Shown here: one piece after another, positions 1 through 64,000 of the stretch
How positions within the stretch are numbered: position 1 is the first letter of the stretch
Layout: each line of letters begins with the position of its first letter
Assembly: GCA_017479645.1 (NCBI GenBank)
Contig: JAFVBZ010000048.1
Span: 6,045 to 70,044 of the forward strand
Reading direction: 5' to 3'
DNA: 64,000 bases
Source of the DNA: Ruminiclostridium sp.
Lineage (GTDB): Bacteria > Bacillota > Clostridia > Oscillospirales > Ruminococcaceae
Program-made: the position numbers and the translations under genes
The notes under the pieces: generated by a model
Told to the model about the DNA's origin: nothing
The model's database searches: none
The model's input: the letters and a program-made list of their open reading frames with translations, nothing else

Positions 1-1141
1 CGTTTATATCCTGCACCGGCGCAAGCGCGTCTTTCAGGTAGCTTCCGTCTTTCAGCAGTTCATAATACCATTCGCTTTCAAAAGCTTCATCAAGGTTCGA
101 CTTGTCATCACCCGCCGGATAGGCTGCACTTGTGAACTTTCCGCAGTAATCACCCGAGATCAGCGTTGTTTCTGCCGTTTCGCCGTTTACTTTCACTGCC
201 GGGATAAAGGAGGGGATAGCTTCATTTATCGTCGCGCTGTCCCAGTCGTCCGGATTACTGAGCAGATCACCCATGCTGCTCTTGAACGGGTACATCAGCG
301 TAAGCGTCCTGTCCTCGTCCGTGGTATTGGTAAGCGTATAGCTGTCGTACAGAGTGTATGCGCCCACCTCATCTATATTTCCGCTCCACTCTTTCAAATC
401 GCCGGGTACCGGAGTTCCGGAAAGGTCAAATGTGACCTCCCGCTCTGCGGTTATCCCGGCTGTATCTCCGTCGGCGGTCAGCGGGAATACCGGGGGCGTA
501 TAGCTGCGCATCATGAAGAAGCCGCCGCCGCCCGGGTTCGCGTCGTCCCAGTCACCTCCGCCGGGTATTTCATCGCCGTCCCAGTCAGGTATTGCGAAGT
601 CATTGCCGCTTTCGTCACTTTCGGTAATTACGTTCTGCGGAGCTGAAGTTCCGGTACCGGCACCGTAAGCGGGAACATCTCCCGGGGCAATATCACCTGT
701 CGCTTTGTTTGTGTCCGCTGTGGTTTCCGCCGTGCGCGATCCTCCGGCGGGAACCGTTGTTTCGGCAGTACCCGCAGCGTGACCGCCGTCCGGAGGTACA
801 GTTTCAAGACCCTCGGGAATTGTCGTTCTGTATGTCGGGATCGTAGCCAGAGTTCCGGCAGGGACAGTTTCAGCACCCTCCGGAATTGTCCTTCTGTATG
901 TCGGGAACGTAGCGAGAGTTCCGGCTGGTATTTCTGCCGGCTTCGTGCGTATCGTACCTGTACCGGAAAGCGTCATCACAAGTGCAGCCGCTCCTCCCGC
1001 AAGGCAGATGCCGGCAGCGATGCCGAGCGGCTTTGCGAACCTTGCCGGAGACTTTCTGAACTTATAGTCCGCCGCCTGTTCGATGTTATCTTCACGGATA
1101 CCGGTGACGGCATCATACATCTTTTCGCCCTTTCCGCTCAT
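1..1141 (-). CDS. Putative anti-sigma factor, single TM plus extracytoplasmic domain (runs off the left window edge)
   Basis: ATG at 1141 overlaps the sigma factor TGA (ATGA). Frame checked by hand as open to position 2: MSGKGEKMYDAVTGIREDNIEQAA..., then TM segment LGIAAGICLAGGAAALVMTL and a Pro/Thr-rich linker. Missing from the ORF track because it has no stop in the window. Confidence 0.75.
   Translation of the reverse strand, partial: MSGKGEKMYDAVTGIREDNIEQAADYKFRKSPARFAKPLGIAAGICLAGGAAALVMTLSGTGTIRTKPAEIPAGTLATFPTYRRTIPEGAETVPAGTLATIPTYRTTIPEGLETVPPDGGHAAGTAETTVPAGGSRTAETTADTNKATGDIAPGDVPAYGAGTGTSAPQNVITESDESGNDFAIPDWDGDEIPGGGDWDDANPGGGGFFMMRSYTPPVFPLTADGDTAGITAEREVTFDLSGTPVPGDLKEWSGNIDEVGAYTLYDSYTLTNTTDEDRTLTLMYPFKSSMGDLLSNPDDWDSATINEAIPSFIPAVKVNGETAETTLISGDYCGKFTSAAYPAGDDKSNLDEAFESEWYYELLKDGSYLKDALAPVQDIN
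797..928 (-). repeat. Two tandem 66-bp (22-aa) repeats inside the anti-sigma linker
   Basis: PAGTLATFPTYRRTIPEGAETV followed by PAGTLATIPTYRTTIPEGLETV. Confidence 0.9.
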
Positions 1142-1710
1142 ATCTCAGCACCCCTTTCCGTAAGATAATCCCTTAAACTCTCCCGGAGCCGTGAAAGTTT
1201 CCGTGACGCGCCCGCATTCGACAGCCCCATTTTCGCGGCAAGCTCGTTTGACTTATCGCCGAACCAATACCTGCGCACAAACATCATTCTGTCCTGTTCG
1301 GGAAGCCCGTCCAGCCAGTCGTTTATAAACCCGGTAAGCATCTTCGCGTCCAGCGCTCTTTCCACGCTCTCGTCCGACGGAAGGCACTCTTCCAGCTCGC
1401 TTATAGATGTTTCTATCCCGTCATAACGCTTTTTTGCGTGCATTTTACGGTATCTCCCTATTGCGATGTTGCGCGTTATCCGTCCGAGGAATGCCCGCAG
1501 GCACTCCGGAATATGGGGCGGGATACGCTCCCACACCGACATATATGTATCGTTCACGCACTCTTTCGCGTCTTCCGCAGCACGAAGCAGATTCATTGCT
1601 ATCGTCATGCAGTAAGTGCCGTATTTCATATCCGTTTCGCGTATAGCTGACTCGTCACGCTTGAAATAAAGCTCTATGATCCCTGCGTCGTCCATTCTTC
1701 CCTCCGTCAT
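1138..1710 (-). CDS. ECF sigma-70 factor
   Basis: 190 aa; DAKECVNDTY region 2, LRAFLGRITRNIAIGRYR, region 4 LPEQDRMMFVRRYWFGD. Confidence 0.9.
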   Translation of the reverse strand: MTEGRMDDAGIIELYFKRDESAIRETDMKYGTYCMTIAMNLLRAAEDAKECVNDTYMSVWERIPPHIPECLRAFLGRITRNIAIGRYRKMHAKKRYDGIETSISELEECLPSDESVERALDAKMLTGFINDWLDGLPEQDRMMFVRRYWFGDKSNELAAKMGLSNAGASRKLSRLRESLRDYLTERGAEI

Positions 1711-1976
1711 TATTCATCTGAATAGCTTATCTCATTATACACTTCCGCGCCGAAAAAGTAAATAGCTGTTCCCACGCGGAAGTCTCCGTACCGGTATTCT
1801 TCCGTTCCAGCTGTCAGTTCGTGCAGCTTTTCTACCCGGTATATCCTGCTCACCGGCTGGTATATGACAGTCCCGCCGTCCCGCAGATGACTTCCGAACG
1901 GAAACAGCATAACAGCGGCGAGAACCGCCGATATAATAACAGCCGTTTTCCCTGCTCTGCCCTTCACTGTCATCAC
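1710..1976 (-). CDS. Small membrane/secreted hypothetical protein
   Basis: 88 aa with an N-terminal hydrophobic segment; stop abuts the sigma start; RBS GAAAGGG upstream. Confidence 0.6.
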   Translation of the reverse strand: MMTVKGRAGKTAVIISAVLAAVMLFPFGSHLRDGGTVIYQPVSRIYRVEKLHELTAGTEEYRYGDFRVGTAIYFFGAEVYNEISYSDE

Positions 1977-2116
1977 CCTTTCACTTATAAAGTCGCAGTT
2001 TCCGGAATGTTATTTCATTCCGGCGGAAAGTTTGTCGAAAATGCACAAACAGTTGCATTTTGCGCATTTTTTATGTATAATAGATCTGTCCCACAACAAA
2101 AAGCGAGGTGAGCGAG

Positions 2117-3013
2117 ATGCACGATATCTGGAACCCGTGGCACGGGTGTATAAAGAAGAGCGAGGGCTGCGAGAACTGCTATATGTACTTTCTGGACAAG
2201 ATGCGTGGCGGCGACGGTTCCCGGATATACCGCACAGGCGCCGGATTTGACTATCCCCTGCAAAAGGACAGGAACGGAAGATACAAGATACGTTCCGGCG
2301 AAACGATACGCGTCTGCATGACCTCGGATTTCTTTCTTGAAGAAGCGGACGAGTGGCGCGATGATGCATGGGAGATAATGCGCCGGCGAAGCGATGTGGT
2401 CTTCTTTCTGCTGACGAAGCGTCCGGAGCGTGTCGCGGAGCATCTTCCCTCAGACTGGGGAGACGGCTGGAAAAACATATTCTTCAATGTCACCGCCGAG
2501 AACCAGCTCCGCGCGGACGAACGCATTCCGATACTGCTCGATCTGCCATTCAGACACAAGGGCGTAATGTGCGCACCGTTCATAGGCAGGGTGAGCATGA
2601 GGAAGTACCTCGAAACCGGGCAGATAGAACAGGTGCTTTGCGACGGCGAGAACTACGACGGCTCGCGTCCATGCAATTTCGAGTGGGTGAAGCTGCTGCG
2701 GAGCGAATGCGAGGACAACAATGTGTCATTCGTGTTCTGCGGCACCGGCAGACGCTTTATAAAGGACGGTAAGCTGTATAAGATAGAGGGAAACGGCATT
2801 CAGAGCCGGCAGGCGTTCAAGTCGGGAATGAGCTTCCGCGGCAAGCCGATAAAGTTCGATCTCCGTGACAGCTGGGGATTGCCGATACCGGAGGACGAGC
2901 TGTATAAGCCGTACTTCCGCGAACGCTGTGAGACCTGCGGTATGCGACAGTCCTGCAACGGCTGCAGCCGATGCGGAAAGTGCGATGCGCAGGAGAAAGA
3001 CAGAGCGCTCTGA
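2117..3013 (+). CDS. DUF5131 (phage Gp37/Gp68-like) radical-SAM-like protein with a C-terminal Cys cluster
   Basis: WNPWHGCIKKSEGCENCY, VCMTSDFF, LLTKRPER motifs; RBS GAGGTG before ATG 2117; promoter TTGCAT-17-TATAAT upstream. Confidence 0.8.
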   Translation: MHDIWNPWHGCIKKSEGCENCYMYFLDKMRGGDGSRIYRTGAGFDYPLQKDRNGRYKIRSGETIRVCMTSDFFLEEADEWRDDAWEIMRRRSDVVFFLLTKRPERVAEHLPSDWGDGWKNIFFNVTAENQLRADERIPILLDLPFRHKGVMCAPFIGRVSMRKYLETGQIEQVLCDGENYDGSRPCNFEWVKLLRSECEDNNVSFVFCGTGRRFIKDGKLYKIEGNGIQSRQAFKSGMSFRGKPIKFDLRDSWGLPIPEDELYKPYFRERCETCGMRQSCNGCSRCGKCDAQEKDRAL

Positions 3014-3034
3014 TACTGTTGATAATAATAAGCA

Positions 3035-3070
3035 AAAAACTGCTGAATGATAACCCATTCAGCAGTTTTT
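3035..3070. terminator. Bidirectional rho-independent terminator
   Basis: AAAAACTGCTGAATG-6-CATTCAGCAGTTTTT, perfect 15-bp stem between convergent genes. Confidence 0.85.
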
Positions 3071-3104
3071 CAGTCAGAAATATGTTTTAGCTGACGAAGC
3101 TCTC

Positions 3105-5288
3105 TCAATCCACCGTGGATTTTGTGCGCTTTCTCTTTTTATGGTTCCTAACAAGGAAAACGCACAGGAGTATCACGATCGGGAGAGCAGCGGCGATAAT
3201 TGCGCCGGTATGGGGATTAAGACCGCTGTTGTATGTCGGGCGCGGCTTGTTTGAACTGTCGTCAACGATCTGCGCATCGGGAGGATTGCTGTTGGTCTGC
3301 GGTGTGATGTTCCCGCCGCCCTCTTCATCGTCAAAAGGCTCTACGATCTCACCCATTTCGTCGTCAGGATCGGAAGGCTGGGTGGTCTCTTCGTCTATCA
3401 CCGGCACATTCGCACCATCGGTCTCGGCAATGAGCATGTACGGTGAAAAGCTGTCGGATTCAAACTGAACGCGCTTCACGCCGTTGATGTCCTCTATTAT
3501 CGAGCTTCTCAGGAGTTCGGGAGTCTCATCGACAATATGATATACCTTTATGTTATCCGCGTACGGCAGCAGCTCGTTCGGCACCGGGAACATAAACGTA
3601 ATAGTTCCTCTCGCCATGATGCGCTGGTTTTCCTCTCCGCTCTCGTCAAGCAGGCTGATATCAAAGGCATAGTACATCGCGTTGTCAGTTCCGAGAGCTT
3701 CATACGCACTTCTTGCAGCATCAGAGGCTTCGGAAGTGTTTGTAATGCGGACGGTGGCAGGGGCTATGAAGTAGTCCCTCTGGGTTACGATGCGGACATT
3801 CGTTCCGTTTACATCTTCCAGGTCGCTTTCAACGGTTATGTAGTCGGAGTCTTCATCGTCAACAGGACGGGTAGTGTTGTCATCGGAAGGCTCATCGTCC
3901 GGAGCCGACTCTACCGTTACCGCCGCAGCTGTCGTGGTGGTCGTGGTCGTCTCCCGCGCGGGCGGTGCGGCAGTGGTCGTGGTAGTCTGCGCCTTGGACT
4001 TGTACGAAGCGAAGATATTCACGTCCGAGTTCGTAACGGTATAGCTTGTGCCGTTGGGGAACTGGGCGTTGTTTATCATGATATAGTTTATCTCGTATTC
4101 CTGGGGAGCGCTTACATTAATATTCAGTTTATCGCCGGAAGCCGCCGATGCAGGCGGTATAAGTAACTGCCCCTTATCGTTGGTGATCGAGATGTTGTTT
4201 ACAGTGGCATATACGTTATCGGCAGAGAATGTAACTCTGTAAAGGGTGCCGGTTGATCTGAAATCAAGCCCGTTGCGGTGAGCATACTCCTCCGCATAAG
4301 AACCGGAATATCCCCAGATCGCGGCGCGGGTATTGTAGAACGCATTGTCTGCGATGTTGTCAAGATCGTAAGGTATAACAACTGTCGAAAGGTTCGTGCT
4401 GTTGGCGAAAGCCAGACTGCTTATAACCTCGACGCTCTTGGGAATATCCACAGCATTCAGCGACAGACAGCTTCCGAAGGTGCTTTCACCGATCGAGACA
4501 AGATCCTCCGGGAAATTGATGACAGCAAGGGAGGTACAGTTGTTGAATGTGTAGTTCTCAAGTGTTTCAAGATACTTCGGGAGCTTGACTGTCGCAAGCT
4601 TCGAGCAGCCCTCAAATGCGGCGGGGCCGAGATATTCAAGCGTATCCGGAAGCTCGATAGCGGTTATAGATGTACAGCCGGCAAATGCAGACTGACCGAG
4701 ATTAACGAGGTTTTTGGATATTGTCGGCTTGGTAAGGCTTGTACAGCCGTAGAAAGCGGAGTTTCCGATATCGGTGACAGTATCGGGGATCTTCGCGTCT
4801 GTCAGCGAGTAGCAGCCTTCAAAGGCAGCGTTGCCTATCTTCTGCAGGCTCTTGGAGAAATCCACCTTTGTAAGAAAGTAGCAGCCGCGGAATGCGCCGT
4901 CGCCTATCGTAACAAGGTCCTTCGGCAGCCTGACCGAATTGATGAGCGTCTGATCGTAGAAGCTGGAGAATGCGTAAGGCGCGATCGAAGTTACCGGGTA
5001 TTTGTTCTGGCTTACCGTATCGGGGATCGTGACGGTGCCGTTGGCTTTGGTGATATCTGCCGGGCTGTATGCCGTGATAGTTGCGGTAAACTTTCCGGTG
5101 GAATAATCAAGTTCGTAGCCGAAGTCGCCGTCATATACCGTTCCGTTTGTAGGATAAGTCATGCTGTACGGCGAATATGCGTCCGATGCCAAAGTCAGCG
5201 CGGGCATGAGAAATACAGCCGCAGCAGCCAGCAGCAAAGCGGATAGCGCATATCTGTACAATTTTTTATGCAAAGAGAAGCTTATCAT
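3105..5288 (-). CDS. BspA-type leucine-rich-repeat surface protein with sortase-like anchor
   Basis: Signal peptide from MISFSLHKK; repeated IGxxAFxGCxSLTxxxIP units; Thr-rich linker; NPHTG + hydrophobic helix + RNHKKRKR tail. ORF track start at 5360 is probably too long. Confidence 0.85.
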   Translation of the reverse strand: MISFSLHKKLYRYALSALLLAAAAVFLMPALTLASDAYSPYSMTYPTNGTVYDGDFGYELDYSTGKFTATITAYSPADITKANGTVTIPDTVSQNKYPVTSIAPYAFSSFYDQTLINSVRLPKDLVTIGDGAFRGCYFLTKVDFSKSLQKIGNAAFEGCYSLTDAKIPDTVTDIGNSAFYGCTSLTKPTISKNLVNLGQSAFAGCTSITAIELPDTLEYLGPAAFEGCSKLATVKLPKYLETLENYTFNNCTSLAVINFPEDLVSIGESTFGSCLSLNAVDIPKSVEVISSLAFANSTNLSTVVIPYDLDNIADNAFYNTRAAIWGYSGSYAEEYAHRNGLDFRSTGTLYRVTFSADNVYATVNNISITNDKGQLLIPPASAASGDKLNINVSAPQEYEINYIMINNAQFPNGTSYTVTNSDVNIFASYKSKAQTTTTTAAPPARETTTTTTTAAAVTVESAPDDEPSDDNTTRPVDDEDSDYITVESDLEDVNGTNVRIVTQRDYFIAPATVRITNTSEASDAARSAYEALGTDNAMYYAFDISLLDESGEENQRIMARGTITFMFPVPNELLPYADNIKVYHIVDETPELLRSSIIEDINGVKRVQFESDSFSPYMLIAETDGANVPVIDEETTQPSDPDDEMGEIVEPFDDEEGGGNITPQTNSNPPDAQIVDDSSNKPRPTYNSGLNPHTGAIIAAALPIVILLCVFLVRNHKKRKRTKSTVD

Positions 5289-5536
5289 TTTCTTCACCGA
5301 TCCATAAGACGGCATTCGCCGTCGGATATATTCACAGCCGCCGCGGATATACGACAGCATTATACTTCAATGTAAATTATACTACAAATATATCGGTTTG
5401 TCAACATCTTGTATGAACTTATCTTCAGATGCACACATATATGGCTGCCGGAAATGAGCGGTACTGAATTATGTACCAAAACAGAATTAAAAAAAGGGCT
5501 CTATTTGTCATAAAAACCAAAAATATGACTTTGTCA

Positions 5537-5565
5537 TTGACTTGAAAGCTTCAATGGCATATAAT
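5537..5565 (+). promoter_or_regulatory. Sigma-A promoter of cysE
   Basis: TTGACT-17-TATAAT. Confidence 0.7.
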
Positions 5566-5605
5566 ACTATTAAATAAGTATGTATTGCCGATACCGGAGG
5601 GTACT

Positions 5606-6562
5606 ATGAAAGAATTGGAAACCAGGATCAACGATATCGTCAGAACTCTTCTCAACGACTACGAGCAGGGAAGAGTCATCGATGAGGTAAAAAGCTTCGA
5701 TCACCCGGATAAGGACGTTGTGGTCGAGATATTATACAGCATAAGGAAGATAATCTTCCCCGGCTATTTCCGGAACAAGTCCTACCGCGTATATACCGTC
5801 CGCAACAACATCTCCATGCTCACCGAGGACATAATATTCAAGCTTATCCGCCAGATATCCATAGTCCTCCGCTATGACGAAGAGCTGAGCAGCGCAGATG
5901 AGATGACGGTGGCACAGCGCGCCGAGGACATAACATTCGCGTTTCTGTCGCGGCTCCCGAAAATAAGAGAGTACATCGAAATGGACGTGGAAGCGTCCTT
6001 CGAGGGAGACCCCGCCGCATACAACAAGGACGAGATAATCTACTCATATCCGGGGCTGTTTGCTATCCTCGTGAACCGTATCGCCCATGAGCTGTTCCTG
6101 CTTAAAGTTCCGCTCATACCGCGTATAATGACCGAGTATGCCCACAGCCAGACCGGTATAGATATCCACCCCGGCGCGTCCATAGGCAAGTATTTCTTCA
6201 TAGACCACGGTACAGGTATAGTTATCGGCGAGACTACCGAGATCGGCGACAATGTCAAGATCTACCAGGGTGTTACCCTCGGCGCGCTTTCCACACGCGG
6301 AGGTCAGAGCCTTCGCAGCAAGAAGCGTCACCCCACGATCGAGGACAACGTTACTATCTACTCCGGAGCATCTATCCTCGGCGGAAATACCGTCATAGGA
6401 AAGGGCGCGGTCATAGGAGGCAACGCATTCATCACAAAGTCCGTTCCCGCAGGCGCAAAGGTAAGCATAGTAAATCAGGAACTAAAGTATAACTTCGATG
6501 ATCCGAAAGCCGCAAAGAATGCGGGTATCGGCACGGATACGGATTGGTTCTATATCATCTGA
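5606..6562 (+). CDS. cysE: Serine O-acetyltransferase (EpsC/CysE long form)
   Basis: [39 protein letters not shown] hexapeptide motifs; GGAGG RBS before ATG 5606. Confidence 0.9.
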
Positions 6563-6591
6563 TGATTTACTGATATTCGACGGAGAAATCT

Positions 6592-7098
6592 ATGAGGAAA
6601 ATCATAATAATCGCTGCTTTATCTTTGGTTTTAGCTGCGGTGAGCGCTGTTTGTTTATGCGGCGTCAGCCCTGCTGCCAATGCCGATAATGAACTTGAAG
6701 TTGAAGAAACGGTAATTGACAATGCGCTTAGAATTGGAAGATACTATCTCAACGGCGATACATCATCATCGTATTTTGAGGTTTATGATGACGGGACTTT
6801 GCAGTGGCACAATTTCGATTTTGAGGGCTATCTTAAAGGACTTAACGACAAATATGACAGGGAAAACGGGATTGTTCCCGATGAAAACCTTAAGATTGCC
6901 CGTGAAAAGGCAATGAATGACGAAATAGAATGGGTATCGGCAAGACATAATTATACCGTCGTTCATTACAGTATAATGGATACAACATCTATAGAACTTG
7001 AGTACGATCCTGAATCGGAAAGCCGCAGAGGTTACAATTATATCGACGATAAAACAATAAAGGTCTCGGACGATTTATGTTTCTTTTTTGTGGAATAA
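6592..7098 (+). CDS. Secreted hypothetical protein
   Basis: 168 aa, signal peptide, GGAG RBS, visibly more AT-rich than its neighbours. Confidence 0.75.
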   Translation: MRKIIIIAALSLVLAAVSAVCLCGVSPAANADNELEVEETVIDNALRIGRYYLNGDTSSSYFEVYDDGTLQWHNFDFEGYLKGLNDKYDRENGIVPDENLKIAREKAMNDEIEWVSARHNYTVVHYSIMDTTSIELEYDPESESRRGYNYIDDKTIKVSDDLCFFFVE

Positions 7099-7177
7099 AA
7101 TATCAGATGATGATTAAGTATATCAAAGAATAAAAAAGGGTGTCCTGACAAGGTTCCCTTTGATATGGAGATAATTA

Positions 7178-8047
7178 ATGGAATCACAGACCCGCGCCGA
7201 CGAAATAACCCGCACCATTGTGCGGAAATACCGCAAGCCGATATGGGGGCGCTTTCTCGAAGGTATAAAGAACTACGAGCTTATAAAGGAGAACGACAGG
7301 ATAGCCGTGTGCATATCCGGCGGCAAGGACTCGATGCTGATGGCGATGTGCGTAAAGCAGCTCCAGAAGTACAGCAAGGTGCCGTTTACCGCCGAATACC
7401 TTGTCATGGATCCGGGATATGCCCCCGAAAACAGGCAGCGTATCATCGAAAACGCGGCGCTCCTCGATATTCCGGTAAAGATCTTTGACGCGAGGATATT
7501 CGACGCGGTGGAGATAATCGGCAAGAACCCCTGCTATATGTGCGCCCGTATGCGCCGCGGATATCTGTACAAGTACGCCGGTGAGCTGGGCTGCAACAAG
7601 ATCGCGCTGGGTCACCATTTCGATGACGTTATCGAGACGATACTTATGGGAATGCTGTACGGTTCGCAGATGCAGACGATGATGCCTAAGCTTCACAGCG
7701 AGAACTTTCCGGGCATGGAGCTTATCCGGCCTATGTATATGGTGCGCGAGGAAGATGTCATACACTGGCGCGACTTCAACGATCTGCACTTTCTCAACTG
7801 TGCCTGCAGCGTCACGGCGGACATAGATACCAACGGAAACGGCGGTTCCAAACGCCAGGAGATCAAGCAGCTGCTGAAGCAGCTCCGGGCAGTGGATCCC
7901 GCAGTGGATATGCACATATTCCGCAGCGTGGAGAACGTAAACCTCCAAACCCTCATATCCTACCACATCGGCAAGGATTACCACCATTTTCTCGACGACT
8001 ACGACAAGGGAATGAATATAAAGGGAACGATAAAGCAACCGGAATAA
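7178..8047 (+). CDS. ttcA: tRNA 2-thiocytidine biosynthesis TtcA-family protein
   Basis: PP-loop CISGGKDS, CYMCARMRRG, ALGHHFDD, LIRPM. Confidence 0.85.
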   Translation: MESQTRADEITRTIVRKYRKPIWGRFLEGIKNYELIKENDRIAVCISGGKDSMLMAMCVKQLQKYSKVPFTAEYLVMDPGYAPENRQRIIENAALLDIPVKIFDARIFDAVEIIGKNPCYMCARMRRGYLYKYAGELGCNKIALGHHFDDVIETILMGMLYGSQMQTMMPKLHSENFPGMELIRPMYMVREEDVIHWRDFNDLHFLNCACSVTADIDTNGNGGSKRQEIKQLLKQLRAVDPAVDMHIFRSVENVNLQTLISYHIGKDYHHFLDDYDKGMNIKGTIKQPE

Positions 8048-8054
8048 AATCTCA

Positions 8055-8087
8055 CCGGCACATTCCAGCGATGTGCCGGGATTTTTT
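8055..8087 (+). terminator. Rho-independent terminator after ttcA
   Basis: CCGGCACAT-7-ATGTGCCGG followed by a T run. Confidence 0.8.
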
Positions 8088-8193
8088 ATAAAATGATATA
8101 AAAGACTTGATTTTTTCTGTAAAATAGTGTAAAATTAATAGGTAGCATTTTCGTGCAGAGCACGATCCATAAAAACTGAAAGGAAAAAAGAAA

Positions 8194-9393
8194 ATGAACA
8201 TTCTTGTAATCAATGCAGGAAGCTCGTCTCTCAAGTATCAGCTTATCGAGATGACGGACGAAAAGGTAATTGCAAAAGGCAACTGTGAAAGAATTGGTAT
8301 CGGCGGTCATATCAAGCATACGACATTCGACGGAAGAACTTATGAGGCTGACTGTGATTTCCCCACACATACAGAAGCATTTGAAAAGGTAGTGGAGGCT
8401 CTTACAAAGGGCGACGCGGCTGTTATCGGCAGCATGTCTGAGATAGCTGCGGTAGGTCACAGAATAGTCCAGGGTGCAGAAGTGTTCCCGAAGTCTGTTC
8501 TTGTTACCGACGAAGTTATCGACAAGATCGACGATCTCCGCGAGCTTGCTCCCGTTCACAACCACGGTCATGCTCTCGCTCTCCGTGCCTGCAAGAAGGT
8601 AGTTCCGGCTTCCGTTCCCCAGGCAGTAATCTTCGATACCGCATTCCACCAGACAATGCCCGAAAAGGCTTATAAGTTCGGTATGCCCTATGAGATATAT
8701 GAAAAGTACGCGGTAAGAAAGTACGGCTTCCACGGCACATCTCACCGCTTCGTTACAATGAAGTACGCTCTTGAGACCGGCAAGGACCTCAAGAACCTCA
8801 AGATCGTTTCCTGCCACCTCGGAAACGGCTCGTCCATTACGGCTGTTGACGGCGGCAAGTCGGTCGATACATCAATGGGATTCACTCCCCTTGACGGTGT
8901 TCTCATGGGAACACGCTCCGGCTGCGTTGACCCCTCCGCAGTTACTTTCGTAGCTGACAAGCTCGGTCTTTCCGCTCCCGAAATGGCTGAATACCTCAAC
9001 AAGAAGTCCGGATTCCTCGGAATTTCCGGTGTATCCAGCGACAACCGTGATGTTGAAGCCGAAGCCGCAAAGGGCAACAAGCGTGCTATCCTCGCCGGCG
9101 AGATACTCCGCTACGGCATAAAGAAATACATCGGCGCTTATACTGCCGCTATGAACGGACTTGACGCTGTTATCTTCACAGGCGGCATCGGTGAGAACGC
9201 AGACCTTGTAAGACGTGATGTATGCCGCGATATGGACTACTTCGGGATCAAGATCGACGAAGCTCTCAACGAGACTATCCACGGCAAGCTCTGCAAGATC
9301 TCCACACCCGACAGCAAGACAGAAGTATGGGTTATCCCGACAAACGAGGAGCTCCTCATAGCAAGAGACACCAAGGAGCTCTGCGGTCTGTGA
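8194..9393 (+). CDS. ackA: Acetate kinase
   Basis: LVINAGSSSLK, VGHRIVQG, FDTAFHQT, YGFHGTSH, CHLGNGSS, FTGGIGEN, IPTNEEL. Confidence 0.97.
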   Translation: MNILVINAGSSSLKYQLIEMTDEKVIAKGNCERIGIGGHIKHTTFDGRTYEADCDFPTHTEAFEKVVEALTKGDAAVIGSMSEIAAVGHRIVQGAEVFPKSVLVTDEVIDKIDDLRELAPVHNHGHALALRACKKVVPASVPQAVIFDTAFHQTMPEKAYKFGMPYEIYEKYAVRKYGFHGTSHRFVTMKYALETGKDLKNLKIVSCHLGNGSSITAVDGGKSVDTSMGFTPLDGVLMGTRSGCVDPSAVTFVADKLGLSAPEMAEYLNKKSGFLGISGVSSDNRDVEAEAAKGNKRAILAGEILRYGIKKYIGAYTAAMNGLDAVIFTGGIGENADLVRRDVCRDMDYFGIKIDEALNETIHGKLCKISTPDSKTEVWVIPTNEELLIARDTKELCGL

Positions 9394-9409
9394 TCCGCGC
9401 CTTCGCGCT

Positions 9410-9515
9410 TTCGGGGCTCTGCCCCGAACCCCGGCGGGAGAGGGAGGAAACCCTTTTTGAAAAAAGGGTTATCCTCCCCCTCCCTGCACCCTCCCTCTCT
9501 TTCCAAAAAACTTTG
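9410..9515. repeat. GC-rich REP-like palindromic intergenic element
   Basis: Hairpins TTCGGGGC-TCT-GCCCCGAA (9410-9428) and GGAGGAAACCCTTTTT/AAAAAGGGTTATCCTCC (9443-9477), then a C/T-rich tract. Confidence 0.6.
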
Positions 9516-9619
9516 ATCGCTTCGCGGTAAAGGGGGATAACAACAGCTGCAACACCGCAACAACATCTACGGCAACAATAAACACCGCCGAGTGCGCAAT
9601 GGCATTCAGCGGTGATTTT

Positions 9620-12139
9620 TTATCTTATTATTTCGTAGCCTTTGGCGGTTATCGCCTCTTCGATCTCGGGCAGGTGAACAAGTTCGCTGCTCAGATGCAG
9701 GACCGCCGTTCCCTTCTCGTGGCTGACATCGGCACTCTCCACTTCCGGAAAACTCTCCGCGCATTTGCGCACAGTCGCTTCACAATGCGGACACATCATT
9801 CCGCTTATATTTATGGTGTACGTTCGGTCTGTGACAATATCCGCGGTTATGCCGACGGATTCCGGGATTGCATTTTTGCGGGGTCTGTCGTGCTTTGTGG
9901 AATAGGGTCTGAACAGGTTGAGACGAAGTGCATTGGTCACTACGCAGAAACTTGAAAGGCTCATCGCCGCCGCGCCGAACATCGGGTCAAGCTCCCAGCC
10001 TGTCAGCGCGATGTAAACTCCCGCCGCAAGGGGAATGCCGATGATGTTGTAGATGAAAGCCCAGAAGAGATTCTGTTTTATATTGCGCAGTACCGCTCTG
10101 CTGAGCCGTATAGCCGCCGCTGCGTCGGAAAGGCTGCTCTTCATAAGCACAACGTCCGCCGCATCTATCGCAACGTCCGTTCCGGCTCCTATCGCTATTC
10201 CGATATCCGCACGGGTGAGCGCAGGCGCATCATTGATGCCGTCGCCGATCATAGCAACTTTTCCGTGCTTCTGCAAACTTCGGATAACTGCCTCTTTGCC
10301 GTCCGGCAGCACCCCGGCGATCACTTCGTCTATTCCTGCCTGCTTTCCGACAGCATCGGCTGTTCGCTTGTTGTCTCCGGTAAGCATAACGACACGGATA
10401 CCCATATTGCGGAGCTGTTTTACCGCTTCGGCGGAATCCGGCTTTATCGTGTCCGCCACAGCTATGATGCCGAGAAGTTTTCCGCCTTTGGCGAAATACA
10501 TCGGGGTCTTGCCGTTTCCGGCAAGCTCTTCGGCTTGTTTCCTTGCCTCATCGGATATTTCAGCAAAACCGGATATAAAGCCTGCATTTCCGCCGCATAC
10601 ATCTTCTCCGTCCAACACGGCTGTCAGCCCGCTGCCGGAATGCGCTTTGAATTCCGCCGCTTCATGGGCTGAAATGCCCTTACCGGAAGCATAGCGCATT
10701 ATCGCCTTCGCCAGCGGGTGCTCGCTTCTCGATTCGAGGGAAGCCGCTGTTTCAAGAAGTTCCTCCCCGCTTACGGACAAAGGCAGAACATCTGTGACCT
10801 CCGGCTCCCCGGCAGTTACAGTTCCTGTCTTGTCAAGAGCGGCTATCTGAACCTTGCCGGTCTCTTCGAGGGATACGGCGGTCTTGAAAAGTACGCCGTT
10901 CTTTGCGCCTACACCGCTGCCCACCATTATTGCGACAGGCGTGGCAAGTCCGAATGCGCAGGGACAGCTTATGACGAGCACCGAGACTGCTCTTGCAAGA
11001 GCGTAGGGGAAGGTCTGACCCACAAGGAGCCAGATGATAAGCGTAACGAGAGCGATGCCGATAACAGTCGGAACGAATATGCCGGAGACCTTATCGGCAG
11101 TCTTGGCTATCGGCGCTTTTGTGGCTGCGGCATCGCTCACGGTCTTTATGATCTTTGCTATCGCGGTATCTTCGCCTACCCGTACTGCCCGACAGCGCAG
11201 AAATCCGGATTGGTTTATAGTGGCTGCGGAAACGGAACTTCCCGGCTCCTTGTCCACAGGAATGCTCTCACCGGTAAGCGCCGATTCATTGACCGCGCTC
11301 TGTCCGTCAATAACTGTGCCGTCAACGGGAATGCTTTCACCGGGACGGACTGCGAAAATATCACCGATACGGACTTCCGATACGGGAACGGTGACCTCTT
11401 TTCCGTCACGTTCAAGCACAGCGGTATCGGGCGCAAGCTTCATCAGGCTTTTCAGCGCGTCGGTTGTCCTGCCCTTTGAGTAGGCTTCGATGGTCTTGCC
11501 GACAGTTATGAGCGTCAGTATCATCGCCGACGACTCGAACCACAGGTTCATCATATCGCTCATGACACGCTCATTGTCACCGTGAACTACCGCGTCGGTC
11601 ATGTCGAAAAGCATGAAAACACTCCATACAAACGAAACGCCGGAACCCATCGCAACGAGCGTATCCATATTCGGAGCGCCGTGCAGCGCGCCTTTGAATC
11701 CGCTTATGAAGAATTTACGGTTTATTATCATCACTGCCGCCGCAAGTATCATCTGTACCAGTGCCATGGCAGTGTGATTGCCGTCGAACCACTGTGGGAG
11801 CGGAAATCCCCACATCATGTGACCCATTGACACATACATCAGCGGCAGAAGTATGCACAGCGACGCAATAAGCCGCTTTTTAAGCGCAGGTGTCTCTCTG
11901 TCCTCAAGTTCGTCCGCGCCGGAAGCCTGCTTCCTTTCAGCGCCTTTGAGGGACGCGCCGTAGCCTGCGTCCTCGACAGCCTTTATTATATCCGCGGAAG
12001 AGGCGCTTCCCTCGACACCCATTGAGTTTGTGAGAAGGCTTACCGCGCATGAAGTCACTCCGGGAACGGAACCGACAGCTTTTTCGACTCTTGCGCTGCA
12101 AGCCGCACAGCTCATTCCGGTGATATTGTACTGTTCCAT
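9620..12139 (-). CDS. copA: Copper-translocating P1B-type ATPase
   Basis: N-terminal GMSCAAC and C-terminal GMMCPHC metal-binding domains, CPC motif, DKTGT phosphorylation site, [10 protein letters not shown] and MSLSS motifs. Confidence 0.93.
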
Positions 12140-12299
12140 ATATATCTTCCTTTCCGGTACTATTATACCATATTAAAACGAGATAATCAATAGCAAAGAA
12201 AACCGAAAAAAGATGAGTCCGTCAAAGGCGGCTTCGGTAACACGCGCTATGTGCTTATTCCGCATTTTCGCAAAATTGCAGCCGGCGCCGGCGGGTTTG

Positions 12300-12328
12300 T
12301 TGACAATTGGCTTCAAGGGTGATATAAT
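12300..12328 (+). promoter_or_regulatory. Consensus sigma-A promoter with extended -10
   Basis: TTGACA-17-TATAAT with TGn. Confidence 0.8.
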
Positions 12329-12374
12329 GTTATGTAAAGTTGTGTCTGCATACCGGAATTCACGGAGATAAAGC

Positions 12375-13193
12375 ATGTTGATAAAAATCGGGCAATTTGA
12401 AATAACCGAATGCTGGGACGGAGTATTCTGTAAAAAGCTGTCCGCGTATCCGGATATCACGGAATGGGAAATACAGACCATACTGGATTTCATCAGATAC
12501 GAAAAAACTTACGGCAGAGATTGCGAGATCATTGCCGAAGATCAGATCATCGAAAAGATCGGGCGATACAGACCGGAGTATGAAAAAGGCACCCGTATCT
12601 CTCCTCCCGCCAGAATAGAAGAATGCACCGCTTGTCCGGCATATAAAGGCTGTATGACTGATTATGTCTGCCACACTTCATCAGTCGGAAACGCTGTAAA
12701 GATCATAAGCTGCGGCAGTTTGCTCTCGCCGGTTCGCGCAAGGAATATGAAGGCTTCCGAGCTTGCGGAAGAAGCACGGAATGCTGCTCATGACCCGGCT
12801 GATTATTTTGAATATATTATGTTTGCATGGGGGAACTGCCAAGCCGGAGATCGGCTTGTGACAGAAAGAATGCTCGGGCATTTTCCGGATAAAAACGATC
12901 TTGCTCCTCCCGCGTTTGTTCCCGGAGTACGCTTTTTCTTTAAATACAGCGAACTTGCAAAGCACCCCTGCGCGGTCTTTGAAGGTGTCCTGCCGCTGAA
13001 GGTCAGAGATGAAGTTGTGCTTAAAGATTGGGTATCGGCAATAATAATCCCGGAGACATACCGCAGTACATTTGAGCCCTGTATAAATGAAGATCTGAAG
13101 CCAAGGATCCGTTTTCTCCGGCAAGACGGCAAAGATATATGGGAATGGTCAGGATATGTATATGAATACGTCAAAAGTCTTTATGCGACGTGA
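12375..13193 (+). CDS. Hypothetical protein with an ADP-ribosyltransferase-like (DarT-like) motif pattern
   Basis: 272 aa with its own promoter and GGAG RBS; VCHTSSVGNAVKIISCGSLLS and DYFEYIMFAW. The ORF is well supported; the function is inference. Confidence 0.75.
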   Translation: MLIKIGQFEITECWDGVFCKKLSAYPDITEWEIQTILDFIRYEKTYGRDCEIIAEDQIIEKIGRYRPEYEKGTRISPPARIEECTACPAYKGCMTDYVCHTSSVGNAVKIISCGSLLSPVRARNMKASELAEEARNAAHDPADYFEYIMFAWGNCQAGDRLVTERMLGHFPDKNDLAPPAFVPGVRFFFKYSELAKHPCAVFEGVLPLKVRDEVVLKDWVSAIIIPETYRSTFEPCINEDLKPRIRFLRQDGKDIWEWSGYVYEYVKSLYAT

Positions 13194-13252
13194 TCGGAAC
13201 TATATCATAAAAGGCTGATTTACGCTTAACTATTATTATGGAAGGTGAATAA

Positions 13253-15067
13253 ATGCACAAGGAATTCTTAATGGGAAATGCAGCTATTGCGCGCGGAGCA
13301 ATAGCCGCCGGACTTAACCTCGTTTCCGGCTATCCCGGCACCCCCTCCACGGAGGTGCTCGAAACTTCCGCGAAATGCAGCAGCGGTTCGATGTATGTCG
13401 AATGGTCTGTGAACGAGAAGGCAGCAATGGAGCTTGCTGCCGGAGCCGCTTACTGCGGCGCACGCACAATGGTCACAATGAAGCAGGTGGGACTGAACGT
13501 TGCGTCAGACCCGCTGATGAGCCTTGCATATATCGGCGTCAAAGGCGGTATGGTAGTGCTTGTGGCTGACGATCCGGGTCCGATATCCTCGCAGACCGAA
13601 CAGGATACCCGTACTTTCGCTGCGTTCTCAAAGCTTCCCTGCTTTGACCCGTCTTCTGTACAGGAAACCTATGACATGATCGGTGAAGCATTCGAGCTTT
13701 CCGAAAAGTATCATACTCCCGTGCTGTTCAGACCGACTACCCGCGTCTGTCACGGCTATGCGTCAATAACCGTTAAAGACGAGGACGAGTTTAAGACAAA
13801 CGAGCCGGAGGGGTTCGTCCGTGACCCGTCGAAGTGGGTTATTTTCCCCCGCCTGTCATACAACGCGCATATTAACATAGAAGCGCGGAATGTTACGCTT
13901 TCGGAGGAACTCTCCTCTTACAGCCGAAACCTTATAATACCGGAAAAGGCGGAAGGCTGCCGCAAGGGTATTGCCACACACGGCATCAGCTACACTTACG
14001 TCACCGAAGCGCTTCGTGACAAGTCCGCTCCGCGCGTTATGAAGGTGACTACTCCTTTCCCGTTTCCGGAAAAGGCTGCCCTCGCATTTCTTGAAGGACT
14101 GGACGAGGTGCTCTGCATAGAAGAGCTTGACCCGGTGATCGAGCGCGAGCTGACGTATATCTGCGGAAAGCACGGACTTAACGTGAAAATACGCGGTAAG
14201 CTTACGCATGATGTAAAGAATGCGGGTGAGAACACCTGCGGTTCAGTTGCCGGAAACATTGCCGCGTTCATGGGCTGGGAGATGCCCGGAAAGACGGAAG
14301 CGGAAGCCGCTCCCGCACTTCCTGTCCGTCCGCCTGTACTGTGTGCCGGCTGTCCGCACCGCGCTTCGTTCTTCGCGGTAAAGGAAGCCATGAAGGGAAA
14401 GAAAGCCGTGTTCTGCGGAGATATCGGCTGCTATACTCTCGGAAACGCAATGCCGCTTGATATGGTTGACACCTGTCTGTGTATGGGCGCGGGCGTGAAC
14501 ATAACACAGGGCATCGGTCACATTGAACCGGATACAGTATGCTTCGCTTTCGTCGGCGATTCCACATTCTTCGCCTCCGCGATAACCGGCGCTGTGAACG
14601 CGGTATATAACCAGGCAGATATGACTCTCGTAATTCTCGACAACTCCACCACCGCAATGACCGGTCACCAGCCTCACCCGGGAACCGGAAGAACGGTAAT
14701 GGGAGAGATAGTCGAAAAGATAGACATTACCGCTGTACTCCACGGTATCGGCGTAAAGACAGTGGAGACAGTAAACCCGCTTGAACTTAAGAAAGCAGTC
14801 GAAACAGTAAAGCGCGTTGCTTCCGAAAAGGGAGTAAAGGCGATAATCTTCAAATCCCCCTGCGCTGTAATAATAAAGCCGGAGAAGCCGGCAGTCATAG
14901 ACCCGGAGAAATGCACGAACTGCAAGAAGTGCATAAGATCGCTGGGTTGTCCCGGAATCGTGATTAAAGACGGACGTGCAGCAATAGAGAACTCGCTCTG
15001 CACCGGCTGCGGTCTGTGCAGTCAGGTCTGCCCGTTCGGAGCGATAAGCGTAAAGGAGGGCAAGTGA
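13253..15067 (+). CDS. iorA: Indolepyruvate:ferredoxin oxidoreductase alpha subunit
   Basis: SGYPGTPSTE, WSVNEK, RPPVLCAGCPHR, GDIGCY, GDSTFF, C-terminal 2x[4Fe-4S]. Confidence 0.95.
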   Translation: MHKEFLMGNAAIARGAIAAGLNLVSGYPGTPSTEVLETSAKCSSGSMYVEWSVNEKAAMELAAGAAYCGARTMVTMKQVGLNVASDPLMSLAYIGVKGGMVVLVADDPGPISSQTEQDTRTFAAFSKLPCFDPSSVQETYDMIGEAFELSEKYHTPVLFRPTTRVCHGYASITVKDEDEFKTNEPEGFVRDPSKWVIFPRLSYNAHINIEARNVTLSEELSSYSRNLIIPEKAEGCRKGIATHGISYTYVTEALRDKSAPRVMKVTTPFPFPEKAALAFLEGLDEVLCIEELDPVIERELTYICGKHGLNVKIRGKLTHDVKNAGENTCGSVAGNIAAFMGWEMPGKTEAEAAPALPVRPPVLCAGCPHRASFFAVKEAMKGKKAVFCGDIGCYTLGNAMPLDMVDTCLCMGAGVNITQGIGHIEPDTVCFAFVGDSTFFASAITGAVNAVYNQADMTLVILDNSTTAMTGHQPHPGTGRTVMGEIVEKIDITAVLHGIGVKTVETVNPLELKKAVETVKRVASEKGVKAIIFKSPCAVIIKPEKPAVIDPEKCTNCKKCIRSLGCPGIVIKDGRAAIENSLCTGCGLCSQVCPFGAISVKEGK

Positions 15068-15068
15068 T

Positions 15069-15641
15069 ATGAGCACAAACATAATGATCTGCGGCGTCGG
15101 CGGTCAGGGTATCGTCCTCACATCAAAGCTTATCGCTGCCACAGCCGTTTCACATGACGTTCCGGTAATGAGTGCCGAGACAATAGGAATGGCGCAGAAG
15201 GGCGGCAGCGTATTCAGCTTTCTGCGTGTCGGAGAGGGTATAAACTGCCCCATGTTCGGTGAGGGAGAAGCCGATATTCTGATCGGATTTGAGCCGGCGG
15301 AAGCGGTAAGAATGTTCCCGTACCTGAAAAAAGGCGGTACCGCGATAGTAAATACTCACCCGATAATGCCGGTAACGGCAGCCCTTACCGGCTCGGATTA
15401 CGACGGCAGGAATATGCTTGAATATATCGAAAGGAACGCGGAAAAGTCGGTATTTATAGACGGCGACAAGGCATGCACGGAGATAGGTTCGCCGAAAGTG
15501 CTGAATATGGTGATGCTCGGTGCGGCAGTCGCAAGCGGACTGCTCCCGTTCACGCTTGAAGAGATCGAGCAGACAATGAAGGCAACTGTAAAGCCTCAGT
15601 TTGTCGAACTTAACAGCAAAGCGCTCCGCTATCCGCGCTGA
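15069..15641 (+). CDS. iorB: Indolepyruvate:ferredoxin oxidoreductase beta subunit
   Basis: CGVGGQG, ETIGMAQKGGSV, NMVMLGA; 1 bp after iorA. Confidence 0.95.
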   Translation: MSTNIMICGVGGQGIVLTSKLIAATAVSHDVPVMSAETIGMAQKGGSVFSFLRVGEGINCPMFGEGEADILIGFEPAEAVRMFPYLKKGGTAIVNTHPIMPVTAALTGSDYDGRNMLEYIERNAEKSVFIDGDKACTEIGSPKVLNMVMLGAAVASGLLPFTLEEIEQTMKATVKPQFVELNSKALRYPR

Positions 15642-15784
15642 CGCGGCGGGGAACACCCCGCTATCCGCGCTGACGCGCCTTGTCCTGCGCGGACTGCGCC
15701 AGCCTGCGCGGCTGGACCGCGGCGGGGACGAGTCTGTCGGTCAGCCCCTCTGGCACTTCGTGCCACCTCCCCTCTAAAGGGGAG
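15626..15784. repeat. 20-bp direct duplication of the iorB 3' end plus a REP-like hairpin cluster
   Basis: CCGCTATCCGCGCTGACGCG at 15626-15645 and 15658-15677; hairpins GGCAC-TTC-GTGCC and CTCCCCT-CTAA-AGGGGAG at 15752-15784. Confidence 0.7.
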
Positions 15785-15839
15785 ACACCCGCGGCGAATA
15801 CCGTAACACGGAAATTAAAAAGATACCGGAAATATGCAA

Positions 15840-15873
15840 AAAGCCTTCTGTGGTATAAACCGCGGAAGGCTTT
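15840..15873 (+). terminator. Terminator-like hairpin after iorAB
   Basis: 15-bp stem including two G-U pairs, 4-nt loop. Confidence 0.65.
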
Positions 15874-15990
15874 CCTGTTTATAATGCTGTTGCAAAATCG
15901 GACGATCTGTGATATACTGATTGATATCGGTATCAAAATATAAAACGGTATGGGGATAAGCCGGACAAATGAAAAAATAAAGGTGACCGT

Positions 15991-17028
15991 ATGAAAAGAA
16001 TAATACTGTTTATCCTGCTGGCGTTTACAGCGCTTTCATTTTCCGCAGGCTGCGGAAATATATCGTATGAAATGACAGCCCGGAACCGTGCGGAAAGCTA
16101 TGTCAAAGAAAAGTACGGATTCAGTGCGGATATCACGGCTGTTCTGCTTGCCGAAACCGGCTGGCTCGAATTCACATGGGAAGCGCCGCAGTTCGCTCAT
16201 GTCCGTATGAAGCATGACGGCACGGAATTCGATGTGCTCGTGCCTGTCCGCAGCAGCGATGACTCATGGCTGTGCGACAATTACGAAGCTGACAGGATAT
16301 GCGCGGAAATAACGGAATATGTGAAAAACGAGCTGAAATGCAGCAATGCCGCATTCCGCATAGATTACGGAAGCAGCTACGGCAATCATCTGCTTCAAAA
16401 AGATATACGCTCCGCCGATGATCTGAAAAAATCAGAGAATGCAAAAACAATATCCGTATTTGCTTACGGTCTTGATGCGGAGAATGTAAAAAAGCTGGAT
16501 CCCGCAAAATACGGCAAAGCTGCGAATTTCACCATAGTGGAATGGGGAGACGAAAAGCTGCCCGAAGTGCCGTACGGTCTGATAAGGGGTCTTCCGAAAC
16601 AGTGCGGCTGGAACATTTCCGCAATACATTACACCGAAAATGACGGGAGCTGGTCTCATGTGAAATTTGACCGTATCACCGCAGGGAACCTGCGCCTTGT
16701 GATGCCGTCGGAATGCGCCGTTTCAATGGAGCCGGCAGACGGTCACGGTGAACCGGACGACGTTCCGGTCACAGACTGGTACTGCATAAAAGGAACAGGC
16801 ACGATCGAAGGCTACGGTGCGGTATATGCTGATATTGACACTGACCCGGACGAGGAATACTGCATAGAATATATGCACGACGGAAAAGCGTATTATATGC
16901 GGATATCGCATACCGAAGCCAAGAACGCCGAGTATGAGCTTTACTCGCAAATGTACAGCGGCAAAAATGGGATCGACTTCACTTTCAGAGTCGTGAAGCG
17001 GGACTATATAAAGAGCATGTCGGAATAA
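15991..17028 (+). CDS. Lipoprotein, function unknown
   Basis: 345 aa; signal peptide with lipobox-like SAGC; AAGGTGA RBS. Confidence 0.8.
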   Translation: MKRIILFILLAFTALSFSAGCGNISYEMTARNRAESYVKEKYGFSADITAVLLAETGWLEFTWEAPQFAHVRMKHDGTEFDVLVPVRSSDDSWLCDNYEADRICAEITEYVKNELKCSNAAFRIDYGSSYGNHLLQKDIRSADDLKKSENAKTISVFAYGLDAENVKKLDPAKYGKAANFTIVEWGDEKLPEVPYGLIRGLPKQCGWNISAIHYTENDGSWSHVKFDRITAGNLRLVMPSECAVSMEPADGHGEPDDVPVTDWYCIKGTGTIEGYGAVYADIDTDPDEEYCIEYMHDGKAYYMRISHTEAKNAEYELYSQMYSGKNGIDFTFRVVKRDYIKSMSE

Positions 17029-17073
17029 CACGAAAGCGGTCAGTTCACATGAACCGACCGCTATTTACAGCTG

Positions 17074-18177
17074 TTATTTTATTTTGGAAATAAGGCTTTC
17101 CATAGACTTCGTGGTAAGCGATCTGCCGGAAACTACGGAATATGAGCACTTTCCGTCTGTCCAGACTGCCGCGCTTACGCCCTTGCCGCTGCTTTTAAGC
17201 GTTACTGTGCTGCCGTTTATCTCCTTTTCGGAAATACTCTTGTATTCGTTATAATCTCCGCTGATATCATCGGTTCCGGTGCCTTTGCGGACTGTTATCG
17301 TATTGTCTCCGTTGGAGAAGCGGACTTCCGCAATCCCTTTCATTGCCTGGATATATACGATCTTATAGCGTCCGGACTTTTCGGGAACTTCAAATGTAAC
17401 CCCGGCTGCTTTTGCAGCTTCCTCAACACTCTTGTACTCTGTCCACGGATTTCCTGTGCCGACCGTCATACTATCACCCGTATTATCCATATTTCCGAGA
17501 TCAAGCGCCTGTATGTCTCCTACCGAAGCATTGCCCTTGAGATCGCAGTATATCGTCACAAGAGACCACCCGTAAGAAGCGCCGGGATATACTCCTTTGC
17601 TGCGGCATAGCACCTTATAGTTCGTACCCGAAACTATCTGGCTTCCGAGATAAGCAACGGGAGAGTATGCAACTCCCACCAGCTCTTTCATCGCCTTTTT
17701 GTAAGCGCTGTAAACAGTTTCATTCCTGCTTATTGTAAACAGACCGCTGTTGGCGGTAAATCCGCCCATAAGCTGTTCGCCTATGATCGTCTGAAAACCG
17801 GTTATCTCCGCATTTCCTTTCAGATCCTCATAGATGTACATTACCTTTATCTGCGTTGCTCCTCCGTCGGGGTTGAGCTCGTCCGCTTTTACAAGAATAG
17901 CATAGTTTGTTCCCGCAACGACCTGTGTTCCGAGCAGTGCTATCGCCTTGAACGACCAGCCAGCATGATCCTTTGTAGCTTTCCTGAACGCCGCCTTTGC
18001 TCCGGGATTCTTACTCATCGCAGCATAGCTGTCATTTACAGCCCACCCTCCTGTCATCGGGGTGCTCATCTCCGTCAGAGTTGTATCAGCGTCCTCTGCC
18101 GATACGGAAACAGCTGTGCATGACAGAGCCGATATTACCGCAAGAGCTGCCGCTGTAAGTTTTAATGCTTTTTTCAT
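17074..18177 (-). CDS. Secreted protein with two cystatin-like domains and a C-terminal DUF4367-like domain
   Basis: Signal peptide; GGW...QVVAGTNY and GGF...QIVSGTNY; C-terminal GNPWTEYKSVEEAAKAAG. Confidence 0.8.
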   Translation of the reverse strand: MKKALKLTAAALAVISALSCTAVSVSAEDADTTLTEMSTPMTGGWAVNDSYAAMSKNPGAKAAFRKATKDHAGWSFKAIALLGTQVVAGTNYAILVKADELNPDGGATQIKVMYIYEDLKGNAEITGFQTIIGEQLMGGFTANSGLFTISRNETVYSAYKKAMKELVGVAYSPVAYLGSQIVSGTNYKVLCRSKGVYPGASYGWSLVTIYCDLKGNASVGDIQALDLGNMDNTGDSMTVGTGNPWTEYKSVEEAAKAAGVTFEVPEKSGRYKIVYIQAMKGIAEVRFSNGDNTITVRKGTGTDDISGDYNEYKSISEKEINGSTVTLKSSGKGVSAAVWTDGKCSYSVVSGRSLTTKSMESLISKIK

Positions 18178-18361
18178 GGTGTTTCTCCTTTGAACCGTTT
18201 ATATGATTGCATATTCTATACAAAGAATAGCACAAACCACCGTTATTGTCAAGTGTCCGCTGCATGCATTCCCATATATGCCGCCCTCTCGTGAAGCAAA
18301 GCGATTGACACACACGGAGCGCCGTGGTATAATAAGGCTATAAAGATCCCGGAGGTGCAGT

Positions 18362-18988
18362 ATGATAAACAATATTTCGGTAAATACCCAGAGCAGTATC
18401 CGTATCGACTGCGGAACGACGATAATACGGGCAGACCCGTTCAAAATAGCCGGTGAGCCGCATGATGCCGGCATCATATTCATAACCCACGATCACTACG
18501 ATCATTTCTCGCCGGAAGACATTCAGAAAGTCCGCAGACCGGACACTGTATTTGCCGCGCCCGCAAGCATGAAAGGCAAGCTGGAAAGCATCGGGATAAG
18601 CAATGCCGTGCTGCTTTCTCCGGGCGAAAAAACAGAGATCGCTGGAATACCGGTTGAAGCTGTTCCGGCTTACAATACGCTTAAACCGTTTCACCCAAGA
18701 TCAAACGGCTGGCTCGGATACATCATTGCAGTTAACGGAAAGCGGATTTATGCTGCCGGAGATACCGACGCGGTAAAAGAAGTGAGAGCCGTTGAATGCG
18801 ACATCGCTCTTGTTCCTGTCGGCGGCACTTTTACCATGAATCACAAGGAAGCTGCGAAACTCATAAACGAGATAAGACCCGGTATCGCTGTGCCGATACA
18901 TTACGGCTCTATCGTCGGCGACAGATCGGACGGCGAGAAATTCCGCAAACTTGTTGACCGCGGCATCGAAGTTGTTCTGAAGCTGTAA
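18362..18988 (+). CDS. MBL-fold metallo-hydrolase
   Basis: ITHDHYDHFS, YAAGDT, AVPIHYG; promoter TTGACA-17-TATAAT at 18305-18333. Confidence 0.9.
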   Translation: MINNISVNTQSSIRIDCGTTIIRADPFKIAGEPHDAGIIFITHDHYDHFSPEDIQKVRRPDTVFAAPASMKGKLESIGISNAVLLSPGEKTEIAGIPVEAVPAYNTLKPFHPRSNGWLGYIIAVNGKRIYAAGDTDAVKEVRAVECDIALVPVGGTFTMNHKEAAKLINEIRPGIAVPIHYGSIVGDRSDGEKFRKLVDRGIEVVLKL

Positions 18989-18999
18989 TGCTTCTGTTC

Positions 19000-19215
19000 T
19001 CAGCTCAAAGGTCTGCAGTTTTTCTCGATCTCTTCATCTGAAACCGTCGTTCCGATATCCCATTTCAGCTGATACGCAAGGATATCCGCCAGCTGTACTT
19101 TCCGTTCAGCGCCGTTTTCAGATGTGAGTATCAGCGTTACCATAGGTTCTTCGCCCGGCATAAAGCCCTCACAGCCGTTGTCGGGCTCGATAAGATCTGT
19201 TATTCTGTAAATCAT
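19000..19215 (-). CDS. Small acidic hypothetical protein
   Basis: 71 aa; AAGGA RBS; promoter TTGACT-17-TATATT near 19331-19359. Confidence 0.65.
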   Translation of the reverse strand: MIYRITDLIEPDNGCEGFMPGEEPMVTLILTSENGAERKVQLADILAYQLKWDIGTTVSDEEIEKNCRPLS

Positions 19216-19449
19216 TTGATTTTATGTTCCTTTTTGTTTATCACGGTTATTCTTTAAGATCCCACACATGCTGCCTACAGATACGGCATTATCGTCTTCC
19301 GGGAATTAGGCAGCATCATAATGTCACTTAAATATATCACCAAAAACCCGAAAAGTCAATAGTTATACCGAAAACTTAAGCCCGGCTCCGATAATCTTCA
19401 AAGCCGGGCTTACTATATTTCTGCTGCTATGCCGGCTGCCCGCCGTTCC

Positions 19450-20367
19450 TCACCAGGAGCGCAGTATCTCCGTCAGCCTGCGGTCAATATCGAGCCGTGT
19501 CTCAAGGCATTCCTCCGGGAACTCGCGCCCGGCTCTGAACATATACTTCACCAGCATGCCCGAACCGACAGGAAGCATCATTTTCAGCATTGACTCCGGG
19601 AATACGAAGTGAGTTCCGTGCTTATACAGGAGCATATCCCATTCGCATTCATGCGGCTTCTGTTTCAGCCTCTCGTCCATGCGGCGTATATATCTGCATG
19701 TATCCCAGAGAACATCATCTTCCGCTCCGACAAAAACTATCCTGCCGCGAATATTCTCGACTTTGATCTTTTCCTCTTCCCGGATAGGGTGCAGCCTTTC
19801 CGACTCGTCAAACATCTTCCGTGCAGCCGCCTTATCGCCGCCCTCTTTCGCTTCTTCGGTGATCTTCTGCCAGTATTCCGGGTGACGGTACGCGTAGGGC
19901 AGATACGGCAGCGGCTTGCCCTGCCAGCTTACAGTCGATTCGCCGTCTCCGGGGCGCTCGGAAGCCCCGTCTTTTCCGTCACGATAAAAGCCTTCCATAA
20001 TGAAATCCGAGGGCGACATTGCGATAGTAAGCGTGATCTCCGGGTAGTATGACGCCGCCGCAAGCGAAAGCATTCCCGTGGTGGAAGCGCCGGCTATACC
20101 GATCTTTTCCGCGCCCTTGCTTTTTAGGAATGCTATAGCTTTTCCGAAGCGCTCAAGCGGGTAGTTGTGGTGTGCGTAGCTGTTCTTTTCCGACGACATC
20201 GCCAAAGCGTGACAGCCGTTCTTTATCAGCCATTTTGCGCCGCATGATGCCATACGGTCTGTCGATGAATCGCCGAGCATTATTATCACTGCTTTTTTGC
20301 TGTCCTCCGGACCGCCGTAGTATGCCCCGCAGAATCCGTCATTCTCAACCGAAAAAACCTGTTTCAT
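19450..20367 (-). CDS. BAAT/acyl-CoA thioesterase-like alpha/beta hydrolase
   Basis: Nucleophile elbow GASTTG, GAEDDVLW Asp, HGTHF His; RBS GGAGAAG before ATG 20367. Confidence 0.8.
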   Translation of the reverse strand: MKQVFSVENDGFCGAYYGGPEDSKKAVIIMLGDSSTDRMASCGAKWLIKNGCHALAMSSEKNSYAHHNYPLERFGKAIAFLKSKGAEKIGIAGASTTGMLSLAAASYYPEITLTIAMSPSDFIMEGFYRDGKDGASERPGDGESTVSWQGKPLPYLPYAYRHPEYWQKITEEAKEGGDKAAARKMFDESERLHPIREEEKIKVENIRGRIVFVGAEDDVLWDTCRYIRRMDERLKQKPHECEWDMLLYKHGTHFVFPESMLKMMLPVGSGMLVKYMFRAGREFPEECLETRLDIDRRLTEILRSW

Positions 20368-20418
20368 ATTACTTCTCCTTTTTCCGCCGACGAAAATGCA
20401 GAAAGCATCGCCCGGCGA

Positions 20419-20466
20419 GTTAGCATCTGTTAACTTCATTATAGTATTTTCTCACTCAAATGTCAA
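20419..20466 (-). promoter_or_regulatory. Sigma-A promoter plus GTTAGY-family operator (copy 1)
   Basis: TTGACA-17-TATAAT (20466-20438), then 3 nt, then GTTAACAGATGCTAAC (20419-20434). Confidence 0.75.
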
Positions 20467-20477
20467 GGGATAATATC

Positions 20478-20522
20478 AGAAAACCGCAGATGCCTGATAT
20501 CTACACACATCTGCGGTTTTCT
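20478..20522. terminator. Terminator of the kinase/phosphatase operon
   Basis: AGAAAACCGCAGATG / CATCTGCGGTTTTCT perfect 15-bp stem. Confidence 0.75.
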
Positions 20523-20592
20523 CTCTGTTCAGTAACTGCACTTCCGCAAAGCCGTTCATGTCCGCGGAAAGCAGGGCGTCCTGACTGCCCTG

Positions 20593-21531
20593 TCACGGTA
20601 TCGGGTGAAGCGTATCTACCATTGAAAACAGCTTTCTCTTTGAGCTTCCGATAACCGGTTTCCGGAGAATATTCGGCACTGTCGGGGAGGTAGCGACACC
20701 TTTGATGAGTTTTATGAGGGAGTAGCCCTTGATTATACGGTTGATCTCGGCTGTCTCGCGGGGGTCATTTGTATCAAAGTAATGCCTTATAATGATATCC
20801 CAGAGCCTTGCGTACTGTTTTTTGGTGATATCCTGGCTTGTGGTTTTCCACTGGGCCTTTGCGGCAGTCACATATACAAGGTACATGGACGCAAGATCGA
20901 GTATCGGGTGTCCGAGTCCGGAATCGTCCACGTCAATAAGCACGATCTCGCCGTTCTGGAGCATAAGGTTGCCCGGGTGGAAATCCTGGTGGATACACGT
21001 ATTCCTGTACGGGATCTCATCTATCAGCTTGTAGAGCTTTTCGGCTTCCGCAGGTTTATAGAATCCGGCATCAGCCGTCATGCGCACTTCATTTCTGATC
21101 TTCTCTCTTGAATCCGGCAGCACGCCGTCCTTGAACTCCGTGTGATGAAGCTTTAATGCCATATCGGCGATCATGTGTCCGAATTCGTCGGTTTTATCGG
21201 GATTTGCTGCGATCTCCTGGCTGAATGACCGCGCATTTATCATCTCATACACGACGCCGTAATTCTCTCCGACACGCACCATATCAAATGCGATCATGGT
21301 AGGGATACCCTGTACAAAGGCGCTTCTGGTGGTTTCACGGTTCTGTCTGATTTTTTCCGGGCTGTTGCGTTTGCCGAAATACACCTTTACTATCGTCTCG
21401 TCGTCCAGACGATATACTGCGCCGTTTCCTCCCTTTCCGAGAAGCTCACAGCCTTCAACGGATATTTCGCGCATCGGCTTATCCTTCTTTGGTGCAGTGT
21501 CATTAACGGACTGATTAGTTGTATTGCTCAT
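20593..21531 (-). CDS. APH/choline-kinase-like phosphotransferase
   Basis: Gly-rich LGKGGNGAVY, catalytic HQDFHPGN, metal-binding LIDVDD. Confidence 0.85.
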   Translation of the reverse strand: MSNTTNQSVNDTAPKKDKPMREISVEGCELLGKGGNGAVYRLDDETIVKVYFGKRNSPEKIRQNRETTRSAFVQGIPTMIAFDMVRVGENYGVVYEMINARSFSQEIAANPDKTDEFGHMIADMALKLHHTEFKDGVLPDSREKIRNEVRMTADAGFYKPAEAEKLYKLIDEIPYRNTCIHQDFHPGNLMLQNGEIVLIDVDDSGLGHPILDLASMYLVYVTAAKAQWKTTSQDITKKQYARLWDIIIRHYFDTNDPRETAEINRIIKGYSLIKLIKGVATSPTVPNILRKPVIGSSKRKLFSMVDTLHPIP

Positions 21532-21558
21532 AATGCTCCTCCATTTAACGTTCGGTTG

Positions 21559-22494
21559 TCAGCTGTTCGCCGGGGCTTCCTTTGCCGATATGCGCTGCTG
21601 TATTATCGTGTTCGCAAGCGACAGCACAGTGCCGATCATTGCTCCCATAGATACATCGCTCAGATAATGCGCACCGAGTATCATTCTTGTCGTCATTATT
21701 ATGATGCCGAACATAACTCCCGACAGTGCAAGGGGGAAATACTTGCCTTTAAGCTTCGGAAACAGCCACATGAAAGACGGCAGTATGTACATTGCAGAAA
21801 CGCTCAGAATACTGTGACCGCTCGGGAATGACAAAAACTCGTCGGCATTGATGTCATACAGTTCCGCAAGTTCAGCTGAGCCCTCGAAAGGCGTGAACCA
21901 CGGCATAAAGCCGATTCCCTCATACCCCAGAACGACTGTACGGTACCTCGGGCGGTGGAATGTATGCTTAAGCACCTGCATAGCAAGGAACGCTGTCAGC
22001 AGTATTACAAAAAGCCAGATTATCCTCTGTGTAAGCAGCTTGTCCTCACTTTTCTTTGCAAAATGATAGCCAACAAAGAACAGCGGATATTCAAGCACCG
22101 CACTGACGATTAGGATCACCGGGATATTTCTGTTGATAGACGGAAACAGCATTCCGAAGCAGTTTCTGTCGCAAATGGAACCGCCGCCGATAAATCCGAT
22201 GCCCACCGCGAAAAGAACGCATATTGTACAGAGTATCACTTTCACAGCCTTGCCCTGTGAGGAATGCACCGCCCTCTCGTAAAGCGCGCCGGAGAAAAGC
22301 ATCGGCGCCGAAAAATACGGAATGAGTCCGGTAGATGTTATAACAGCAATAACGGGATTCCCCGGCGAAAACACTGTCCGGGCTACTGCCTCGTCAAAAA
22401 AAGTTCCGGTCACAAATAAAATTCCGAAAAACATCAGCATTATGATATTAAACAATATCTGACTTATATTATCTTTTTTCATGCTCTTACTCAT
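21559..22494 (-). CDS. PAP2-family integral membrane phosphatase
   Basis: KHTFHRPR, SFPSGH, TRMILGAHYLSD (all three PAP2 motifs). Confidence 0.9.
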   Translation of the reverse strand: MSKSMKKDNISQILFNIIMLMFFGILFVTGTFFDEAVARTVFSPGNPVIAVITSTGLIPYFSAPMLFSGALYERAVHSSQGKAVKVILCTICVLFAVGIGFIGGGSICDRNCFGMLFPSINRNIPVILIVSAVLEYPLFFVGYHFAKKSEDKLLTQRIIWLFVILLTAFLAMQVLKHTFHRPRYRTVVLGYEGIGFMPWFTPFEGSAELAELYDINADEFLSFPSGHSILSVSAMYILPSFMWLFPKLKGKYFPLALSGVMFGIIIMTTRMILGAHYLSDVSMGAMIGTVLSLANTIIQQRISAKEAPANS

Positions 22495-23335
22495 GGCACC
22501 CTCCGCACAGATATTTATTTCTCAGCTCTTTGATCTCCGGAGCGCCGACATTCAGCGCCTCGCGGAGATATCCCTCAATACTTCCGTATTTTTCGGTCAG
22601 TGTGTCAATTGCGTTTGTCATGTACCTCTCAACTACCGCGCCCGACATAAACAGAAGCGCGTCGAGCTTTTCCTGCGGCATCGGGTATGATGCAGTCTTC
22701 TGCTTTACCGCTTCGATCTGTGCAGCCTTATACCCGTTCGTAAGCATATAATCTTCAATTATCGTTTCACGGTCTGCTCCGAGCGCCGCCAGAAGCAACA
22801 TTGCCGCACAGCCTGTCCTGTCCTTGCCGTCGGTGCAGTGCCAGAGTACCGCACCCGTGTCCGGGTCATTTTCAAGCAGTATCCGAAAGAATTCGCGGTA
22901 GGCTTTCCTTCCCCGTTCTCCGAGAAGAAAGATAATGTACTGTTCCGGTCCGAGCATTCCCGCAGCATACGCCATCTCGAACAGCTTTATTCTGTCCCGG
23001 CTTTTATATTCATCGATCATCTTCTGATCAGCCTTAACCGGATAATCCTCCGTTTCTATCACGGGCAGGTGGATATTCCGCGCACCGGGTATTTCCGGAT
23101 CGGGGCCGGCATACCGCTCGCCTGTCATACGAAAGTCAATGACAGACTCCACTCTGAAATCGTTCCGAAGCTTATCTATAGTTTCCTGTGAAGCACCGCC
23201 GAGTCCGGCAGTCCGCAGCAGAACGCCCTTCTTTATTATCTTCCCGCCGACAGCGTAACCGCCCAACTCACGGGCATTCTCTATACCCGGAAGATCAATA
23301 GCCTGCTTTAACATAAACCGCTCCTTTCGGATCAA
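22487..23335 (-). CDS. CX5R protein-tyrosine/lipid phosphatase (MptpB/LipA-like family)
   Basis: NARELGG, VIDFR, HCTDGKDRTG, EDYMLTN. Confidence 0.9.
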   Translation of the reverse strand: MIRKERFMLKQAIDLPGIENARELGGYAVGGKIIKKGVLLRTAGLGGASQETIDKLRNDFRVESVIDFRMTGERYAGPDPEIPGARNIHLPVIETEDYPVKADQKMIDEYKSRDRIKLFEMAYAAGMLGPEQYIIFLLGERGRKAYREFFRILLENDPDTGAVLWHCTDGKDRTGCAAMLLLAALGADRETIIEDYMLTNGYKAAQIEAVKQKTASYPMPQEKLDALLFMSGAVVERYMTNAIDTLTEKYGSIEGYLREALNVGAPEIKELRNKYLCGGCHE

Positions 23336-23543
23336 AAAAAATAATACTCTTTAACTATTATATCACAAAATGCTTCAATAGACAAGAGAAAATACATTTT
23401 TTATCAAATCGGACACAAAGTTTTTATGACAGATGCCGTCTGACCCGACTGCAAAAGGAACGGTGCATGGTCTCCGGACAGACATACACCGTAAACTATT
23501 GCATTTTTCCGCATAATATGCTATAATTCTGTCAGAAGAAAAC

Positions 23544-24077
23544 ATGAAAAAGGGGGTGCCGGTCATAGAAGAGAAAAATGAAATAACAAGGAAGATCAGG
23601 AGATACCGCAATACTCTGTATATTACGGGTTCAGGCATATCCGCGCTCGGATTATGGAGCGCGCTGAGGCTCGTCCTTGGTCTTATGATCTCGCCGCAGA
23701 CCCTGCTCACGCCGGAAATTACAGAAAATATCTCCGGGATCGTCGGTGTGCTCGTTGTGCTTGTGGCATTTGCTCTGGTGATAGCTCCTTTGCTCGGCCT
23801 GTATCTGTTCGTCGGCAAGAAGGCTCGTGAAGAGGGTCTCGGAAAGAAGAAAAATTCCTTTTATATAGCGCTCATCGTACTGCTTGCATCGCTTCACATC
23901 TTCAGCATCATTTACTGCTTTATGGGGCTTATCGGAATAATTCCCTTCATGCAAGACAGTATTATCGGTCTTATAGTGTCAATGATCGTGGACGCAACCG
24001 CGGCGGTGACTCTTGGGGAAATGTGCATGTCAGCGGTGATGATACGGATTTACGAGAAAAAGAATACGGGTAATTGA
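23544..24077 (+). CDS. Membrane protein (about 4 TM)
   Basis: 177 aa hydrophobic; stop is 1 bp from the next ATG. Confidence 0.7.
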   Translation: MKKGVPVIEEKNEITRKIRRYRNTLYITGSGISALGLWSALRLVLGLMISPQTLLTPEITENISGIVGVLVVLVAFALVIAPLLGLYLFVGKKAREEGLGKKKNSFYIALIVLLASLHIFSIIYCFMGLIGIIPFMQDSIIGLIVSMIVDATAAVTLGEMCMSAVMIRIYEKKNTGN

Positions 24078-24078
24078 A

Positions 24079-25194
24079 ATGCAGAAAGATTTTCACTATT
24101 ACGCTACATACTGTGCGGCTTATCTTGCGGGATATACGCATAATGAGTGCATGGATATCTGTTACAGCGCGCAGCTTGTCGATCACTGTTCGGCAACGCT
24201 GCTGAGAAAAATAAAAGGTCCTGTCGAAGCAGCCACCACCCAGCTCCAGCTGGAACTTATGGACATAAGGACCGATATTGCCGGGCTCCAGGACATAACC
24301 CGCATCTGGGCATCTTTCCACTTTCTGCCCTTTGACCTGTATGCGGAAAGAAAATGGGCGCCGAAGATGTATCTTAAGAAATACCGGCTTATATGCAATA
24401 CGAACAGCGATCTTCTTGTGGAAACGGTGAAGCTCGCAAAGGACAAGGGAACTCAGGCGGCAGGCATAGCTATGCACGTTCTGGCGGACACATGGGCGCA
24501 CAGATATTTTGCAGGCACCCCCTCGTTTGTCATAAACAATACCAATTATTATTTCTATGAGATCATTCCCGACGGAGACGGCTTTACCGAGCGTCCCGTG
24601 AAATTCATTCACAATCCCTCCGCGCCGGACGATCACGAAAACGGGATCTATGTCAACAGCCTTCACCAGAACAGCGAGACATCGGTGATGAACCTCGGAC
24701 ACGGGAGAGCCGGTCATCTGCCGGACTACAGCTATGCGCGGTACAGATATCTGCCTGCCTGGGGCGATTATGAGGAGATCGTGAAGGACAACCCCTCCGA
24801 TTATATGAACGCGTTCTGTCAGATGATATACGCGCTGAAATATCTGCACGGAGAAGAGCCCTCATTCGAGAAGAACAGGTACGACACCGAAGCTGTGGAA
24901 CCGTGGCGGGAGAAGATAAAAGTCATACTCGAAAAAAGGCAGACAGATGCCTGCGAGGACTGGAAGAAGCTTGCGGAGGAGATGTCCGGAAACGAGATCG
25001 AGGACTTCGATATCGGAAAGTATCAGAGCGAATATACCGACTCCGGCGACAGGGACAGCACCTACCTCGGCAGATTCATTGCCGCTGCGATCGCGCAGAA
25101 GAGTATGGTGACATACCATATCTACAAGTCGGGAAGCAAGCTTGCCGGCGTTTCGATCACAAAGAAAAGCAGGAAGGGAGGCAGTGACAAATGA
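24079..25194 (+). CDS. DUF6765-like protein, possibly Zn-phospholipase C/P1 nuclease fold
   Basis: MQKDFHYYATY, FHFLP, GIAMHVLADTWAH; family name from recall, fold is inference. Confidence 0.75.
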   Translation: MQKDFHYYATYCAAYLAGYTHNECMDICYSAQLVDHCSATLLRKIKGPVEAATTQLQLELMDIRTDIAGLQDITRIWASFHFLPFDLYAERKWAPKMYLKKYRLICNTNSDLLVETVKLAKDKGTQAAGIAMHVLADTWAHRYFAGTPSFVINNTNYYFYEIIPDGDGFTERPVKFIHNPSAPDDHENGIYVNSLHQNSETSVMNLGHGRAGHLPDYSYARYRYLPAWGDYEEIVKDNPSDYMNAFCQMIYALKYLHGEEPSFEKNRYDTEAVEPWREKIKVILEKRQTDACEDWKKLAEEMSGNEIEDFDIGKYQSEYTDSGDRDSTYLGRFIAAAIAQKSMVTYHIYKSGSKLAGVSITKKSRKGGSDK

Positions 25195-25733
25195 ACTGGT
25201 TTCAGCGTATCAGTAAAATAATAACCGGTGTGCTGCTGGCAATAGCCGGACTCCTGTTTATTCTGCTTGACGATGAAAAATATACACTGCTTCTTGCAGG
25301 TATTATCATATACCTGCTGTTCTGCGGCATAAAAATGATGATATATTATCTCACCATGGCGCGGCTTATGGTGGGCGGGAAGTCGATACTGTACAAGAGC
25401 GTGATACTGCTGGATCTTGCAGTGTTCACCGCCTCTTTCACAAGCCTCAGTCCGCTGTATCTCATACTGTACCTTGTCGGCATTTACATAGCTGCGGGGG
25501 TGCTGGATATTCTGAGGAGCCTTGAGGCGAAAAAGCTTGACGCACCGGAATGGAAGATCAAATTCGCGTCCGGACTTTTCAGCATACTGCTTGGAATAGC
25601 AGCGGGAATATCCGGGCTCCTGTTCAATTACCCGGAGATATCTGCGTTTATCTACGGCGGAGGTCTTATCTGGTCAGGCATTGCCGGTATAGCATCGGCT
25701 TTCCGCCGCACCAAAAGTGTATATATCCAATAA
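25191..25733 (+). CDS. DUF308/HdeD-like membrane protein
   Basis: 180 aa, about 6 TM with a repeated helical-hairpin pattern; ATGA overlap with the upstream gene. Confidence 0.7.
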   Translation: MNWFQRISKIITGVLLAIAGLLFILLDDEKYTLLLAGIIIYLLFCGIKMMIYYLTMARLMVGGKSILYKSVILLDLAVFTASFTSLSPLYLILYLVGIYIAAGVLDILRSLEAKKLDAPEWKIKFASGLFSILLGIAAGISGLLFNYPEISAFIYGGGLIWSGIAGIASAFRRTKSVYIQ

Positions 25734-25770
25734 AGAATTATGCGGTTTGCGATGACGAATAGAACTAATG

Positions 25771-25817
25771 AAAGGGCATATAACCTATGATTAAGTATAG
25801 GTTATATGCCCTTTTTT
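25771..25817. terminator. Bidirectional terminator
   Basis: AAAGGGCATATAACCTAT-8-ATAGGTTATATGCCCTTT, 18-bp stem plus T run. Confidence 0.85.
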
Positions 25818-25925
25818 ATGTTCTCTTGAAAAACATAATACCGAATATTATTTCTGCGCCCGCCGGCATCTTTTGCGGTATATCCGGACGGATTCACGCA
25901 TAGAAGCACATTGCCGTCATCAATT

Positions 25926-26600
25926 TCAGCCGTTTTCCTGAACGGAGAGCGGACCACATTTCATGCGGTATGTATGATCGCATTTCTTCCACCATATATT
26001 CATTATGACAAGCGTTACCGCAATCTCTGCCGCAAATATCAGCGCTCCGATGATTGCCGATGTGATGACCGGAAGCCCGAAGCCGTGCATTGTCACACTT
26101 ATTTTCGGAAGAATGAACTGCATCGTACAGAGAATGAAGAAAGGCAATATGTACAGCCATTCGAGCTTTGATTTGCCTGAGCACGACACTCCAAGGATCA
26201 CCATAAGGCTGCCGACAGGCGCGGCTATCATGATATCCGCAAGCGCCTGCGGGACCCAGCACAGCGCGGCGATCGTTATGATGATAAGGTCGTATATAAG
26301 CGACAAGCCTGCCGTGAATACTGTCGGCACAACCGTAAAAAGCGTTTTCGCAAAGGGCAGAGACGAGTAAAACTTTCCCCTTATGATCGAAACGGTCCCG
26401 CTGAGGCAGAACACCACTATCCCTATCTGTCCGGTAGCCGCTGCCGCTATCATCGACATATATTCGTCACTTTCCGGGACCTCCGGCTCGAGAACCGCCG
26501 CGATCATTACTCCCACGATTATGACCGCGCTTAACAGAGCAAGCAGCGGATTGAACGATACTTTCAGATATAATTTCAGCGCTTTTCCGAAGTTTTTCAT
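25926..26600 (-). CDS. ABC-2-type permease
   Basis: About 6 TM; probable start MKNFGKALK at 26600. Confidence 0.75.
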   Translation of the reverse strand: MKNFGKALKLYLKVSFNPLLALLSAVIIVGVMIAAVLEPEVPESDEYMSMIAAAATGQIGIVVFCLSGTVSIIRGKFYSSLPFAKTLFTVVPTVFTAGLSLIYDLIIITIAALCWVPQALADIMIAAPVGSLMVILGVSCSGKSKLEWLYILPFFILCTMQFILPKISVTMHGFGLPVITSAIIGALIFAAEIAVTLVIMNIWWKKCDHTYRMKCGPLSVQENG

Positions 26601-26610
26601 AGTTTTCACC

Positions 26611-27312
26611 TCAACTGTCCCACCGATTCTTCCGGTAGTGTGCGAAATACACGTTTGATGATACTGCGACAAGCACCGCGCCCGCTATGCCCGTGACAAG
26701 ATGTGGGATAAGATTGTCGGACAGCATGGGGAGCAATATTGTGCAGCTGCCTGTTATTGCAAACATCGTGATAACCGAACCTGCGCCGAGCACTAATTCA
26801 TTCTTCGCGGGAAGCATGAATGTAACGATGCCGGCAGCCGCAATATTCGACACGACAAGCGCGATCACCGCGGACAGCCCGCCGTGTATCTTTGCGATAC
26901 CCGCGATGTCGAGCAAAAGCGCCGCAGTGCCGAACAGAAGCATCGAAAGAAGTTCGGAGTTATACACACCTGTCCGGTATCTCACGAACGTCCCGAAGCC
27001 ACCCTTTACCGTGCGGAAAAGCTTTCCGCCGTGTTTGTCCTTTGTATATTGCGACAGCAGCACAATGCAGTTTATAATTCCGGGCGTGAACACCATAACG
27101 CAGTCTCCTGCGGGAGTTTCCGCGATATTTCTGACCGCTTCGGGATATGATATGCCCTCGCCGAGCATTATCATAAGCGTCATGCTGACGAATGCGCCGA
27201 TATAGAACAGCACCTCGTATGCCGCAAGTCCGAGTACGGTTCCGCCAAGTCCGGTGCCGGTGTACAGCTTCAGCGCTTGTGATATGGTGAGCGGCGACTT
27301 ATTTTCCTGCAT
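26611..27312 (-). CDS. ABC-2-type permease
   Basis: 233 aa, about 6 TM, follows the ABC ATPase. Confidence 0.75.
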   Translation of the reverse strand: MQENKSPLTISQALKLYTGTGLGGTVLGLAAYEVLFYIGAFVSMTLMIMLGEGISYPEAVRNIAETPAGDCVMVFTPGIINCIVLLSQYTKDKHGGKLFRTVKGGFGTFVRYRTGVYNSELLSMLLFGTAALLLDIAGIAKIHGGLSAVIALVVSNIAAAGIVTFMLPAKNELVLGAGSVITMFAITGSCTILLPMLSDNLIPHLVTGIAGAVLVAVSSNVYFAHYRKNRWDS

Positions 27313-28186
27313 CTTCCTCCGCCTTTCTGAGAATGCCCACGCTGAGCTGCTGCAATGTGGGACGTTCGGTTATCGCGCCGACAGCTTCAAGGTTTGCGGA
27401 ATTTTCCGAAAGCGCTATACCCTCGAATGCCGTACTGTTCACGCTGTATGAAAACATCAGCGCCTTCGCTCCGCTTCCGTTTGCGGCATCTCCGTGAACC
27501 AGTATGTACTTTTCTTTAAGCTCTTCCACAAAGCCCTGCTCTATAACATGCCCGTGCGCCATAAATACTGCGTAATCTGTGGCAAATTCCATATCCGCTA
27601 TATTATGGGTGGAGAACAGTATAGTGCGTTCGCCGTCCTTTTCCGCAAGATACTCGCGGAACATATCGCAGAGCTGATCTCTCGCCAGAGGATCGAGGGA
27701 GCTTGCCGGCTCATCGAGCACCAGCAGATCGGTGTCTCTTGCAAGCACAGCCGCGAGGGCTGCGCGCATACGGTTTCCGTCGGACATCTTCATCATGTTC
27801 TTCTGCTTTTTGTCGTCGGGGCTGCCGATCTTCCATTTTACGCAAAGCTCTGTGAAGCGAGCACGGTCGAAGTTATCGAAGCCTATCGCCATACACTCAG
27901 CAACGGTTTTCAGTTTCCAGTCAAGCGGAAAGAAGTTCGCCGCCGAACAGTAGCCTATCCTGTTCCGCAGACCGTCATCGTCGGTGTCTGACTTATCTCC
28001 GAAATACACCGCTTCACCCGATGTTCTTGCGGTAACGCCGCATAGAATGTCGATAAGCGTGGTCTTGCCCGCACCGTTGGCACCGATCAGCGCGGTGGAA
28101 AAGCCTTTCGGGATAACCGCAGTCACATCAAGCGAGAAATCCTTGTATTTCTTTGTAAGTCCTGTAATCTCAACTGCGTTTTCCAT
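27299..28186 (-). CDS. ABC transporter ATP-binding protein (YtrB-like)
   Basis: GANGAGKT, degenerate signature MSDGNRMR, LLVLDEP, STH. Confidence 0.9.
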   Translation of the reverse strand: MENAVEITGLTKKYKDFSLDVTAVIPKGFSTALIGANGAGKTTLIDILCGVTARTSGEAVYFGDKSDTDDDGLRNRIGYCSAANFFPLDWKLKTVAECMAIGFDNFDRARFTELCVKWKIGSPDDKKQKNMMKMSDGNRMRAALAAVLARDTDLLVLDEPASSLDPLARDQLCDMFREYLAEKDGERTILFSTHNIADMEFATDYAVFMAHGHVIEQGFVEELKEKYILVHGDAANGSGAKALMFSYSVNSTAFEGIALSENSANLEAVGAITERPTLQQLSVGILRKAEEDAGK

Positions 28187-28195
28187 ATCTGCTCC

Positions 28196-28549
28196 TTAAA
28201 CTATGACAGCTTTCTTCTTGCCGTTTTTATTGCGGGGATATTCCTGAATGCGGCTTATATAGTCGGTGTTGAGTATCTGCTTGTTGCCGTCCTTGTCCTC
28301 GACTTCGAGCCAGTTCTCCTCGATCTTTTTTGCAGTCCCCGTAACTCCGCTGGAGCTGCCTGCCCATACGACAACTTCTTTTCCTATGTAGCTTTTTACC
28401 AGTTCGTTCATTGTATTTTCTCCTTTTCTGCGTTTAAGCCTGTTTCGTTTTGATACCATTACCTGTCTGTGCTGTCTTGCCTTTGCCGCCGGGATAATTA
28501 CAAAAAGCAGCAGCAGCAGCAGTATAAACCAGAAATACCAGTTCTGCAT
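28196..28549 (-). CDS. Small membrane-anchored protein with a C-terminal Sm-like beta domain (DUF6897-like)
   Basis: N-terminal TM, basic linker, MNELVKSYIGKEVVVW...LNTDYISRIQEY; family name from recall. Confidence 0.7.
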   Translation of the reverse strand: MQNWYFWFILLLLLLFVIIPAAKARQHRQVMVSKRNRLKRRKGENTMNELVKSYIGKEVVVWAGSSSGVTGTAKKIEENWLEVEDKDGNKQILNTDYISRIQEYPRNKNGKKKAVIV

Positions 28550-28561
28550 ATTTATTCCTCC

Positions 28562-28936
28562 TTATCCCGCGTCAAGCGACCAAAGCGCGCTCAGCGTTTC
28601 CTGCAGCTCGTCGATCGTCATTCCGGCGATCTTAGCGGAACGTATCGCTTCGGTGAGATTTTCCTCGACACGCCTCATGTGCTGTTCCGCCAGCAGCCGC
28701 ATATCCTGCGCGTTCACAAAATAGCCCTTGCCCTGTGAGGCTGTCACAAGTCCCTCGTTCGCGAGTTCTTCATACGCCTTCATCGTAGTGATAACGCTTA
28801 TCTTCAGGTCCTGTGCAAGACCGCGTATCGACGGGAGCGCTTCGCCGCCCCTGAGCTTGCCGGAAAGTATGTCGTCCCTTAGCTGTGCGGCTATCTGCTT
28901 ATATATCGGTTCCGAGGAATTCTGATATATTTTCAT
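28562..28936 (-). CDS. GntR-family regulator, YtrA subfamily
   Basis: PIYKQIAAQL, LPSIRGLAQDLKISVITTMKAY, QGKGYFV; 124 aa; first gene of an ABC operon. Confidence 0.92.
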   Translation of the reverse strand: MKIYQNSSEPIYKQIAAQLRDDILSGKLRGGEALPSIRGLAQDLKISVITTMKAYEELANEGLVTASQGKGYFVNAQDMRLLAEQHMRRVEENLTEAIRSAKIAGMTIDELQETLSALWSLDAG

Positions 28937-28952
28937 CTGTTCACCTCCGGTT

Positions 28953-28995
28953 ACTGTTTATCTGTGATATATACAGTATATAACACATTAACAGT
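28953..28995. promoter_or_regulatory. 43-bp imperfect palindrome, probable YtrA operator
   Basis: ACTGTTTATCTGTGATATATACAGTATATAACACATTAACAGT, 16 of 21 arm pairs complementary, 16 bp upstream of the gntR ATG. Confidence 0.7.
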
Positions 28996-29480
28996 TTTGT
29001 CAATGTCCGCTTATAACAAAATCCGAATTGAATTTCAATCAGGAACTGTGTATTTTTCACAAAGAAGGGCCATTTATATCTGTCTCGCAGATCATCTTTT
29101 TACAACAGATACAATATTCAATATTGTATGATTTTCTTCTGACGCTCGTAAAAGACGGCAGGATCGAATTTTGTGCAGTCTGTCTTAATAAATGGTTTAC
29201 CTTTTTGTTTCAGTCCTCATACCAAAACAGTTGACCGTCCTGCGATCATAAATAGAACGGTCTGCTGTCATTAAAGGCTATGCCGCAAGCCCGACAGATC
29301 GCAAATCATGAGCAGCGGTCAATATTTCCTCTGCTGATCATAGCGCAGAAAACCTGTTATGCGGTTTTCTGATAAAAAACTTGCCAAATCTCATTATATA
29401 TGTTAGAATACTAAAAGCAATGATCCTGAATTTGTAAAACTTGTATTGAGGACACATTAATTATAACGGAGAATACAACT

Positions 29481-29567
29481 ATGGACGCAATCAAAACATC
29501 GATCCGGCAGACAGTCCTGCTCGTTGAGATCGGTGCTGATGTCAAGCTTAAAAAACGGCAGCGTTAA
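29481..29567 (+). CDS. 28-aa small ORF or gene stub with its own promoter and terminator
   Basis: MDAIKTSIRQTVLLVEIGADVKLKKRQR; GGAG RBS; TTGCCA-17-TAGAAT at 29381-29409. Confidence 0.45.
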   Translation: MDAIKTSIRQTVLLVEIGADVKLKKRQR

Positions 29568-29607
29568 ATAACTTGTAAATACAAAGAAAAGCCCATATAA
29601 CAGAAAT

Positions 29608-29642
29608 ATCTCCCGCTTAAGTCTCAGCGGGAGATTTTTTTC
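29608..29642. terminator. Rho-independent terminator
   Basis: ATCTCCCGCT-8-AGCGGGAGAT plus T7. Confidence 0.8.
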
Positions 29643-29761
29643 TGTTTATGCAGATACATCAGCGCTCTTTCCGGCAGAGAAAAGAGTACCCGCTCATAGC
29701 TCTCCGTAAGCGGGAACAGTCTGAAATCGGCTGTCAGTATTTCGGTCAACACTATACCGCC

Positions 29762-30391
29762 TTATCGATGCCCCGTTCCTGCCCTGCTCAGATTCTGCCA
29801 CTCCGAAAGCGTTTCACTGACTTTCTCGTACCAGCCGTTTTCAAAAAATCGGCATTTTGTGATATCCTCGCCGCAGAAGTCCATGCGTTTCCCGGAGTAC
29901 AGCAAGCCCATAGCCCTGCAGCCGCCGGTGCAGTATTCAAACCATTTGCAGGAACCGCATTTGCTGTTGTTTGCGCGCACATCTCCTACTGTCGAACATA
30001 CATTATCGAGATATGCTCCCGATGACAGCAGGTCTTTAAGCCTGTCCCTGTGAAGATTTCCGAAATGTATGCCGAGCTGCATAAGCAGACCCGATTCCTG
30101 CATACACGGGACAATATCGCCGGAAGAAGTTACCGCTGCCATACCCCTGTTTCCTCTGCAGGCCGGATATGTACTGCGGTACTCTCCCTCGGAGCAGGCT
30201 GCGGGAACTATACTGAAGCTTCTGTTTTTGGGATAAAGCCGTAAAAACTGCCAGATGCCGATATCCATTTTCATACCGGTATGTATATACTCTTCCGCGA
30301 AGTCCAGCAGCTTCTCGTAGTACTCCTCAAATCCAAGGCATGCGTCCCCTGCATTCGCAAACCAGCGCGGCACTTCTGTATGAACACTCAT
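29762..30391 (-). pseudogene. 5'-truncated radical SAM/SPASM gene (SPASM half only)
   Basis: CRGNRG...SGDIVPC...CGSCKWFEYCTGGCR SPASM motif; no CxxxCxxC radical SAM core; ATG overlaps the upstream stop. Confidence 0.7.
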
Positions 30392-31047
30392 CAGCCCGCA
30401 ACAGTTCCCGCGGCTGTCAGAACTATCGCAAACAGCGAAAATCCTATACCGATAGAACCGCCGATCTTTAATCCGAGTCTTTGCAGCGGAACTAATACGA
30501 GCGCTGCGGTCACGGGATTGAGCAGCACCATTGCTGCCGGCACATTCAGAGCACCGGTGAGTATCGCCGCAATAACAAGTCCTGTCGATACTGCGATCAG
30601 ACTTACCGCGCTGATCAACGACGGTATCTTCGGGTACTTCCCTACCGCATCCAATGCGGTCTGTGCATCGTCGTCGGAGATCTTTCCGGCAAGCCTGCGA
30701 TAGACAATGCACTTTGTTACGATCGATCCGTGATAGTAAAGTCCGGTGTATGCACCTATGAATGTATTGATCTTAAGCGCAAGTGCAAGTCCGGTATTGT
30801 TCTGTCCGATGAGCTCCGCAAGAAACCACATCGTTAGATATGTTCCCGGCTGTCCTATGCAGGAAAGCCAGAAAGATCTGTCAAACCGGCTTTCCTTCAC
30901 TTCCGTCCACCACGGCGAGATCTTTCCGAGACTTCGTGGATCCGATCTGTCGCCCTTGCGTCCGGACCACACGAGCGGTATGTCTGCTCTTGCGCAGAGT
31001 ATCCCGCTTATAACGCCGATTATACCGATGATAATATATACGTTCAT
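30391..31047 (-). CDS. Polytopic membrane protein (DUF6796-like), paralog 1
   Basis: 218 aa; GVISGILCARAD and IGAYTGLYYH motifs shared with the other two paralogs. Confidence 0.75.
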   Translation of the reverse strand: MNVYIIIGIIGVISGILCARADIPLVWSGRKGDRSDPRSLGKISPWWTEVKESRFDRSFWLSCIGQPGTYLTMWFLAELIGQNNTGLALALKINTFIGAYTGLYYHGSIVTKCIVYRRLAGKISDDDAQTALDAVGKYPKIPSLISAVSLIAVSTGLVIAAILTGALNVPAAMVLLNPVTAALVLVPLQRLGLKIGGSIGIGFSLFAIVLTAAGTVAG

Positions 31048-31742
31048 TTTTCGACAGTCCCTTTCTTATGATAAAAATATGCGGTAAGGAATATCAGCCC
31101 TTCCCCGAGACTTTCACAAGCGCCGTAAGCCCCCTCGGCGGCAGTTCCCGCAAAGATCAGTTTCCACAGAATGCCGAGGGCGAATGCTCCCACAGGACCC
31201 ACAAGGCAGAGCCACCTCGGAAGCTTTGATCTTCCGGAAACCGTAACATAGAAATGCAGCACATAGCCTATACACAGAAAACCGATCAGGACTATGTTCG
31301 GCACAGTGACAAATTCAGACCAGCGCTGTGCGGCATTCGCGGCAAGCTCTGCCGTACCGCCTTCCGAAAGCACGGATCTATATGTCAGCGGCATAAGCGA
31401 ACCCAGCGAAAAATGCAGATACCCGGTAGATGCAACGCCGATGAGATACAGCGTTGCAAGCATCCTGCAGGCTTTTCCGCAGCTGTCCGCGATCATACGG
31501 TAAACGCTGATCCCGGCAGGCAGCATAAGCGCCATACCGATAAATCCGAGTATCGCAGAAAGTACGAACCGCCACTCCGGCATCTGCGCCCAAAGCGGCT
31601 GTACGCCAGATGCGCCGAGCCCTTCATAGCAGAAGATCAGACAGTCCCCGGTCATAAACAGCACTCCGCCGATCACTCCGAGAAGAGCGTATTTTTTCAG
31701 CTTTTGGGCTGTAAATTGCATCGGCATCACTTCATTATCCAT
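31044..31742 (-). CDS. Polytopic membrane protein (DUF6796-like), paralog 2
   Basis: 232 aa; GVIGGVLFMTGD and IGVASTGYLH. Confidence 0.8.
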   Translation of the reverse strand: MDNEVMPMQFTAQKLKKYALLGVIGGVLFMTGDCLIFCYEGLGASGVQPLWAQMPEWRFVLSAILGFIGMALMLPAGISVYRMIADSCGKACRMLATLYLIGVASTGYLHFSLGSLMPLTYRSVLSEGGTAELAANAAQRWSEFVTVPNIVLIGFLCIGYVLHFYVTVSGRSKLPRWLCLVGPVGAFALGILWKLIFAGTAAEGAYGACESLGEGLIFLTAYFYHKKGTVEK

Positions 31743-32638
31743 TCGATTATCTCCTTTTCCGCACGGGCAAAGTATTCAAGGTTCTCTTTCCGGTGCTTTC
31801 CGAAAGTCTTGTACATTATCCCGATAAGCGGCATTATCCGGTACAGCTTTTTCTCACGTTCCGGGTTCGGAAGCAGTCCGCACAGATGACTTCCGTGCGG
31901 AAATATCAGCGATTTTACTTCGTGCTCATATCCGATATTTTGCAGATGTTCTTCTGTCTTTCTGACGGAATAGACCGAGTTCCAGTCCTCGTCCTCCGCA
32001 CCGGCTATCATGAGTATGCGGGCATTCGTTTTTTCCGGGCGGAGCATTGCGCGCTGTTCCGCTTCCTTGTCGTCATAGGCTTTCTGAAAAGCCGCCCACA
32101 TTCCTGTGACCTTGTACTGCATACCGGGAATCTTTTTGTATTTTATGACCTTTTCCTTTGAGAAATCCGGACGCACGAACGGTATCTCCCTGCCCTGCCA
32201 TACCGCAACGCTGTGACCTGACATTGTCTTTTTGTCCGGCATCGTTCCCTCAAACGGAACGTGGGTGGGTGAGACAATAATAAGGTTCTCAAACCCTCCT
32301 ATGTACTGCGCAGTCAGAGATGCGAATATCGAGCCCATTGACTGACCGTAAACGCTGAGATGCCTGATGCCTTTTTTATTGCGCAGATATTCTACTGCCG
32401 GGACGAACATATCCACCGGAACTCTGTCGGGAGAATCCGGCAGTCCCTCCGCACCGAACAGCGAAACTGCCAGACCGGTAATACCGAAATCGGCAAACCT
32501 TTCCGCAAAAACTATTCCGGGCAGTAAGCTCTGCTCACCGCCCATTATCACGATAACAGCACGGTCACTGCCGTTATCCGGCTCGGCGAGATGCCCCACA
32601 AAGCCGTGCTCTTTCATATTGAAGTTTTCATGTTTCAT
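31727..32638 (-). CDS. BAAT/acyl-CoA thioesterase-like alpha/beta hydrolase (paralog of 19450-20367)
   Basis: GQSMGS, AGAEDEDW, HGSHL. Confidence 0.85.
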   Translation of the reverse strand: MKHENFNMKEHGFVGHLAEPDNGSDRAVIVIMGGEQSLLPGIVFAERFADFGITGLAVSLFGAEGLPDSPDRVPVDMFVPAVEYLRNKKGIRHLSVYGQSMGSIFASLTAQYIGGFENLIIVSPTHVPFEGTMPDKKTMSGHSVAVWQGREIPFVRPDFSKEKVIKYKKIPGMQYKVTGMWAAFQKAYDDKEAEQRAMLRPEKTNARILMIAGAEDEDWNSVYSVRKTEEHLQNIGYEHEVKSLIFPHGSHLCGLLPNPEREKKLYRIMPLIGIMYKTFGKHRKENLEYFARAEKEIIEWIMK

Positions 32639-32653
32639 ATCTGTATCTCCGTT

Positions 32654-33286
32654 TCAGATGCTCTTGCTTCTTTCCCACCCGTCGCCTGCGTCTGTGCTGT
32701 GTCTGATAAAGTCAAAATCACAGCAGTCTCCGCCCTGACAGAGTGTTTTTGTCCGCTTGAAATCCGTAAAAGGCAGTTCACCGAAATTAATAACGTCGGA
32801 ATGGCAGAACATGGCTCCCAGCTTCATAAGATCATGTTTTTCAAAGATATGGCGGTAAACGCACTCCCTGCACTCGAAATGGAATCTGTCCTTAGGGTCA
32901 TCGGAATGCCATTCGTAGTGCCAGCCTGCGCCGGAACCATGTCTGAATCCGAACGGGAGTATCTTCTTCATCATCGGAATGAAGAACGGGAGCTTCGCCA
33001 TTTTTTTATAGCTTTCCGGAGTGAGCATTTTCCACATCTCCTCCGATACTGTCCTGTATGCTTCTTCCTCACTTTTCCCGTGATCCTGCAAGACCTCGTA
33101 CAATGCAATGGAAGTGAATATCTGCGCCATGTGTTTGTAATTGCCCTTGTCGCAGTACTCCGAGTGTTCCATGATAAGTTCGTCAATTCTTTTGCAGATG
33201 TCCTGCTGTATATCGTCCGGCAGTGACGGGAAGTATTTGCGGTAGCGGCTTATTCCGATCAAAGCCATTGGTTCATACTTTTTCAT
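32654..33286 (-). CDS. L-2-amino-thiazoline-4-carboxylate hydrolase-family protein
   Basis: FECRECVY...FCHSD...FKRTKTLCQGGDCCDF C-terminal pattern. Confidence 0.8.
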   Translation of the reverse strand: MKKYEPMALIGISRYRKYFPSLPDDIQQDICKRIDELIMEHSEYCDKGNYKHMAQIFTSIALYEVLQDHGKSEEEAYRTVSEEMWKMLTPESYKKMAKLPFFIPMMKKILPFGFRHGSGAGWHYEWHSDDPKDRFHFECRECVYRHIFEKHDLMKLGAMFCHSDVINFGELPFTDFKRTKTLCQGGDCCDFDFIRHSTDAGDGWERSKSI

Positions 33287-33304
33287 TTATATCGCCTTGT
33301 TCGA

Positions 33305-33352
33305 GTTAGTTTTAACTAACTGCATTATAGCATAATTCCGCAAATAAATCAA
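33305..33352 (-). promoter_or_regulatory. Sigma-A promoter plus GTTAGY operator (copy 2)
   Basis: TTGATT-17-TATAAT, then 3 nt, then operator (GTTAGTTTTAACTAAC on + strand, 33305-33320). Confidence 0.8.
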
Positions 33353-33462
33353 GTACAATGTGAACCTATCCGATCATTTCTATATTATCCCGGAAGGAAG
33401 GCACGAATCATAATACATCTTTCATTCTGCTGTGTCACATCTGAAAATTTTTTCAAAACCTA

Positions 33463-33516
33463 TTGACAAATGTCGGTGAACGTTGTATACTTATACTCAT
33501 TGGTGAACAACGTTCA
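33463..33516 (+). promoter_or_regulatory. tetR promoter with two TGAAC-N3-GTTCA-type operators
   Basis: TTGACA-17-TATACT (33463-33491); TGAACAACGTTCA at 33504-33516; 11/13 copy at 33477-33489. Confidence 0.75.
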
Positions 33517-33559
33517 TTAAATATCTTTGTTCACAATTCCTGCTGAAAGGGGTCAGTTT

Positions 33560-34162
33560 ATGCCGAGAGATAAGACAAAAAGCCACGAAAGAATAATCGA
33601 GGCGGCAAAAAAGGAGTTCCTCGAATACGGCTATGCTGATGCTTCCCTGCGGCGGATCGCAGCGGATGCGGAAATACAGGTAGGCGGGCTGTATAAGCAT
33701 TTTGCCAGCAAGGACGAGATGTTTGAAACGCTTGTGGAGCCTGCGATACAGGAATTCTACGCTCTGTATCACGATATTGAGAATGAATATTTTGGTGATG
33801 CAAAAGCCTCTGCGTGGGAGCCGAAACGTGAAGTCACGCGCACTATGGAGCTTATCTACAGGCACTATGACGAGTTCCGGCTGCTTATACTTAGATCTAA
33901 GGGAACACGGTATGAGGACTTCAAGCATGAGGTAGCCCTGCTGGAGGAAAAAGCCACACTGCGCTATCTCGATGAACTGCGAAAACAAGGCTGTCCGGTC
34001 AAAGATGTGGACAGAACCGAATTTCACCTGATAACCACATCTTATGTGGAGGCTTTTTTCCAGCCGCTTATACACGGTCTTGACAAGGAAAAAGCCATGC
34101 ATTACACAAGAACTCTTGAAGAGTTTTACCAACCGGCATGGAAGTCGTGGTTAGGAATATGA
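33560..34162 (+). CDS. TetR/AcrR-family regulator
   Basis: IIEAAKKEFLEYGYADASLRRIAADAEIQVGGLYKHFASKDEMF HTH. Confidence 0.93.
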   Translation: MPRDKTKSHERIIEAAKKEFLEYGYADASLRRIAADAEIQVGGLYKHFASKDEMFETLVEPAIQEFYALYHDIENEYFGDAKASAWEPKREVTRTMELIYRHYDEFRLLILRSKGTRYEDFKHEVALLEEKATLRYLDELRKQGCPVKDVDRTEFHLITTSYVEAFFQPLIHGLDKEKAMHYTRTLEEFYQPAWKSWLGI

Positions 34163-34206
34163 AATAATGCCTCGCGATTGCAGCGGGGCATAAATAAAGA
34201 ACAAAA

Positions 34207-34222
34207 GTTAGCTTTAGCTAAC
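34207..34222. promoter_or_regulatory. GTTAGY operator (copy 3)
   Basis: GTTAGCTTTAGCTAAC, perfect 7-bp arms, 22 bp upstream of the ABC ATG. Confidence 0.8.
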
Positions 34223-34244
34223 AAAATAAACAGGAGGATTTCGT

Positions 34245-36035
34245 ATGGAGAAAAAGAAACAAAGTGCCGTGGGAGTCTTGCTCGGATATGCAGGAAACTA
34301 TAAGGGACTTACATTTTTGGGGCTGTTTTTGTCAGCTGTGTCAATGATACTTGGGATGCTGCCGTATATATGCATCTGGCTTGTTGTAAGAGATCTGATA
34401 GCAGTCGCACCAAATTGGAAAGAGGCAACCGATATCGCGGGATACGGCTGGCTGGCGTTTTTCTTTGCGGTAGGCGGAATAGCGGTATATTTCGCAGCGC
34501 TTATGTGTACGCATCTGGCAGCGTTCAGAACAGCGTCCAACATAAGAAAAAAGGGAATGGCGCATCTTATGAAGGCGCCATTGGGATTTTTTGACAGCAA
34601 TGCATCGGGTTTGCTTCGCAACAGACTTGACGGAGCGGCGACAGATACAGAGACACTGCTCGCACATAATCTTGCGGATATTGTTGGAACCGCAGCAATG
34701 TTTGTTATGATGCTGGTACTTATGTTTGTATTTGACTGGAGAATGGGGCTGTCGTGCCTTCTGGCTGCGATAATATCGATCATAGCCATGTTCTCCATGA
34801 TGGGCGGGAAAAACGCAGGTCTCATGGCAGAGTATCAGGCGGCTTTGGATACGATGAGCAAAGCGGGAACAGAGTATGTCAGGGGTATTCCCGTAGTAAA
34901 AGTATTTCAGCAGACAGTATATTCATTTAAAGCTTTCAAGCAGGCTATTGAGGATTACAGTGAAAAGGCGGAGCATTATCAGGCTGATGTATGCAAAGTG
35001 CCCCAAGCTGTAAACCTGACATTTACGGAAGGGGCATTTATATTCCTTGTTCCGGCAGTCCTTTTGCTTGCACCGTCGGCGTTAGACGGGGATTTTGCCG
35101 GTTTTGTCACTAATTTTGCATTTTATGCGGTTTTTTCCGCAATCGTCTCCACTGCGCTCGCAAAGATAATGTTTGCTGCAAGCGGAATGATGCTGGCTCA
35201 GACCGCCCTCGGAAGAATAGATCAGGTCATGAGTGCGCCTGTCCTTACGACAGCAAGCAGCCCCGAGACTCCCGAAGGAAACGGGATAGAATTCAAAGAT
35301 GTCAGCTTCACGTATGAAGGCAGTGAAAGTCCTGCGCTTTCCCATGTAAGCTTTAAGGCGGAGCCCGGTCAGACTGTGGCGCTTGTGGGACCGTCCGGCG
35401 GCGGAAAGACTACGGCGGCGAGCCTTATCCCGAGATTCTGGGACGTATCGGACGGAAGCGTACTTGTCGGCGGAGTGGACGTAAAGAAAATTGATCCGCA
35501 TGTCCTCATGGAAAGAATAGCCTTTGTATTTCAGAATAACAGGCTGTTCAAAACTACTGTCCTGGAAAATGTCCGTGCCGCAAGACCCGATGCAAGTGAA
35601 GCGGAAGTTATGGAGGCGCTCAGAGCGGCACAGTGTATGGATATCATAGATAAACTTCCGGAAGGGATCCATACAAAGATCGGTACAGAGGGAACATATC
35701 TGTCGGGCGGTGAGCAGCAGAGAATTTCCCTTGCACGCGCCATTTTAAAAGATGCACCGATCGTTGTTCTCGATGAAGCCACAGCTTTTGCCGATCCCGA
35801 AAATGAAGCATTGATACAGAAAGCCTTTACCACTCTCACCAAGGGACGAACGGTGATAATGATCGCTCATCGTCTTTCCACTGTCGTGAATGCGGATAAG
35901 ATCATTGTTTTGAATAACGGACAAGTTGAAGAAGTCGGTACACATAGCGAGCTGTTAAATAATAAGGGTCTGTATGATCGTATGTGGAACGATTATAACA
36001 AGGCTGCTCAATGGAAGTTAGGAGGGAATGTATAA
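34245..36035 (+). CDS. Fused TMD-NBD ABC half-transporter (YbtP/IrtA-like, no reductase domain)
   Basis: THLAAF, EYVRGIPVVKVF, GPSGGGKT, LSGGEQQR, LDEAT. Confidence 0.9.
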   Translation: MEKKKQSAVGVLLGYAGNYKGLTFLGLFLSAVSMILGMLPYICIWLVVRDLIAVAPNWKEATDIAGYGWLAFFFAVGGIAVYFAALMCTHLAAFRTASNIRKKGMAHLMKAPLGFFDSNASGLLRNRLDGAATDTETLLAHNLADIVGTAAMFVMMLVLMFVFDWRMGLSCLLAAIISIIAMFSMMGGKNAGLMAEYQAALDTMSKAGTEYVRGIPVVKVFQQTVYSFKAFKQAIEDYSEKAEHYQADVCKVPQAVNLTFTEGAFIFLVPAVLLLAPSALDGDFAGFVTNFAFYAVFSAIVSTALAKIMFAASGMMLAQTALGRIDQVMSAPVLTTASSPETPEGNGIEFKDVSFTYEGSESPALSHVSFKAEPGQTVALVGPSGGGKTTAASLIPRFWDVSDGSVLVGGVDVKKIDPHVLMERIAFVFQNNRLFKTTVLENVRAARPDASEAEVMEALRAAQCMDIIDKLPEGIHTKIGTEGTYLSGGEQQRISLARAILKDAPIVVLDEATAFADPENEALIQKAFTTLTKGRTVIMIAHRLSTVVNADKIIVLNNGQVEEVGTHSELLNNKGLYDRMWNDYNKAAQWKLGGNV

Positions 36036-37777
36036 TGTTCGGCGAAAAATTTAAACATAAATATGCATTGTCTGATACAGGAATAAAAAATGTCAAAAAA
36101 GGCACCTTCTGGACTGTGATCGTAAATCTTGTCGTCATGGGCGGTATGGGAATACTATACTTTCTGATGATGGGATTTATGAAAACTCTTACAGACGGAG
36201 AACAATTACCGGGGATAGGTTTATTCCTTGTTCTTGTAGCCGTTTTTCTTATTCTCTCTCTTATTACCCATATCCAGCAGTATAAAGCTACATACGGACT
36301 TGTGTACGGAGAAGTGAAAAAGGTGCGGCTAAAGATCGCTGAGCATTTAAGAAAACTGCCTTTGGGATACTTCGGCAAAAGGGATCTCGCAGATCTTACC
36401 GAGACCGTTATGGGTGATGTAAACCGCCTTGAGCATGTCTGGTCTCACTGTCTTGGGTATTTATACGGCTCCTATATATCTACGGCTGTCATAGCAATAG
36501 GTCTGTTCATATACGACTGGCGTCTTGCACTTGCCTGCCTCTGGGGCGTTCCGGTAGCTTTCGGACTGTTATTCGGAAGCAGAAAGCTTGCAAAAAAACA
36601 ATCCGAGATCACCAAAAAGGCATCAGTAGTCGTATCGGACGGAATACAGGAAACACTTGAAAATATCCGTGAGATCAGAGCCACAAACCAGGAAGAAAAG
36701 TATCTGTCGGAACTGTATGAAAAGATCGATTCACATGAGAAGGCCCTTAAAACAGGAGAACTTACAACCGGTATCTTTGTAAATGCTGCAAGCGTGATAA
36801 TGAGACTTGGTGTCGCTACAACGATCCTTACCGGTGCAGAACTGATACTTTCGGGAAGCATTGATTTTATGCTGTTCTTCATGTTCCTGCTCGTTATTAC
36901 CCGCGTTTACGCGCCATTTGACCAGAGCCTTGCGCTTATTGCCGAGATGTTTGTGTCTCAGGTGTCGGCAAACAGACTCAACGAAATATATGATGCCGAA
37001 ACAGCAGAAGGAACGGAAAGCTTTTCACCCGACGGGCATGATATCGTGTTTAAGAACGTGGGCTTCAAGTATGATGAAGAAACAGTGCTTAAAGGCGTAA
37101 GCTTTACAGCAAAAGAAGGCGAGGTAACGGCGCTTGTCGGTCCTTCGGGATCGGGAAAGAGTACCTGTGCAAGACTCGCGGCAAGACTGTGGGATGTAAG
37201 CGAGGGCGCTATCGAAGTCGGAGGAGTGGATATATCCACTGTTGATCCGGAAGTGCTTCTTACGGATTATTCCTTTGTATTCCAGGATGTAGTCCTTTTC
37301 GATGATACTGTTATGGAAAACATACGTCTCGGAAAGCACGGGGCAACAGATGAAGAGGTAATAACTGCTGCAAGAGCGGCAAACTGCGAGGAATTTGTCG
37401 AAAAGCTTCCCGACGGATACAATACTTCTATCGGAGAAAACGGTGCAAAGCTCTCCGGCGGAGAAAGGCAGAGGATCTCAATTGCGAGGGCTTTGCTTAA
37501 GAATGCGCCTATTGTTCTTCTTGATGAGGCAACAGCTTCACTTGATGTTGAGAATGAAACAAAGGTACAGGGAGCATTGTCGCGCCTTCTCGCCGGAAAG
37601 ACTGTACTTGTTATCGCACATCGCATGCGCACGGTAGAGGCTGCGGACAAGATCGTCGTTCTTACGGACGGCGCGGTGGCAGAGGAAGGAAGACCTGAGG
37701 AACTTCTTGCCGGAGAGAACAGCATATTCAGACGTATGGCGGGACTCCAGTCGGAAAACTATGGTTGGAGCGTGTGA
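36035..37777 (+). CDS. Fused TMD-NBD ABC half-transporter (YbtQ/IrtB-like)
   Basis: HLRKLPLGYFGKRDLADLT, GPSGSGKS, LSGGERQR; TAATG overlap with its partner. Confidence 0.9.
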   Translation: MFGEKFKHKYALSDTGIKNVKKGTFWTVIVNLVVMGGMGILYFLMMGFMKTLTDGEQLPGIGLFLVLVAVFLILSLITHIQQYKATYGLVYGEVKKVRLKIAEHLRKLPLGYFGKRDLADLTETVMGDVNRLEHVWSHCLGYLYGSYISTAVIAIGLFIYDWRLALACLWGVPVAFGLLFGSRKLAKKQSEITKKASVVVSDGIQETLENIREIRATNQEEKYLSELYEKIDSHEKALKTGELTTGIFVNAASVIMRLGVATTILTGAELILSGSIDFMLFFMFLLVITRVYAPFDQSLALIAEMFVSQVSANRLNEIYDAETAEGTESFSPDGHDIVFKNVGFKYDEETVLKGVSFTAKEGEVTALVGPSGSGKSTCARLAARLWDVSEGAIEVGGVDISTVDPEVLLTDYSFVFQDVVLFDDTVMENIRLGKHGATDEEVITAARAANCEEFVEKLPDGYNTSIGENGAKLSGGERQRISIARALLKNAPIVLLDEATASLDVENETKVQGALSRLLAGKTVLVIAHRMRTVEAADKIVVLTDGAVAEEGRPEELLAGENSIFRRMAGLQSENYGWSV

Positions 37778-38133
37778 CAGTCATCAGTATAAAGAGATTT
37801 TATATGCTGTAAGCCAGATTATTAAGGTTATGGTGTCCCGGAATGTTTGCCTGTTCCACGGCATGATCGACAAACTTGTGAAAGACCTGACTTCTGCATA
37901 TTAATGGTATTTATGCGTTGCTCCGGAACAGGCAGCAGGAAGCGGGAAAGCGGAAGCTGTGACAAATGCGTACTCAATAACTGCGCTTAAAGCAGTTAAT
38001 GGCTTTTCTTACAAGAGAACTGCATAAACCTTTTTCAAATATATTGAAATATCAGACCACACCGAGATATAAACCACTTGCAATTGCTTTGTTATTGTGA
38101 TATAATGTTCATATTGCAAAAGGGGGCAGGCTT

Positions 38134-39564
38134 GTGAAACGTCTCTTAATTATTGGTGTTTCTGCTTTATTGACTGTAATGATGTGCGTCGGTTTCTTTG
38201 ATTGTAAAACTTTCGCATATAACGATATATTACAGGACGATGATATATATGAAAGGATAGACGAGTATCTGCGTTCATCTGCCGTAAACGCCCATATTCC
38301 TGCGCTTACAGCAGCTATCGCAAACAGCGATGAGATACTGTTCGCAAAAGCCTACGGGGAATGTGAAAGCTGTGATGATCCTTTTGTTCTCGGGTCGGTC
38401 AGCAAATCATTTACAGCGGTATGTATCATGAGGCTTGCCGAGCAAGGGAAAATAAGGCTGAATGACCGCATTTCGGTTTATCTGAAAGATATTGCCGACG
38501 GAGACCGTATAACGGTAAACCAGCTTCTCAATCATACAAGCGGTCTCGGCGAGCATCAGAACCTTGAAAACTGCCATATCGTCAACGAGCAGGGAGTGCA
38601 TTGTTATGCCAATGTGAACTACTCATTGCTTGGAAAAATAATCGAGCAGGTCACAGGGATGTCCTTTGAGGAATATGTTACCGGGAGTATTATTGAACCA
38701 TTGGAACTTGCAAATACTGCCGCTTCATATGAAAAAAGCACCGCGAACGGTCTGATAGACGGGCATACCGATTACTGGGGATTTTCTGTAAAAAGCAGCC
38801 CCAAATATCCTGTGTCTGACAACGCATGGATAACTGTCCCTGCCGGATATATATCGTCATCGGCAAATGACCTTGCACGGTATCTGCAAATGTATTTGCG
38901 CGGCGGTGAGGGTATCATTTCACAGCAGAGCATAGATACTATGTTCTATGAGGATACCGTTTTTGTTGACGACGATGTTCCGTTCTGGTACGGATACGGC
39001 TGGGCAACTGTAAAAGAACCGCTGCCGGAACCGGTTCTCCGTCACAGCGGGTTGGTGGAAACGGGAACATCCTGTGTATTTATTATTCCCGGGAAGGATA
39101 TCGCCGTTGCTTTTACCGCAAATGTCAACGACTATTTTGTCACCAACGAAATGATGGACAGCCTCGGCTGGGGAGTAATACTTATGCTTCTCGGTGAAGA
39201 GCCGAATATGATATCCCGGGACGCATATATTCTTGAACACTTAAGGATAGATCTTATAATGCTTGCTGTTTTTGCGGCATCGCTGATACCGATGTTCTTT
39301 ATCGCCGGATATAAAAAGCGCGTCAGTCAGAAGCATTTCATATCGGCTGCTGCAAGTATGCTGATCGTCAATATTATATTCCCGGTGTTTATACTTCTGA
39401 TCGTGCCGGTTTTCTTCAAGACGCCCCTATGGGTCGCAAAAGCATTCGTGCCAGATGTGTTTATAACGGCTGTAGTTTCATCTGCTGTATTGTTCGCCGG
39501 CGGAATAGTTAAGGCGGCAATACTGATCAAAGCCATAATCAAGCGGTCAGGATCTGACATATAG
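38134..39564 (+). CDS. Beta-lactamase-family serine hydrolase with signal peptide and C-terminal TM helices
   Basis: SxxK (SVSK), LLNHTSGL, YAN, HSG; promoter TTGCAA-17-TATAAT. Confidence 0.85.
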   Translation: MKRLLIIGVSALLTVMMCVGFFDCKTFAYNDILQDDDIYERIDEYLRSSAVNAHIPALTAAIANSDEILFAKAYGECESCDDPFVLGSVSKSFTAVCIMRLAEQGKIRLNDRISVYLKDIADGDRITVNQLLNHTSGLGEHQNLENCHIVNEQGVHCYANVNYSLLGKIIEQVTGMSFEEYVTGSIIEPLELANTAASYEKSTANGLIDGHTDYWGFSVKSSPKYPVSDNAWITVPAGYISSSANDLARYLQMYLRGGEGIISQQSIDTMFYEDTVFVDDDVPFWYGYGWATVKEPLPEPVLRHSGLVETGTSCVFIIPGKDIAVAFTANVNDYFVTNEMMDSLGWGVILMLLGEEPNMISRDAYILEHLRIDLIMLAVFAASLIPMFFIAGYKKRVSQKHFISAAASMLIVNIIFPVFILLIVPVFFKTPLWVAKAFVPDVFITAVVSSAVLFAGGIVKAAILIKAIIKRSGSDI

Positions 39565-39633
39565 GCGGTATGGATCACATGAATACCGCTGCGGTTCACA
39601 GTTGTGACCGAAAAGTACAGATCAGAACAGCTC

Positions 39634-40305
39634 TTACTTTATGATCATCACCGTGAGATAACCGCAATCAGTTATATCGTCTATGTGACGGTACAGCTTT
39701 TGTTCGGGAAATCCGCAGTTCTCCGCAGCAAATACAGTCTCCCTGCCGGACAGCATTTCCTTTATCTCTGACAGCTTGCTGCCGCTTTTCATTATAACTC
39801 GGGTCCCGCCCATTCCGAGCATATCCCGCGCAGCTTCGTGCTGTGCGGGTATTATTGTAAGCGGTTCGCTGCCATCCGAAAGCGGGATATTCAGTTCCGC
39901 GGCTGCCGCACAGAAGCTCGGTACTCCCGCGCACATCTTTGTTTCAAATCCCATTTTCACAAGCTCGGCGGCTATGTATGTACACGATGAATAAAGCGAT
40001 ACATCGCCGATGCTAAGCATTGCGATATCCTGTCCGTTTCCGAGATAAACGGCAAGCTGCTCAGCGATACGGCAGTGATTTTCGTGCTGTGCGGTACTGT
40101 CCTGTTTCATCGGAAAATCCAGCGGTATGACAGTTTTTCCGGTCATATCAACGATCTGTCCGGCAATGGAAAGCGCGATCATATTTCCGCTTTTTGTTCT
40201 GGGTGCGGCTATCACCGGACATTCTTTTATAATGCGTACAGCTTTCAATGTTAACAGTTCCGGATCACCCGGTCCCGCACTTACTCCGTAAAATGTTCCG
40301 GGCAT
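39634..40305 (-). CDS. cbiL: Precorrin-2 / cobalt-factor II C20-methyltransferase
   Basis: GVSAGPGDPELLTLKA, LDFPM, IGDVSLYSS, GVPSFCAAAA. Confidence 0.88.
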   Translation of the reverse strand: MPGTFYGVSAGPGDPELLTLKAVRIIKECPVIAAPRTKSGNMIALSIAGQIVDMTGKTVIPLDFPMKQDSTAQHENHCRIAEQLAVYLGNGQDIAMLSIGDVSLYSSCTYIAAELVKMGFETKMCAGVPSFCAAAAELNIPLSDGSEPLTIIPAQHEAARDMLGMGGTRVIMKSGSKLSEIKEMLSGRETVFAAENCGFPEQKLYRHIDDITDCGYLTVMIIK

Positions 40306-40388
40306 ATAAAACCTCGTTTCTTTTTATATATCGCCATAGCTTCAATTAATCATACCGGTAAGTCTCATTGTCTTTCTTACAGGATACG

Positions 40389-41168
40389 TCAGTCTTTCTG
40401 CTTTATCTCAACGCACTTTTCAAACTCCCCGAACCATTTCTCCGGATAGAAGAACAGCAGCTCCTCATGTCCATAATCCTGCTCTCTGATGTCGGGAGAA
40501 GCAAAATGCTTCAGATAACGTTCCCTATATTTCTCGCCCATTTTAAGCGCATAAAAAATGTGGACTGTGGTATTTTCGGCTGAGATATGCTCGCCGAGCG
40601 GAGTCACAAGGTCGGAGAAGAACTGATTTTTCAAGCTTGTCTTTGAAACAGCCTTCGCTGACCCGAACATTCCGTTTGTCATCTGCAAGTATTTCTCCGT
40701 GGCTTCATCACCCATTTTCTTCCGGGTCATATTCTCCGCCCATTTCGGCATAGTACCCTTCTGCACCATTCCATAAAACACTTTGCCGACAATGGCTGTC
40801 TGAAGCTTTGCAGACAGCTTTCCGCTCTGATCGAGATCGGAGCTTCCGATGATCGCGTGGCTGATATGCACATTTCCGCGCTCAACGAGCAGACCCGCAA
40901 AACTGCCGCCGAGAGACGAACCGTAAAGCGCAAACACCTCTCCCCCACAGCGTTTGGTGATGTAGCTCTCGATCTTACGGCAGATGTAGGTCATGTTAGT
41001 GAAATCACCCTCATTGCCGTCAAATCCGTCGTAGTCAACGCATATCACCTTGTATTTTTCCGCAAGCATCGGCACGACTTTTTCAAAATTTAATTTTGCC
41101 GTGCAGCAGGTTCCCGGCAGCAGCATTACGATCTTTTCGTTATCTTTTCCCGCAATAGTGTATCTCAT
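40389..41168 (-). CDS. Alpha/beta hydrolase
   Basis: LLPG, YGSSLGG nucleophile elbow, GHEE. Confidence 0.85.
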   Translation of the reverse strand: MRYTIAGKDNEKIVMLLPGTCCTAKLNFEKVVPMLAEKYKVICVDYDGFDGNEGDFTNMTYICRKIESYITKRCGGEVFALYGSSLGGSFAGLLVERGNVHISHAIIGSSDLDQSGKLSAKLQTAIVGKVFYGMVQKGTMPKWAENMTRKKMGDEATEKYLQMTNGMFGSAKAVSKTSLKNQFFSDLVTPLGEHISAENTTVHIFYALKMGEKYRERYLKHFASPDIREQDYGHEELLFFYPEKWFGEFEKCVEIKQKD

Positions 41169-41178
41169 TTTTTCTCTC

Positions 41179-41532
41179 CTATTTCTTCACGGCTCTGAAA
41201 TAGACCATTGAGCCTCTGATATGCCAGTTTGTGACTTCGTATGCACTCTCAAGGCGCTTCATCAGCATACCCGATGTATCGAACGGCGGCGTGAACCAGC
41301 CCTTTCGTGCAAGCACATTCTTTACAAGCGCATCGGTTACTTTCGATCGACCTTTGATGTAAAAACAGGCGACAAGCTTCCCGCCTTTTTTCAGCACCCG
41401 TGTCATCTCGGAGAATGCCCTGTCCTTGTCGGGGAAAGCATGAAAGCCGTTCATACTCAATACCGTGTCGAAGGTGCAGTCCCCGAACGGCAATTCCCCC
41501 ACATCACCCTGCATGAAAGTAATGTTGTTTAT
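41179..41532 (-). pseudogene. Class I SAM methyltransferase, N-terminal half missing
   Basis: INNITFMQGDVGELPF...FDTVLSMNGFHAFPD...RVLKKGG; no motif I (DxxxGxG). Confidence 0.75.
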
Positions 41533-41577
41533 AACAGCACCATTCCTATGAGTGTCAGGATCATCGTAACAAGCACG

Positions 41578-42270
41578 TCATGCACTTCCCTTCTTTGTTT
41601 TCAGTTCATACACGAGCATCACCGCAAACCAGATGATCATGCTTTCGCTCATCAGACCGTTGTTGAATGCAAGTCTGAATGCGCCGTCCGGCATGAACAG
41701 CGTTATGCCTTTAAGCAGTCCGAAAAATATCAGCACATTCGTAAATGCAAAAGGTTTCGGGAAAGCGGTAAAACCCCGCACCTGCAAATAAAACCAGTAC
41801 ACGAACACCGGAAGCATGAATGCTTCGCTTGCGGCTATCACCCACGATGTGTTCTCGTACAACAGCAAACATATCGCTCTGATATCGTGCAGATCATAGC
41901 CGAAGTCCGGGCTCTGCGAAAGTCCGCTGTAAAGCACAAGTATCATTATGTAGTAAAGGTGCAGCGCCAGCCACGGCGTAAGACCGAAAGCATTCAGATA
42001 GTGATACACTTTCCGGCGCTTTTCATCTGTGATATAATTCTGCACCGCGAACAGCGCAATACCATAAAGAATTATACCCGGAAAAGCAAGCGCCATTGCG
42101 AGCGTGAACCTCCACTGTGGGATCTGCGCGGTTCCTGTTGTGAGCCAGTTCAGCATATAAACAGTATCATATTCCCCGCCGCCGTACATCATCAGCCAGT
42201 CACCCGTGCCGAAACACAGACAGCCGAGCATTCCGCAGATCAGCGCCGCGGCTGTTTTCTTACTTGTCAT
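41578..42270 (-). CDS. Polytopic membrane protein (DUF6796-like), paralog 3
   Basis: 230 aa; GMLGCLCFGTGD and FGLTPWLALH. Confidence 0.8.
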   Translation of the reverse strand: MTSKKTAAALICGMLGCLCFGTGDWLMMYGGGEYDTVYMLNWLTTGTAQIPQWRFTLAMALAFPGIILYGIALFAVQNYITDEKRRKVYHYLNAFGLTPWLALHLYYIMILVLYSGLSQSPDFGYDLHDIRAICLLLYENTSWVIAASEAFMLPVFVYWFYLQVRGFTAFPKPFAFTNVLIFFGLLKGITLFMPDGAFRLAFNNGLMSESMIIWFAVMLVYELKTKKGSA

Positions 42271-43234
42271 ATATCTTATGCACCTCTTCCCAATCCGGCA
42301 TCGCAGCTCTCATTCCGTCCCACACCGGCATTCTGTATTCCGGTGCGGCATCGCGCAGCTTGTTGAACTCACGGTCAAGGTACTCCATTTCGGTCACGGC
42401 ATTCCTGCAATGGTCGGTGGCCGCCAGCTCCCCAACAAAGGTTTTTGCCATTGCACGAAGCGCCAGATTGGTTGCTGTCATTTTAGCTCCGCTCTCAAAG
42501 TATGTCTCATCTCCGGCAGGACATATCTTTATCCCCGCTCTTTTTATCAGACCGTAGGCTTCCTTTGCTGCAGCGGTGATATTGTTCACCTCCTGCTTTG
42601 ATGCTGTACGAAGGTTACAGCCCCGCTTGTAGCTCAGATAAACTATCGGCAGAATAAATGCGGCATGGCAGTACAGCCAGCCCTCCATGTCGTCCATGAA
42701 CCCGATTCCGTATTTCGAGCCGGAAAGCGCTGTCCGCAGCGCAGTTTCGTCCCGTGTGGACGGGAGAGTATGCAGCCCGCCGACAACAAGCCTGCTGCTG
42801 CCCCACCTTACACAGATCGTGTGATTGCCCTCGCGCACGCCGCCGGTACCCTGAAATCCGAACAGCAGGGTCTTGTCATCACCCGCAAGACGGTGAAATT
42901 CACGCTCGGTATCTGCTGCGCAAAGATTATTTCCCACAAGCACAAACAGTGGAGCGTTCACCTTGGCGATCACCGGCAGGAGCGCAGTCTGCTGCTGTCC
43001 CTGCATTATCGAAAACACGATGTCATAGCGTTCGTTTTCGTCCGCTTTCCCAATGACTTTCGGACGGTCGATCGTTTTCTTTTTTTGCAGCTTATGCTTT
43101 ATGCGAAGCCCGTATTTTCCCAGTATTTTTCGTGTTCTTCCCCGTGCGCAGACAGTCACGTCATTTCCCGCACGACACAGAACGTGTGTCAGATATGAGC
43201 CTATGACTCCGCAGCCGTAAACAAGAATCTTCAT
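42260..43234 (-). CDS. Ketopantoate reductase-family oxidoreductase
   Basis: VYGCGVIGS Rossmann motif, ARG, WLYCHAAF. Confidence 0.85.
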   Translation of the reverse strand: MKILVYGCGVIGSYLTHVLCRAGNDVTVCARGRTRKILGKYGLRIKHKLQKKKTIDRPKVIGKADENERYDIVFSIMQGQQQTALLPVIAKVNAPLFVLVGNNLCAADTEREFHRLAGDDKTLLFGFQGTGGVREGNHTICVRWGSSRLVVGGLHTLPSTRDETALRTALSGSKYGIGFMDDMEGWLYCHAAFILPIVYLSYKRGCNLRTASKQEVNNITAAAKEAYGLIKRAGIKICPAGDETYFESGAKMTATNLALRAMAKTFVGELAATDHCRNAVTEMEYLDREFNKLRDAAPEYRMPVWDGMRAAMPDWEEVHKIYDK

Positions 43235-43251
43235 ACGTTTATCCTCCGTTC

Positions 43252-43303
43252 GTTAGCTCCAGCTAACTTTATTTATAATAGCACATTGCCATCTCTTTGT
43301 CAA
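43252..43303 (-). promoter_or_regulatory. Sigma-A promoter plus GTTAGY operator (copy 4)
   Basis: TTGACA-17-TATTAT on the minus strand, then GTTAGCTCCAGCTAAC (43252-43267). Confidence 0.8.
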
Positions 43304-43529
43304 TATATTAATGAAAAAACCAACATCTTAGCCGTGCCGGCCCGGACACTCATGGTTTCGGGCATTTATAGAAGATCCCGTCACGATATCTGCCCTTGTC
43401 CAAATGAACTTTCCGGGCGGCATGGTATTCCTTCCCGTTTCCCGCATCGTACCGCTTCTCGTACTATTATGCCGGATTGTCAATGCTTTCATGATAATTT
43501 TCTGTTACAATGATATGACAGTAAAACTA

Positions 43530-43590
43530 TTGACTTTTTTACAAAGCTGTGTATAACAGAGCGGAGTTAGCCTCAGCTAACACAAGGAGG
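43530..43590 (+). promoter_or_regulatory. Orphan promoter, GTTAGY operator (copy 5) and RBS with no following ORF
   Basis: TTGACT-16-TATAAC (43530-43557), GTTAGCCTCAGCTAAC (43566-43581), AAGGAGG (43584-43590), no start codon at RBS distance. Confidence 0.7.
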
Positions 43591-43599
43591 CGCGAGAAC

Positions 43600-43873
43600 G
43601 GCAGCAGCCGTATTGCTGCCACTTATAATAAATGTGTCCTCAATAACTGCCTTTTGGCAGTTATTGGCTGAAAATCTGCAAAACAGATTTTCAGATGTTG
43701 TTTAAATGCGCCTGTGGTGCATTTAAACAACGGACACATTCCTTGATGTCAAGCTCATTTCGTCCTTCGGACGAACAAAAGTGCAAGGAAAATCCTAAAA
43801 TATATAAATTTTCCTTGCACTTTTGCAGCCAATAAATTGCTTCAAGCTGCGCTATGAAGCAATTTGTTGGCTG
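43600..43873. other. Seven consecutive hairpins (structured ncRNA or MITE-like element)
   Basis: Stems of 7, 11, 11, 13+, 7, 18 and 19 bp, several separated by only 0-2 nt. Confidence 0.8.
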
Positions 43874-43884
43874 ATGAGCAGACA

Positions 43885-44016
43885 TTAAATATCGTCTAAC
43901 AGGCGACGAACCTCATCCTCTCCTCAGCGGTATCCACGCTTATAAGATGGAACATAAAACGTTCCCTTGATATCACTTACAAGTTTGGTGTCCAATAGTA
44001 TTTGATTATCGTTCAT
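43885..44016 (-). pseudogene. N-terminal stub of a DUF262 (GmrS/ParB-like) gene
   Basis: MNDNQILLDTKLVSDIKGTFYVPSYKRGYR*GEDEVRRLLDDI*, matching the DUF262 P-x-YQR-x-Y-x-W motif with Q>K and W>TGA; intact TTGAAA-17-TATAAT promoter. Confidence 0.75.
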
Positions 44017-44433
44017 TCTGAGTATCCACCCTCTATTTATATCAATAATCCTTAGGTCCGACCCTTATCATATTATATCACAAATTGGCAATAATTTCAA
44101 CGCTTTTTGTTACTTTTTAACAATTTTCGGCTTTAATCTTCTCAATATACTCATTATAGCACATCAGTTGTCCATTTGTTGCATATCAAGAGCATATTTC
44201 GAAACTTTACAAATTCTTTTACTTTTCTTCACTTCATAAGATATACAATAATTCATAATTAGCTTATGAGAAGTTCGCCGACGGCACCGAGAAATGTATT
44301 CAGCTGCACATAGGAAACGGTGTGCAGCTGTATAAATTTATTGACAATATCGGCTCAATTTATAAGCAACAGAGGTAATATACTCCATATCATCTTAAGG
44401 CGATATATCTGAGTCAGCAGGAACAACATCTGA

Positions 44434-44484
44434 TTATTTATCCTCGCCCTTGTTTTTCTTTACCGTAAGATCGTAAACGCTCAT
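44434..44484 (-). pseudogene. Possible glutathione peroxidase N-terminal stub
   Basis: MSVYDLTVKKNKGEDK* with AAGGCGG RBS; only 16 codons. Confidence 0.35.
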
Positions 44485-44647
44485 AATATCCGCCTTGTTT
44501 ATTATATAACTGCCGGCGCGACTTGTCCGTAACAACGCCCGCAGAAAAGCACTTATTACTGATAGGAATATTCGGAGTTTTTTGCATAAAGATTTTTATT
44601 CAGGATATTTCAGTTTAGTGATATGTTCCAAAGTTAAGAAAAGGCTA

Positions 44648-44712
44648 TTGACATTCGGCGGGATATAGTGTATTATAAGCGCATAGATTTTAAACATATC
44701 ATATTGATATGT
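44648..44712 (+). promoter_or_regulatory. Promoter of the sulfate operon with a downstream palindrome
   Basis: TTGACA-17-TATTAT (44648-44676); ACATATCA-TAT-TGATATGT (44694-44712). Confidence 0.7.
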
Positions 44713-44736
44713 ATAGTAGGCAAAGGAAGAAGAACT

Positions 44737-44781
44737 ATGAAAAGAATAATCAGAACAGCGGGAGGAGTTGTGCGCTGTTGA
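44737..44781 (+). CDS. Candidate Cys-sensing leader peptide (14 aa)
   Basis: AAGGAAG RBS; MKRIIRTAGGVVRC-TGA, 60 nt before the sbp ATG. Confidence 0.5.
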   Translation: MKRIIRTAGGVVRC

Positions 44782-44841
44782 ACCTGCATTCCGTTTGAAG
44801 TCAAGATAACAACCTAACAATAACGAAATGAGGTATTCAAA

Positions 44842-45906
44842 ATGAAAGGTACATTTTTTAAAACAGCAGCAGCTTCTCTTGCACTTATAACAACAATATT
44901 CGCGGCAGCATCATGCGCGAACGCGTCGGCATCAAACGCAGCGGAGACATCGGGTACTGCATCGGAAGCAGGAAAGAATTACTCGATCATTAACGTTTCC
45001 TACGACCCGACCCGCGAGCTTTATGCCGCGTATAACGAAGCTTTCAAAAAGCACTGGGAGTCCGAACATGATTCCACGGTTGAGATAACCCAGTCCCACG
45101 GCGGTTCCGGAAAGCAGGCTCTTGAAGTAGCGAACGGCAACCCCGCAGATGTAGTGACCCTTGCGCTCGAATATGATGTTAAGGCAGTCGAGGACGCGGG
45201 GCTTATCGAGCCCGGCTGGGTAAGCGAGTTCCCGCTTGACAGCTCGCCCTACACTTCAACTATCGTTTTCCTTGTAAGAAAGGGCAATCCGAAGAACATT
45301 CTCGACTGGGGCGACCTTGCCCGTGACGATGTAGGCATCATCACTCCGAACCCCAAGACCTCCGGCGGTGCTCGCTGGAACCACCTTGCGGCATGGGCAT
45401 GGGCACAGCGCGAATACAACAACGATGAGACAAAGGTGCTTGACTACATCAAGACGCTCTACTCCCACGTTCTTGTACTCGATTCGGGCGCACGCGGTGC
45501 AACCAACTCCTTCGTTGAGAACAAGCAGGGCGATGTGCTCCTTGCATGGGAGAACGAAGCTTTCCTCTCTCTGAAAGAATATCCGGACGAATATGAGATA
45601 GTTACTCCGAGCATCAGCATACTCGCACAGCCTTCCGTTGCTATTGTCGATAAAGTTGTTGACAAGAACGGCACACGCGAAGTTGCGACCGAGTATCTCA
45701 ACTACCTCTACTCCGAGGAAGCTCAGAGAATTGCGGGCGAGAACTTCTACCGTCCGTCCAATGAAACGGTGCTCGCGGAATTCTCCGACACCTTCGACCT
45801 TAACATAAACCTCGTAACCATCAACGATTTCGGCGGTTGGGACGAAGCGTTTGCAAAACACTTCGCCGACGGCGGACTGTTCGACCAGATCTACGAACAG
45901 GATTGA
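44842..45906 (+). CDS. sbp: Sulfate ABC transporter substrate-binding lipoprotein
   Basis: NVSYDPTRELY, SHGGSGKQ, PYTSTIVFLVRKGNPK, NPKTSGGARWN, WENEA. Confidence 0.95.
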   Translation: MKGTFFKTAAASLALITTIFAAASCANASASNAAETSGTASEAGKNYSIINVSYDPTRELYAAYNEAFKKHWESEHDSTVEITQSHGGSGKQALEVANGNPADVVTLALEYDVKAVEDAGLIEPGWVSEFPLDSSPYTSTIVFLVRKGNPKNILDWGDLARDDVGIITPNPKTSGGARWNHLAAWAWAQREYNNDETKVLDYIKTLYSHVLVLDSGARGATNSFVENKQGDVLLAWENEAFLSLKEYPDEYEIVTPSISILAQPSVAIVDKVVDKNGTREVATEYLNYLYSEEAQRIAGENFYRPSNETVLAEFSDTFDLNINLVTINDFGGWDEAFAKHFADGGLFDQIYEQD

Positions 45907-45936
45907 TCGCTATCTTGCTCTCTTTCCGATAAATTG

Positions 45937-45966
45937 GTATATCCCTGCCTTCGGGCGGGGATATAC
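45937..45966 (+). other. UUCG-capped hairpin between sbp and cysT (likely mRNA-stabilising or attenuating)
   Basis: GTATATCCCTGCC-TTCG-GGCGGGGATATAC. Confidence 0.6.
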
Positions 45967-45984
45967 TGCAAAAGGTGCATTTTT

Positions 45985-46815
45985 ATGAAAAACAATAAAA
46001 GGATCATTCCGGGCTTCGGGATATCAATGGGCGTAACTCTTGCGCTTTTGAGCATAATGGTTGTGATACCGCTTGCATCTCTCGTGGTGTTCACCGCGAA
46101 AATGGATTTTTCGGATATCATAAAAGTCATCACCCGCCCGCGTGTCGTCGCAAGCTTTGAGGTGACACTGCTCACCGCGTTCATCGCCTCGGTCATCAAC
46201 GCGGTAATGGGTGTGATACTTGCATGGGTGCTTGTACGCTACAACTTTCCCGGAAAACGCATACTCGACGGTATGATCGAGCTTCCGTTCGCGCTTCCTA
46301 CCGCAGTGGCCGGCATCTCTCTTACCTCGCTGTATGCGGATTCCGGCTGGATAGGCGGGATCTTTGCCCAAATGGGCATAAAGATAGCCTATACCCGTAT
46401 CGGCATAACGATCGCGTTGATATTTATAGGTATCCCGTTCGTTGTGCGCACCGTACAGCCGGTGCTCGAAAAGCTCGACCCGCTGTATGAGGAGGCTGCC
46501 GGCATACTCGGCGCAAGCCGTACCCGTACATTCCGGAAAGTGATACTGCCGGAACTGCGCCCGGCTATATTCACAGGCTTCGGGCTTGCGTTCGGACGCT
46601 GTCTCGGCGAATACGGAAGCGTCGTGTTCATCGCCGGCAACCAGCCCTATGAAACGGAAATAACGCCGCTCATCATAATGTCGGAATTACAGGAATACGA
46701 CTACTCAAGCGCCACCGCGATAGCGCTTGTAATGCTGGCTGCGGCATTCCTGATACTGTTTCTCGTGAACCTGATACAGATACGGAACTCGAAGATACTG
46801 AAAGGGGGACACTGA
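45985..46815 (+). CDS. cysT: Sulfate ABC permease CysT
   Basis: LPFALPTAVAG, PFVVRTVQPV, EEAAGILGA, GEYGSV. Confidence 0.93.
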   Translation: MKNNKRIIPGFGISMGVTLALLSIMVVIPLASLVVFTAKMDFSDIIKVITRPRVVASFEVTLLTAFIASVINAVMGVILAWVLVRYNFPGKRILDGMIELPFALPTAVAGISLTSLYADSGWIGGIFAQMGIKIAYTRIGITIALIFIGIPFVVRTVQPVLEKLDPLYEEAAGILGASRTRTFRKVILPELRPAIFTGFGLAFGRCLGEYGSVVFIAGNQPYETEITPLIIMSELQEYDYSSATAIALVMLAAAFLILFLVNLIQIRNSKILKGGH

Positions 46816-46816
46816 A

Positions 46817-47692
46817 ATGTCAGCAGAAAATAAACAGGTGATCTCCCGTGAGGGCAGCACCGACATACACGCGCAGACTGCCGGTTCAAAAGCGGTGAAA
46901 TACATATTGATAACGCTGAGTGTGGTGTTTCTGTTCGTGATGCTTGTGATGCCGCTTATAACGGTAATTTACGAAGCATTCCGCAAAGGACTTGTCCCGT
47001 ACCTTGAAGCCGTATCCGATCCCGACACGATAAGCGCGCTGCTGCTGACGCTTGAAGCAACAGTTATCGCAGTCGTGATAAATACGGTTTTCGGTTTGTT
47101 CGCAGCGTGGGCGATATCGAAATTCCGTTTTCATGGCAAGAAACTTCTCGTGACGCTTATAGACCTGCCCGTGACTGTTTCCCCGATAATCGCGGGACTT
47201 ATCTTTGTGCTGACATTCGGACGTCAGAGTGCTATATATCCGTTCCTCGAAAGTATTGACTTCATGGTTGTCTATGCAGTTCCGGGAATAATTCTTGCTA
47301 CGGTATTTGTTACATTCCCGTTTATCTCCCGCGAGATACTTCCCGTGCTTGAAGCACAGGGAACGGACGAGGAAGAAGCCGCCGCGCTCATGGGAACTAA
47401 GGGTTTCACTATCTTCCGCAGGATCACGCTCCCCCATATCAAGTGGGCGCTGCTGTACGGCATAGTTCTGTGTGCTGCCCGTGCAATGGGCGAGTTCGGA
47501 GCGGTATCGGTACTGTCCGGACATCTGCGCGGCAAGACGGTGACACTGCCCCTTCAGGTGGAGATACTTTTCGGCGACAACAAGTTCATGCCGGCATTTG
47601 CGGTATCGTCAATACTTGTGGTGCTTGCAATAGTAATACTTATAGTGCGCAGCATCGTAGAGTATATCGGAAAGAGACGAGGCGAGAAATAA
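46817..47692 (+). CDS. cysW: Sulfate ABC permease CysW
   Basis: IDLPVTVSPIIAG, EEEAAALMG, RAMGEFGAVSV. Confidence 0.93.
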   Translation: MSAENKQVISREGSTDIHAQTAGSKAVKYILITLSVVFLFVMLVMPLITVIYEAFRKGLVPYLEAVSDPDTISALLLTLEATVIAVVINTVFGLFAAWAISKFRFHGKKLLVTLIDLPVTVSPIIAGLIFVLTFGRQSAIYPFLESIDFMVVYAVPGIILATVFVTFPFISREILPVLEAQGTDEEEAAALMGTKGFTIFRRITLPHIKWALLYGIVLCAARAMGEFGAVSVLSGHLRGKTVTLPLQVEILFGDNKFMPAFAVSSILVVLAIVILIVRSIVEYIGKRRGEK

Positions 47693-48750
47693 TGTATATA
47701 GAGCTTAAAAATATCAACAAGTCCTACGGCGATTTCAAAGCCTCGGACAACGTGAATCTTGAGATAGAAAAGGGCAGGCTCGTGGCGCTGCTGGGACCCT
47801 CCGGAAGCGGAAAGACCACGATACTGCGCATGATAGCGGGACTTGAAAGACCGGACAGCGGTGAGATCATCATCGACGGAAAAGTTGTCAACGATATTCC
47901 TGCCAGCGAACGCGGGATAGGCTTTGTGTTCCAGAGCTACGCACTGTTCCGCTACATGACCGTGTTTGACAACATCGCCTTCGGGCTTAAAGTCCGCAAG
48001 ATGAACAAAGCGGCGATAAAAGAGCGCGTTACGGAGCTGATAAAGCTGATTGGGCTGGAGGGCTTCGAGAACCGCTATCCGTCCCAGCTTTCAGGCGGAC
48101 AGCGCCAGCGCGTTGCATTTGCAAGGGCTCTTGCGCCGAACCCGCAGGTACTCCTGCTCGATGAGCCGTTTGCGGCAATAGACGCGAAGGTGCGCCAGGA
48201 GCTTCGCAAGTGGCTCAAGGATATGATACACAAGCTCGGTGTAACGGGGATATTCGTTACTCACGATCAGGACGAAGCTATAGAAGTTTCCGATGAGATA
48301 ATCGTCACCAACAAAGGGCGCGTCGAGCAGTCGGGAACTCCCATTGACATATACCGCAATCCGACTACGGCATTCACCTCGGCGTTTTTCGGCGTGACAT
48401 CGGAGCTTAAAGACTATAAGGCGTTCAAGTCATTTGATGAAGTCGATGAGTACGACAGGGCGATAGTTCGTCCGGAGTTTGTAAAGATCACAAAGAAAAG
48501 CGAAGTGCAGAAATACAAAAGCTCGGCAGTCGAAGGCAGAGTCGAGACAGTTGAGTTCCGCGGAAACAGCATAGAGATCACAGTGAGCTGCAACGGCAGT
48601 ATTTTCAGCGCCCGCCGCAGTCTTGACGAACCTGCTGTCGAAGTCGGAGAGACAGTTGATGTGTTCATCTACCGGATCTTCATTACGCATGGTGACTCGG
48701 TAAAGCTGCTGAAAAACAACGCTGTCCGCGAAGAGACCGTGGTTATCTGA
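47692..48750 (+). CDS. cysA: Sulfate ABC ATP-binding protein CysA
   Basis: GPSGSGKT, LSGGQRQR, LDEPF, VTHDQDEA; TAATG overlap with cysW. Confidence 0.93.
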   Translation: MYIELKNINKSYGDFKASDNVNLEIEKGRLVALLGPSGSGKTTILRMIAGLERPDSGEIIIDGKVVNDIPASERGIGFVFQSYALFRYMTVFDNIAFGLKVRKMNKAAIKERVTELIKLIGLEGFENRYPSQLSGGQRQRVAFARALAPNPQVLLLDEPFAAIDAKVRQELRKWLKDMIHKLGVTGIFVTHDQDEAIEVSDEIIVTNKGRVEQSGTPIDIYRNPTTAFTSAFFGVTSELKDYKAFKSFDEVDEYDRAIVRPEFVKITKKSEVQKYKSSAVEGRVETVEFRGNSIEITVSCNGSIFSARRSLDEPAVEVGETVDVFIYRIFITHGDSVKLLKNNAVREETVVI

Positions 48751-48755
48751 GCGGC

Positions 48756-49850
48756 ATGAAAGCACTTGGGATAAGCTATAAAAATGCGCCGTTATCCGTC
48801 CGGGAGCAGTTCTCGTTTGATGCGCAGAAACGTGAAGCTATACGTTCGGCGCTTGGAGCTTCCGTCGTTATCTGCACCTGCAACCGCACTGAGCTTTACT
48901 TCACCGACACAGACACCGGTAAAGCTGCCGCCCTGCTCAGAGAACTGTCCGGTGCCGGCAACATTACGGAATATCTGCGTATTTACGAGGACACCGCCGC
49001 ACTGCGGCATCTGTTCCGTGTTACCTGCGGAATAGATTCCATGATACTCGGCGAGGACGAGATACTGCGGCAGGTCAAGGAAGCCTATGCGGAAGCGTCA
49101 GCCGCCGGCAGCACCGACTTTGAGCTGAACACGGCATTTCAGACTGCAATTACCTGCGCAAAGCGTATAAAGACGGAAACGACATTGTCGAAAACGCCGG
49201 TCTCGGCTGCAACTATCGCTGCAAATGAGGCTGCCCGGCTCGGCGGTAATGTGAATGTTCTGATGATAGGCGCAAGCGGAAAGATCGGTTCCTCAACGCT
49301 GAAAAATCTTCTCCCCCGCACGAACGTGCATATCACCCAGACTGCCCGCGCACATTCTGCGGGTACAGTGCAGTACGACGGCGTGAGGACTGTCCCGTAT
49401 GACAGACGCTACGACTTCGCCGACAGCGCGGACTGCATAATCAGCGCAACTTCGAGTCCGCATTTCACACTGACAAAAGAACGGCTGGGCGCAGTGCTGC
49501 ACACAAACAAGCCCCGGCTGCTGATCGACCTTGCGGTACCGCCGGATATCGAGCGGACAGTCGCCGGTATCGAGGGAGTGCGGCTTATCGGGATAGACGA
49601 TCTCGGCGAGCTTGCAAGACGGAACAACGAGTTGAAAATGTCGGCTGCGGAACAGGCGGAGCTCATAATCAGCGAGGAGCTTGACGAGCTGAAAAAAAAG
49701 CTTGCGTTTCATGCGTTCCTGCCGCATCTTGACAAAGCGCGTGAATCGGCTGAACGGCTGACATTCGGCGAACTGCTCTATAAGCTCCGGGACGGACTTG
49801 ACAGCACGCAGTTTGCGGCAGTGCTTGACGTTATGCGCGGATTGGAGTGA
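48756..49850 (+). CDS. hemA: Glutamyl-tRNA reductase
   Basis: CTCNRTE, GIDSMILGEDEI, IGASGKIG, IDLAVPPDI. Confidence 0.92.
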   Translation: MKALGISYKNAPLSVREQFSFDAQKREAIRSALGASVVICTCNRTELYFTDTDTGKAAALLRELSGAGNITEYLRIYEDTAALRHLFRVTCGIDSMILGEDEILRQVKEAYAEASAAGSTDFELNTAFQTAITCAKRIKTETTLSKTPVSAATIAANEAARLGGNVNVLMIGASGKIGSSTLKNLLPRTNVHITQTARAHSAGTVQYDGVRTVPYDRRYDFADSADCIISATSSPHFTLTKERLGAVLHTNKPRLLIDLAVPPDIERTVAGIEGVRLIGIDDLGELARRNNELKMSAAEQAELIISEELDELKKKLAFHAFLPHLDKARESAERLTFGELLYKLRDGLDSTQFAAVLDVMRGLE

Positions 49851-49854
49851 GAAT

Positions 49855-50463
49855 ATGGCATTCTTCCCTTTTTTCATTGACATTTCGGGCAGGAATATTC
49901 TGATCGTCGGCGGCGGCAAAGTTGCCTTGCGAAAGGCGGAAAAGCTGCTGCCCTTCGGCGCTGATATCGCGGCAGTCTCCCCTGCGTTCTGCGGCGGATT
50001 TCCGTCACTCGGCACGGTCTCTTTATACTGCCGTGAGTTCCGTGACAGCGACATTGACGGAGCTTTCGCGGTCATTGCCGCAACAGACGACAGAACTTTG
50101 AATGCGCATATCTACCGCATTTGTACCGAACGGAACATTCTCGTGAACACAGTTGATGACCCGGAGAACTGCGGGTTCTACTTTCCTGCTCTGGTGCAGT
50201 CCGGGAACGTGACCTGCGGCATTTCCACCGGCGGCGCAAGCCCTATATTTGCGCGTTACATAAAGGAAAAGGCTGCCGGTGTGCTTGACGGAAAAACGCT
50301 TGCGGCAGGTGAGATACTTGCGCGGTACAGACCTGTGATAAAGCGGAGATTTGACACCGAGGAACAGCGGAAATCCGTTGCGGAGAAGCTGCTGGAGCGC
50401 TGTACTGACGGCAGGGAACTGCCTGCCGATGAAGAGATCGACGAACTGTTGGAGAGCCTATGA
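49855..50463 (+). CDS. Precorrin-2 dehydrogenase / sirohydrochlorin ferrochelatase (CysG N-terminal, Met8-like)
   Basis: VGGGKVALRK, AATDD, VNTVDDP, ISTGGASP. Confidence 0.9.
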   Translation: MAFFPFFIDISGRNILIVGGGKVALRKAEKLLPFGADIAAVSPAFCGGFPSLGTVSLYCREFRDSDIDGAFAVIAATDDRTLNAHIYRICTERNILVNTVDDPENCGFYFPALVQSGNVTCGISTGGASPIFARYIKEKAAGVLDGKTLAAGEILARYRPVIKRRFDTEEQRKSVAEKLLERCTDGRELPADEEIDELLESL

Positions 50464-51314
50464 AAATTCGTATCGGAACACGAAAAAGCAAACTTGCACT
50501 GATACAGTCGGAACTCGCCGCAAGCGTAATAAAAGCGGTGTTACCGAACGCAGAGACTGAGCTTGTTCACATAACCACAAAAGGCGACATAGTGCTCGAC
50601 AAGCCGCTTGAAAAGATCGGCGGCAAGGGTGTTTTCATTGACGAGATCGAGCGCGCAATGCTCGCCGGTGAGATAGATATCGCCGTCCACAGCGCGAAGG
50701 ATCTTCCCCTTGAACTTGCTGTGGGAACCTGTATCTGTGCAGTGCTCCCCCGTGCCGATGCACATGATGTCCTTGTCACACGCAGAGGCGAGGAAATGCC
50801 GGAAAAACCGGTCATCGGAACAAGCAGCACACGGCGCGCAGCAGGGGCGCGGAAACTGCTGAAAGGCGCAGTGACAGCCGATATCCGCGGAAATGTCGAT
50901 ACCCGGCTGCAAAAACTGTATGACGGGCAGTATGACGGGACAGTGCTTGCGGCTGCGGGACTTGCACGGCTCGGCGCGTTTTCGGACGAGCGCTTTGACT
51001 ATAAGGAGATACCTTTCAGCGTACTCGTCCCTGCCCCATGTCAGGGCATTATCGCGGTGCAGTCCCGTGTCGGAGAAATTGCCGATAAACTTTGCGGGAT
51101 AGGCAACAGCGAAACATTTTACTGCTTTGAGACGGAGCGGAAAGTGCTGGAACTGCTGAATGCGGGCTGTTCGTCGCCGGCGGGCGCATTTGCGGAAATA
51201 TCCGGCGGAATGATCATGCTGACGGTAACGAAAGATCAGCAAAGGTCATTGACCGACAGCGCGGATATCACGGACAGGTTCAGACTTGCGGAAAGGCTGG
51301 TAAGTGCGCTGTGA
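50460..51314 (+). CDS. hemC: Hydroxymethylbilane synthase
   Basis: IGTRKSKLA, TKGD, AVHSAKD, GTSSTRR, RGNVDTRL, AGCSSP. Confidence 0.95.
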   Translation: MKIRIGTRKSKLALIQSELAASVIKAVLPNAETELVHITTKGDIVLDKPLEKIGGKGVFIDEIERAMLAGEIDIAVHSAKDLPLELAVGTCICAVLPRADAHDVLVTRRGEEMPEKPVIGTSSTRRAAGARKLLKGAVTADIRGNVDTRLQKLYDGQYDGTVLAAAGLARLGAFSDERFDYKEIPFSVLVPAPCQGIIAVQSRVGEIADKLCGIGNSETFYCFETERKVLELLNAGCSSPAGAFAEISGGMIMLTVTKDQQRSLTDSADITDRFRLAERLVSAL

Positions 51315-52744
51315 CAGGCTTTGTATATATCATGGGTGCTGGCTGCGGCTCGGCAGACCTTATCACAGTGCGCGGGCAGAATGCGCTGAAAAAGTGCGAT
51401 ACGGTGGTTTATGACGCGCTTATCGACAGCGCGCTTCTGTATAATGCAAGGGAAAATACGGAGCTGATATGCGTGGGAAAGCGTTCGGGTGCGCACTCCG
51501 CAAAACAGGAAGATATCAATGCTCTGCTTGTGGAAAATGCCCTTGCCGGACGCACAGTTGCGCGCCTTAAGGGCGGAGACCCGTTTGTATTCGGCCGCGG
51601 CGGCGAGGAGATCACGGAGCTGCAAAAGCACGGTATTCCGTTCTCTGTCATACCCGGGATATCATCATGTATCGCTGCCCCGGAGCTTGCCGGAATACCG
51701 GTCACCCACCGGAATATGAGCCGTGAGTTTCACGTCATAACCGCGCACACAGCGGACGGAGAGCGTGATTTTTCACAGTATGCAAATCTTGACGGAACGC
51801 TTGTTTTTCTCATGGGACTGAATGCGCTCCCGGAAATTTCGGCAGGACTCATGCACGGCGGGGTTTCTCCGGCAACTCCCGCTGCCGTAATAAGTGAGGG
51901 CGGGACGGCACAGCAGAAAGCGGTGCGGGGAACCCTCGCGGACATAGCGGAAAAAGCGGCGGGAATGCCCGCTCCGGCGGTTATAGCTGTCGGCGGGACT
52001 GCGGCGTTCGACTTTTCGTGCAGTAAGCGGCAAGGTGCGCTTTCCGGCGTTTCGGTGACTGTAACCGGCACGGAAAGATTCACGGAGAAGCTTGCCGGTC
52101 TGCTTGAGGCTGACGGTGCAGATGTAAAGCGGTACAGCCACCTGCAAATTGTCAGAAAGCAGGAGATTCCGGCGCTTGACGGGTATAGCTGTATCGCGTT
52201 CACAAGCTCTTACGGTGCGGAGATGTTCGTTGAACACTGCAAAGAAAAGCGCATAGACCTGCGCTCTCTCGCGTGCATGAAGATAGCCGCTGTCGGAAGA
52301 GGGACTGCCGGTACTCTTGCGGACGCAGGCATTATTCCCGATATAATTCCCGACAGATTCACAGTAGCCGATCTTGCCGATGCGATAGCAGACAGCACAC
52401 CCGGAAAGGTGCTGATACTGCGGGCGGCTCTCGGTTCGGAACAGCTTACGGAGCGGCTTGCAAAGCGGAATATATTATTCGATGATGTTAAGATATATGA
52501 TACTGTGAGCAGACCGGGGATACCGGCGGAGCGCGCCGATACCGACTACATCGTGTTCGGCAGTTCGTCGGGAGTTCAGCACTTTTTTGAGGGTGGAAGC
52601 ACGATATCCGGCAAAACAAAGACAGTCTGCATAGGAGTGCAGACTGCCGACAGCGTCAAAAAATATACTGACAGCGAAATTATCACCGCCGCCCCTCATA
52701 CGGCGCAGGGTGCGGCTGCTGCAATAAAAGGAGACAGGAAATGA
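51311..52744 (+). CDS. cobA: Fused uroporphyrinogen-III C-methyltransferase / uroporphyrinogen-III synthase
   Basis: GTG start; RLKGGDPFVFGRGGEE, IPGISS, C-terminal HemD FTSS and FGSSSGV. Confidence 0.92.
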   Translation: MTGFVYIMGAGCGSADLITVRGQNALKKCDTVVYDALIDSALLYNARENTELICVGKRSGAHSAKQEDINALLVENALAGRTVARLKGGDPFVFGRGGEEITELQKHGIPFSVIPGISSCIAAPELAGIPVTHRNMSREFHVITAHTADGERDFSQYANLDGTLVFLMGLNALPEISAGLMHGGVSPATPAAVISEGGTAQQKAVRGTLADIAEKAAGMPAPAVIAVGGTAAFDFSCSKRQGALSGVSVTVTGTERFTEKLAGLLEADGADVKRYSHLQIVRKQEIPALDGYSCIAFTSSYGAEMFVEHCKEKRIDLRSLACMKIAAVGRGTAGTLADAGIIPDIIPDRFTVADLADAIADSTPGKVLILRAALGSEQLTERLAKRNILFDDVKIYDTVSRPGIPAERADTDYIVFGSSSGVQHFFEGGSTISGKTKTVCIGVQTADSVKKYTDSEIITAAPHTAQGAAAAIKGDRK

Positions 52745-53703
52745 GAAGGTTCAGAAGGCTTCGCGCAAGTGAGGAAATACGCTCGCTCGTCCGCGAAACA
52801 AGACTCGGCAAAAGCGAGCTGATATACCCGATTTTCGTCATCGAAGGTGAGGGTATCAAGGCTCCTGTCCCGTCTATGCCGGGGATTTACCAATGGTCGC
52901 CAGACCGCGTTGACGATGAGCTTGACAGGGTCGATAAAAGCGGTATTTCCGGCATACTGATATTCGGCATACCGGCGCACAAAGACGAATATGCAACCGA
53001 GGCTTATAACGGGAACGGCATCACTCAGCACGCGATACGACATATAAAGGAGAAGTACCCGCGGCTGCTTGTTATCGCGGACGTCTGCCTTTGCGAATAC
53101 ACTTCCCACGGGCATTGCGGAGTTGTATGCGGTCACGAGATAGCGAACGACAAAACGCTTCCGCTGCTCTCAAAAATGGCGGTCAGCCTTGCAGACGCCG
53201 GTGCGGATATAATCGCTCCGTCTGACATGATGGACGGGCGGGTGGCTGCAATAAGAAAGGCGCTCGATGAAAGCGGTCACATCAACACGCCGATAATGTC
53301 CTACAGCGCGAAGTTCGCGTCGGGGTACTACTCGCCTTTCCGCGATGCGGCACAGTCGGCTCCCGCGTTCGGCGACCGGCGCACTTACCAGATGGACCCA
53401 GCAAACGGGCGCGAAGCGCTCCGCGAGATAGCTGACGACATCGACGAGGGCGCGGATATGGTCATAGTAAAGCCCGCGCTTGCGTATCTTGATGTGCTGC
53501 GTACAGCACGCGACAGGTTCGGACTTCCGATCGCTGCGTACAACGTCAGCGGCGAATACAGCATGGTCAAGGCTGCGGCGGCGAACGGCTGGATAGACGA
53601 AAAGCGGATCGTGCTTGAAAACCTTACGGCAATAAAACGTGCCGGGGCGGATATCATCATCACATATCACGCGCTTGATGCCGCAGAATGGATAAAAGAA
53701 TGA
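52741..53703 (+). CDS. hemB: Porphobilinogen synthase
   Basis: DVCLCEYTSHGHCG, APSDMMDG, FRDAA, YQMD, VKP, YNVSGEY. Confidence 0.96.
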   Translation: MRRFRRLRASEEIRSLVRETRLGKSELIYPIFVIEGEGIKAPVPSMPGIYQWSPDRVDDELDRVDKSGISGILIFGIPAHKDEYATEAYNGNGITQHAIRHIKEKYPRLLVIADVCLCEYTSHGHCGVVCGHEIANDKTLPLLSKMAVSLADAGADIIAPSDMMDGRVAAIRKALDESGHINTPIMSYSAKFASGYYSPFRDAAQSAPAFGDRRTYQMDPANGREALREIADDIDEGADMVIVKPALAYLDVLRTARDRFGLPIAAYNVSGEYSMVKAAAANGWIDEKRIVLENLTAIKRAGADIIITYHALDAAEWIKE

Positions 53704-54968
53704 ATACAACAAGATCATCTGAATTGTTCGCAAAAGCGAAAACTCTCATGCCGGGCGGTGTGAACAGCCCTGTCCGCGCGTTCGGGAGCGTCGGGCGCGA
53801 ACCGCTGTATATAGCCGGTTCCCGCGGTGACCGTATCACTGACGCGGACGGAAACGAATATATCGACTACGTCTGCTCGTGGGGACCCGACATTCTCGGT
53901 CACGCTCACCCGGCTGTCATTGACGCGGTGAAGAGAGCGTGCGGAAAGGGGCTTACATACGGTGCTTGTCACGAGGGCGAGATCATACTCGCCGAAAAGA
54001 TAAGGGCTCATTTCCCGTCAATGGAACTGCTTCGGCTGGTGAACTCCGGTACGGAAGCTGCGATGAGCGCAGTTCGCGCCGCACGGGGTTTCACAGGACG
54101 CGAAAGAATAGTGAAGTTTGAGGGCTGTTATCACGGACATTCCGACGGTCTGCTCGTAAAGGGCGGTTCGGGACAGCTCACAAACTCCGTTCCGGACAGC
54201 GCGGGAGTCCCGGCTGGCTTCACGGAAAACACGCTGCTTGCGCGGTACAACGATGCGAATTCGGTGAAGGCGCTGTTTGAGCATTATCCGGACAGTATCG
54301 CCGCGGTCATTGTCGAACCCTGTGCGGCAAACATGGGCGTTGTACCGCCGGAAAAGGGATTTTTGCAGTCGCTTCGTGACATTACGAAAAAATACGGTGC
54401 GCTGCTGATATTCGACGAAGTGATAACGGGATTCCGGCTGTCAATAGGCGGTGCGCAGGAGTTTTACGGCATAAAGCCGGATATGACTGCCCTCGGAAAG
54501 ATAGTCGGCGGTGGAATGCCCCTTGCGGCATACGGCGGAAAGCGTGAGATAATGGAGCAGGTAGCGCCTCTCGGCGCGGTATATCAGGCGGGAACGCTTT
54601 CCGGAAACCCGATAGCAACAGCAGCGGGAATTGCGCAGATAACGCAGATAGAGCACACTCCCGATCTGTACGCGGAGCTTGAAAGGAAGAGCGCAGTGCT
54701 TGAAGCTGCAGCAAGGAAAGCTGGACTTAACGTGAACAGGTGCGGATCGCTGATGACGGTGTTTTTCACGGATACGCAGGTCACCGGCTACGAAACGGCA
54801 CTGACTGCAAACAGAGAGGAGTACGCGAGGTTTTTCTCGTATCTGCTGGATAACGGCATCTACGCAGCGCCGTCACAGTTTGAGGCGATGTTCGTTTCAT
54901 ACGCGCACACCGATGAGGATATAGCAAAAACGGCTGAAATAATTGCACATTACAGGAAGGAGAACTGA
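53700..54968 (+). CDS. hemL: Glutamate-1-semialdehyde 2,1-aminomutase
   Basis: MPGGVNSPVRAF, NSGTEA, GCYHGH, FDEVITGFR, GKIVGGG, QAGTLSGNP. Confidence 0.96.
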   Translation: MNTTRSSELFAKAKTLMPGGVNSPVRAFGSVGREPLYIAGSRGDRITDADGNEYIDYVCSWGPDILGHAHPAVIDAVKRACGKGLTYGACHEGEIILAEKIRAHFPSMELLRLVNSGTEAAMSAVRAARGFTGRERIVKFEGCYHGHSDGLLVKGGSGQLTNSVPDSAGVPAGFTENTLLARYNDANSVKALFEHYPDSIAAVIVEPCAANMGVVPPEKGFLQSLRDITKKYGALLIFDEVITGFRLSIGGAQEFYGIKPDMTALGKIVGGGMPLAAYGGKREIMEQVAPLGAVYQAGTLSGNPIATAAGIAQITQIEHTPDLYAELERKSAVLEAAARKAGLNVNRCGSLMTVFFTDTQVTGYETALTANREEYARFFSYLLDNGIYAAPSQFEAMFVSYAHTDEDIAKTAEIIAHYRKEN

Positions 54969-54969
54969 T

Positions 54970-55833
54970 ATGGCAGTTGATTACTCGACACTCAAAAAAG
55001 GCGGATTTATGCGCCAGAAGCAAAAAGACAATTTCTCGCTGCGCTTGCGCGTTGTCGGCGGCAATGTCACCGCGGAACAGCTTGCGAAGATAGCGGAGGT
55101 AGCCGAAAAATACGGCGACGGTCACGTTCATCTCACCTCGCGCCAGAGCATCGAGATACCGTTCATCAAGCTCGCTCAGATCGACGAAGTGAAGAACGCA
55201 CTCGCGGAGGGTGATGTACAGCCCGGAGTCTGCGGTCCGCGCGTTCGCACCATTACCGCCTGTCAGGGAAGTGCTATTTGCCCCAGCGGGTGCATCGACA
55301 CCTACGCACTTGCGAAAGAGCTTGACGAGCGGTACTACGCTCGGGAGCTTCCCCACAAGTTCAAATTCGGCATAACCGGCTGTCAGAACAACTGCCTCAA
55401 AGCGGAGGAAAACGATCTCGGCATAAAGGGCGGCCTTAAAGTGACATGGAAGGAAGCGGACTGCATACACTGCGGAGTCTGCGAAAAGGTCTGTCGTTCG
55501 CAGGCTATAACCGTGCAGGACGGCAGGATCACCGTTGACGAGGGCAAGTGCAACTTCTGCGGACGCTGCATCAAGTCCTGCCCCACGGACGCATGGGACT
55601 ATGTCAGCGGTTACATCGTATCATTCGGCGGACTTTTCGGAAACAGCATCGCAAAGGGTGAACCGATCGTTCCGTTCATCGAGGATCACGACACGCTTAT
55701 GCGGGTATGCGACGCGGCGATAGAGTTTTTTGCGGAGAACGCAAAGCCCAGCGAGAGGTTTCGTTTCACACTCGAACGGGTGGGGCAAGACAAGTTCCGC
55801 GAAGTTATCTTAAATGCAATTGAACGGAAATAA
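54970..55833 (+). CDS. Small siroheme sulfite reductase with inserted 2x[4Fe-4S] ferredoxin (AsrC-like architecture)
   Basis: HLTSRQ, CQGSAICPSG, GCQNNC, CIHCGVCEKVC, CNFCGRCIKSC. Confidence 0.85.
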   Translation: MAVDYSTLKKGGFMRQKQKDNFSLRLRVVGGNVTAEQLAKIAEVAEKYGDGHVHLTSRQSIEIPFIKLAQIDEVKNALAEGDVQPGVCGPRVRTITACQGSAICPSGCIDTYALAKELDERYYARELPHKFKFGITGCQNNCLKAEENDLGIKGGLKVTWKEADCIHCGVCEKVCRSQAITVQDGRITVDEGKCNFCGRCIKSCPTDAWDYVSGYIVSFGGLFGNSIAKGEPIVPFIEDHDTLMRVCDAAIEFFAENAKPSERFRFTLERVGQDKFREVILNAIERK

Positions 55834-55839
55834 CATCAA

Positions 55840-57495
55840 ATGAAGACCGAAAGAATTAAGACCGATATACTGATCATCGGCGGAGGGACTGCGGGCTGCT
55901 ACGCGGCAGTGACTGCCGCCGAAAACTCCGACAAACAGATACTTATATGCGAAAAGGCGCACGTTAAAAGAAGCGGCTGTCTCGCCGCGGGAGTGAACGC
56001 GCTCAACGCCTATATCACCGAGGGGAGAACTCCGCGGGATTACGCCGATTACTGCATGAAGGACGCGGCGGGGATAGCGCGGGAGGATCTGCTGGTCACC
56101 ATGTCAGAGCGGCTCAACGCTGTCACGGAGAGACTTGAAAAAGAAGGACTGGTCATTCTCAAAGACGAGCATGGAAAATACGTCACCCGCGGGAACCGGA
56201 ATATCAAGATAAACGGCGAGAACATCAAGCCGCTGCTTGCGGGAATGGCGGAGCGTCAGCCGAATGTACGCATTCTGAACCGCGTGAACATCATCGACCT
56301 CGACGTTGCCGGCAATCGTGTGAACGGAGCTTTCGGAATAGGCATCGAAAACGATACTTTCTATGTTATCGAGGCAGGTGCTGTGCTGATAGCAACAGGA
56401 GGCGCGGCGGGACTTTACAAGCCGAACAATCCCGGATTCTCGCGGCACAAGATGTGGTACTGCCCGTTCAATACCGGTGCGGGCTACGCTATGGGGATAC
56501 GTCACGGCGCGGAGATGACGACATTTGAGATGCGGTTTATCGCACTTCGCTGCAAAGACACGATAGCACCTACCGGAACGCTTGCACAGGGCGTAGGCGC
56601 AAAGCAGACAAACTCGCTCGGAGAGATCTATGAGCAGAAGTACGGTCTGACCACATCGGAGCGCGTTTACGGTACAGTCGCGGAGAATGCGGCGGGCAGA
56701 GGACCCTGCTTCCTGCAAACGAAAGGCATCACGGAGGAGCAGGAGCAGTCCCTTATCAAAGCCTACCTGAACATGGCGCCGTCACAGACTCTGCACTGGA
56801 CAGAGAGCGGCGAACTGCCAGGCGAATACAACGTTGAGATCGAAGGCACGGAGCCGTACATAGTCGGCGGGCATACCGCAAGCGGTTTCTGGGTGGATAC
56901 CGACCGCTCCACTACGATAAGGGGACTGTACGCTGCCGGAGATGTATCCGGCGGAGCACCACAGAAGTATGTTACCGGCGCGCTTGCCGAGGGCGAGATA
57001 GCCGCGCTTGCCATGCTGAACTATCTCGGAAGCGGTACACCCGGAACAGTCTTCGAAGAGAGCGTTTCCTCGCATGAAAAAGAGATATCGGGATTTCTTG
57101 AAAACTCCGGCAGCCCTTATACTGCGGAACAGCTTGAAGAGGCGATGCAGACCGTAATGGACAGTTACGCGGGCGGGATAAAGATGAACTACCGCTTCTC
57201 GGAGAACAGCCTTGACATCGCCGACCGCCGTATCGTGCAGCTGCAAGCTCTTTCGGACAGCCTTCATGCTGATGATATGCAGGAACTTATGTACATTTAC
57301 GAGCTGCGTGAAAGGCTCACCGTATGCCGAACAGTCATCGCACATCTGAAAGCCCGTCATGAAACGCGCTGGCACTGCTTTGCCGAAAATTCCGACTACC
57401 CGGAGCGTGACGACGGACGTTGGAACGTGTTTGTAAACTCCCGCTTCGTGAACGGCGAGACCGAGATCATTTTAAGGAGAGTGAGCGGCAGTTGA
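55840..57495 (+). CDS. aprA: Adenylylsulfate reductase FAD subunit (AprA-like)
   Basis: IIGGGTAG, KRSGCLAAGVNALN, KMWYCPFNTG, GLYAAGD, HETRW. Confidence 0.88.
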   Translation: MKTERIKTDILIIGGGTAGCYAAVTAAENSDKQILICEKAHVKRSGCLAAGVNALNAYITEGRTPRDYADYCMKDAAGIAREDLLVTMSERLNAVTERLEKEGLVILKDEHGKYVTRGNRNIKINGENIKPLLAGMAERQPNVRILNRVNIIDLDVAGNRVNGAFGIGIENDTFYVIEAGAVLIATGGAAGLYKPNNPGFSRHKMWYCPFNTGAGYAMGIRHGAEMTTFEMRFIALRCKDTIAPTGTLAQGVGAKQTNSLGEIYEQKYGLTTSERVYGTVAENAAGRGPCFLQTKGITEEQEQSLIKAYLNMAPSQTLHWTESGELPGEYNVEIEGTEPYIVGGHTASGFWVDTDRSTTIRGLYAAGDVSGGAPQKYVTGALAEGEIAALAMLNYLGSGTPGTVFEESVSSHEKEISGFLENSGSPYTAEQLEEAMQTVMDSYAGGIKMNYRFSENSLDIADRRIVQLQALSDSLHADDMQELMYIYELRERLTVCRTVIAHLKARHETRWHCFAENSDYPERDDGRWNVFVNSRFVNGETEIILRRVSGS

Positions 57496-57806
57496 GTATT
57501 GAGATAGATAAGAAAAAATGTGTCGGCTGCGGCAGATGCAGGGACGTTTGTCCAGGAACGCTCATCGCGCTTGACAGCGATCGCCGGGCTTATATAAAAT
57601 ACCCGCGTGACTGCTGGGGCTGCACGAGTTGTATAAAAGAGTGTCCCGTGTATGCGATACGGTTCTTTCTCGGAGCCGACATGGGGGGTCTCGGAAGCCG
57701 GCTGCACACTGAAAAAGACGGCGATATCCTGCGCTGGGTGATAGAAAAGCCCGGCGGCAGTACAGCCGTGATAAATGTGGATACAAGAGAGTCAAATAAA
57801 TATTAG
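57492..57806 (+). CDS. aprB: Adenylylsulfate reductase Fe-S subunit (AprB-like ferredoxin)
   Basis: TTG start overlapping the aprA stop; [12 protein letters not shown] and [12 protein letters not shown]. Confidence 0.85.
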
Positions 57807-57825
57807 TGGATCAGGAGATGATGAA

Positions 57826-58725
57826 ATGTCCGAATTATCGCACCTTGACGAGCTTGAAGCAGAAGCGGTGTACATAATACGCGAAGTTGCTGCGGAATGC
57901 GAAAAGCCCGTGATGCTCTATTCTATCGGAAAGGACAGCTCGGTGATGCTGCATTTGGCGCTCAAAGCGTTCTATCCGGAGAAACCGCCGTTCCCGTTCC
58001 TGCACGTCAATACGACATGGAAGTTTAAGGAAATGATTAAATTCCGCGACGAGACAGCAAAAAAACTCGGCATCGAAATGCTCGAATACATCAACGAGAA
58101 CGGTGTGAAGCAGGGTATAAACCCATTCGATCACGGCGCGGCTTACACCGACATCATGAAGACGCAGGCGCTCAAGCAGGCACTCGGCAAGTACGGTTTC
58201 ACCGCGGCATTCGGCGGCGGCAGACGTGACGAGGAGAAATCCCGCGCCAAGGAACGTATTTTCTCGTTCCGAAGCGTGTCACACGCGTGGGATCCGAAGA
58301 ACCAGCGCCCCGAGATGTGGAAGCTCTACAACACGAAGATCAACAAGGGTGAGAGCATACGCGTATTCCCGATATCAAACTGGACGGAAAAGGATATATG
58401 GCAGTACATTCGCCGCGAGAAGATCGACATCGTGCCTTTGTATTTCGCCGCAGTGCGCCCGGTGGTGGAGCGGGACGGAAACATCATAATGGTCGATGAC
58501 GACAGGTTCCCGCTGAAAGAGGGCGAGGTACCGCAGATGAAGTCGGTGCGGTTCCGCACGCTCGGCTGTTATCCGCTCACCGGCGGTATAGAGAGCACTG
58601 CGTCAACGCTTGACGAGATAATCGAAGAAACGCTTGCAAGCGTCGAATCCGAGCGCACATCCCGCGTTATCGACAACGAGACTGCGGGAAGTATGGAGCG
58701 CAGAAAGAGAGAGGGGTATTTCTGA
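57826..58725 (+). CDS. cysD: Sulfate adenylyltransferase subunit 2
   Basis: [41 protein letters not shown]. Confidence 0.96.
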
Positions 58726-60428
58726 TGAGCAAAGGACTTTTAAAGTTCATTACCTGCGGGAGCGTTGACGACGGCAAATCCACGCTTATCGGACATATCC
58801 TCTACGATGCGAAGCTGATATATGCCGATCAGGAAAAGGCGCTCGAACTTGACAGCAAGGTGGGCAGCACCGGCGGACAGATCGACTACTCCCTGCTTCT
58901 CGACGGACTTATGGCGGAACGTGAGCAGGGCATCACGATAGATGTCGCATACCGCTACTTCACTACCGATGCCAGAAGCTTCATCGTCGCGGACACTCCC
59001 GGTCACGAGGAATATACCCGGAATATGGCGGTGGGAGCGTCATTCGCGGAGCTTGCGATAATTCTTGTTGACGCGTCGCAGGGCGTTCTTGTGCAGACCC
59101 GCAGACATGCGAGGATATGCAGTCTCATGGGCATTTCGCACTACGTTTTCGCTGTCAACAAAATGGATCTGGTGCAATATTCCGAGAGACGTTTCGGCGA
59201 GATCCTCGCGCAGATAAACGAGCTTTCGGCAGAGCTTAAACTCGGCGATGTCAAAGTCATACCGCTGTCCGCGACAGCCGGCGACAACGTGACCGAACCT
59301 TCCGCAAATATGCCGTGGTATTCCGGAGAACCGCTGCTGAAATATCTTGAAAATGTTGATGTCAGCGATAGTGATAGTACCGAAAAGTTCTATATGCCGG
59401 TGCAGCGCGTCTGCCGTCCCGACCGCACATTCCGCGGATTCCAGGGTCAGACAGAAGCAGGTTCCGTCTCCGTCGGTGATACAGTGCGCACCCTTCCAAG
59501 CGGAGAGACAGCGACTGTAAAGGGCATTCTCGTTGCCGACAGGCAGGCGGATACCGCTTATGCCGGACAGCCCGTAACAATAACGCTCGACCGCGAAGTC
59601 GATGTTTCACGCGGCTGTGTGATCACGAAAGACGAGAATATAGCCGCTTACGGAACACTTGACGTTTCGCTGCTGTGGACAGACGACAGCAATCTGGAGA
59701 TCGGCGGCGACTGCCTTGTAAAGCTCGGAACGAAGCTGATACCGGCTGTTGTCACAGAAATAAAGTATGCCGTAGATGTGAACACCGGCGAGCATATCCC
59801 CGCCAAAACTCTCGGAAAGAACGGGATAGCACGATGCACGATAAAGCTGTCCGAGCCGATAACTGCCGACAGATTCGCACTTCACAAGACCCTCGGTGAG
59901 CTTATCCTCATAGACCGCGTGACGAATATGACAGCGGCTTGCGGAGTTGTGGAAGATGTGCTTGACAAGGCTGTTTCCGGGCAGGAAAAAGCCGCGTTCA
60001 CCGACGGAGTTCTCACGGCACGCGGTGATCTTTTCGAGGAGTTCTATTATGATGTGAACAGCTACAATGTCTTTCACGCACAGACCATAAACAGCACCTT
60101 CCGTGTCGGGGACGAGATACCTGTGCGCGGAAAAAGCTTCGCGTACCCCGATGATTTTGATATCATCGTAATGCGGGACAGGGTAGCTGTGCTGATACGC
60201 AATAGAAAAGTCGAGCGGCTCGTAAGATTCGATGATTACTATTACGACTGCACCGCTCCGATAGTAAACGGGCGCGGTTTTGCGGTGCTTGCCAAAAACG
60301 GCGAGGACGTAAAGCGGTTCATCGCTGAATATGAAAGATCAGACGAAAACTCGCTCCCGGAGCTTTTCGGCAAGTGGCTGGATTTCGACACTTACCGGAA
60401 AATATACATTTCGGGGGCATATATCTGA
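58725..60428 (+). CDS. cysN: Sulfate adenylyltransferase subunit 1 with a non-CysC C-terminal extension
   Basis: CGSVDDGKST, AEREQGITID, DTPGH, NKMD; extra 130-140 aa without a P-loop. Confidence 0.94.
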   Translation: MSKGLLKFITCGSVDDGKSTLIGHILYDAKLIYADQEKALELDSKVGSTGGQIDYSLLLDGLMAEREQGITIDVAYRYFTTDARSFIVADTPGHEEYTRNMAVGASFAELAIILVDASQGVLVQTRRHARICSLMGISHYVFAVNKMDLVQYSERRFGEILAQINELSAELKLGDVKVIPLSATAGDNVTEPSANMPWYSGEPLLKYLENVDVSDSDSTEKFYMPVQRVCRPDRTFRGFQGQTEAGSVSVGDTVRTLPSGETATVKGILVADRQADTAYAGQPVTITLDREVDVSRGCVITKDENIAAYGTLDVSLLWTDDSNLEIGGDCLVKLGTKLIPAVVTEIKYAVDVNTGEHIPAKTLGKNGIARCTIKLSEPITADRFALHKTLGELILIDRVTNMTAACGVVEDVLDKAVSGQEKAAFTDGVLTARGDLFEEFYYDVNSYNVFHAQTINSTFRVGDEIPVRGKSFAYPDDFDIIVMRDRVAVLIRNRKVERLVRFDDYYYDCTAPIVNGRGFAVLAKNGEDVKRFIAEYERSDENSLPELFGKWLDFDTYRKIYISGAYI

Positions 60429-60535
60429 TCCGAAAGCTTACTGCATTTTTTGAAAACTCTTGTATAACACAAACACGGTCAGACCGATATTACCGGACTG
60501 ACCGCGTTTTCATTTATCACATTTCAGATGATATA

Positions 60536-61972
60536 TCACGTTTCGTCAAACTCGCTTACCAGCGCGGAGACCGTCTGCTTCGCGTCACCGTAGATCATCA
60601 CGGTGTTGTCATTGGTGAAGAGCGGGTTCTCCACTCCGGAGAAGCCTGCGCCCTTACCGCGCTTCAGCACGAATACGGTGCGCGCTTCGAATGCGTTGAT
60701 TATGGGCATTCCGTACAGCGGCGAAGTCTCGTCGTTGATAGCGGAGGGGTTTACAACGTCGTTCGCGCCGATAACGATAGCAACGTCCGTATTCGGCATC
60801 TGCGGGTTCATCTCGTCCGCGGTCTTTAACTGCTCATACGGAACATTCGCCTCGGCAAGCAGCACATTCATGTGACCGGGCATTCTTCCCGCTACCGGGT
60901 GGATAGCGAAGCTTACTTCCGCGCCGTTTGCTTCGAGCTTGTCACAAAGCTCTTTTACAGCGTGCTGCGCCTGTGCAACTGCCATACCGTATCCGGGTAT
61001 GAATACGACCGAGCTTGCCGCTTCAAGAACGAGATATGCGTCCTCAACGGACATGGAGCGGGGCTCTTTCTGCTCGCCGGCAGCGCCTTTCTTTGCGGCT
61101 CCCGCCGTGCTTCCGAAGAGGAGACTGTACAGCGTGCGGTTCATAGCCTTGCACATTATCAGCGTGAGGATAAGTCCCGATGTTCCTACAAGGCAGCCGG
61201 ACACAACAAGCACCGAGTTGCTTATCGCAAGACCCGCGAAAGCTGCCGCAAGTCCGGAGAATGCGTTCAGCAGGGAGATGATGACCGGCATATCTCCGCC
61301 GCCGATAGCGATGACCATAGTGAAGCCGAGGATAAGGAATGCCGCGGTAACGATGATGATGCCGATCATTCCCATGTTAGCGTCAAGTATTCCCGCAATG
61401 CAGAGCGCGTACATCACAACTCCCGCAAGTCCTGTAACTGCAAGAAGCGCGTTTATGAAGTTCTTGCCGGGAATGTTCACATTCTTCTTGAACATCTTGC
61501 CGGAGAGCTTGCCCCATGCCACTACCGAACCTGTGAATGCTATAGCGCCTATCGCTACCGTAAGTCCCAGCGCAATGGACGAGAACACATTTATCTCGCC
61601 GTCGGTAAGATACTGCGTGAGAGCCACAAGCAGCGATGACAGACCGCCGAATCCGTTGAACAGCGCTACAAGCTGCGGCATTCCCGTCATTTCGACTTTC
61701 TTTGCCCATACAGCGCCGATGATGCCGCCGATAATGATAGCCGCAAGCGCCCAGAGATAGGCGTTCTTCAAAGGCTCATTGAAGAGTGTATCAGTGACGT
61801 TCTTTTCGAGCAGTACGGTAACGACTGCAATAAGCATACCGACTGCGGACATAAGGTTTCCCTTTCTTGCGGTGTCCGCCTTTCCCAGCAGCTTTATGCC
61901 GCGGATAAACAGCACCGCGGAGACCATATAAAGTATCGTGGTCAGTATAACACTGACGTTTTCCCAGTTCAC
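60536..61972 (-). CDS. pntB: NAD(P) transhydrogenase beta subunit
   Basis: GMPQLVALFNGFGG, GGGDMPV, PGYGMAVAQAQ, HPVAGRMPGHMNVLLAEA, GANDVVNP. Confidence 0.96.
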   Translation of the reverse strand: MNWENVSVILTTILYMVSAVLFIRGIKLLGKADTARKGNLMSAVGMLIAVVTVLLEKNVTDTLFNEPLKNAYLWALAAIIIGGIIGAVWAKKVEMTGMPQLVALFNGFGGLSSLLVALTQYLTDGEINVFSSIALGLTVAIGAIAFTGSVVAWGKLSGKMFKKNVNIPGKNFINALLAVTGLAGVVMYALCIAGILDANMGMIGIIIVTAAFLILGFTMVIAIGGGDMPVIISLLNAFSGLAAAFAGLAISNSVLVVSGCLVGTSGLILTLIMCKAMNRTLYSLLFGSTAGAAKKGAAGEQKEPRSMSVEDAYLVLEAASSVVFIPGYGMAVAQAQHAVKELCDKLEANGAEVSFAIHPVAGRMPGHMNVLLAEANVPYEQLKTADEMNPQMPNTDVAIVIGANDVVNPSAINDETSPLYGMPIINAFEARTVFVLKRGKGAGFSGVENPLFTNDNTVMIYGDAKQTVSALVSEFDET

Positions 61973-62277
61973 TTCTTATCGTCTCCTTTCTTCTTGAACA
62001 TTTCAAGCATTCTGTCCGTAACCATATAGCCGCCGATAACGTTTATCGCCGCAAGCAGTATTGCAAGAAATCCGAATATCGCGCCCACGATGCCGTCCGT
62101 GTGCAGTGCCACTGCTGTTGCGGAAATTGCGCCTACTATCGTGATACCGGAGATCGCGTTCGTACCCGACATGAGCGGGGTGTGCAGCTGCGACGGGACT
62201 TTTGAGATCAGCTCAACGCCGAGAAATCCCGCGATAACGAACACGAAAACCAGCAGTAATATTTCACCAATTGCCAT
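61969..62277 (-). CDS. pntA: NAD(P) transhydrogenase alpha-2 (membrane) subunit
   Basis: VPSQLHTPLMSGTNAISG, NVIGGYMVTDRML. Confidence 0.93.
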   Translation of the reverse strand: MAIGEILLLVFVFVIAGFLGVELISKVPSQLHTPLMSGTNAISGITIVGAISATAVALHTDGIVGAIFGFLAILLAAINVIGGYMVTDRMLEMFKKKGDDKK

Positions 62278-62278
62278 T

Positions 62279-63412
62279 TTACTTATCCCCCTTGAACCTT
62301 TCATGTATGATCCTGCCGCCCTGTGTCAGCAGGCAGCCCTTCATTATCTCGTCTTCAAGCTTCACATCGAGTTCCTTTGTTTCCTTGTTGTAGAAGTGGG
62401 TGAGGAACGCGGTGAAGTTTCCGGAAAGCATTTTAGATGCGTCATACGGCACCTGTCTTTCAAGCAGGTCGCCGGACATTATGATAACTCCGTTGTCGGT
62501 GACTACTTCCTCGAAAAGCTTCGAGCCTTCCACATTTCCGCCGGTGGAGACAGCCATATCCACAACGACAGCGCCGGGCTTCATGCGGTCAAGCACATCT
62601 TTTCCGATAAGGCGGGGAGCCTTGCGTCCGAACACTTTCGCGGTGGTTATAACAATGTCGGAGCGCTCACAGACTTTAGCCTGCGCTTCCTGCTGCTTTG
62701 CTATCTGTTCGGGAGTAAGCTCTTTGGCATAGCCCTGCTCGGTCTGCCCCATTTCACCGAGATCTATCTTCACGAAGCTCGCGCCGAGGGACTTTACCTG
62801 GTCTTCTACGACTGGGCGGGTATCGAACGCGTCAACCCTTGCACCGAGACGTTTTGCAGTCGCTATCGCCTGGAGTCCCGTAACGCCTACGCCGATAATG
62901 AACGCACGGGCAGGGTTTATCGTACCCGACGGAGTTACCATCATAGGCAGTATCTTCGGCATTCTCGCCGCCGCATTCACGACTGCCACATATCCCGCGA
63001 GGGAAGTCTGTGAGGACTGAACGTCCATTTTCTGCGCCAGCGTGGTACGCGGTATCATTTCAAGCGACACCGCCTGCAAACCGGCAGCCGCCATTTTATT
63101 CAGCAGCTCCTTCTCGTTGAACGGGTCGAGGTAGCTTAAATGGAGGGTGTTCTTCTCGATGCCGTCGATGCTTCCGGGCTTCATTATACGCAGAACAATT
63201 TCGCTGCCCTTATAGCCCTCCTCATTGGAAGCCACAAGAACAGCGCCTGCCTTCTCATAAGCCTCGTCATTGAAGCCGCTTTTGATCCCTGTTCCCTTTA
63301 CCGCCTTTATCTCATATCCCATTCCGATGAGCTTTTTCACATCGTCGGGAATGAGCGCGGTCCGCGTTTCCAGCGGATCGGTCTCCTTACATAAAAGTAT
63401 TTTTTTCATCAA
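62279..63412 (-). CDS. pntA: NAD(P) transhydrogenase alpha-1 (NAD-binding) subunit
   Basis: RTTLAQKMD, GVGVTGLQAIATA, FDTR, GYAKEL, DIVITTA, GGNVE. Confidence 0.95.
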   Translation of the reverse strand: MMKKILLCKETDPLETRTALIPDDVKKLIGMGYEIKAVKGTGIKSGFNDEAYEKAGAVLVASNEEGYKGSEIVLRIMKPGSIDGIEKNTLHLSYLDPFNEKELLNKMAAAGLQAVSLEMIPRTTLAQKMDVQSSQTSLAGYVAVVNAAARMPKILPMMVTPSGTINPARAFIIGVGVTGLQAIATAKRLGARVDAFDTRPVVEDQVKSLGASFVKIDLGEMGQTEQGYAKELTPEQIAKQQEAQAKVCERSDIVITTAKVFGRKAPRLIGKDVLDRMKPGAVVVDMAVSTGGNVEGSKLFEEVVTDNGVIIMSGDLLERQVPYDASKMLSGNFTAFLTHFYNKETKELDVKLEDEIMKGCLLTQGGRIIHERFKGDK

Positions 63413-63446
63413 ATATCTCCTTCCTTTTTAGGCTGAAAAATACATT

Positions 63447-63480
63447 TAAGCAGTACCGTAAACAAATACGGTACTGCTTA
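63447..63480. terminator. 14-bp hairpin upstream of pntA
   Basis: TAAGCAGTACCGTA-6-TACGGTACTGCTTA. Confidence 0.7.
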
Positions 63481-63490
63481 TTGCTATTGT

Positions 63491-63619
63491 TTAATCCCAC
63501 GCTTCGGTATCCTGCGAATAAACGCTGTTTGCGTTATTATCCGTCTCTGTCCGCGTGAGTGTTTCCCCGATGTACATTCCGGGGTGTTCATTGATCGGAA
63601 CAAAATAATTCTTATCCAT
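63491..63619 (-). CDS. Unannotated 42-aa acidic small protein
   Basis: GGAGGA 5 nt before ATG; MDKNYFVPINEHPGMYIGETLTRTETDNNANSVYSQDTEAWD. Confidence 0.6.
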   Translation of the reverse strand: MDKNYFVPINEHPGMYIGETLTRTETDNNANSVYSQDTEAWD

Positions 63620-63660
63620 AGTATTCCTCCGATAAGGGGAAGAGCCTTCCCCGAATATTT

Positions 63661-63688
63661 AATTGTGCATTGTGCATTGTGAATTGTG
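63661..63688. repeat. Heptamer tandem repeat (A/C)ATTGTG x4
   Basis: AATTGTG CATTGTG CATTGTG AATTGTG directly after the gdhA stop. Confidence 0.8.
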
Positions 63689-63690
63689 CA

Positions 63691-64000
63691 TTATACAATG
63701 CCCTGTGCGTTCATAGCGTCGAGAACTTTCTCAAAACCTGCGATATTCGCTCCGACAACGAAGTTGTCCTTATAACCGTACTTCTCGGCAGCGTCCGCGA
63801 TGTTGTGATAGAGGTTCACCATTATCTGGTTCAGCTTCTTGTCAACTTCCTCGAATGTCCAGCTGAGTCTCTCGCTGTTCTGGGACATCTCAAGCGCGGA
63901 GGTAGCTACGCCGCCCGCGTTTGCAGCCTTGCCGGGAATGAAGAACACATTGTTCTCCTGAAGATACTTTGTAGCCGCTTCGGTAGTAGGCATATTCGCG
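63691..64000 (-). CDS. gdhA: NADP-specific glutamate dehydrogenase, C-terminal part (cut by the window edge)
   Basis: ANMPTT, PGKAANAGGVATSALEMSQNS, GANIAGF. Confidence 0.93.
   Translation of the reverse strand, partial: ANMPTTEAATKYLQENNVFFIPGKAANAGGVATSALEMSQNSERLSWTFEEVDKKLNQIMVNLYHNIADAAEKYGYKDNFVVGANIAGFEKVLDAMNAQGIV

Follow-up and report, generated by a model that had tools for sequence, protein, structure and literature searches.

Palindromic boxes and the genes behind them

The window, by which we mean the whole stretch of 64,000 nucleotides of Ruminiclostridium sp. DNA analysed here, contains five palindromes of 16 bp each with the consensus R-GTTAGY-N4-RCTAAC-Y (Table 1). The original prediction had listed five copies of one operator and all were recovered: the strict pattern GTTAGYNNNNRYTAAC matched at 20419, 33305, 34207, 43252 and 43566 (0.02 matches expected from 100 dinucleotide shuffles), and the looser pattern GTTA-N8-TAAC matched at the same five positions of the window (0.5 expected). 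The layout is a single 6-4-6 palindrome of 16-18 bp, whose flanks show R/Y preference only.

Table 1. Boxes, promoters and genes of the window, together with the candidate regulator gene
Feature	Position	Strand	Details
Box 1	20419..20434	promoter on minus strand	GTTAGCATCTGTTAAC
Box 1 promoter	TTGACA 20461-20466; TATAAT 20438-20443	minus	17-nt spacer; 3 nt to box
BAAT_C-type alpha/beta hydrolase, box 1 target	19450..20367	minus	305 aa; Pfam
Box 2	33305..33320	promoter on minus strand	GTTAGTTTTAACTAAC
Box 2 promoter	33352-33324	minus	TTGATT-17-TATAAT; 3 nt to box
Box 2 operon	29762..33286	minus	Pfam, NCBIfam
ATC_hydrolase-family protein, box 2 operon	32654-33286	minus	Pfam, NCBIfam
BAAT_C hydrolase, box 2 operon	31727-32638	minus	Pfam, NCBIfam
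DUF6796, box 2 operon	31044-31742	minus	Pfam, NCBIfam
DUF6796, second in box 2 operon	30391-31047	minus	Pfam, NCBIfam
SPASM-domain remnant, box 2 operon	29762 to ~30390	minus	without radical-SAM core; Pfam, NCBIfam
TetR-family regulator	33527..34162	plus	Pfam
Box 3	34207..34222		between TetR stop and ABC start codons; GTTAGCTTTAGCTAAC
Heterodimeric ABC half-transporter pair	34245..37777	plus	596 and 588 aa; Pfam
Box 4	43252..43267	promoter on minus strand	GTTAGCTCCAGCTAAC
Box 4 promoter	TTGACA 43298-43303; TATTAT 43275-43280	minus	17-nt spacer; 7 nt to box
Box 4 operon	40389..43234	minus	Pfam, NCBIfam
ApbA-like reductase, box 4 operon	42260-43234	minus	Pfam, NCBIfam
DUF6796, box 4 operon	41578-42270	minus	Pfam, NCBIfam
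Methyltransferase fragment, box 4 operon	41179-41514	minus	Pfam, NCBIfam
Alpha/beta hydrolase, box 4 operon	40389-41168	minus	Pfam, NCBIfam
Box 5	43566..43581	plus	GTTAGCCTCAGCTAAC
Box 5 promoter	TTGACT 43530-43535; TATAAC 43552-43557	plus	16-nt spacer; 8 nt to box
Orphan promoter with box 5	43530..43590	plus	ends in AAGGAGG 43584-43590
Multi-hairpin repeat element	43623..43896	plus	~270 bp; starts just past box 5 and its ribosome-binding site
DtxR-family regulator	contig C174:18104-18475		123 aa; PF01325 + PF02742

Boxes 1, 2, 4 and 5 overlap the predicted transcription start of strong sigma-70-type promoters. They follow the -10 hexamer at 3, 3, 7 and 8 nt, respectively, in line with the earlier observation that four copies lie within about 10 nt of a -10 box and that two of them (boxes 1 and 2) come exactly 3 nt after TATAAT. 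The remaining copy, box 3, does precede the ABC pair: it lies 45 nt past the TetR stop codon and 22 nt ahead of the ABC start codon. Inspection of the stretch upstream of it revealed no recognisable -10 hexamer. Probably this box halts transcription that reads through, or a weak internal promoter lies beneath it.

The Pfam content of the downstream genes matches the gene list given in the original prediction. It includes BAAT_C (twice), ATC_hydrolase, DUF6796 (three times), a SPASM fragment, a methyltransferase fragment, an ApbA-like reductase, an alpha/beta hydrolase and two ABC_membrane+ABC_tran half-transporters. A CbiL-like methylase (39634-40305) may or may not be a member of the box 4 operon. 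Among solved bacterial structures, and by modest margins, the first half-transporter is closest to YbtP (313 bits, compared with 272 for IrtA and 257 for MsbA) and the second to YbtQ (267 bits, compared with 248 for YbtP and 247 for TM288).

That every box has downstream genes did not hold. Box 5 drives none: neither a start codon nor a gene follows the box and its AAGGAGG, because the repeat element has inserted there. About 30 copies of this element (fold z-score -16.8) occur in the genome, and some congeners have as many as 37; the element does not belong to the regulon.

Distribution of the box in the genome and its relatives

A regulon spread over 23 kb, as first proposed, proved too narrow a description, since the box is found genome-wide and is also conserved across an order. 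The whole genome contains 11 strict boxes and about 20 good ones, with at least 18 box-bearing promoter regions on 11 contigs; five of the 11 strict sites fall within the 23 kb of the window. The perfect form GTTAGC-N4-GCTAAC occurs seven times, compared with about 0.2 expected from base composition. All strict boxes (11/11) are located in intergenic regions. Chance could account for one to three of these, and the strict sites of C212 and C273 are without promoter geometry. Twelve of the 18 genome sites examined lie 0-10 nt past a -10 hexamer with a 17-nt spacer to the -35.

Elsewhere in this genome, boxes are located at a flavodoxin operon, an FTR1-type permease and a ZIP transporter. Other box-linked genes encode a MacB-type ABC system and further hydrolases and methyltransferases, the last two being unusual members of an iron regulon. 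The feoAB genes of this genome carry no box, although they are a core target in relatives.

The box was found in 36 of 41 related Oscillospirales genomes (125 sites, compared with 20 for a reversed control pattern). There it precedes feoA/feoB, a ZIP transporter and a DUF2325-DUF3793-flavodoxin operon, is often present as a tandem pair about 34 bp apart, and is often adjoined by a divergent DtxR-family regulator gene. Congeners whose proteins are 47-85% identical retain the links between box and gene seen in the window. A box lies directly upstream of the G017 ortholog of the box 1 BAAT_C hydrolase (53% identity, locus L113), and boxes also lie upstream of orthologs of the ApbA-like reductase in G002 (85%, L114) and of the box 4 operon DUF6796 protein in G017 (47%, L112). 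DUF6796+ATC pairs stand behind boxes in G019 and G008 as well (L108, L110), and the order TetR-box-ABC is repeated in G008 with proteins that are 49-53% identical (L107). In another organism the gene families of the window form one 15-gene cluster behind two boxes. Since the same families thus constitute one operon behind the box elsewhere, the box-regulated genes seem to belong together.

Because the boxes overlap the transcription start, are conserved in front of orthologs and, in the weaker copies, carry mismatches on one side only, they behave as operators of one trans-acting repressor. To this extent the single repressor of the original prediction stands, but its gene lies outside the window. 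The one-sided changes also bear on a different explanation, namely that the box acts in the RNA as a hairpin (6-bp stem, 4-nt loop) at the 5' end of the transcript, where it would be stabilising or bind a protein. The position of the box, at or just past the predicted start, would suit this and the palindrome could fold; the changes, however, break pairing and are uncompensated, 29 of 99 sites have a mismatch or wobble at positions 6 and 11, and the stem is conserved in sequence beyond mere pairing ability. Moreover, the distance from the -10 to the box ranges from 0 to 10 nt, and some boxes stand ahead of promoters or, in divergent regions, as tandem pairs. We consider an RNA element extremely unlikely.

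A candidate repressor

The five palindromes are most likely binding sites, as predicted from their sequence and context, for a small iron-sensing repressor of the DtxR family encoded elsewhere. A single DtxR-family gene is present in the genome, on contig C174. Its product includes a winged-helix DNA-binding domain (PF01325, 40.6 bits with a cut-off of 26) and a dimerisation/metal-binding domain (PF02742, 57.6 bits with a cut-off of 27), and its top matches among solved structures are DtxR, MntR and IdeR.

The box and the regulator occur together. Boxes are present in 35 of the 37 genomes that carry the regulator, whereas the four without it have 0, 0, 0 and 1 strict boxes, the lone site being inside a coding region (Fisher p=0.0036, 41 genomes). 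In two genomes the regulator is present and a strict box is absent: G011, which is 81% complete, and G025, whose regulator is merely 41% identical. Of 80 regulator loci taken from public genomes, 15 have a box in the divergent feoA region, at a distance of 150-560 bp upstream of the DtxR-family gene; these public loci contain 24 box sites in 454 kb, compared with about 0.24 expected. In the window genome the C174 gene neither has a box of its own nor adjoins one.

This co-occurrence would be coincidental if some other regulator bound the box, for example the TetR protein of the window, and TetR genes do adjoin boxes at three loci (the window, L107 and L104). The TetR promoter (TTGACA 33463-33468, TATACT 33486-33491), however, bears a different palindrome, TGAAC-N3-GTTCA (33504-33516), which argues that TetR is not the box-binding protein. 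For most boxes, both here and among relatives, no TetR gene is close by, and across genomes the box goes with the DtxR gene and at 15 loci occurs in its divergent promoter region. A regulator of another kind is therefore very unlikely.

We consider it probable that the box is the operator of the two-domain, metal-dependent DtxR-family repressor of C174 and that it marks an iron-starvation regulon. The proposed metal specificity is drawn from four ligand residues and from the kind of target genes. Residues M9, C100, E103 and H104 align with M10, C102, E105 and H106 of DtxR, and the Met and C-x2-E-H are retained in all regulator orthologs (79/79). Met10 and Cys102 are credited with selectivity for Fe(II) over Mn(II), although several metals elicit a response of DtxR itself in vitro (PMC11672702). 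At the ancillary site the equivalent of His79 (H78) is kept, Glu83 is replaced by Thr and His98 by Ser. Alignment with DtxR shows no SH3-like third domain, the C174 protein ending at residue 123. With the ancillary site and this domain missing, activation may differ. As the best candidate is this lone DtxR-family gene, iron is the likely signal; iron limitation had been one of three conditions proposed originally, with none singled out. The sole Fur-family gene of the genome adjoins two COG0523 GTPases and for this reason looks like Zur.

The same protein and operator might instead respond to manganese, or to manganese and iron, as an MntR-type rather than an IdeR-type switch. This we judge improbable. 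The C174 protein has the two-domain architecture of MntR, and the 6-4-6 layout and AGC-N4-GCT core of the box recur in the enterobacterial MntR box AACATAGCnnnnGCTATGTT (PMC1698941). A dual Mn/Fe response exists among DtxR-family proteins (PMC3327659), and box targets include a ZIP transporter. The ligands, on the other hand, are of the Met/Cys (IdeR) type and not the Asp/Glu (MntR) type; the remaining targets are feoAB, flavodoxin, FTR1 and the YbtPQ-like pair; no NRAMP gene occurs in the window genome; and the one TroA/ZnuA-type binding protein encoded there lacks a box.

Proposed control and possible pathway

If iron is the signal, a dimer of the Fe(II)-loaded repressor would occupy the box. 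At 0-10 nt past the -10 hexamer the box would cover the transcription start, and the bound dimer would block RNA polymerase. When iron is short, the repressor would leave the box and the promoters would fire. Four units of the window would be controlled in this way: the BAAT-like hydrolase (box 1); the ATC_hydrolase, BAAT-like hydrolase and two DUF6796 proteins (box 2 operon); the YbtPQ-like ABC pair (box 3); and the ApbA-like reductase, DUF6796 protein and alpha/beta hydrolase (box 4 operon). Box 3 is probably a roadblock inside a TetR-ABC transcription unit, in which case the pair would be expressed only with the TetR ligand present and iron low. Box 5 would represent a promoter whose gene was destroyed by the repeat insertion. 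The four units would be the local share of a genome-wide iron-starvation regulon.

As a hypothesis, the 'uptake and processing' pathway of the original prediction is helped by the YbtPQ-like pair. Tentatively, and with more doubt than confidence, we suggest that the genes under box control may make up a hitherto unrecognised pathway by which anaerobic Clostridia of gut and rumen acquire iron. Its members would be the YbtPQ-like ABC pair, DUF6796 membrane proteins, Cys-rich ATC_hydrolase-family proteins, BAAT-like and other alpha/beta hydrolases, SAM methyltransferases and the ApbA-like reductase, genes scattered over many promoters that the DtxR-type box alone would tie together. Its task might be the import and breakdown of foreign metallophores (possibly thiazoline-type) or, alternatively, the making and recycling of the cell's own metallophore.

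The boxes suggest, at the level of sequence, that uncharacterised transporters, hydrolases and membrane proteins of a rumen Clostridia bacterium are induced by iron starvation. The switch is probably a variant of known DtxR-type control, genome-wide and order-wide, with an iron-responsive repressor. Next to nothing has been described of iron control in the Oscillospirales, an abundant and mostly uncultured group in gut and rumen: among the papers that could be searched, none linked DtxR-family regulators to them and none mentioned DUF6796. The box provides a simple sequence tag to predict genes responding to iron shortage across the whole order. Through it, iron starvation becomes a testable condition for DUF6796, the ATC_hydrolase family, BAAT-like hydrolases and the ApbA-like reductase, which have no assigned role, and for a YbtPQ-like transporter of a strict anaerobe. 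The C174 regulator is a minimal form of its family, with iron-type ligands, an MntR-sized scaffold and an MntR-style operator, and is therefore useful for studying the evolution of metal selectivity and operator choice.

Comparison with known systems

The YbtPQ (yersiniabactin) and IrtAB (mycobactin) siderophore importers, which have the exporter fold, likewise consist of two half-transporters, and the window pair is predicted to be iron-regulated. It differs in that neither an outer-membrane receptor nor siderophore synthesis genes accompany it and in that it lacks a siderophore-interaction domain such as that of IrtA; its substrate and direction are putative. Its neighbours (the ATC_hydrolase family, DUF6796 and BAAT-like hydrolases) are absent from the Yersinia and mycobacterial systems.

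DtxR and IdeR of Corynebacterium and Mycobacterium share with the C174 protein the family (PF01325 + PF02742) and the Met/Cys/Glu/His ligands of the primary site. The half-site pentamer TTAG[G/C] of their 19-bp iron box TTAGGTTAGCCTAACCTAA is common to the window box, and their logic is that proposed here: the targets are iron uptake genes, and while iron is abundant the repressor occupies the promoter. The C174 protein, in contrast, has 123 aa, no SH3-like domain and Thr/Ser for Glu83/His98. Its operator would be a single 6-4-6 palindrome and not the 19-bp overlapping double palindrome, which binds two dimers. Nor is the host an actinobacterium; it is a strict anaerobe of the Oscillospirales with low GC.

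MntR (E. coli, B. subtilis) resembles the C174 protein in its two-domain architecture and in the 4-nt spacer and AGC-N4-GCT core of the operator. It differs in having Asp/Glu where the C174 protein has Met/Cys, and in controlling mntH and sitABCD rather than feoAB, flavodoxin, FTR1 and a YbtPQ-like ABC pair; such manganese uptake targets (mntH, sitABCD/mntABC) were not found behind the box in the window genome. Fur of the Firmicutes is a functional analogue with a different regulator family and a different box: in its regulons, iron starvation induces ferrous iron uptake and flavodoxin as a substitute for ferredoxin.

Box copies and promoters in the window

All five copies of the 16-bp palindrome GTTAGY-N4-RCTAAC (here called the box) that the original prediction reported are present. 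The slightly wider pattern GTTAGY-N4-RYTAAC has no other match in the window, where dinucleotide shuffles predict 0.02, and the looser pattern GTTA-N8-TAAC recovers the identical five sites (0.5 expected). The genes listed downstream of the boxes in that prediction are borne out by Pfam, while the NCBIfam models identify the SPASM and methyltransferase open reading frames as truncated remnants. Together with an orphan promoter at site 5, these remnants suggest that gene decay is ongoing in the island.

Features of the window and of other contigs (C-numbers) of the source genome
Feature	Position	Strand	Observation
Site 1	20419	minus	TTGACA-17-TATAAT, 3-nt gap to box; then BAAT-like hydrolase
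Site 2	33305	minus	TTGATT-17-TATAAT, 3-nt gap to box; then ATC_hydrolase operon
Site 3	34207	plus	no -10 hexamer; then ABC pair
Site 4	43252	minus	TTGACA-17-TATTAT, 7-nt gap to box; then ApbA-like operon
Site 5	43566	plus	TTGACT-16-TATAAC, 8-nt gap to box; no gene after
GntR/YtrA-like gene	28562-28936
SPASM remnant	29762-30390		SPASM domain without radical-SAM core, within box-controlled operon
DUF6796 paralog	30391-31047	minus
DUF6796 paralog	31044-31742	minus
ATC-like gene	32654-33286	minus
TetR promoter	33463-33491	plus	TTGACA-17-TATACT
Palindrome	33504-33516		TGAAC-N3-GTTCA
TetR gene	33527-34162
Hairpin	34167-34191		9 bp, GC-rich
ABC pair	34245-37777	plus	two half-transporters
Methyltransferase remnant	41179-41514		C-terminal half, within box-controlled operon
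DUF6796 paralog	41578-42270	minus
Repeat element	43623-43896		about 270 bp, seven consecutive hairpins
SBP_bac_11 gene	44842		own promoter near 44650
Regulator gene	C174:18104-18475		123 aa, DtxR family
Fur-family gene region	C169:4512-7076		then two CobW/COG0523-type GTPase genes
feoA-feoB region	C203:3266-9756		fusion gene, 811 aa
NuoE/NuoF-associated box	C273:4832		perfect box GTTAGCTAGCGCTAAC

At site 5 the promoter and box are followed by a perfect AAGGAGG and then by no start codon, and there is no plus-strand open frame of more than 46 codons before the sulfate-transporter promoter. The multi-hairpin repeat element found here (fold z-score -16.8) looks like a MITE-type mobile element: of 61 genomes in the genus just 14 contain it, with about 30 copies in the source genome and as many as 37 in some congeners. 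In the related genome G002 (locus L103) a copy lies directly behind a box-bearing promoter, before a lactate-dehydrogenase-like gene. Since no gene follows site 5 and the repeat element is present there, promoter 5 is an orphan whose gene has been lost or displaced. Two other readings of this site were rejected. The SBP_bac_11 gene, considered as part of a box-driven ferric-iron ABC system, is part of a sulfate-assimilation operon and has its own promoter, with a short leader peptide and without a box. The second idea, an iron-repressed small RNA, did not stand as a specific explanation: the hairpins make up a repeat element present in tens of copies. An Rfam search of the window gave no match.

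The box across the genome and in relatives

The box is not confined to the 23 kb of the original prediction. The window occupies C136:6045-70044 of the 3.31-Mb assembly (275 contigs), in which the strict pattern has 11 sites, six of them outside the window; seven of the 11 are perfect GTTAGC-N4-GCTAAC, for which base composition predicts about 0.2, and a weight matrix made from the sites gives about 20 good matches. One to three of the strict sites could be due to chance. The expected bias towards promoters was found: all 11 strict sites are intergenic, and 12 of the 18 sites examined begin 0-10 nt past a -10 hexamer with 17-nt spacing to the -35 hexamer, which is often a perfect TTGACA. This places the box over the expected start of transcription, the classic position for a repressor.

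Targets outside the window include a DUF2325-DUF3793-flavodoxin operon (C69), an FTR1-family iron permease and a ZIP transporter with a common intergenic region carrying four box-like sites (C113), a MacB-type ABC system (C30), two more alpha/beta hydrolases (C31, C189), three SAM methyltransferase genes (C30, C97, C200) and an HGSNAT-type acyltransferase (C152). The perfect box on C273 lies 164 nt upstream of NuoE/NuoF-like genes, probably encoding iron-sulfur subunits of a hydrogenase or similar complex. This box does not show the usual arrangement of promoter elements and could represent iron-sparing control or chance.

Among 41 genomes of the same genus and order the box was found in 36, with 125 sites against 20 for a reversed control pattern. 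By crude open-reading-frame calls, it precedes feoA/feoB (L001-L005, L007, L011 and other loci), DUF2325, and DUF3793 then flavodoxin (L006, L010), and a ZIP transporter (L009) in these relatives, frequently as a tandem pair 34 bp apart. At three loci (L002, L004, L011) the divergent neighbour of the box is a DtxR/MntR-family regulator gene.

A palindrome just after a -10 hexamer could instead act as a stem in the transcript. This is very improbable: weaker copies depart from the consensus on one side only (for example, GTTAGCTAAAGCAAAC, GTTAGCAAAATCTAAC and GTTAGGCTTTGCTAAC), which would break pairing, 29 of 99 distinct strict sites have C/A or T/G at positions 6 and 11, and the distance from the -10 hexamer is variable. 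The flanks show an R/Y preference only. To judge from its variation, the box is a DNA site, not an RNA stem.

The candidate regulator and its signal

The genome contains one DtxR-family gene, adjoining a relA/spoT-like gene. Both family domains of its product exceed the Pfam cut-offs, and this protein is the candidate box-binding repressor. Four of the 41 relatives lack the regulator; three of these have no strict box and the fourth has one, inside a coding region (L012), whereas boxes occur in 35 of the 37 relatives that have the regulator (Fisher p=0.0036). A query of public genomes with the source protein returned 80 loci, all from Oscillospirales-type assemblies of rumen and gut, including a 100% match in 'Ruminococcaceae bacterium UBA3215'. 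These loci hold 24 boxes in 454 kb, with about 0.24 expected, and 15 of them carry between one and three boxes in the region shared by the regulator gene and a divergent feoA-feoA-feoB operon, 150-560 bp upstream of the former. In the source genome the regulator gene has no upstream box, and neither, unlike in the relatives, does feoAB. Here a MacA-like adaptor gene is followed by a gene for a 951-aa FtsX-type permease, whose end the feoA-feoB fusion gene overlaps. The absence of a box from both genes weakens the case for the source genome.

Aligned to DtxR, the regulator has M9, C100, E103 and H104 at the primary-site ligands M10, C102, E105 and H106, and the Met and C-x2-E-H are kept in all 79 readable orthologs. 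Selectivity for Fe(II) over Mn(II) has been attributed to Met10 and Cys102, in place of which MntR has Asp/Asn and Glu (PMC11672702). The only Fur-family protein of the genome is probably Zur, and its neighbours fit a zinc regulon; there is no NRAMP gene in the genome, and its only TroA/ZnuA-type binding protein has no box. Given these IdeR-type ligands, the Zur-like Fur, the missing NRAMP and the box-less TroA/ZnuA, iron is most likely the signal.

Other candidate binders were rejected. The promoter of the TetR gene has a different palindrome, and the GntR/YtrA-like gene has no box nearby. CIRCE/HrcA and SlyA-type boxes contain TTAGC; both are ruled out by spacing.

Site 3 lies between the TetR stop codon (34162) and the first ABC start codon (34245), with no promoter-like hexamers upstream. 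The only good plus-strand promoter for this region is that of TetR, with GTGAACGTT between its hexamers and just downstream the palindrome TGAACAACGTTCA, probably the TetR protein's own operator. In the simplest reading, the ABC genes would be read through from this promoter and a repressor bound at box 3 would act as a roadblock, so that the pair would be expressed only with the TetR ligand present and iron low. No terminator was found before box 3: the hairpin straight after the TetR stop codon, which stops 17 nt short of the box, lacks a T tail, and no hairpin is present at the orthologous locus of the related genome G008.

The targets and whether they belong together

The best bacterial solved-structure matches of the two ABC proteins are YbtP for the first (313 bits; IrtA 272, MsbA 257) and YbtQ for the second (267 bits; YbtP 248, TM288 247). 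By these bit scores the pair would resemble YbtPQ, which, like IrtAB, imports siderophores despite having an exporter fold.

The sequences of the BAAT-like, ATC-like and DUF6796 proteins match no solved structure and receive no NCBIfam name. The ATC-like protein is strongly conserved, and many of its 947 homologs have about 70% identity to it. Six residues do not vary (C142, C161, D164, D187, C189 and D190), and three more, C139, H162 and C183, are kept in 90% of sequences or more. Its confident model (pLDDT 91) is only weakly similar to ligand-binding domains of the H-NOX and V4R/MopR type, with TM-scores of 0.37-0.40 and a best E of 5e-3. Rather than being a plain hydrolase, the protein may bind a metal or cofactor. 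For DUF6796 a confident model (pLDDT 90) is all-helical and membrane-embedded, with G22, D33, R58, G69, G102, H110 and G170 invariant; a fold search with it found no significant match to any solved structure, and our literature search found no paper mentioning this family.

Several links between box and gene are kept in other species of the genus, at low protein identity: for the BAAT-like hydrolase (53% protein identity, L113) and DUF6796 (47%, L112) in G017, for the ApbA-like reductase in G002 (85%, L114), and for TetR-box-ABC-ABC, in identical order, in G008 (49-53%, L107). Pairs of DUF6796 and ATC_hydrolase, at 22-27% identity to the window's proteins, are kept behind boxes in G019 and G008 (L108, L110), and G019 also contains an island of its own, where five boxes fall within 10 kb.

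The best support for the prediction of a single pathway comes from a 15-gene cluster on metagenomic scaffolds (L146-L148, 1-12000), which includes an ATC-like homolog at 73% identity. Its order is Abhydrolase_3 - DUF6796 - ABC - ABC - methyltransferase - methyltransferase - ATC_hydrolase - ... - methyltransferase - ... - DUF6796 - ATC_hydrolase - ... - DUF6796; it contains three to four DUF6796 genes, the ABC pair, three methyltransferases, two to three ATC_hydrolases and several 160-170-aa proteins without a Pfam match. In its promoter TATAAT is followed after 1 nt by GTAAGCGTAGACTAAC, and a second box, GTTAGCCATATCTAAC, lies 27 nt before the first start codon. With the cluster behind two boxes, families scattered over many box promoters here form one box-controlled operon elsewhere.

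Comparison with known metalloregulators

Our literature search turned up no account of control by DtxR-family proteins in these taxa. The half-site of the box has a TTAG[G/C] pentamer in common with the consensus of the 19-bp DtxR/IdeR iron box. That iron box is cited in PMC524172 and PMC1382209; the enterobacterial MntR box AACATAGCnnnnGCTATGTT (PMC1698941) has the same 6-4-6 layout as our box. Classical DtxR/IdeR proteins have an SH3 domain and an ancillary site, both absent from the regulator: its alignment to DtxR includes no SH3-like domain, and ancillary-site Glu83 and His98 are replaced by Thr and Ser. It is therefore a variant of the DtxR family, not an IdeR ortholog. As far as the alignments and box targets indicate, it combines the size of MntR with IdeR-type ligands and a regulon of the iron type.

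Follow-up and report, generated by a model that had tools for sequence, protein, structure and literature searches.

Organization of the locus

The first-pass annotation described two fused ABC half-transporters and a divergent gene of the ATC_hydrolase family, each preceded by the same operator, in the window (the whole stretch of 64,000 nucleotides analysed here). Pfam matches place the genes as described, and both operators, GTTAGTTTTAACTAAC and GTTAGCTTTAGCTAAC, are copies of a 16-bp palindrome, GTTAGY-N4-RCTAAC (motif B; R-GTTAG-Y-N4-R-CTAA-C-Y in its longer form). The description left out a TetR gene with its own promoter, the rest of the hydrolase operon, the motif B copies at 43252 and 43566, and the missing promoter between tetR and ABC1. 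The features are as follows.

30391-31047 (-): DUF6796 membrane protein, 218 aa (PF20599, E 1.7e-22), last intact gene of the hydrolase operon
31044-31742 (-): DUF6796 membrane protein, 232 aa (PF20599, E 4.9e-43)
31727-32638 (-): BAAT_C-type alpha/beta hydrolase, 303 aa (PF08840, E 8.8e-12; weak PF00756 esterase match)
32654-33286 (-): ATC_hydrolase-family protein, 210 aa (PF14196), first gene of the operon
33305-33320: motif B copy 1, GTTAGTTTTAACTAAC, 3 nt past the -10 element (TATAAT) of the ATC_hydrolase operon, with the ATG a further 18 nt on
33352-33324 (-): ATC_hydrolase operon promoter, TTGATT-17-TATAAT
33463-33491 (+): tetR promoter of consensus type, TTGACA-17-TATACT
33463-33534 (+): tetR promoter region with motif A, a repeat differing from motif B: GGTGAACGTTGT (33475-33486), GGTGAACAACGTTCA (33502-33516) and TGTTCAC (33528-33534)
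33560-34162 (+): TetR-family regulator, 200 aa (PF00440, E 3.3e-13)
34207-34222: motif B copy 2, GTTAGCTTTAGCTAAC, between tetR and ABC1 (82-bp gap) and 22 nt ahead of the ABC1 start codon
34245-36035 (+): ABC1, fused TMD-NBD half-transporter of YbtP type, 596 aa (ABC_membrane and ABC_tran)
36035-37777 (+): ABC2, fused TMD-NBD half-transporter, 580 aa (ABC_membrane and ABC_tran); the ORF opens at 36011
40389-41168 (-): alpha/beta hydrolase, 259 aa, last gene of a second operon headed by motif B
41179-41514 (-): class I SAM methyltransferase remnant, 111 aa, N-terminally truncated (Methyltransf_11 positions 48-94 of 95 only)
41578-42270 (-): third DUF6796 membrane protein, 230 aa (PF20599, E 3.1e-22)
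42260-43234 (-): ApbA/ketopantoate-reductase-like oxidoreductase, 324 aa (PF02558, E 1.7e-11), first gene of the second operon
43252-43267: motif B copy 3, GTTAGCTCCAGCTAAC, 7 nt past the promoter of the ApbA-like operon
43303-43275 (-): ApbA-like operon promoter, TTGACA-17-TATTAT
43566-43581: motif B copy 4, within an orphan promoter region at 43530-43599 (+)

No recognisable promoter was detected in the tetR-ABC1 gap. The orphan region consists of a promoter, motif B and a ribosome-binding site that lead into no gene, and is interrupted by a hairpin element. The true start codon of ABC2 is probably the ATG at 36035, inside the ORF that opens at 36011, because this ATG overlaps with the ABC1 stop codon (TAATG) and yields the sequence MFGEKF as in relatives. 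In the DUF6796 protein at 31044-31742, Asp33 and His110 are invariant across aligned paralogues, and its AF2 model (pLDDT 80) has no significant fold match in the PDB. The alpha/beta hydrolase at 40389-41168 is of a type that recurs beside the pump in relatives. It had also been stated that the window has neither an NRPS nor a substrate-binding protein, and this holds: the largest ORF is 839 aa, and the only binding protein (44842-45906) is part of a sulfate transporter.

Distribution of motif B

The window has eight strand-matches to motif B against 1.06 expected, a number reached in none of 100 shuffles. Is the palindrome common elsewhere? In a comparison set of 87 related loci, a scan of 1.3 Mb found 134 sites against none for the reversed motif used as a control, and the genome itself has 14 sites against one. 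The consensus of 140 unique sites is TTAG[C/T]-N4-[G/A]CTAA, whose half-site and spacing match the single-dimer IdeR/DtxR site TTAGG-N4-CCTAA; the published single-dimer consensus of IdeR is TTAGGNNNNCCTAA (PMC8464063).

In the genome and the related loci, the first gene behind motif B belongs to the ABC pair at 44 sites, and 43 of 77 related loci have an exact copy no more than 260 bp upstream of ABC1. The other first genes include DtxR-family repressors (Fe_dep_repress and Fe_dep_repr_C), FeoA-FeoB operons in three related loci, and genes for HMA-domain proteins. Motif B also heads an FTR1 iron permease gene with a divergent ZIP gene (contig C113 of the same genome), flavodoxin genes, a DUF2325-DUF3793-flavodoxin operon (contig C69) and, in one related locus, a gene for a Shr-HID protein followed by one for a ferric-reductase-like protein. 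These associations, together with the DtxR/IdeR single-dimer geometry, lend further support to the link to metal acquisition that the first-pass annotation had drawn.

An independent class-wide sample of 61 genomes was split by the presence of a DtxR-like repressor homologue. Motif B has 125 sites against 81 for the control in the 44 genomes with a homologue, and 7 against 29 in the 17 genomes without one (Fisher p 6e-6, or 1.9e-5 without the genome studied here, in a test that ignores relatedness and base composition). In six of the 61 genomes, the dtxR-like gene itself has motif B 57-195 nt upstream. Motif B is probably a DtxR-type metal box, and the region from 30.4 to 43.6 kb looks like part of a widespread, uncharacterised iron-limitation regulon of rumen and gut Clostridia.

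Candidate regulators

A small DtxR/IdeR-family repressor is encoded on contig C174 (18104-18475), with only a half-site of motif B upstream. It carries Met (in GEMYLETI) and Cys-x2-Glu-His (in DACRIEH), which I take to be the iron-type primary site of DtxR/IdeR as against MntR. The slot upstream of the pump is occupied by two TetR subtypes among related loci. TetR is unlikely to bind motif B, because a different palindrome (ATAACAnTGTTA...) is present in the type-2 tetR promoters and the tetR promoter of the window has motif A, of which AGAGAACAACGTTC recurs before a paralogous TetR gene on contig C189. Some type-1 tetR promoters (in two related loci) have motif B at +1, which would equally fit TetR autoregulation.

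The ABC pair

It had been proposed that the pump resembles YbtPQ and IrtAB, and a phylogeny including multidrug exporters had been suggested. In a tree of limited sample, built without IrtAB and the characterised Gram-positive exporters, the pair forms a clade with YbtP/YbtQ (support 99/99), ABC1 joins YbtP (97/96), and both lie apart from MsbA, MdlAB, CydCD and the 13 other exporter-type ABC proteins of the genome. The membrane-domain tree is weakly supported (SH-aLRT 86) and has long branches. The best half-transporter matches of the pump in the PDB are YbtP and IrtA; for ABC1, YbtP scores 313 bits, IrtA 272 and MsbA 257, and the identity with YbtP is 36% over residues 81-594. With the membrane domain of ABC1 alone, the best match is IrtA (47.5 bits across the whole domain). 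The resemblance to YbtPQ lies mainly in the ATPase domains (45-49% identical to those of YbtPQ; membrane domains 15-18.5%), and of the six yersiniabactin-Fe-binding residues (YbtP R185, W243, Y244 and F255; YbtQ Y92 and Y141) not one is conserved. All ATPase motifs of ABC1 and ABC2 are canonical, giving two canonical ATP sites.

Relatives of the pump with 76-82% identity span several phyla and usually lie behind motif B. In three related loci, Trep_Strep/MptD-like genes lie directly 5′ of the pump. A Clostridium butyricum homologue (47% identity) belongs to a ZIP-ABC-ABC-AraC cluster and has a Fur-like box, GATAATGATAATCTATATA, 26 nt ahead of its ATG (0.03 expected). The same pump as the target of a different regulator was counted in favour of a metal-acquisition role. 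It is fairly likely that the pump has some role in metal acquisition, most likely as a transporter of iron chelates in one direction or the other; that the direction is import has a little less than an even chance.

The ATC_hydrolase-like protein

The protein at 32654-33286 matches PF14196 over 143 of 145 profile positions (E 9.9e-18; 65.8 bits against a cut-off of 28.1). The name of this family rests on one Pseudomonas enzyme. The protein had been proposed as a thiazoline ring-opening hydrolase. However, the best fold matches of its AF2 model (pLDDT 88) are H-NOX, the V4R sensor domains of MopR/PoxR, and Bet3 (E 8e-4, TM 0.37-0.41); the model looks like a ligand-binding domain of the H-NOX/V4R kind and not like a known hydrolase. 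C142, C161, D164, R178 and C189 are invariant in the alignment, and the Cys3-Asp cluster recalls the zinc site of MopR. The protein is probably a Cys3-Asp metal-containing one for binding or processing a ligand and not a thiazoline hydrolase. Nor is its gene a fixed partner of the pump: it is an occasional neighbour, and only about 8 of 80 related loci have it less than 10 kb away. Its paralogues lie in arrays with methyltransferase and membrane protein genes and not with siderophore genes.

Interpretation of the locus

The explanation that I tentatively prefer, at somewhat under even probability as a whole, is a DtxR-type iron-limitation regulon whose YbtPQ/IrtAB-lineage pump imports an iron chelate. 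The Fe2+-loaded repressor of contig C174 would bind motif B, one dimer per site, at or just past the promoters of the ATC_hydrolase and ApbA-like operons. In the tetR-ABC1 gap, the dimer would block transcription coming from the tetR promoter, and the pump would be produced at low iron. Since the pump appears to be transcribed from a TetR-controlled promoter with a different operator (motif A), the ligand of TetR may be needed as well, as in an AND-gate. The type-IV (exporter-fold) heterodimer would then most likely work without a binding protein to take up an iron chelate, for example haem, a plant-phenolic-iron complex or a foreign siderophore. The ATC_hydrolase-like protein, esterases, methyltransferases, reductase and small membrane proteins would be interchangeable accessories of the regulon. 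The many methyltransferases and esterases of the regulon have no evident part in iron uptake; this was counted against the preferred explanation, as were the mere half-site at the repressor gene, the weak membrane-domain support and the non-conserved yersiniabactin pocket.

Most type-IV ABC proteins export, and the iron box might be real while the pump releases something that the accessory enzymes make or alter, for example a small chelator, a reductant or a modified plant phenolic; it might also recycle a chelator after it has been emptied. Tailoring would then be the task of the methyltransferases, esterases, MBL-fold hydrolases and reductases, as is suggested by the methyltransferase, alpha/beta-hydrolase and MBL-fold genes that follow ABC2 by 4-19 nt in several relatives. 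A Prevotella homologue (45%) in an export-like TetR-ABC-ABC-MMPL-LolA-like-DUF1302 cluster and the best matches of the ABC2 membrane domain (the exporters ComA and BmrD) agree with this. However, no core biosynthetic enzyme (NRPS, PKS or NIS synthetase) was found in the window or among the compared neighbours in related loci, the accessory genes differ even between two near-identical contigs, in contrast to a fixed pathway, the closest characterised relatives import, and the C. butyricum homologue is co-transcribed with a ZIP importer. Such export is unlikely, and the efflux of xenobiotics is more unlikely still. In the latter case, motif B would be the operator of TetR, a lipophilic toxin would free TetR and induce a multidrug-type pump with modifying enzymes, and the presence of iron genes behind motif B would be a coincidence or a secondary matter. 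The pairing of a TetR gene with a pump is typical of efflux; such a gene stands directly 5′ of the pump in Prevotella and in about 20 of the 80 relatives, TetR-ATC_hydrolase operons exist (contig C196 of the same genome), the spread across phyla resembles that of a resistance determinant, and the position of motif B at +1 of some type-1 tetR promoters fits a TetR operator. YbtPQ itself lowers antimicrobial susceptibility (PMC7876324). Yet two unrelated TetR subtypes with differing promoter palindromes share the same motif B, which heads feoAB, FTR1, ZIP, flavodoxin and dtxR operons with no TetR nearby and tracks the DtxR-like gene over the 61 genomes. The pump also stands apart from the 13 paralogues, and its ATP sites are both canonical, unlike those of the usual heterodimeric drug pumps of Firmicutes.

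The original proposal was the import of a foreign, thiazoline-containing siderophore of the yersiniabactin or pyochelin type, whose ring the ATC_hydrolase-like enzyme would then open and whose ester or amide bond the BAAT_C hydrolase would cleave. The position of the pump inside the YbtPQ clade, the PF14196 match and the shared iron-type box speak for it. Against it are the missing yersiniabactin-Fe pocket and divergent membrane domains, the rarity of the hydrolase-like gene near the pump, its modelled fold of ligand-binding type, the company of its paralogues, and a family name taken from a single enzyme in a family rarely mentioned in the papers searched. Nothing was found pointing to thiazolines, bile acids or ring opening, and this scheme is very improbable. 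The hydrolase-like gene and the pump genes do share a control element, but it looks like an iron-type box, which suggests that they are members of an iron-starvation gene set and not of a dedicated pathway for thiazoline-siderophore breakdown.

Comparison with known systems

AtcB, the L-ATC hydrolase of Pseudomonas and founder of PF14196, is linked to the protein at this locus by a Pfam match well over the cut-off, but the gene here lies in iron-regulated arrays with methyltransferase and membrane protein genes, and the fold predicted for its product comes closest to H-NOX, V4R/MopR sensor domains and Bet3, with an invariant Cys3-Asp cluster. YbtPQ, the yersiniabactin-metal importer of Yersinia and uropathogenic Escherichia coli, likewise consists of tandem fused TMD-NBD type-IV half-transporters with two canonical ATP sites and no binding protein, and is metal-regulated. 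However, it is controlled by Fur and the AraC-type YbtA, while the pump here has a DtxR-type box and TetR, no biosynthetic island and no outer-membrane receptor, and a Gram-positive anaerobe as its host. IrtAB, the IdeR-repressed mycobactin importer of mycobacteria, is also an exporter-fold heterodimer behind a DtxR/IdeR-family box. ABC1 differs in lacking the N-terminal FAD-binding siderophore-interaction domain (596 aa, with only ABC domains by Pfam), and motif B is a single-dimer 16-bp site with C/T for G at the fifth base and not a 19-bp double site. The IrtAB-like MptABC of Mycobacterium avium subsp. paratuberculosis is regulated by metal via Zur (PMC4298942), and illustrates that pumps of this kind may occur in metal-regulated islands beside MptD-type membrane proteins.

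The DtxR/IdeR regulons of Gram-positive bacteria share with this one the TTAG-N6-CTAA geometry at or just past the -10 element, iron uptake and flavodoxin genes as targets, and Met/Cys/Glu/His as repressor ligands. In contrast, the repressor here has two domains in about 123-141 aa and lacks the SH3-like third one, its site would take one dimer, and most members of the regulon belong to families of unknown function (DUF6796, DUF3793, ATC_hydrolase-like and membrane proteins of 163-170 aa). Several sites also differ in lying between genes, within tetR-box-ABC1 arrangements, where the repressor may act as a roadblock.

Gene organization of the region

An ORF listing together with Pfam and NCBIfam scans confirmed two ABC half-transporters (ABC1 and ABC2, together the pump) and a divergent gene of the ATC_hydrolase family, as described in the first-pass annotation, which had omitted the TetR gene. 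As also described there, no substrate-binding protein accompanies the pump: the ABC operon has no binding-protein gene. The features are listed below, with motif B (the box) denoting the 16-bp palindrome GTTAGY-N4-RCTAAC.

Features of the region (coordinates in the window, strand, description)
29762-30390, minus: C-terminal SPASM-domain fragment without a radical-SAM core, directly after the second DUF6796 gene
30391-31047, minus: DUF6796 membrane protein, hydrolase operon
31044-31742, minus: DUF6796 membrane protein, hydrolase operon
31727-32638, minus: BAAT_C-type alpha/beta hydrolase, hydrolase operon
32654-33286, minus: ATC_hydrolase-family protein (PF14196, E 9.9e-18), first of the four intact genes of the hydrolase operon
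33305-33320: motif B copy 1, GTTAGTTTTAACTAAC, 3 nt past the -10 of TTGATT-17-TATAAT, before the hydrolase gene
33475-33534: motif A, three GTGAACA/TGTTCAC-type repeats in the tetR promoter
33560-34162, plus: TetR regulator, divergent from the hydrolase operon
34207-34222: motif B copy 2, GTTAGCTTTAGCTAAC, in the 82-bp tetR-ABC1 gap, 22 nt before ABC1
34245-36035, plus: ABC1, fused half-transporter (ABC_membrane and ABC_tran), 596 aa
36011/36035-37777, plus: ABC2, fused half-transporter (ABC_membrane and ABC_tran), 588 aa from 36011
38134-39564, plus: beta-lactamase-fold protein (PF00144) with a C-terminal multi-helix membrane region; TTGCAA-17-TATAAT promoter
41179-41514, minus: class I methyltransferase covering only the last ~47 profile positions, in the second box-headed operon
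43252-43267: motif B copy 3, after a near-consensus promoter, at the head of the second box-headed operon (ApbA-like reductase, DUF6796 protein, the truncated methyltransferase, alpha/beta hydrolase)
43566-43581: motif B copy 4, with a promoter and a ribosome-binding site and no gene behind

The start codon of ABC2 is most likely the ATG that overlaps the ABC1 stop codon as TAATG. The SPASM fragment is probably a gene remnant, and the truncated methyltransferase looks like a deletion remnant. The promoter of the gene at 38134-39564 carries no motif B. The G+C content is 47.0% over 29.7-44.8 kb against 50.2% and 53.4% in the flanks.

A shared 16-bp operator

It had been noticed in the first pass that the hydrolase gene and the pump have a common operator. 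This observation is confirmed and extended by two further copies in the window, since motif B gives 8 strand-matches there against 1.06 expected, and GTTAG-N6-CTAAC has 14 sites in the whole genome, compared with a single site of its reversed control. Of the four sites in the window, three sit 3-7 nt downstream of a -10. A Fur box was not found in the window at three or fewer mismatches.

Two other readings of the palindrome were rejected. An RNA hairpin does not fit because conservation falls on the sequence and not on the pairing: GTTAG and CTAAC are invariant, yet positions 6 and 11 are often unpairable (GTTAGG...GCTAAC, GTTAGA...GCTAAC). For an integron attC-like site, the GTTRRRY/RYYYAAC cores are in the wrong order and spacing.

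A probable DtxR-type iron box

In 87 related loci, 134 boxes were found with 0 control matches, and 140 unique sites gave the consensus R-GTTAG-Y-N4-R-CTAAC-Y. Each IdeR dimer contacts two CCTAA repeats, the single-dimer consensus being TTAGGNNNNCCTAA (PMC8464063). Motif B shares the half-site and the spacing of this IdeR site; the fifth base is the sole difference. For every box, I took the first downstream gene that has a ribosome-binding site, and I ran representatives of these genes against Pfam. Besides the pump, the boxes head genes for DtxR-family repressors (Fe_dep_repress and Fe_dep_repr_C, one with a fused NEAT-like region), FeoA-FeoB operons, flavodoxins, HMA-domain proteins, and a PEMT/ICMT-like membrane methyltransferase. 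DUF3793 recurs as the first gene at 8 sites in 6 loci. In the same genome as the window, contig C69 (363-2027) has a consensus promoter with motif B and a leader of ~220 nt, followed by an operon of DUF2325-like, DUF3793, and flavodoxin genes. On another contig of this genome (C113:358-3176), two boxes (2067 and 2159) separate the gene for an FTR1-type iron permease from a divergent ZIP transporter gene; this permease of 553 aa combines a secreted N-terminal domain and a C-terminal TM2 domain with two REGLE-type motifs. In the related loci L004 and L005, a pair of tandem boxes stands before a series of genes (2678-9978) that all run in one direction. First come the genes for a secreted Shr-HID-like protein and for a membrane protein of the ferric-reductase/FMN-binding type, and later a methyltransferase, a BAAT_C hydrolase, the nearest relative of the ATC_hydrolase gene in the window (85% identity), and two DUF6796 genes.

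The genome has a single DtxR-family gene, on contig C174 (18104-18475; PF01325, 41 bits). The small protein that it encodes has a Met in GEMYLETI and Cys-x2-Glu-His in DACRIEH, which I take to be iron-type ligands, as in DtxR versus MntR. Sixty-one genomes of the class, sampled independently, were split by the presence of a homologue of this repressor. The 44 genomes with a homologue have 125 box sites against 81 control sites, and the 17 genomes without one have 7 against 29; the box thus tracks the repressor (Fisher p 6e-6, or 1.9e-5 minus the own genome, in a test that ignores relatedness and base composition). In 6 genomes, the dtxR-like gene itself has a box 57-195 nt upstream. Judged from these sequence comparisons, motif B is probably a DtxR-type metal box, and the metal sensed is likely to be iron.

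TetR was kept only as a rival candidate for the binder of motif B. Some tetR promoters of type 1 do carry motif B at +1, but other tetR promoters carry different palindromes, namely those of ATAACAnTGTTA type in type 2 and repeats of GGTGAACAACGTTCA type in the window and on contig C189 of the same genome. TetR adjoins the pump in ~20 of 80 relatives, and two unrelated TetR subtypes fill the position just upstream of it. Contig C189 also has AGAGAACAACGTTC of motif A before a paralogous TetR gene, and behind this gene come a motif-B box and a small ORF.

Distribution and genomic context of the pump

A scan of species-representative genomes found at least 487 relatives of ABC1. The best 80 (76-82% identity) are mostly of rumen and gut origin and come from Lachnospiraceae, Oscillospiraceae/Ruminococcus, Erysipelotrichaceae, Mogibacterium, Eggerthellaceae, Anaerolineae bins, and others. 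Of the 77 loci whose upstream sequence is long enough, 43 have an exact box within 260 bp upstream of ABC1, mostly 20-50 nt away from its start codon. Among the other loci, many have a near-variant box or have the pump within a longer operon. Cultured strains that carry the unit of box and pump include Butyrivibrio sp. INlla14, Ruminococcus sp. YE282, Erysipelotrichaceae bacterium NK3D112, Mediterraneibacter hominis NSJ-55, and Hydrogeniiclostridium mannosilyticum.

Related loci were compared using query proteins from the window and from locus L001. Around the pump, an accessory pool was found which consists of class I SAM methyltransferases (a subset of them membrane-anchored), hydrolases of the alpha/beta and MBL-fold types, reductases (ApbA-like and aldo-keto), DUF6796, Trep_Strep/MptD-like proteins, ATC_hydrolase paralogues, and three unnamed families of membrane proteins of 163-170 aa. 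Genes for Trep_Strep (MptD-type) membrane proteins lie 17-45 nt upstream of ABC1 in three loci (L060, L078, and L082); elsewhere, proteins of this type carry the annotation of a putative ECF S component. In another three loci (L089, L100, and L101), ABC1 is overlapped or directly adjoined by a DUF6796 gene, and in L115 it is overlapped by a flavodoxin gene. The unit of pump and box is, by this comparison, conserved and mobile. In locus L006 (4380-4420), the box centers a perfect palindrome with 12-bp arms, CTATTGGTTAGC-AGAT-GCTAACCAATAG, and heads a long array adjoining integrase, MobC, and ParB genes. Thus, mobile elements are also carriers of the accessory arrays.

A more distant homologue of the pump (47% identity) was found in Clostridium butyricum (L117; NZ_CP073278.1, 197259-201823), in the gene order ZIP, ABC, ABC, AraC. 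The first ABC gene is preceded, at 26 nt, by a Fur-like box, GATAATGATAATCTATATA (0.03 expected by chance), and the ZIP gene by a Fur-family-like palindrome. The C. butyricum homologue is apparently the same target under a different metal sensor. This operon adjoins a fragment annotated as a biliverdin-producing haem oxygenase.

The ATC_hydrolase-like protein and DUF6796

The window's protein matches PF14196 with 65.8 bits (curated cut-off, 28.1). All of the 24 aligned relatives (orthologues and paralogues) match this profile too, and C142, C161, D164, R178, and C189 are invariant in the alignment. Only ~8 of 80 loci have an ATC_hydrolase gene at 10 kb or less from the pump. The gene is in the pump's operon in L001-L003; in other loci it occurs in long arrays, which differ even between near-identical contigs. 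A second paralogue (210 aa) in the genome (C196:6268-7520) is translationally coupled to its own TetR, with overlapping stop and start codons.

An AlphaFold model (pLDDT 88, pTM 0.86) has H-NOX domains as its best PDB folds (E 8e-4, TM 0.37-0.41), followed by V4R-type domains that sense phenol (in MopR, PoxR, and DmpR), by Bet3, and by a V4R protein. PF14196 proteins show no Pfam-level link to V4R or H-NOX, even at E of 5 or less. Because the scores are low and there is no sequence-level link, a ligand-binding fold is only a lead given by the model. For DUF6796, the AF2 model (pLDDT 80) matched no PDB fold significantly (generic helical bundles came out best, at E 0.15); as to an ECF S-component, the model offers neither support nor refutation.

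L-ATC hydrolase hydrolyses 2-aminothiazoline-4-carboxylate, and its pathway partner is an N-carbamoyl-cysteine amidohydrolase. In a non-systematic look, no such amidohydrolase was noticed among the neighbours. The first-pass proposal that an imported thiazoline compound is ring-opened and hydrolysed, with conjugated bile acids as other possible substrates, is unsupported: no evidence was found for thiazoline or bile-acid chemistry. As a name for the PF14196 proteins of this gene set, Pfam's "ATC hydrolase" probably misleads. The literature on the family is almost absent, with passing mentions only, and no mention of DUF6796 was found. In a proteomic study, a PF14196 member of C. difficile was raised 11-fold in a MATE-pump mutant (PMC13435710).

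Proposed regulation and its significance

When iron is plentiful, an Fe2+-loaded dimer of the DtxR-like repressor would sit on the boxes that start the hydrolase and reductase operons, and also on the box before ABC1, where it would act as a roadblock. Since the tetR-ABC1 gap has no detectable promoter, the pump is probably transcribed from the strong tetR promoter carrying motif A. Its expression would therefore need both low iron and the release of TetR by a ligand. Such a two-signal control of the pump is what I infer from the layout.

Little is known about how strict anaerobes of the gut and rumen acquire iron, and exporter-fold ABC importers are not known to have been studied outside a few pathogens. 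Here, a pump related to YbtPQ/IrtAB is present in hundreds of genomes, and a 16-bp box ties it to feoAB, FTR1, ZIP, and flavodoxin genes as well as to several functionally uncharacterised families (DUF6796, DUF3793, ATC_hydrolase-like proteins, and unnamed membrane proteins). With a regulator and an operator predicted, iron limitation is a testable physiological setting for these families.

Lineage and role of the pump in comparison with known systems

In PDB sequence searches, the best half-transporter match of ABC1 is YbtP (313 bits), ahead of IrtA (272), YbtQ (258), and MsbA (257), and ABC2 matches, in descending order, YbtQ (267), YbtP (248), TM288 (247), Sav1866 (242), and IrtB (234). I built a maximum-likelihood tree of 29 proteins, with the complete set of 16 ABC_membrane proteins that the genome encodes, the L001, C. 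butyricum, and Prevotella nigrescens pairs, and MsbA, MdlA/B, CydC/D, and YbtP/Q (E. coli Nissle 1917) as references. ABC1, ABC2, their homologues, and a protein of contig C40 form one clade with YbtP/YbtQ (ultrafast bootstrap 99, SH-aLRT 99), away from MsbA, MdlA/B, and CydC/D, in a tree without IrtAB, PchHI, and characterised Gram-positive drug exporters, a gap which the PDB scores fill only in part. ABC1-type proteins pair with YbtP (97/96). Domain trees agree with the clade (ATPase-only 98, membrane-only 86). The C40 protein (43-1908 of a 2-kb contig; 621 aa) is a third half-transporter inside the YbtP clade, and its LDWYKVS segment keeps a Trp-Tyr pair at the aligned position of W243-Y244, the substrate-binding residues of YbtP.

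The identity to YbtP/Q is 45-49% in the ATPase domains and 15-18.5% in the membrane domains. The likeness lies mostly in the ATPase domain, as membrane-domain-only PDB searches showed: IrtA is the top match for ABC1 (47.5 bits, whole domain), and the exporters ComA and BmrD are the top matches for ABC2. The residues that bind yersiniabactin-Fe are R185, W243, Y244, and F255 of YbtP and Y92 and Y141 of YbtQ (PMC7002159). None of the six is kept in ABC1/ABC2, in an alignment that is uncertain at such membrane-domain identity. Within this limited sample, ABC1/ABC2 appear to belong to the YbtPQ/IrtAB lineage.

As the most likely role of the pump, I tentatively favour the uptake of an iron chelate, somewhat short of an even chance, because its characterised relatives are importers, because it is co-regulated with uptake systems, and because biosynthetic core genes (such as NRPS or NIS genes) are absent nearby and were not seen in a non-systematic look at the related loci. 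Export under iron limitation is rather unlikely. The pump homologue of Prevotella nigrescens (45% identity) has a context that looks like export and mobile: TetR, ABC, ABC, MMPL, LolA-like, and DUF1302, beside mobB (L118; NZ_CP082843.1, 364042-373016).

A long shot is a modular uptake machine with a two-signal gate, in which ABC1/ABC2 would be a motor common to interchangeable small membrane proteins, as one energising module serves many S components in ECF transporters. DUF6796, Trep_Strep/MptD-like proteins, and the 163-170-aa families would capture different iron chelates, which in the rumen could for example be complexes of iron with plant tannins or with catechols. Processing of each chelate would fall to the ATC_hydrolase-like ligand-binding proteins and to the variable esterases and methyltransferases, and expression would need low iron (through the DtxR-type roadblock) and the substrate (through TetR release upstream).

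Returning to the uptake of an iron chelate, the pump resembles YbtPQ and IrtAB in being a tandem of fused half-transporters of the type-IV fold with no binding protein, but it lacks the siderophore-interaction (FAD) domain of IrtA, since Pfam finds ABC domains only. Plain drug efflux is improbable. An adjacent TetR is shared with the TetR-controlled heterodimeric multidrug ABC exporters of Firmicutes. However, those exporters have one degenerate ATP site and group with drug pumps, whereas in the window pump the Walker A, Q-loop, signature, Walker B-Glu, and H-loop are all canonical in both ABC1 and ABC2, and the 29-protein tree sets it apart from the 13 other ABC_membrane proteins of its own genome.

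Follow-up and report, generated by a model that had tools for sequence, protein, structure and literature searches.

The hairpin cluster studied here, located in the 64-kb stretch of DNA that was analysed as a whole (the window), is very probably a 254-bp copy of a non-coding, non-autonomous DNA transposon (MITE) carried by a sub-clade of a genus of uncultured rumen Clostridia. The family is new, while the element class, the prokaryotic MITE, is already well known; two traits of the family are nevertheless noteworthy, namely a target that resembles a -10 box and a strongly covarying fold with two junctions. A preliminary description of the cluster had proposed either an undescribed structured non-coding RNA or a non-autonomous mobile element linked to deletions on both sides. 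The second proposal was supported by multiple copies, terminal inverted repeats (TIRs), target-site duplications (TSDs) and empty sites, as well as by flanks that resemble those of a proven recombination joint. A striking structure is thereby explained as a mobile repeat and not as a new RNA gene.

Six of the seven hairpins form one repeated unit

All seven inverted repeats reported for the cluster were recovered. A repeat finder returned H1 (43600-06/43614-20, 7 bp), H2 (43641-51/43656-66, 11 bp), H3 (43668-78/43684-94, 11 bp), H4 (43697-712/43716-731, 16 nt, 94%), H6 (43776-93/43808-25, 18 bp) and H7 (43826-44/43855-73, 19 nt, 95%), and H5 (43759-65/43769-75) was recovered in the fold. The initial view of a single seven-hairpin element held for H2 to H7, which together make up one 254-bp repeated unit, but not for H1. 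This 7-bp hairpin (43600-43620, plus strand) lies in the left flank, outside the repeat; since it is shared by no other copy and conservation begins only at 43632, we regard it as ordinary flanking sequence.

The boundaries of the unit were defined by end-to-end alignment of 33 distinct full-length copies. Positions 1-254 of the nhmmer model map onto 43632-43885 of the window, and the ends conserved across copies start at 43632 (ATGTGTCC) and stop at 43885 (GCAGACAT), which sets the orientation of the window copy (plus strand). Length variants of the 254-bp element range from 44 to 323 bp. The loop of H6 varies in length by 1-3 nt, which would break any reading frame, and we thus consider the element non-coding. 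A literature search with its signature strings returned unrelated primers only.

Termini, target-site duplications and target

The family ends in imperfect TIRs of 12-16 bp, ATGTGTCCTCAA... and ...TGAGCAGACAT, with the consensus ATGTsTsCTCAwCArC. The left end ATGTGTCCTCAAYAAC and the reverse-complemented right end, ATGTCTGCTCATCARC, agree at 11-13 of 16 positions, making these repeats both short and imperfect. The value is 11/16 in the window copy (left TIR ATGTGTCCTCAATAAC, 43632-43647; right TIR GCTGATGAGCAGACAT, 43870-43885; both on the plus strand) and 13/16 in the CAACAAC/CATCAAC subfamily. At the right end, GATGAGCAGACAT shows little or no variation among the 33 full copies, and in copies other than that of the window the duplicated target hexamer follows directly 3' of it.

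TSDs were counted in the 63 complete copies for which flanks were available. They were perfect in 44 copies (41 of 6 bp and 3 of 7 bp) and of the form TAAnnA, the 6-bp sequences being TAATTA (15 copies), TAATAA (9), TAAATA (8), TAAGTA (3) and others. One mismatch was seen in 17 copies and a larger mismatch in 2. The earlier statement that the element shows no clear TIR or TSD is thus incorrect for the family; what stands is that in the window copy the two hexamers at the TSD position differ, with TAATAA on the left (43626-43631), which reads TATAAT together with the preceding TA, and TAAATA on the right (43886-43891).

Among 144 distinct left ends, the last eight bases of the left flank were T56 A74 T90 A97 A93 T54 T77 A95 (per cent), giving the flank consensus TATAATTA, and the right flank was without bias past the TSD. 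The target is therefore an asymmetric TATAAWWA, i.e., TA[TAAWWA], whose core is palindromic but stricter in one half. Insertion orientation follows this target, since 25 of the non-palindromic perfect TSDs start with TAA and 1 is reversed.

Orthologous empty sites prove insertion

The two flanks of filled sites were joined and then searched in the other genomes on hand, which identified orthologous empty sites. Five filled/empty pairs were obtained (L098/G000 C8, L097/C174, L121/C148, L117/C215 and L096/C178+L059). At L098, the filled site reads TTGACATAAACAAGCGGGTATGGTA[TAATATA]-element-[TAATATA]AACATATCTCAACAGGAGG...ATG, and its empty counterpart on G000 C8 reads TTGACATAAATCTACCGTTATGGTATAATATAAACAG...AGGAGG...ATG. 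Every pair represents a conserved TTGnnn-17-TATAAT promoter located tens of bases 5' of a ribosome-binding site (RBS) and start codon, with the filled copy lying between the -10 hexamer and the expected transcription start. Since the orthologous sites are empty in other species, insertion of the element is proven.

One further promoter, 5' of a gene that by eye resembles PolI / 5'-3' exonuclease, is occupied at the identical position in two species (G000 C205 and L015:4188-4442). An ancient orthologous insertion was considered and rejected because the two copies have separate perfect TSDs (TAATTA and TAATAA, respectively). With each copy bounded by its own duplication, these are independent insertions at one promoter, which thus represents a hot spot.

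Copy number, host range and variants

The whole-assembly search of the metagenome-assembled genome (MAG) containing the window gave 40 matches, which BLAST and nhmmer resolved to about 16-20 loci. Many of these loci sit at contig ends, so the repeat breaks the assembly. Carriers made up 6 of 25 genomes of the genus in a first sample. The 16-mer end motif ATGTSTSCTCAWCARC was found in 19 of 108 genomes of the genus, with up to ~48 ends per genome, and the reversed control pattern had no match across the same 108 genomes. No match was obtained in 16 genomes from other families of the order, and a scan of viral contigs likewise gave 0 matches. An exact-match scan over 185,579 species genomes returned at least 114 stretches; among the matches listed, all sources were rumen or gut MAGs (Ruminiclostridium sp., Ruminococcaceae UBA3215, uncultured Ruminococcus and Clostridia). 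Copy number and distribution, which the preliminary description had named as a check, thus show the element to be dispersed, multi-copy and patchy among relatives. With the consensus and the end definitions, this repeat, at which assemblies of rumen Clostridia MAGs break, can be masked and annotated.

Many copies have lost internal sequence and measure 44-216 bp, and some insertions are nested, as is typical of MITE decay. In addition, subfamilies recombine modules.

Several variant forms were observed. In the 322-bp variants (G000 C205:8513-8834, C118:1-322 and C103:32728-33049; L055, L108 and L110), a 68-bp insert consisting of two further perfect hairpins is nested in the H4 loop. Perfect palindromes of 44 bp occur alone in intergenic DNA (L021:4336-4379, L024, L051, L066 and L109), in the order left end, H2 and inverted left end, which corresponds to unit A alone; their flanks match poorly, and they may be either deletion products or independently mobile half-units. 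Finally, at L040:2170-2200 a 10-nt left end (ATGTGTCCTC) stands alone immediately 3' of TTGATA-17-TATAAT-TA, in front of an ABC-transporter operon; it could be a footprint or the product of an extreme deletion.

The pairing of the hairpins is maintained across subfamilies

The RNA fold of 43590-43885 had a minimum free energy of -154.2 kcal/mol, compared to -70.5 +/- 4.7 kcal/mol for dinucleotide shuffles (z = -17.8), and the fold of the minus strand was almost equally stable (z = -15.9). Two closing stems that had been overlooked group H2-H4 and H5-H7 into one four-way junction each, and the two junctions are linked by TCCTTG. In Domain A (43632-43739, plus strand), the stem 43632-38/43733-39 encloses H2 and H3, with the arms given above, and H4, folded as 43698-712/43716-730. 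In Domain B (43746-43885, plus strand), the stem 43746-58/43874-85 encloses H5, which has a UUCG loop, H6, both again with the arms given above, and H7, folded as 43826-47/43851-73. Since both ends recur in inverted form within the central block, the element can be read as a pair of fold-back units.

Covariation was analysed in the 33 distinct full-length copies, which are 73-100% identical to the window copy and were aligned without difficulty. RNAalifold returned the two-junction fold with 99 pairs, 31 of which show compensatory double changes, the kind of evidence among homologs that the preliminary description had asked about. Such changes affect 9 of 11 pairs in H3 and 11 of 15 in H4, with 7 further covarying pairs in H7 and 2 in H5. 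With the structure held fixed, 97.1% of the cells were paired, compared to 89.8% in column shuffles (0/500 as high) and only 35-40% when the partners were slid by 1-3 columns out of the true register; the covariation score was 0.220 versus 0.089. Variation is centred on H3, H4 and the outer part of H7, where the subfamilies have essentially unrelated sequences and the hairpins are still perfect. The parts conserved in sequence are the termini, H2, the central GGACACATTCCTTGATGTCAAGCTCAT, the H6 stem, the H7 apex and the closing stem of Domain B.

The hairpin pairing is thus certainly maintained across subfamilies. It is kept either by selection, which could act on RNA, on single-stranded DNA during transposition or on harmlessness inside leaders, or by quasi-palindrome template switching, an established mutational mechanism in which one arm is corrected to match the other. 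Should selection on the fold be confirmed, the element would provide a useful model for how mobile elements become tolerable inside 5' leaders. Local covarying hairpins in place of a simple fold-back count against the MITE reading, because cut-and-paste transposition of double-stranded DNA has no need for them.

These observations bear most directly on an alternative that we consider distinctly unlikely, that of a mobile cis-acting RNA module. Here, selection would act at the RNA level on a self-folding 5' leader or small RNA, for example through mRNA stability or protection from Rho and RNases, and the spread of the element would be functional and not parasitic. The 31 covarying pairs are in line with such a module, as is the loop of H5, which is UUCG or UACG on the plus strand and hints at RNA without deciding the matter. 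However, the stems are near-perfect and bulges are nearly absent from them, which suits DNA palindromes. Moreover, mismatches on the plus strand are about equally often of the G.U type (about 46 cells in 16 columns) and of the A.C type (about 45 cells in 22 columns), so neither strand is favoured.

Association with promoters and neighbouring genes

Left flanks were scored for a full promoter, defined by a -10 match of at least 5/6, a -35 match of at least 4/6 and a spacing of 16-18 nt. Such promoters were present in 36 of 144 left flanks but in only 3 of 80 in the opposite orientation, and shuffled upstream sequence gave about 11 (maximum, 21) compared to the 36 observed. The left-flank matrix further shows TTG at -35 and TG at the extended -10. 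In the genome containing the window, a -35 match accompanies 31.5% of 1009 unoccupied TATAAWWA sites, compared to 49% of 59 occupied ones, and the TA at -8/-7 is also enriched at non-promoter sites (T54, A76). Given the frequency at unoccupied sites and the retention of TA away from promoters, the association with promoters results mostly from a DNA target that mimics the -10 box. Enrichment at promoters beyond this target preference is at most modest.

The downstream gene is co-oriented with the element in 41 cases and opposed in 23, and the distance from element to start codon is typically 20-130 nt. Both the co-orientation and the prevalence of the sense orientation at promoters would suit a mobile RNA module. 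Against it, about a third of the copies lie antisense to the next gene or between convergent genes, many copies are truncated, and orientation tracks the asymmetric DNA target even off promoters. A structured RNA gene as the primary identity of the element, the other proposal of the preliminary description, was not supported either: both strands form stems that pair almost perfectly, mismatches of the G.U and A.C types are about equally frequent, copies lie in either orientation relative to genes, and deletion derivatives are numerous.

For the MITE, we propose that a preferred target mimicking an extended -10 box would place a quarter to half of the copies between the -10 hexamer and the transcription start of real promoters. 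The element would insert left end first and leave the host promoter intact, and the gene behind a promoter-site copy would gain a 254-nt leader that is predicted to fold by itself into two four-way junctions. The family provides a clean natural case of a transposon target that coincides with the -10 element, with insertion between -10 and +1 and the promoter kept. A more far-reaching version, which seems to us rather doubtful, would make the element a mobile leader that homes to promoters: its target would have evolved toward the extended -10 box, RNA polymerase would start within its first bases, and its fold would have been selected so that the leader is inert or beneficial through resistance to Rho and RNases. 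If this were true, the element would be a transposable 5'-UTR module rewiring dozens of promoters of a rumen lineage, possibly via an unrecognised enzyme.

The recurrent neighbours of the copies belong to large paralogous families, with SBP_bac_3/permease fusions at 18 loci, hybrid histidine kinases at 12 loci, and SpoIIE. The paralog classes are thus transporters, kinases and phosphatases (copy neighbourhoods L009-L122), and these are raw counts into which family abundance is not factored.

Search for a mobilising partner

The MITE would be moved in trans by a transposase that makes staggered cuts (DDE type), and the searches described here found none. Pairs of TIRs 0.4-6 kb apart belonged either to two MITEs or to two remnants with only host genes, those of an ABC-transporter operon, between them. 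All 38 left ends that lacked a nearby right end, inspected together with their downstream sequence, proved to be deletion derivatives or to be followed by host genes. In the best-assembled carrier (G014, a relative in 30 contigs) and in 8 fetched regions, ends located with the TIR 11-mer were MITE-paired, remnants or chance matches. Overall, no autonomous element with the ends of the MITE was seen in G000, the 114 fetched loci or G014 (0 per 149 ends), and self-BLAST of the MAG revealed no assembled multi-copy insertion sequence (IS). In a phyletic profile, genes of DDE_Tnp_1 (PF01609) and rve (PF00665) did not track the MITE-bearing genomes. Since MAGs often lose IS copies, the missing parent IS is weak evidence.

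We also weighed a hairpin-dependent single-strand transposon end, either palindrome-associated as in the IS200/IS605 type or with a guide RNA as in the IS110/IS1111 type, which would be recognised via folded DNA or RNA. Such an end would account for the subterminal hairpins, the asymmetric ends, the orientation-specific insertion beside a conserved motif and the covariation of the stems, but it is very improbable given real duplications of 6-7 bp of variable bases, confirmed against empty sites, and the presence of TIRs. Furthermore, no gene for a Y1 transposase, TnpB/IscB, DEDD recombinase or reverse transcriptase adjoined any examined copy, so that the neighbours that the preliminary description had thought worth looking for (Y1, TnpB/IscB and reverse transcriptase) did not turn up. 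The Rfam scan that it had suggested matched no family: at the gathering threshold, Rfam 15 gave 0 matches in the 64-kb window, HEARO/omega-type models included, and at a permissive threshold only noise was obtained, the best hit being a plant miRNA model with 23 bits against a threshold of 90.

A structure unique to this locus and serving the neighbouring genes, for instance a terminator stack or a leader that, like a riboswitch, can pair in alternative ways, has virtually no probability left: although TTATTGGCTG (43661-70) is indeed the exact 10-nt reverse complement of CAGCCAATAA (43826-35) and H3 is terminator-like in the window copy, copies of the unit occur at dozens of loci unrelated to one another, the T-tail of H3 is missing in other subfamilies, and the competing long-range stem claimed from this complementarity is paired in 67.9% of cells, which is at the level of shuffles (204/500), and shows no covariation, making it a coincidence of one subfamily.

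Comparison with known systems

Prokaryotic MITEs are small, non-coding and multi-copy, carry TIRs and TSDs, and occupy AT-rich, intergenic targets (PMC10969869). Their transcripts are predicted to form very stable stem-loops, and they act as substrates for recombination (PMC10969869). The family described here agrees with these elements in size, lack of coding capacity, AT-rich targets, intergenic position, TIRs and TSDs, copy number, stable predicted structure and a role in rearrangement. In contrast to them, it has short, imperfect TIRs, a target motif coinciding with the -10 hexamer, and an interior made of six local hairpins in two four-way junctions and not of one long fold-back; moreover, no parent IS was found for it.

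The closest working analogues appear to be the pneumococcal BOX elements and the Correia elements of Neisseria. Like our family, BOX (boxA-boxB(n)-boxC) and RUP/SPRITE combine hairpin modules in variable number between conserved ends, occur in leaders and intergenic regions of Firmicutes, are co-transcribed with neighbouring genes and are found inserted beside or into each other. In this comparison, which was made by description and not by sequence, the rumen Clostridia element differs in module grammar, TSD (TAAnnA), target and host. The Correia elements (CREE) share the TA-rich sites near promoters and the co-transcription into leaders, with hairpins that in the Correia case affect mRNA processing. 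They differ in duplicating TA and in having their own outward promoters, an IHF site and 26-bp TIRs, whereas the rumen Clostridia MITE keeps the host promoter, and a scan detected no internal promoter in it.

IS200/IS605 palindrome-associated elements and REP/BIME with RAYT are likewise hairpin-rich, asymmetric and orientation-specific, but they lack TSDs and depend on Y1, whereas the rumen MITE has TSDs and no linked Y1. An IS200/IS605-derived element, which would have no TSD, lie 3' of a fixed tetra- or pentanucleotide and have Y1 or TnpB nearby, was accordingly rejected, since TSDs are present and no such neighbour was found. REP/BIME, imperfect palindromes of 20-40 bp with a GTAG-type head, were rejected as well, because the unit is 254 bp long with TIRs and a TSD and the head was not seen.

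Flanks of the window copy

The only complete copies mismatched at two or more TSD positions (2/63) are the window copy and L037. At L037:5555-5808, the left flank corresponds to an empty TAATAA site on G000 C29 (~14290) and the right flank to an empty promoter site, TAATTT, on G000 C176 (~7129). Its flanks thus represent two separate empty sites in G000, the genome containing the window, which proves L037 to be a joint of MITE-MITE recombination and demonstrates that copies of the family mediate genome rearrangement. Since the flanks of the window copy are mismatched as in this proven joint, and gene remnants lie on both sides, the simplest reading, and a plausible one, is that the window copy was left by recombination between two copies with deletion of the intervening DNA, in agreement with the deletions suggested in the preliminary description. 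Alternatively, the flanks could fail to match because the MAG assembly was joined wrongly at the repeat.

The left flank contains a promoter-like TTGACT-17-TATAAC, previously taken for an orphan promoter; with TATAAC as its -10, it failed the consensus scan, and the AAGGAGG of this flank has no start codon. Two short stretches within 43368-43538 are 82-84% identical to G000 C196 7230-7325 and 6156-6216, and since these lie ~1 kb apart there, the left flank is the decayed remnant of another locus. To the right, a frameshifted N-terminal DUF262/GmrSD-like remnant of ~40 codons (43896-44013, minus strand, FYVPSYKRGYR motif) ends at the right edge of the element, and its promoter-like site lies at 44100-44072 (minus strand; 11/12 in the promoter scan). 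The gene had been named a truncated DUF262; the assignment is only weakly supported, a read-through of about 50 aa matching PF03235 with E = 0.046, below the threshold. A search for the flanks of the window copy in relatives recovered neighbouring outer genes and scattered fragments only, and not the state before the deletion.

The palindrome GTTAGC-N4-GCTAAC occurs twice to the left of the element. One copy (43252-43267) separates the -10 region of the minus-strand gene 42260-43234 from its RBS, and the second (43563-43583) follows a plus-strand promoter-like site at 43530 and is itself followed by AAGGAGG. Judged from this arrangement, the pair looks like the shared operator of a divergent gene pair whose plus-strand gene is gone.

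The window also contains a degenerate fragment of a second copy (37966-38003, plus strand), consisting of a left end and an H2-like hairpin. It is located ~130 bp upstream of a 476-aa gene that starts at 38134 and whose own promoter, TTGCAA-17-TATAAT, is unoccupied.

Follow-up and report, generated by a model that had tools for sequence, protein, structure and literature searches.

The closest described relatives of the element analysed here are the polycysteine leaderless short open reading frames (ORFs) of Mycobacterium smegmatis (Ms5788A; the "Cys ribulon"), whose logic is backed by mutagenesis and proteomics (Canestrari et al. 2020, bioRxiv 10.1101/834739). In that system, ribosomes stalled at cysteine codons block the duplex that sequesters the downstream ribosome-binding site (bioRxiv 10.1101/834739). 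The mycobacterial ORFs are leaderless, contain at least two consecutive cysteine codons, have no conserved peptide and are found at several loci per genome. In the literature, Cys-responsive short ORFs were found for mycobacteria only, and none was reported in Firmicutes.

The usual cysteine control of Firmicutes is exerted by the T-box, the S-box and CymR. Arrest peptides were found in the literature for the Sec/YidC, tna, speF and similar systems only; of these, TnaC senses tryptophan and SpeFL senses ornithine. Ribosomes stalled on erm leaders also stabilise the mRNA in Firmicutes (Bacillus).

The window, that is, the whole stretch of 64,000 nucleotides of Ruminiclostridium sp. DNA that was analysed, contains the following elements at the head of its sulfate assimilation operon (SD, Shine-Dalgarno sequence; uORF, upstream ORF):

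44648-44676, + strand: sigma-70-type promoter, TTGACA-17-TATTAT, 11 of 12 consensus matches
44694-44712, no strand assigned: perfect 19-nt palindrome ACATATCatatTGATATGT just 3' of the -10 box, followed by ATAGTAGG at 44713-44720
44723-44730, + strand: purine-rich SD of the uORF, AAAGGAAG, 6 nt 5' of its ATG
44737-44781, + strand: leader uORF of 14 codons plus stop, MKRIIRTAGGVVRC (ATG 44737-44739, TGT 44776-44778, TGA 44779-44781)
44758-44778, + strand: peptide motif A-G-G-V-V-R-C (GCG GGA GGA GTT GTG CGC TGT), with the proposed sensing Cys codon TGT at 44776-44778
44778-44795, + strand: anti-SD arm TTGAACCTGCATTCCGTT, beginning within the Cys and stop codons
44822-44840, + strand: SD arm AACGAAATGAGGTATTCAA, including the sbp SD GAGG (44830-44833)
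44842-45906, + strand: sbp, sulfate/thiosulfate-binding protein (Pfam), the first gene of the operon

A sequence-only reading of this DNA had proposed that the leader is a cysteine-sensing translational attenuator. What it observed is confirmed to the base: the 14-codon ORF is preceded by a ribosome-binding site and has the Cys codon TGT (44776-44778) as its last sense codon exactly as described, and a pairing of about 16 bp between 44778-44795 and 44822-44840 buries the sbp SD, the GAGG at 44830-44833 being covered. The interpretation as an attenuator is supported by the comparison of related leaders, and the more specific proposal, that ribosomes translating the leader read the supply of charged tRNA-Cys and thereby set the translation of sbp, appears somewhat better than an even bet.

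The leader heads a complete unit for sulfate uptake, sulfate reduction and siroheme synthesis. The operon extends to 60428 and, according to Pfam, has the order sbp-cysTWA-hemA-sirC-hemC-cobA/hemD-hemB-hemL-sulfite reductase-aprA-aprB-cysD-cysN, where the sirC product is a SirC-like dehydrogenase, the sulfite reductase is a small NIR_SIR/ferredoxin protein, and the aprA and aprB products are AprA-like and AprB-like. Such a context fits control by a Cys attenuator.

Like the mycobacterial polycysteine ORFs, the sbp-leader uORF is short and lies within the leader that precedes a cysteine/sulfur operon, and it would act on translation and not on termination. The blocking of an RBS-sequestering duplex by a paused ribosome, which for the present locus is a computational result, is common to both. 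The sbp-leader uORF differs in being SD-led, in having one Cys codon, which is the last before the stop, and in ending with the conserved peptide [A/S]GG[V/I/L]xRC. It is present once per genome, only before sbp, and it belongs to Firmicutes of the order Oscillospirales. The proposed mechanism is new for Firmicutes, but in view of the mycobacterial precedent it is not new in kind. If it is correct, Cys-codon attenuators would not be a mycobacterial peculiarity, and the leader would represent a fourth, unreported layer of Firmicute cysteine control beside the T-box, the S-box and CymR. This layer would operate in Ruminococcaceae, abundant fibre degraders of the rumen and gut, for whose growth the choice of sulfur source matters.

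The resemblance to other leader-peptide systems is partial. As in trpL, hisL, pheL, leuL and thrL, a translated leader ORF would sense charged tRNA via regulatory codons; unlike those leaders, the sbp leader has no terminator or antiterminator, its output would be SD sequestration, the regulatory codon is single, and the peptide is conserved beyond that codon. Translational attenuation of ermC and cat is similar in that stalling of a ribosome during translation of a short leader ORF opens an SD-hiding hairpin and in that the nascent peptide matters, but the signal for erm and cat is an antibiotic in the exit tunnel, whereas the presumed signal of the sbp leader is the cysteine supply. TnaC and SpeFL share with it a short leader peptide with a conserved C-terminal region, a site of arrest (presumed for the sbp leader) at the stop codon or beside it, and an Arg close to the C-terminus. 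They differ in having Rho antitermination as their output and a known ligand; no Rho was found here, and there is no sequence similarity. The Cys T-box and CymR have the same target, sulfur assimilation, but the sensor of the sbp leader would be a translated ORF.

The sbp mRNA would start near 44683, about 50 nt 5' of the uORF ATG, judging by the promoter; its TTGACA and -10 boxes are kept among the relatives in a comparison of leaders. The sequence of the half-sites of the palindrome, CATA...TATG, is likewise retained across the relatives. The palindrome is probably a repressor operator, or else a 5'-terminal RNA hairpin. An Rrf2/CymR-like protein would be a guess at the repressor, and the genome encodes three Rrf2 proteins. 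The palindrome may be a CymR-type operator that works alongside the leader peptide.

Between the uORF and the sbp ATG at 44842 there is a 60-nt spacer. No terminator-like site was found between 44700 and 44842, and the SD helix has no U-tract on its 3' side. The absence of an intrinsic terminator before sbp, noted earlier from the sequence, was thus borne out by an empty search of the uORF-sbp interval, and transcription attenuation was rejected. A scan of 43000-46000 against Rfam 15 (E<=10) gave chance-level miRNA-type matches only, none of them in 44683-44842. A T-box or known riboswitch leader was ruled out for lack of a credible Rfam match, in accord with the earlier suggestion of a mechanism other than a T-box. 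No match to the Rho RNA-binding domain (Rho_RNA_bind, PF07497) was found in the genome, with the caveat that this is a 96%-complete metagenome-assembled genome (MAG), and Rho-dependent, tna-like control was rejected on that basis. Taken together, the lack of a terminator, of an Rfam family and of a Rho RNA-binding domain favours a translational over a transcriptional output. The last of the three also speaks against both tna-like antitermination and an effect of the leader on the downstream genes through Rho polarity.

The sbp loci that were compared came from species-representative genomes (80 loci) and from metagenomes (65 loci). Within the genus sbp is patchy, a full-length orthologue being present in 4 of 37 genomes. 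Non-redundant sbp leaders of Ruminococcaceae/Oscillospiraceae with a uORF ending in [A/S]-G-G-[V/I/L/M]-x-R-C number 35, a count that draws on both the genome and the metagenome collections and includes more remote forms. Nearly all sampled Oscillospirales orthologues of sbp, whose products are from 99% to about 67% identical to Sbp, are preceded by such a uORF, which is SD-led and lies 50-130 nt 5' of sbp. The presence of Cys-ending uORFs ahead of orthologous operons, on which the sequence-only reading depended, is therefore a property of the family, and the Cys codon itself is kept in every one of the 35 leaders. The SD of the uORF is of the GGAG/AGGA/AAGG type in every family member. Related leader peptides include MKKTIRTAGGVARC, MKILSGKSGGIARC, MKDYLAAGGMIRC and MKKNFNAAGGVIRC, as well as MIIRYFAAGGLIRC, MKICQSIFTTAGGVIRC, MLRNDEFFFAAGGVIRC and a peptide ending in FCVDAGGIARC, all directly followed by a stop; remoter peptides end in NGIRC, SGIRC, RYGRC or SGGPAYC.

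The pattern of codon variation is that of a translated sequence. Among the 31 sequences that carry the motif in full, the first two bases of the Gly, Gly, Arg and Cys codons are invariant, while the entropy of position 3 is 1.1-1.6 bits at the two Gly codons and the Arg codon and 0.35 bits at the Cys codon (the variants seen are GGA/GGC/GGG/GGT, CGC/CGT/CGA and TGT/TGC). In the codon of the hydrophobic residue at -3 (Val, Ile, Leu or Met) the second base is always T and the first base is variable in the same 31 sequences. Because silent third positions vary and positions 1 and 2 are fixed, the uORF appears to be translated and its amino acids to be selected. Since the motif served to choose the family members, what counts is that it is always kept at orthologous positions while the silent sites there are randomised. 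Conservation is limited to the C-terminal 7 residues; the N-terminus is variable, and the total length ranges from 13 to 32 residues. As the N-terminus and the flanking RNA cannot be aligned between distant members, the conserved block is not merely a consequence of recent common ancestry. Judged by these codon patterns, the peptide [A/S]GG[V/I/L]xRC is under selection.

As a real uORF, GGxxRC-stop occurs once in the window's genome. The same holds for 20 carrier genomes, in each of which the GGxxRC uORF is found once and always in the sbp leader; the extra motif matches in these genomes are chance occurrences within long ORFs or have no start, except for one contig-end duplicate. An even sample of 400 genomes from the order gave motif matches at chance level only. 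A multi-locus "ribulon" was ruled out by the single motif uORF per carrier genome. In other lineages, uORFs ending in Cys precede sbp about as often as chance would predict (our estimate), with no enrichment.

The Cys codon is common to all family members, and what follows it varies. The next codon is TGA (23 leaders), TAA, TGG, TGT or TGC; the stop codon is UGA or UAA and never UAG. Additional Cys codons are present in some relatives: the peptide continues as RCC in loci L017, L025, L101 and L111 and contains RCCWERTVCCGRMC in L102. The forms that read on after the Cys codon end in RCCG, RCCGR or RCCLELTADIS before their stop, or, in L102, in AAGGIIRCCWERTVCCGRMCQQA. In the read-on variants (RCW... 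and RCCLELTADIS) the geometry differs from that of the window. The window's uORF has one Cys codon, and two or more consecutive ones occur only in some relatives. In 29 of 31 leaders this Cys is encoded by TGT, whereas TGC accounts for 70% of the Cys codons in the long ORFs of this genome; this bias may reflect a preference for the less-used codon or a constraint at the nucleotide level. With the forms RC-stop, RCC, RCW... and poly-Cys, with or without an anti-SD, nature has provided a ready mutational series.

The helix formed by 44778-44795 and 44822-44840 consists of 16 bp (TTGA:TCAA, ACCT:AGGT, CATT:AATG and CGTT:AACG), interrupted by one bulged G, one C/A mismatch and one 2-nt bulge. Its duplex energy is -12.4 kcal/mol (RNAduplex), and the pairing is thermodynamically plausible. 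The statistics of the window alone say little: the z-scores of the whole-leader folds are -0.5 and -0.2, which is no stabler than shuffled sequences, and the helix as a duplex has a z-score of about -2 (p about 0.03-0.07). It is thus the comparison with relatives that carries the case.

In an alignment of 13 leaders from the window's clade, RNAalifold independently predicts the stop-adjacent anti-SD helix. Pairing holds in 87.5% of the cells of this alignment, and sliding the 3' partner lowers the figure to 39-50%. At 4 pairs both partners have been exchanged with pairing preserved; an example is CATT:AATG of the window, which is TGTT:AACG in L011. A covariance model built on this alignment retrieved 34 leaders, of which 31 distinct rows were aligned. 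The rows are 82.8% paired against 36-47% in slid controls, compensatory changes affect 13 of the 16 pairs, and none of 500 shuffles reaches the observed value, although the 31-row alignment was fitted to the helix model and is for that reason biased toward the structure. When the 31 nt after the Cys codon were paired with the SD region, 13 of 24 loci gave a better duplex than their dinucleotide shuffles, and each of these loci belongs to the window's clade or adjoins it. The alignments indicate that the anti-SD helix is conserved in the window's clade, with compensatory changes.

The Ruminococcus clade (L016-L018, L021, L023-L026 and L029), which makes up about one third of the family, is different. 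Its SDs are only partly paired, and a comparison of duplex energies with shuffles found no significant pairing between the SD and the post-stop region. An anti-SD in the 5' part of the uORF was rejected for this clade, as its duplex energies were not significant either. With about one third of the family lacking significant pairing, the anti-SD cannot be the universal output. The stem that the sequence-only reading expected to be conserved upstream of orthologous operons is thus maintained by compensatory changes within the window's clade and is not evident in the Ruminococcus clade.

The effect of a ribosome on this helix was modelled as a footprint from -15 to +12 nt around either the Cys codon in the A site or the stop codon. 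By partition function, the probability that the window's SD is unpaired rises from 0.01 in the free RNA to 0.50 with a footprint on the Cys or the stop codon. Across the clade it rises from 0.00-0.09 to 0.4-0.7 with the footprint on either codon, and a footprint at the uORF start has no effect on SD accessibility. Counted from the first base of the stop codon, the partners of the SD occupy +4 to +9, so that the anti-SD lies where a ribosome awaiting the last sense codon would hold it. Folding with and without a footprint, a check suggested with the original proposal, thus predicts that a ribosome on the Cys codon frees the sbp SD, and together with the conservation described above it supports the idea that a ribosome stalled at this codon would unmask the sbp ribosome-binding site. 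In this geometry, a stop codon placed right after the sensing codon would minimise the time that a non-starved ribosome spends on the helix.

By combining these data, the operation of the proposed attenuator can be described in some detail. The sbp mRNA, initiated near 44683, would carry a well-initiated 14-codon leader ORF with UGU (Cys) as its last sense codon. In the free RNA, the 18 nt that start within the Cys and stop codons would pair with the sbp ribosome-binding site and mask it. When Cys-tRNA is ample, UGU would be read, termination would take place at UGA, the ribosome would leave, and the helix would re-form, allowing only basal synthesis of Sbp. When Cys-tRNA is scarce, the ribosome would pause with UGU in its A site, and its mRNA channel would hold about 12 nt more, including the core of the anti-SD. 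The pause would keep the SD single-stranded, and sbp would be translated. The nascent [A/S]GG[V/I/L]xR probably tunes the pause; it might, for instance, slow the formation of the peptide bond or the release step, which would make one codon enough. SD sequestration acts directly on sbp alone and not on the other 14 genes of the operon. It is conceivable that stalling close to the 5' end would, as on erm leaders in Bacillus, also stabilise the long operon transcript, here by protecting it from RNase J, an enzyme encoded in the genome. The element is compact, with 14 codons, one Cys codon and one helix, and it would suit two questions: whether a single hunger codon is a usable switch, and whether a nascent peptide can sensitise the ribosome to one aminoacyl-tRNA.

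Two properties of the locus sit uneasily with a mechanism that depends on the hunger codon only. The single Cys codon of the window, compared with at least two consecutive ones in known Cys attenuators, would be expected to give a shallow response, and a pure hunger-codon model has no need of a conserved peptide, which hints at another or an additional signal or at tuning of the pause by the nascent chain. The peptide might be an arrest peptide, in which ...GG[V/I]xRC forms a binding pocket within the exit tunnel and responds to a signal different from tRNA charging. Cys incorporation, or RF2 release at UGA, would in that case be blocked by a metabolite of sulfur limitation, for which O-acetylserine is one candidate, and the ribosome halted in this way would expose the sbp SD or protect the transcript. 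The confinement of conservation to the C-terminal 7 residues behind a variable N-terminus is typical of arrest peptides, the motif is retained even in the clade without the anti-SD, which makes the peptide the constant core of the system, and the Arg two positions before the stop recalls the ...R-P-UGA of TnaC. Moreover, the stop-codon footprint frees the SD in the model equally well as the Cys-codon footprint does. The stop codons, always UGA or UAA, are both read by RF2, but TGA is in any case the commonest stop of the genome (50%). Arrest strictly at termination is contradicted by L016, L017, L021 and L025, which have a Trp or Cys codon in place of the stop and read on, and variants that accumulate Cys codons, such as L102, suit hunger sensing better. 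The sequence points to no ligand, and free cysteine as the ligand would have the wrong regulatory sign. Sensing of a signal other than tRNA charging appears rather improbable on balance. A broader version of this idea, under which [A/S]-G-G-[V/I/L]-x-R-C is an undescribed arrest peptide that reshapes the peptidyl-transferase centre and makes final Cys incorporation or UGA release rate-limiting, so that either the single codon or a tunnel-bound metabolite of sulfur limitation switches on sulfate assimilation, may be entertained tentatively and is slightly easier to accept. Such a peptide would be the first arrest peptide devoted to sulfur metabolism; its stalled ribosome would unmask the SD, and in clades without an anti-SD it would act by another route, for instance by blocking RNase J.

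Each round of uORF translation opens the helix, whether cysteine is present or not, so that the dynamic range of the proposed attenuator is uncertain. In an alternative scheme the uORF is a constitutive opener that does not sense cysteine: any ribosome finishing the uORF would melt the helix, the output of Sbp would simply track uORF translation, and sulfur control would be left to the putative operator at 44694-44712. In the model a terminating ribosome opens the stop-adjacent helix as well as a stalled one does, and the conserved palindrome just 3' of the -10 box and the Rrf2 regulators in the genome also speak for such a scheme. It leaves unexplained the invariant Cys codon, the extra Cys codons, the preference for UGU and the peptide motif, and it is considered unlikely. 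Selection on the amino acid sequence would also be expected if the 14-residue peptide were a functional small protein that works in trans, the transporter being one conceivable target, and were encoded in the leader only by coincidence. This is very improbable: of the 13 to 32 residues only the last 7 are conserved, the peptide lacks hydrophobic character, the motif is present once per genome and always in the sbp leader, and the RNA right after the stop co-evolves with the sbp SD. The attenuator that reads charged tRNA-Cys, possibly with help from the nascent peptide, is accordingly the reading retained here.

Several minor observations complete the description of the leader. The sequence-only reading had also pointed to a competing 7-bp stem inside the uORF. 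The stem, AACAGCG (44754-44760) with CGCTGTT (44773-44779), is perfect in the window; it is not conserved and is absent from the RNAalifold prediction, and it is probably irrelevant to regulation. Only 36 tRNA genes are present in the MAG, and tRNA-Cys is not among them. A "CCC" ORF at locus L108 was discounted as being out of frame inside the apparent end of the upstream gene. One Lachnospira sbp leader contains an unrelated uORF with six consecutive Cys codons.

The interval between the predicted promoter of the sbp (sulfate-binding protein) leader and the candidate Cys-sensing upstream ORF (uORF) contains a further element:

Window 44694-44720: perfect palindrome ACATATCatatTGATATGT, then ATAGTAGG, 18 nt 3' of the -10 box.

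The comparison of leaders shows that the sequence of the palindrome half-sites, CATA...TATG, is conserved among relatives. In other lineages, the equivalent position is occupied by CCTATC-N5-GATAGG, and in the Paenibacillus loci by ...GATAGGAATAA, which is similar to a CymR box. The palindrome is probably an operator. An operator at this position would add a second, transcriptional layer to the control of sulfur metabolism. The genome to which the window belongs contains three Rrf2 genes.

A CCTA...TAGG palindrome is also found 3' of the promoter in five sbp loci of Treponema/Spirochaetaceae MAGs (L027, L028, L031-L033), and the leaders of these loci have no Cys uORF. Their sbp genes are 71-74% identical to that of the window, which suggests lateral transfer of sbp between rumen Firmicutes and spirochaetes.

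The coding part of the leader varies as well. In a Lachnospira sp. MAG (L057:1290-1460), sbp is preceded by a different uORF, MRNQFNIYESCCCCCCMKRSIYKQNIRISGGIYL*, which has six consecutive Cys codons and a stop codon overlapping the sbp start (ATGA). This leader looks like an independent poly-Cys design located at the same locus. In the leaders of L016, L021 and L103, the uORF continues past the Cys codon (RCW...SERM*, RCW..SQRM*), and in L034 it encodes a peptide with no Cys, MYRIMRMY*. These four leaders share a nucleotide block, GCGAATGT(GA)CCC(CC), which comes after these variant uORF sequences.

The Gly-Gly codons of the window uORF read GGAGGAG, resembling a Shine-Dalgarno (SD) sequence (window 44761-44772), and are followed 4 nt later by an in-frame GTG (44770), creating a nested 'VRC' mini-ORF. 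This arrangement is probably incidental, because the SD-likeness is lost in the relatives that use GGC GGT at these positions.

The genome of locus L010 (G453) carries the leader twice:

C79:849-869: leader copy.
C127:11378-11398: leader copy.

One of the copies is on a contig where sbp stops short after about 20 codons. The duplication probably reflects either strain heterogeneity or a chimera at the end of the contig.

The Rho RNA-binding domain (PF07497) has no match in the whole genome of the window, a 275-contig MAG, and this absence may be real. Only 36 tRNA genes were found in the same MAG, none of them for Cys, Asn, Phe or Tyr, a gap that reflects its incompleteness. In the genus-level survey, a full-length sbp orthologue is present in only 4 of the 37 genomes, which makes sulfate assimilation, judged by this distribution, an accessory trait within the genus.
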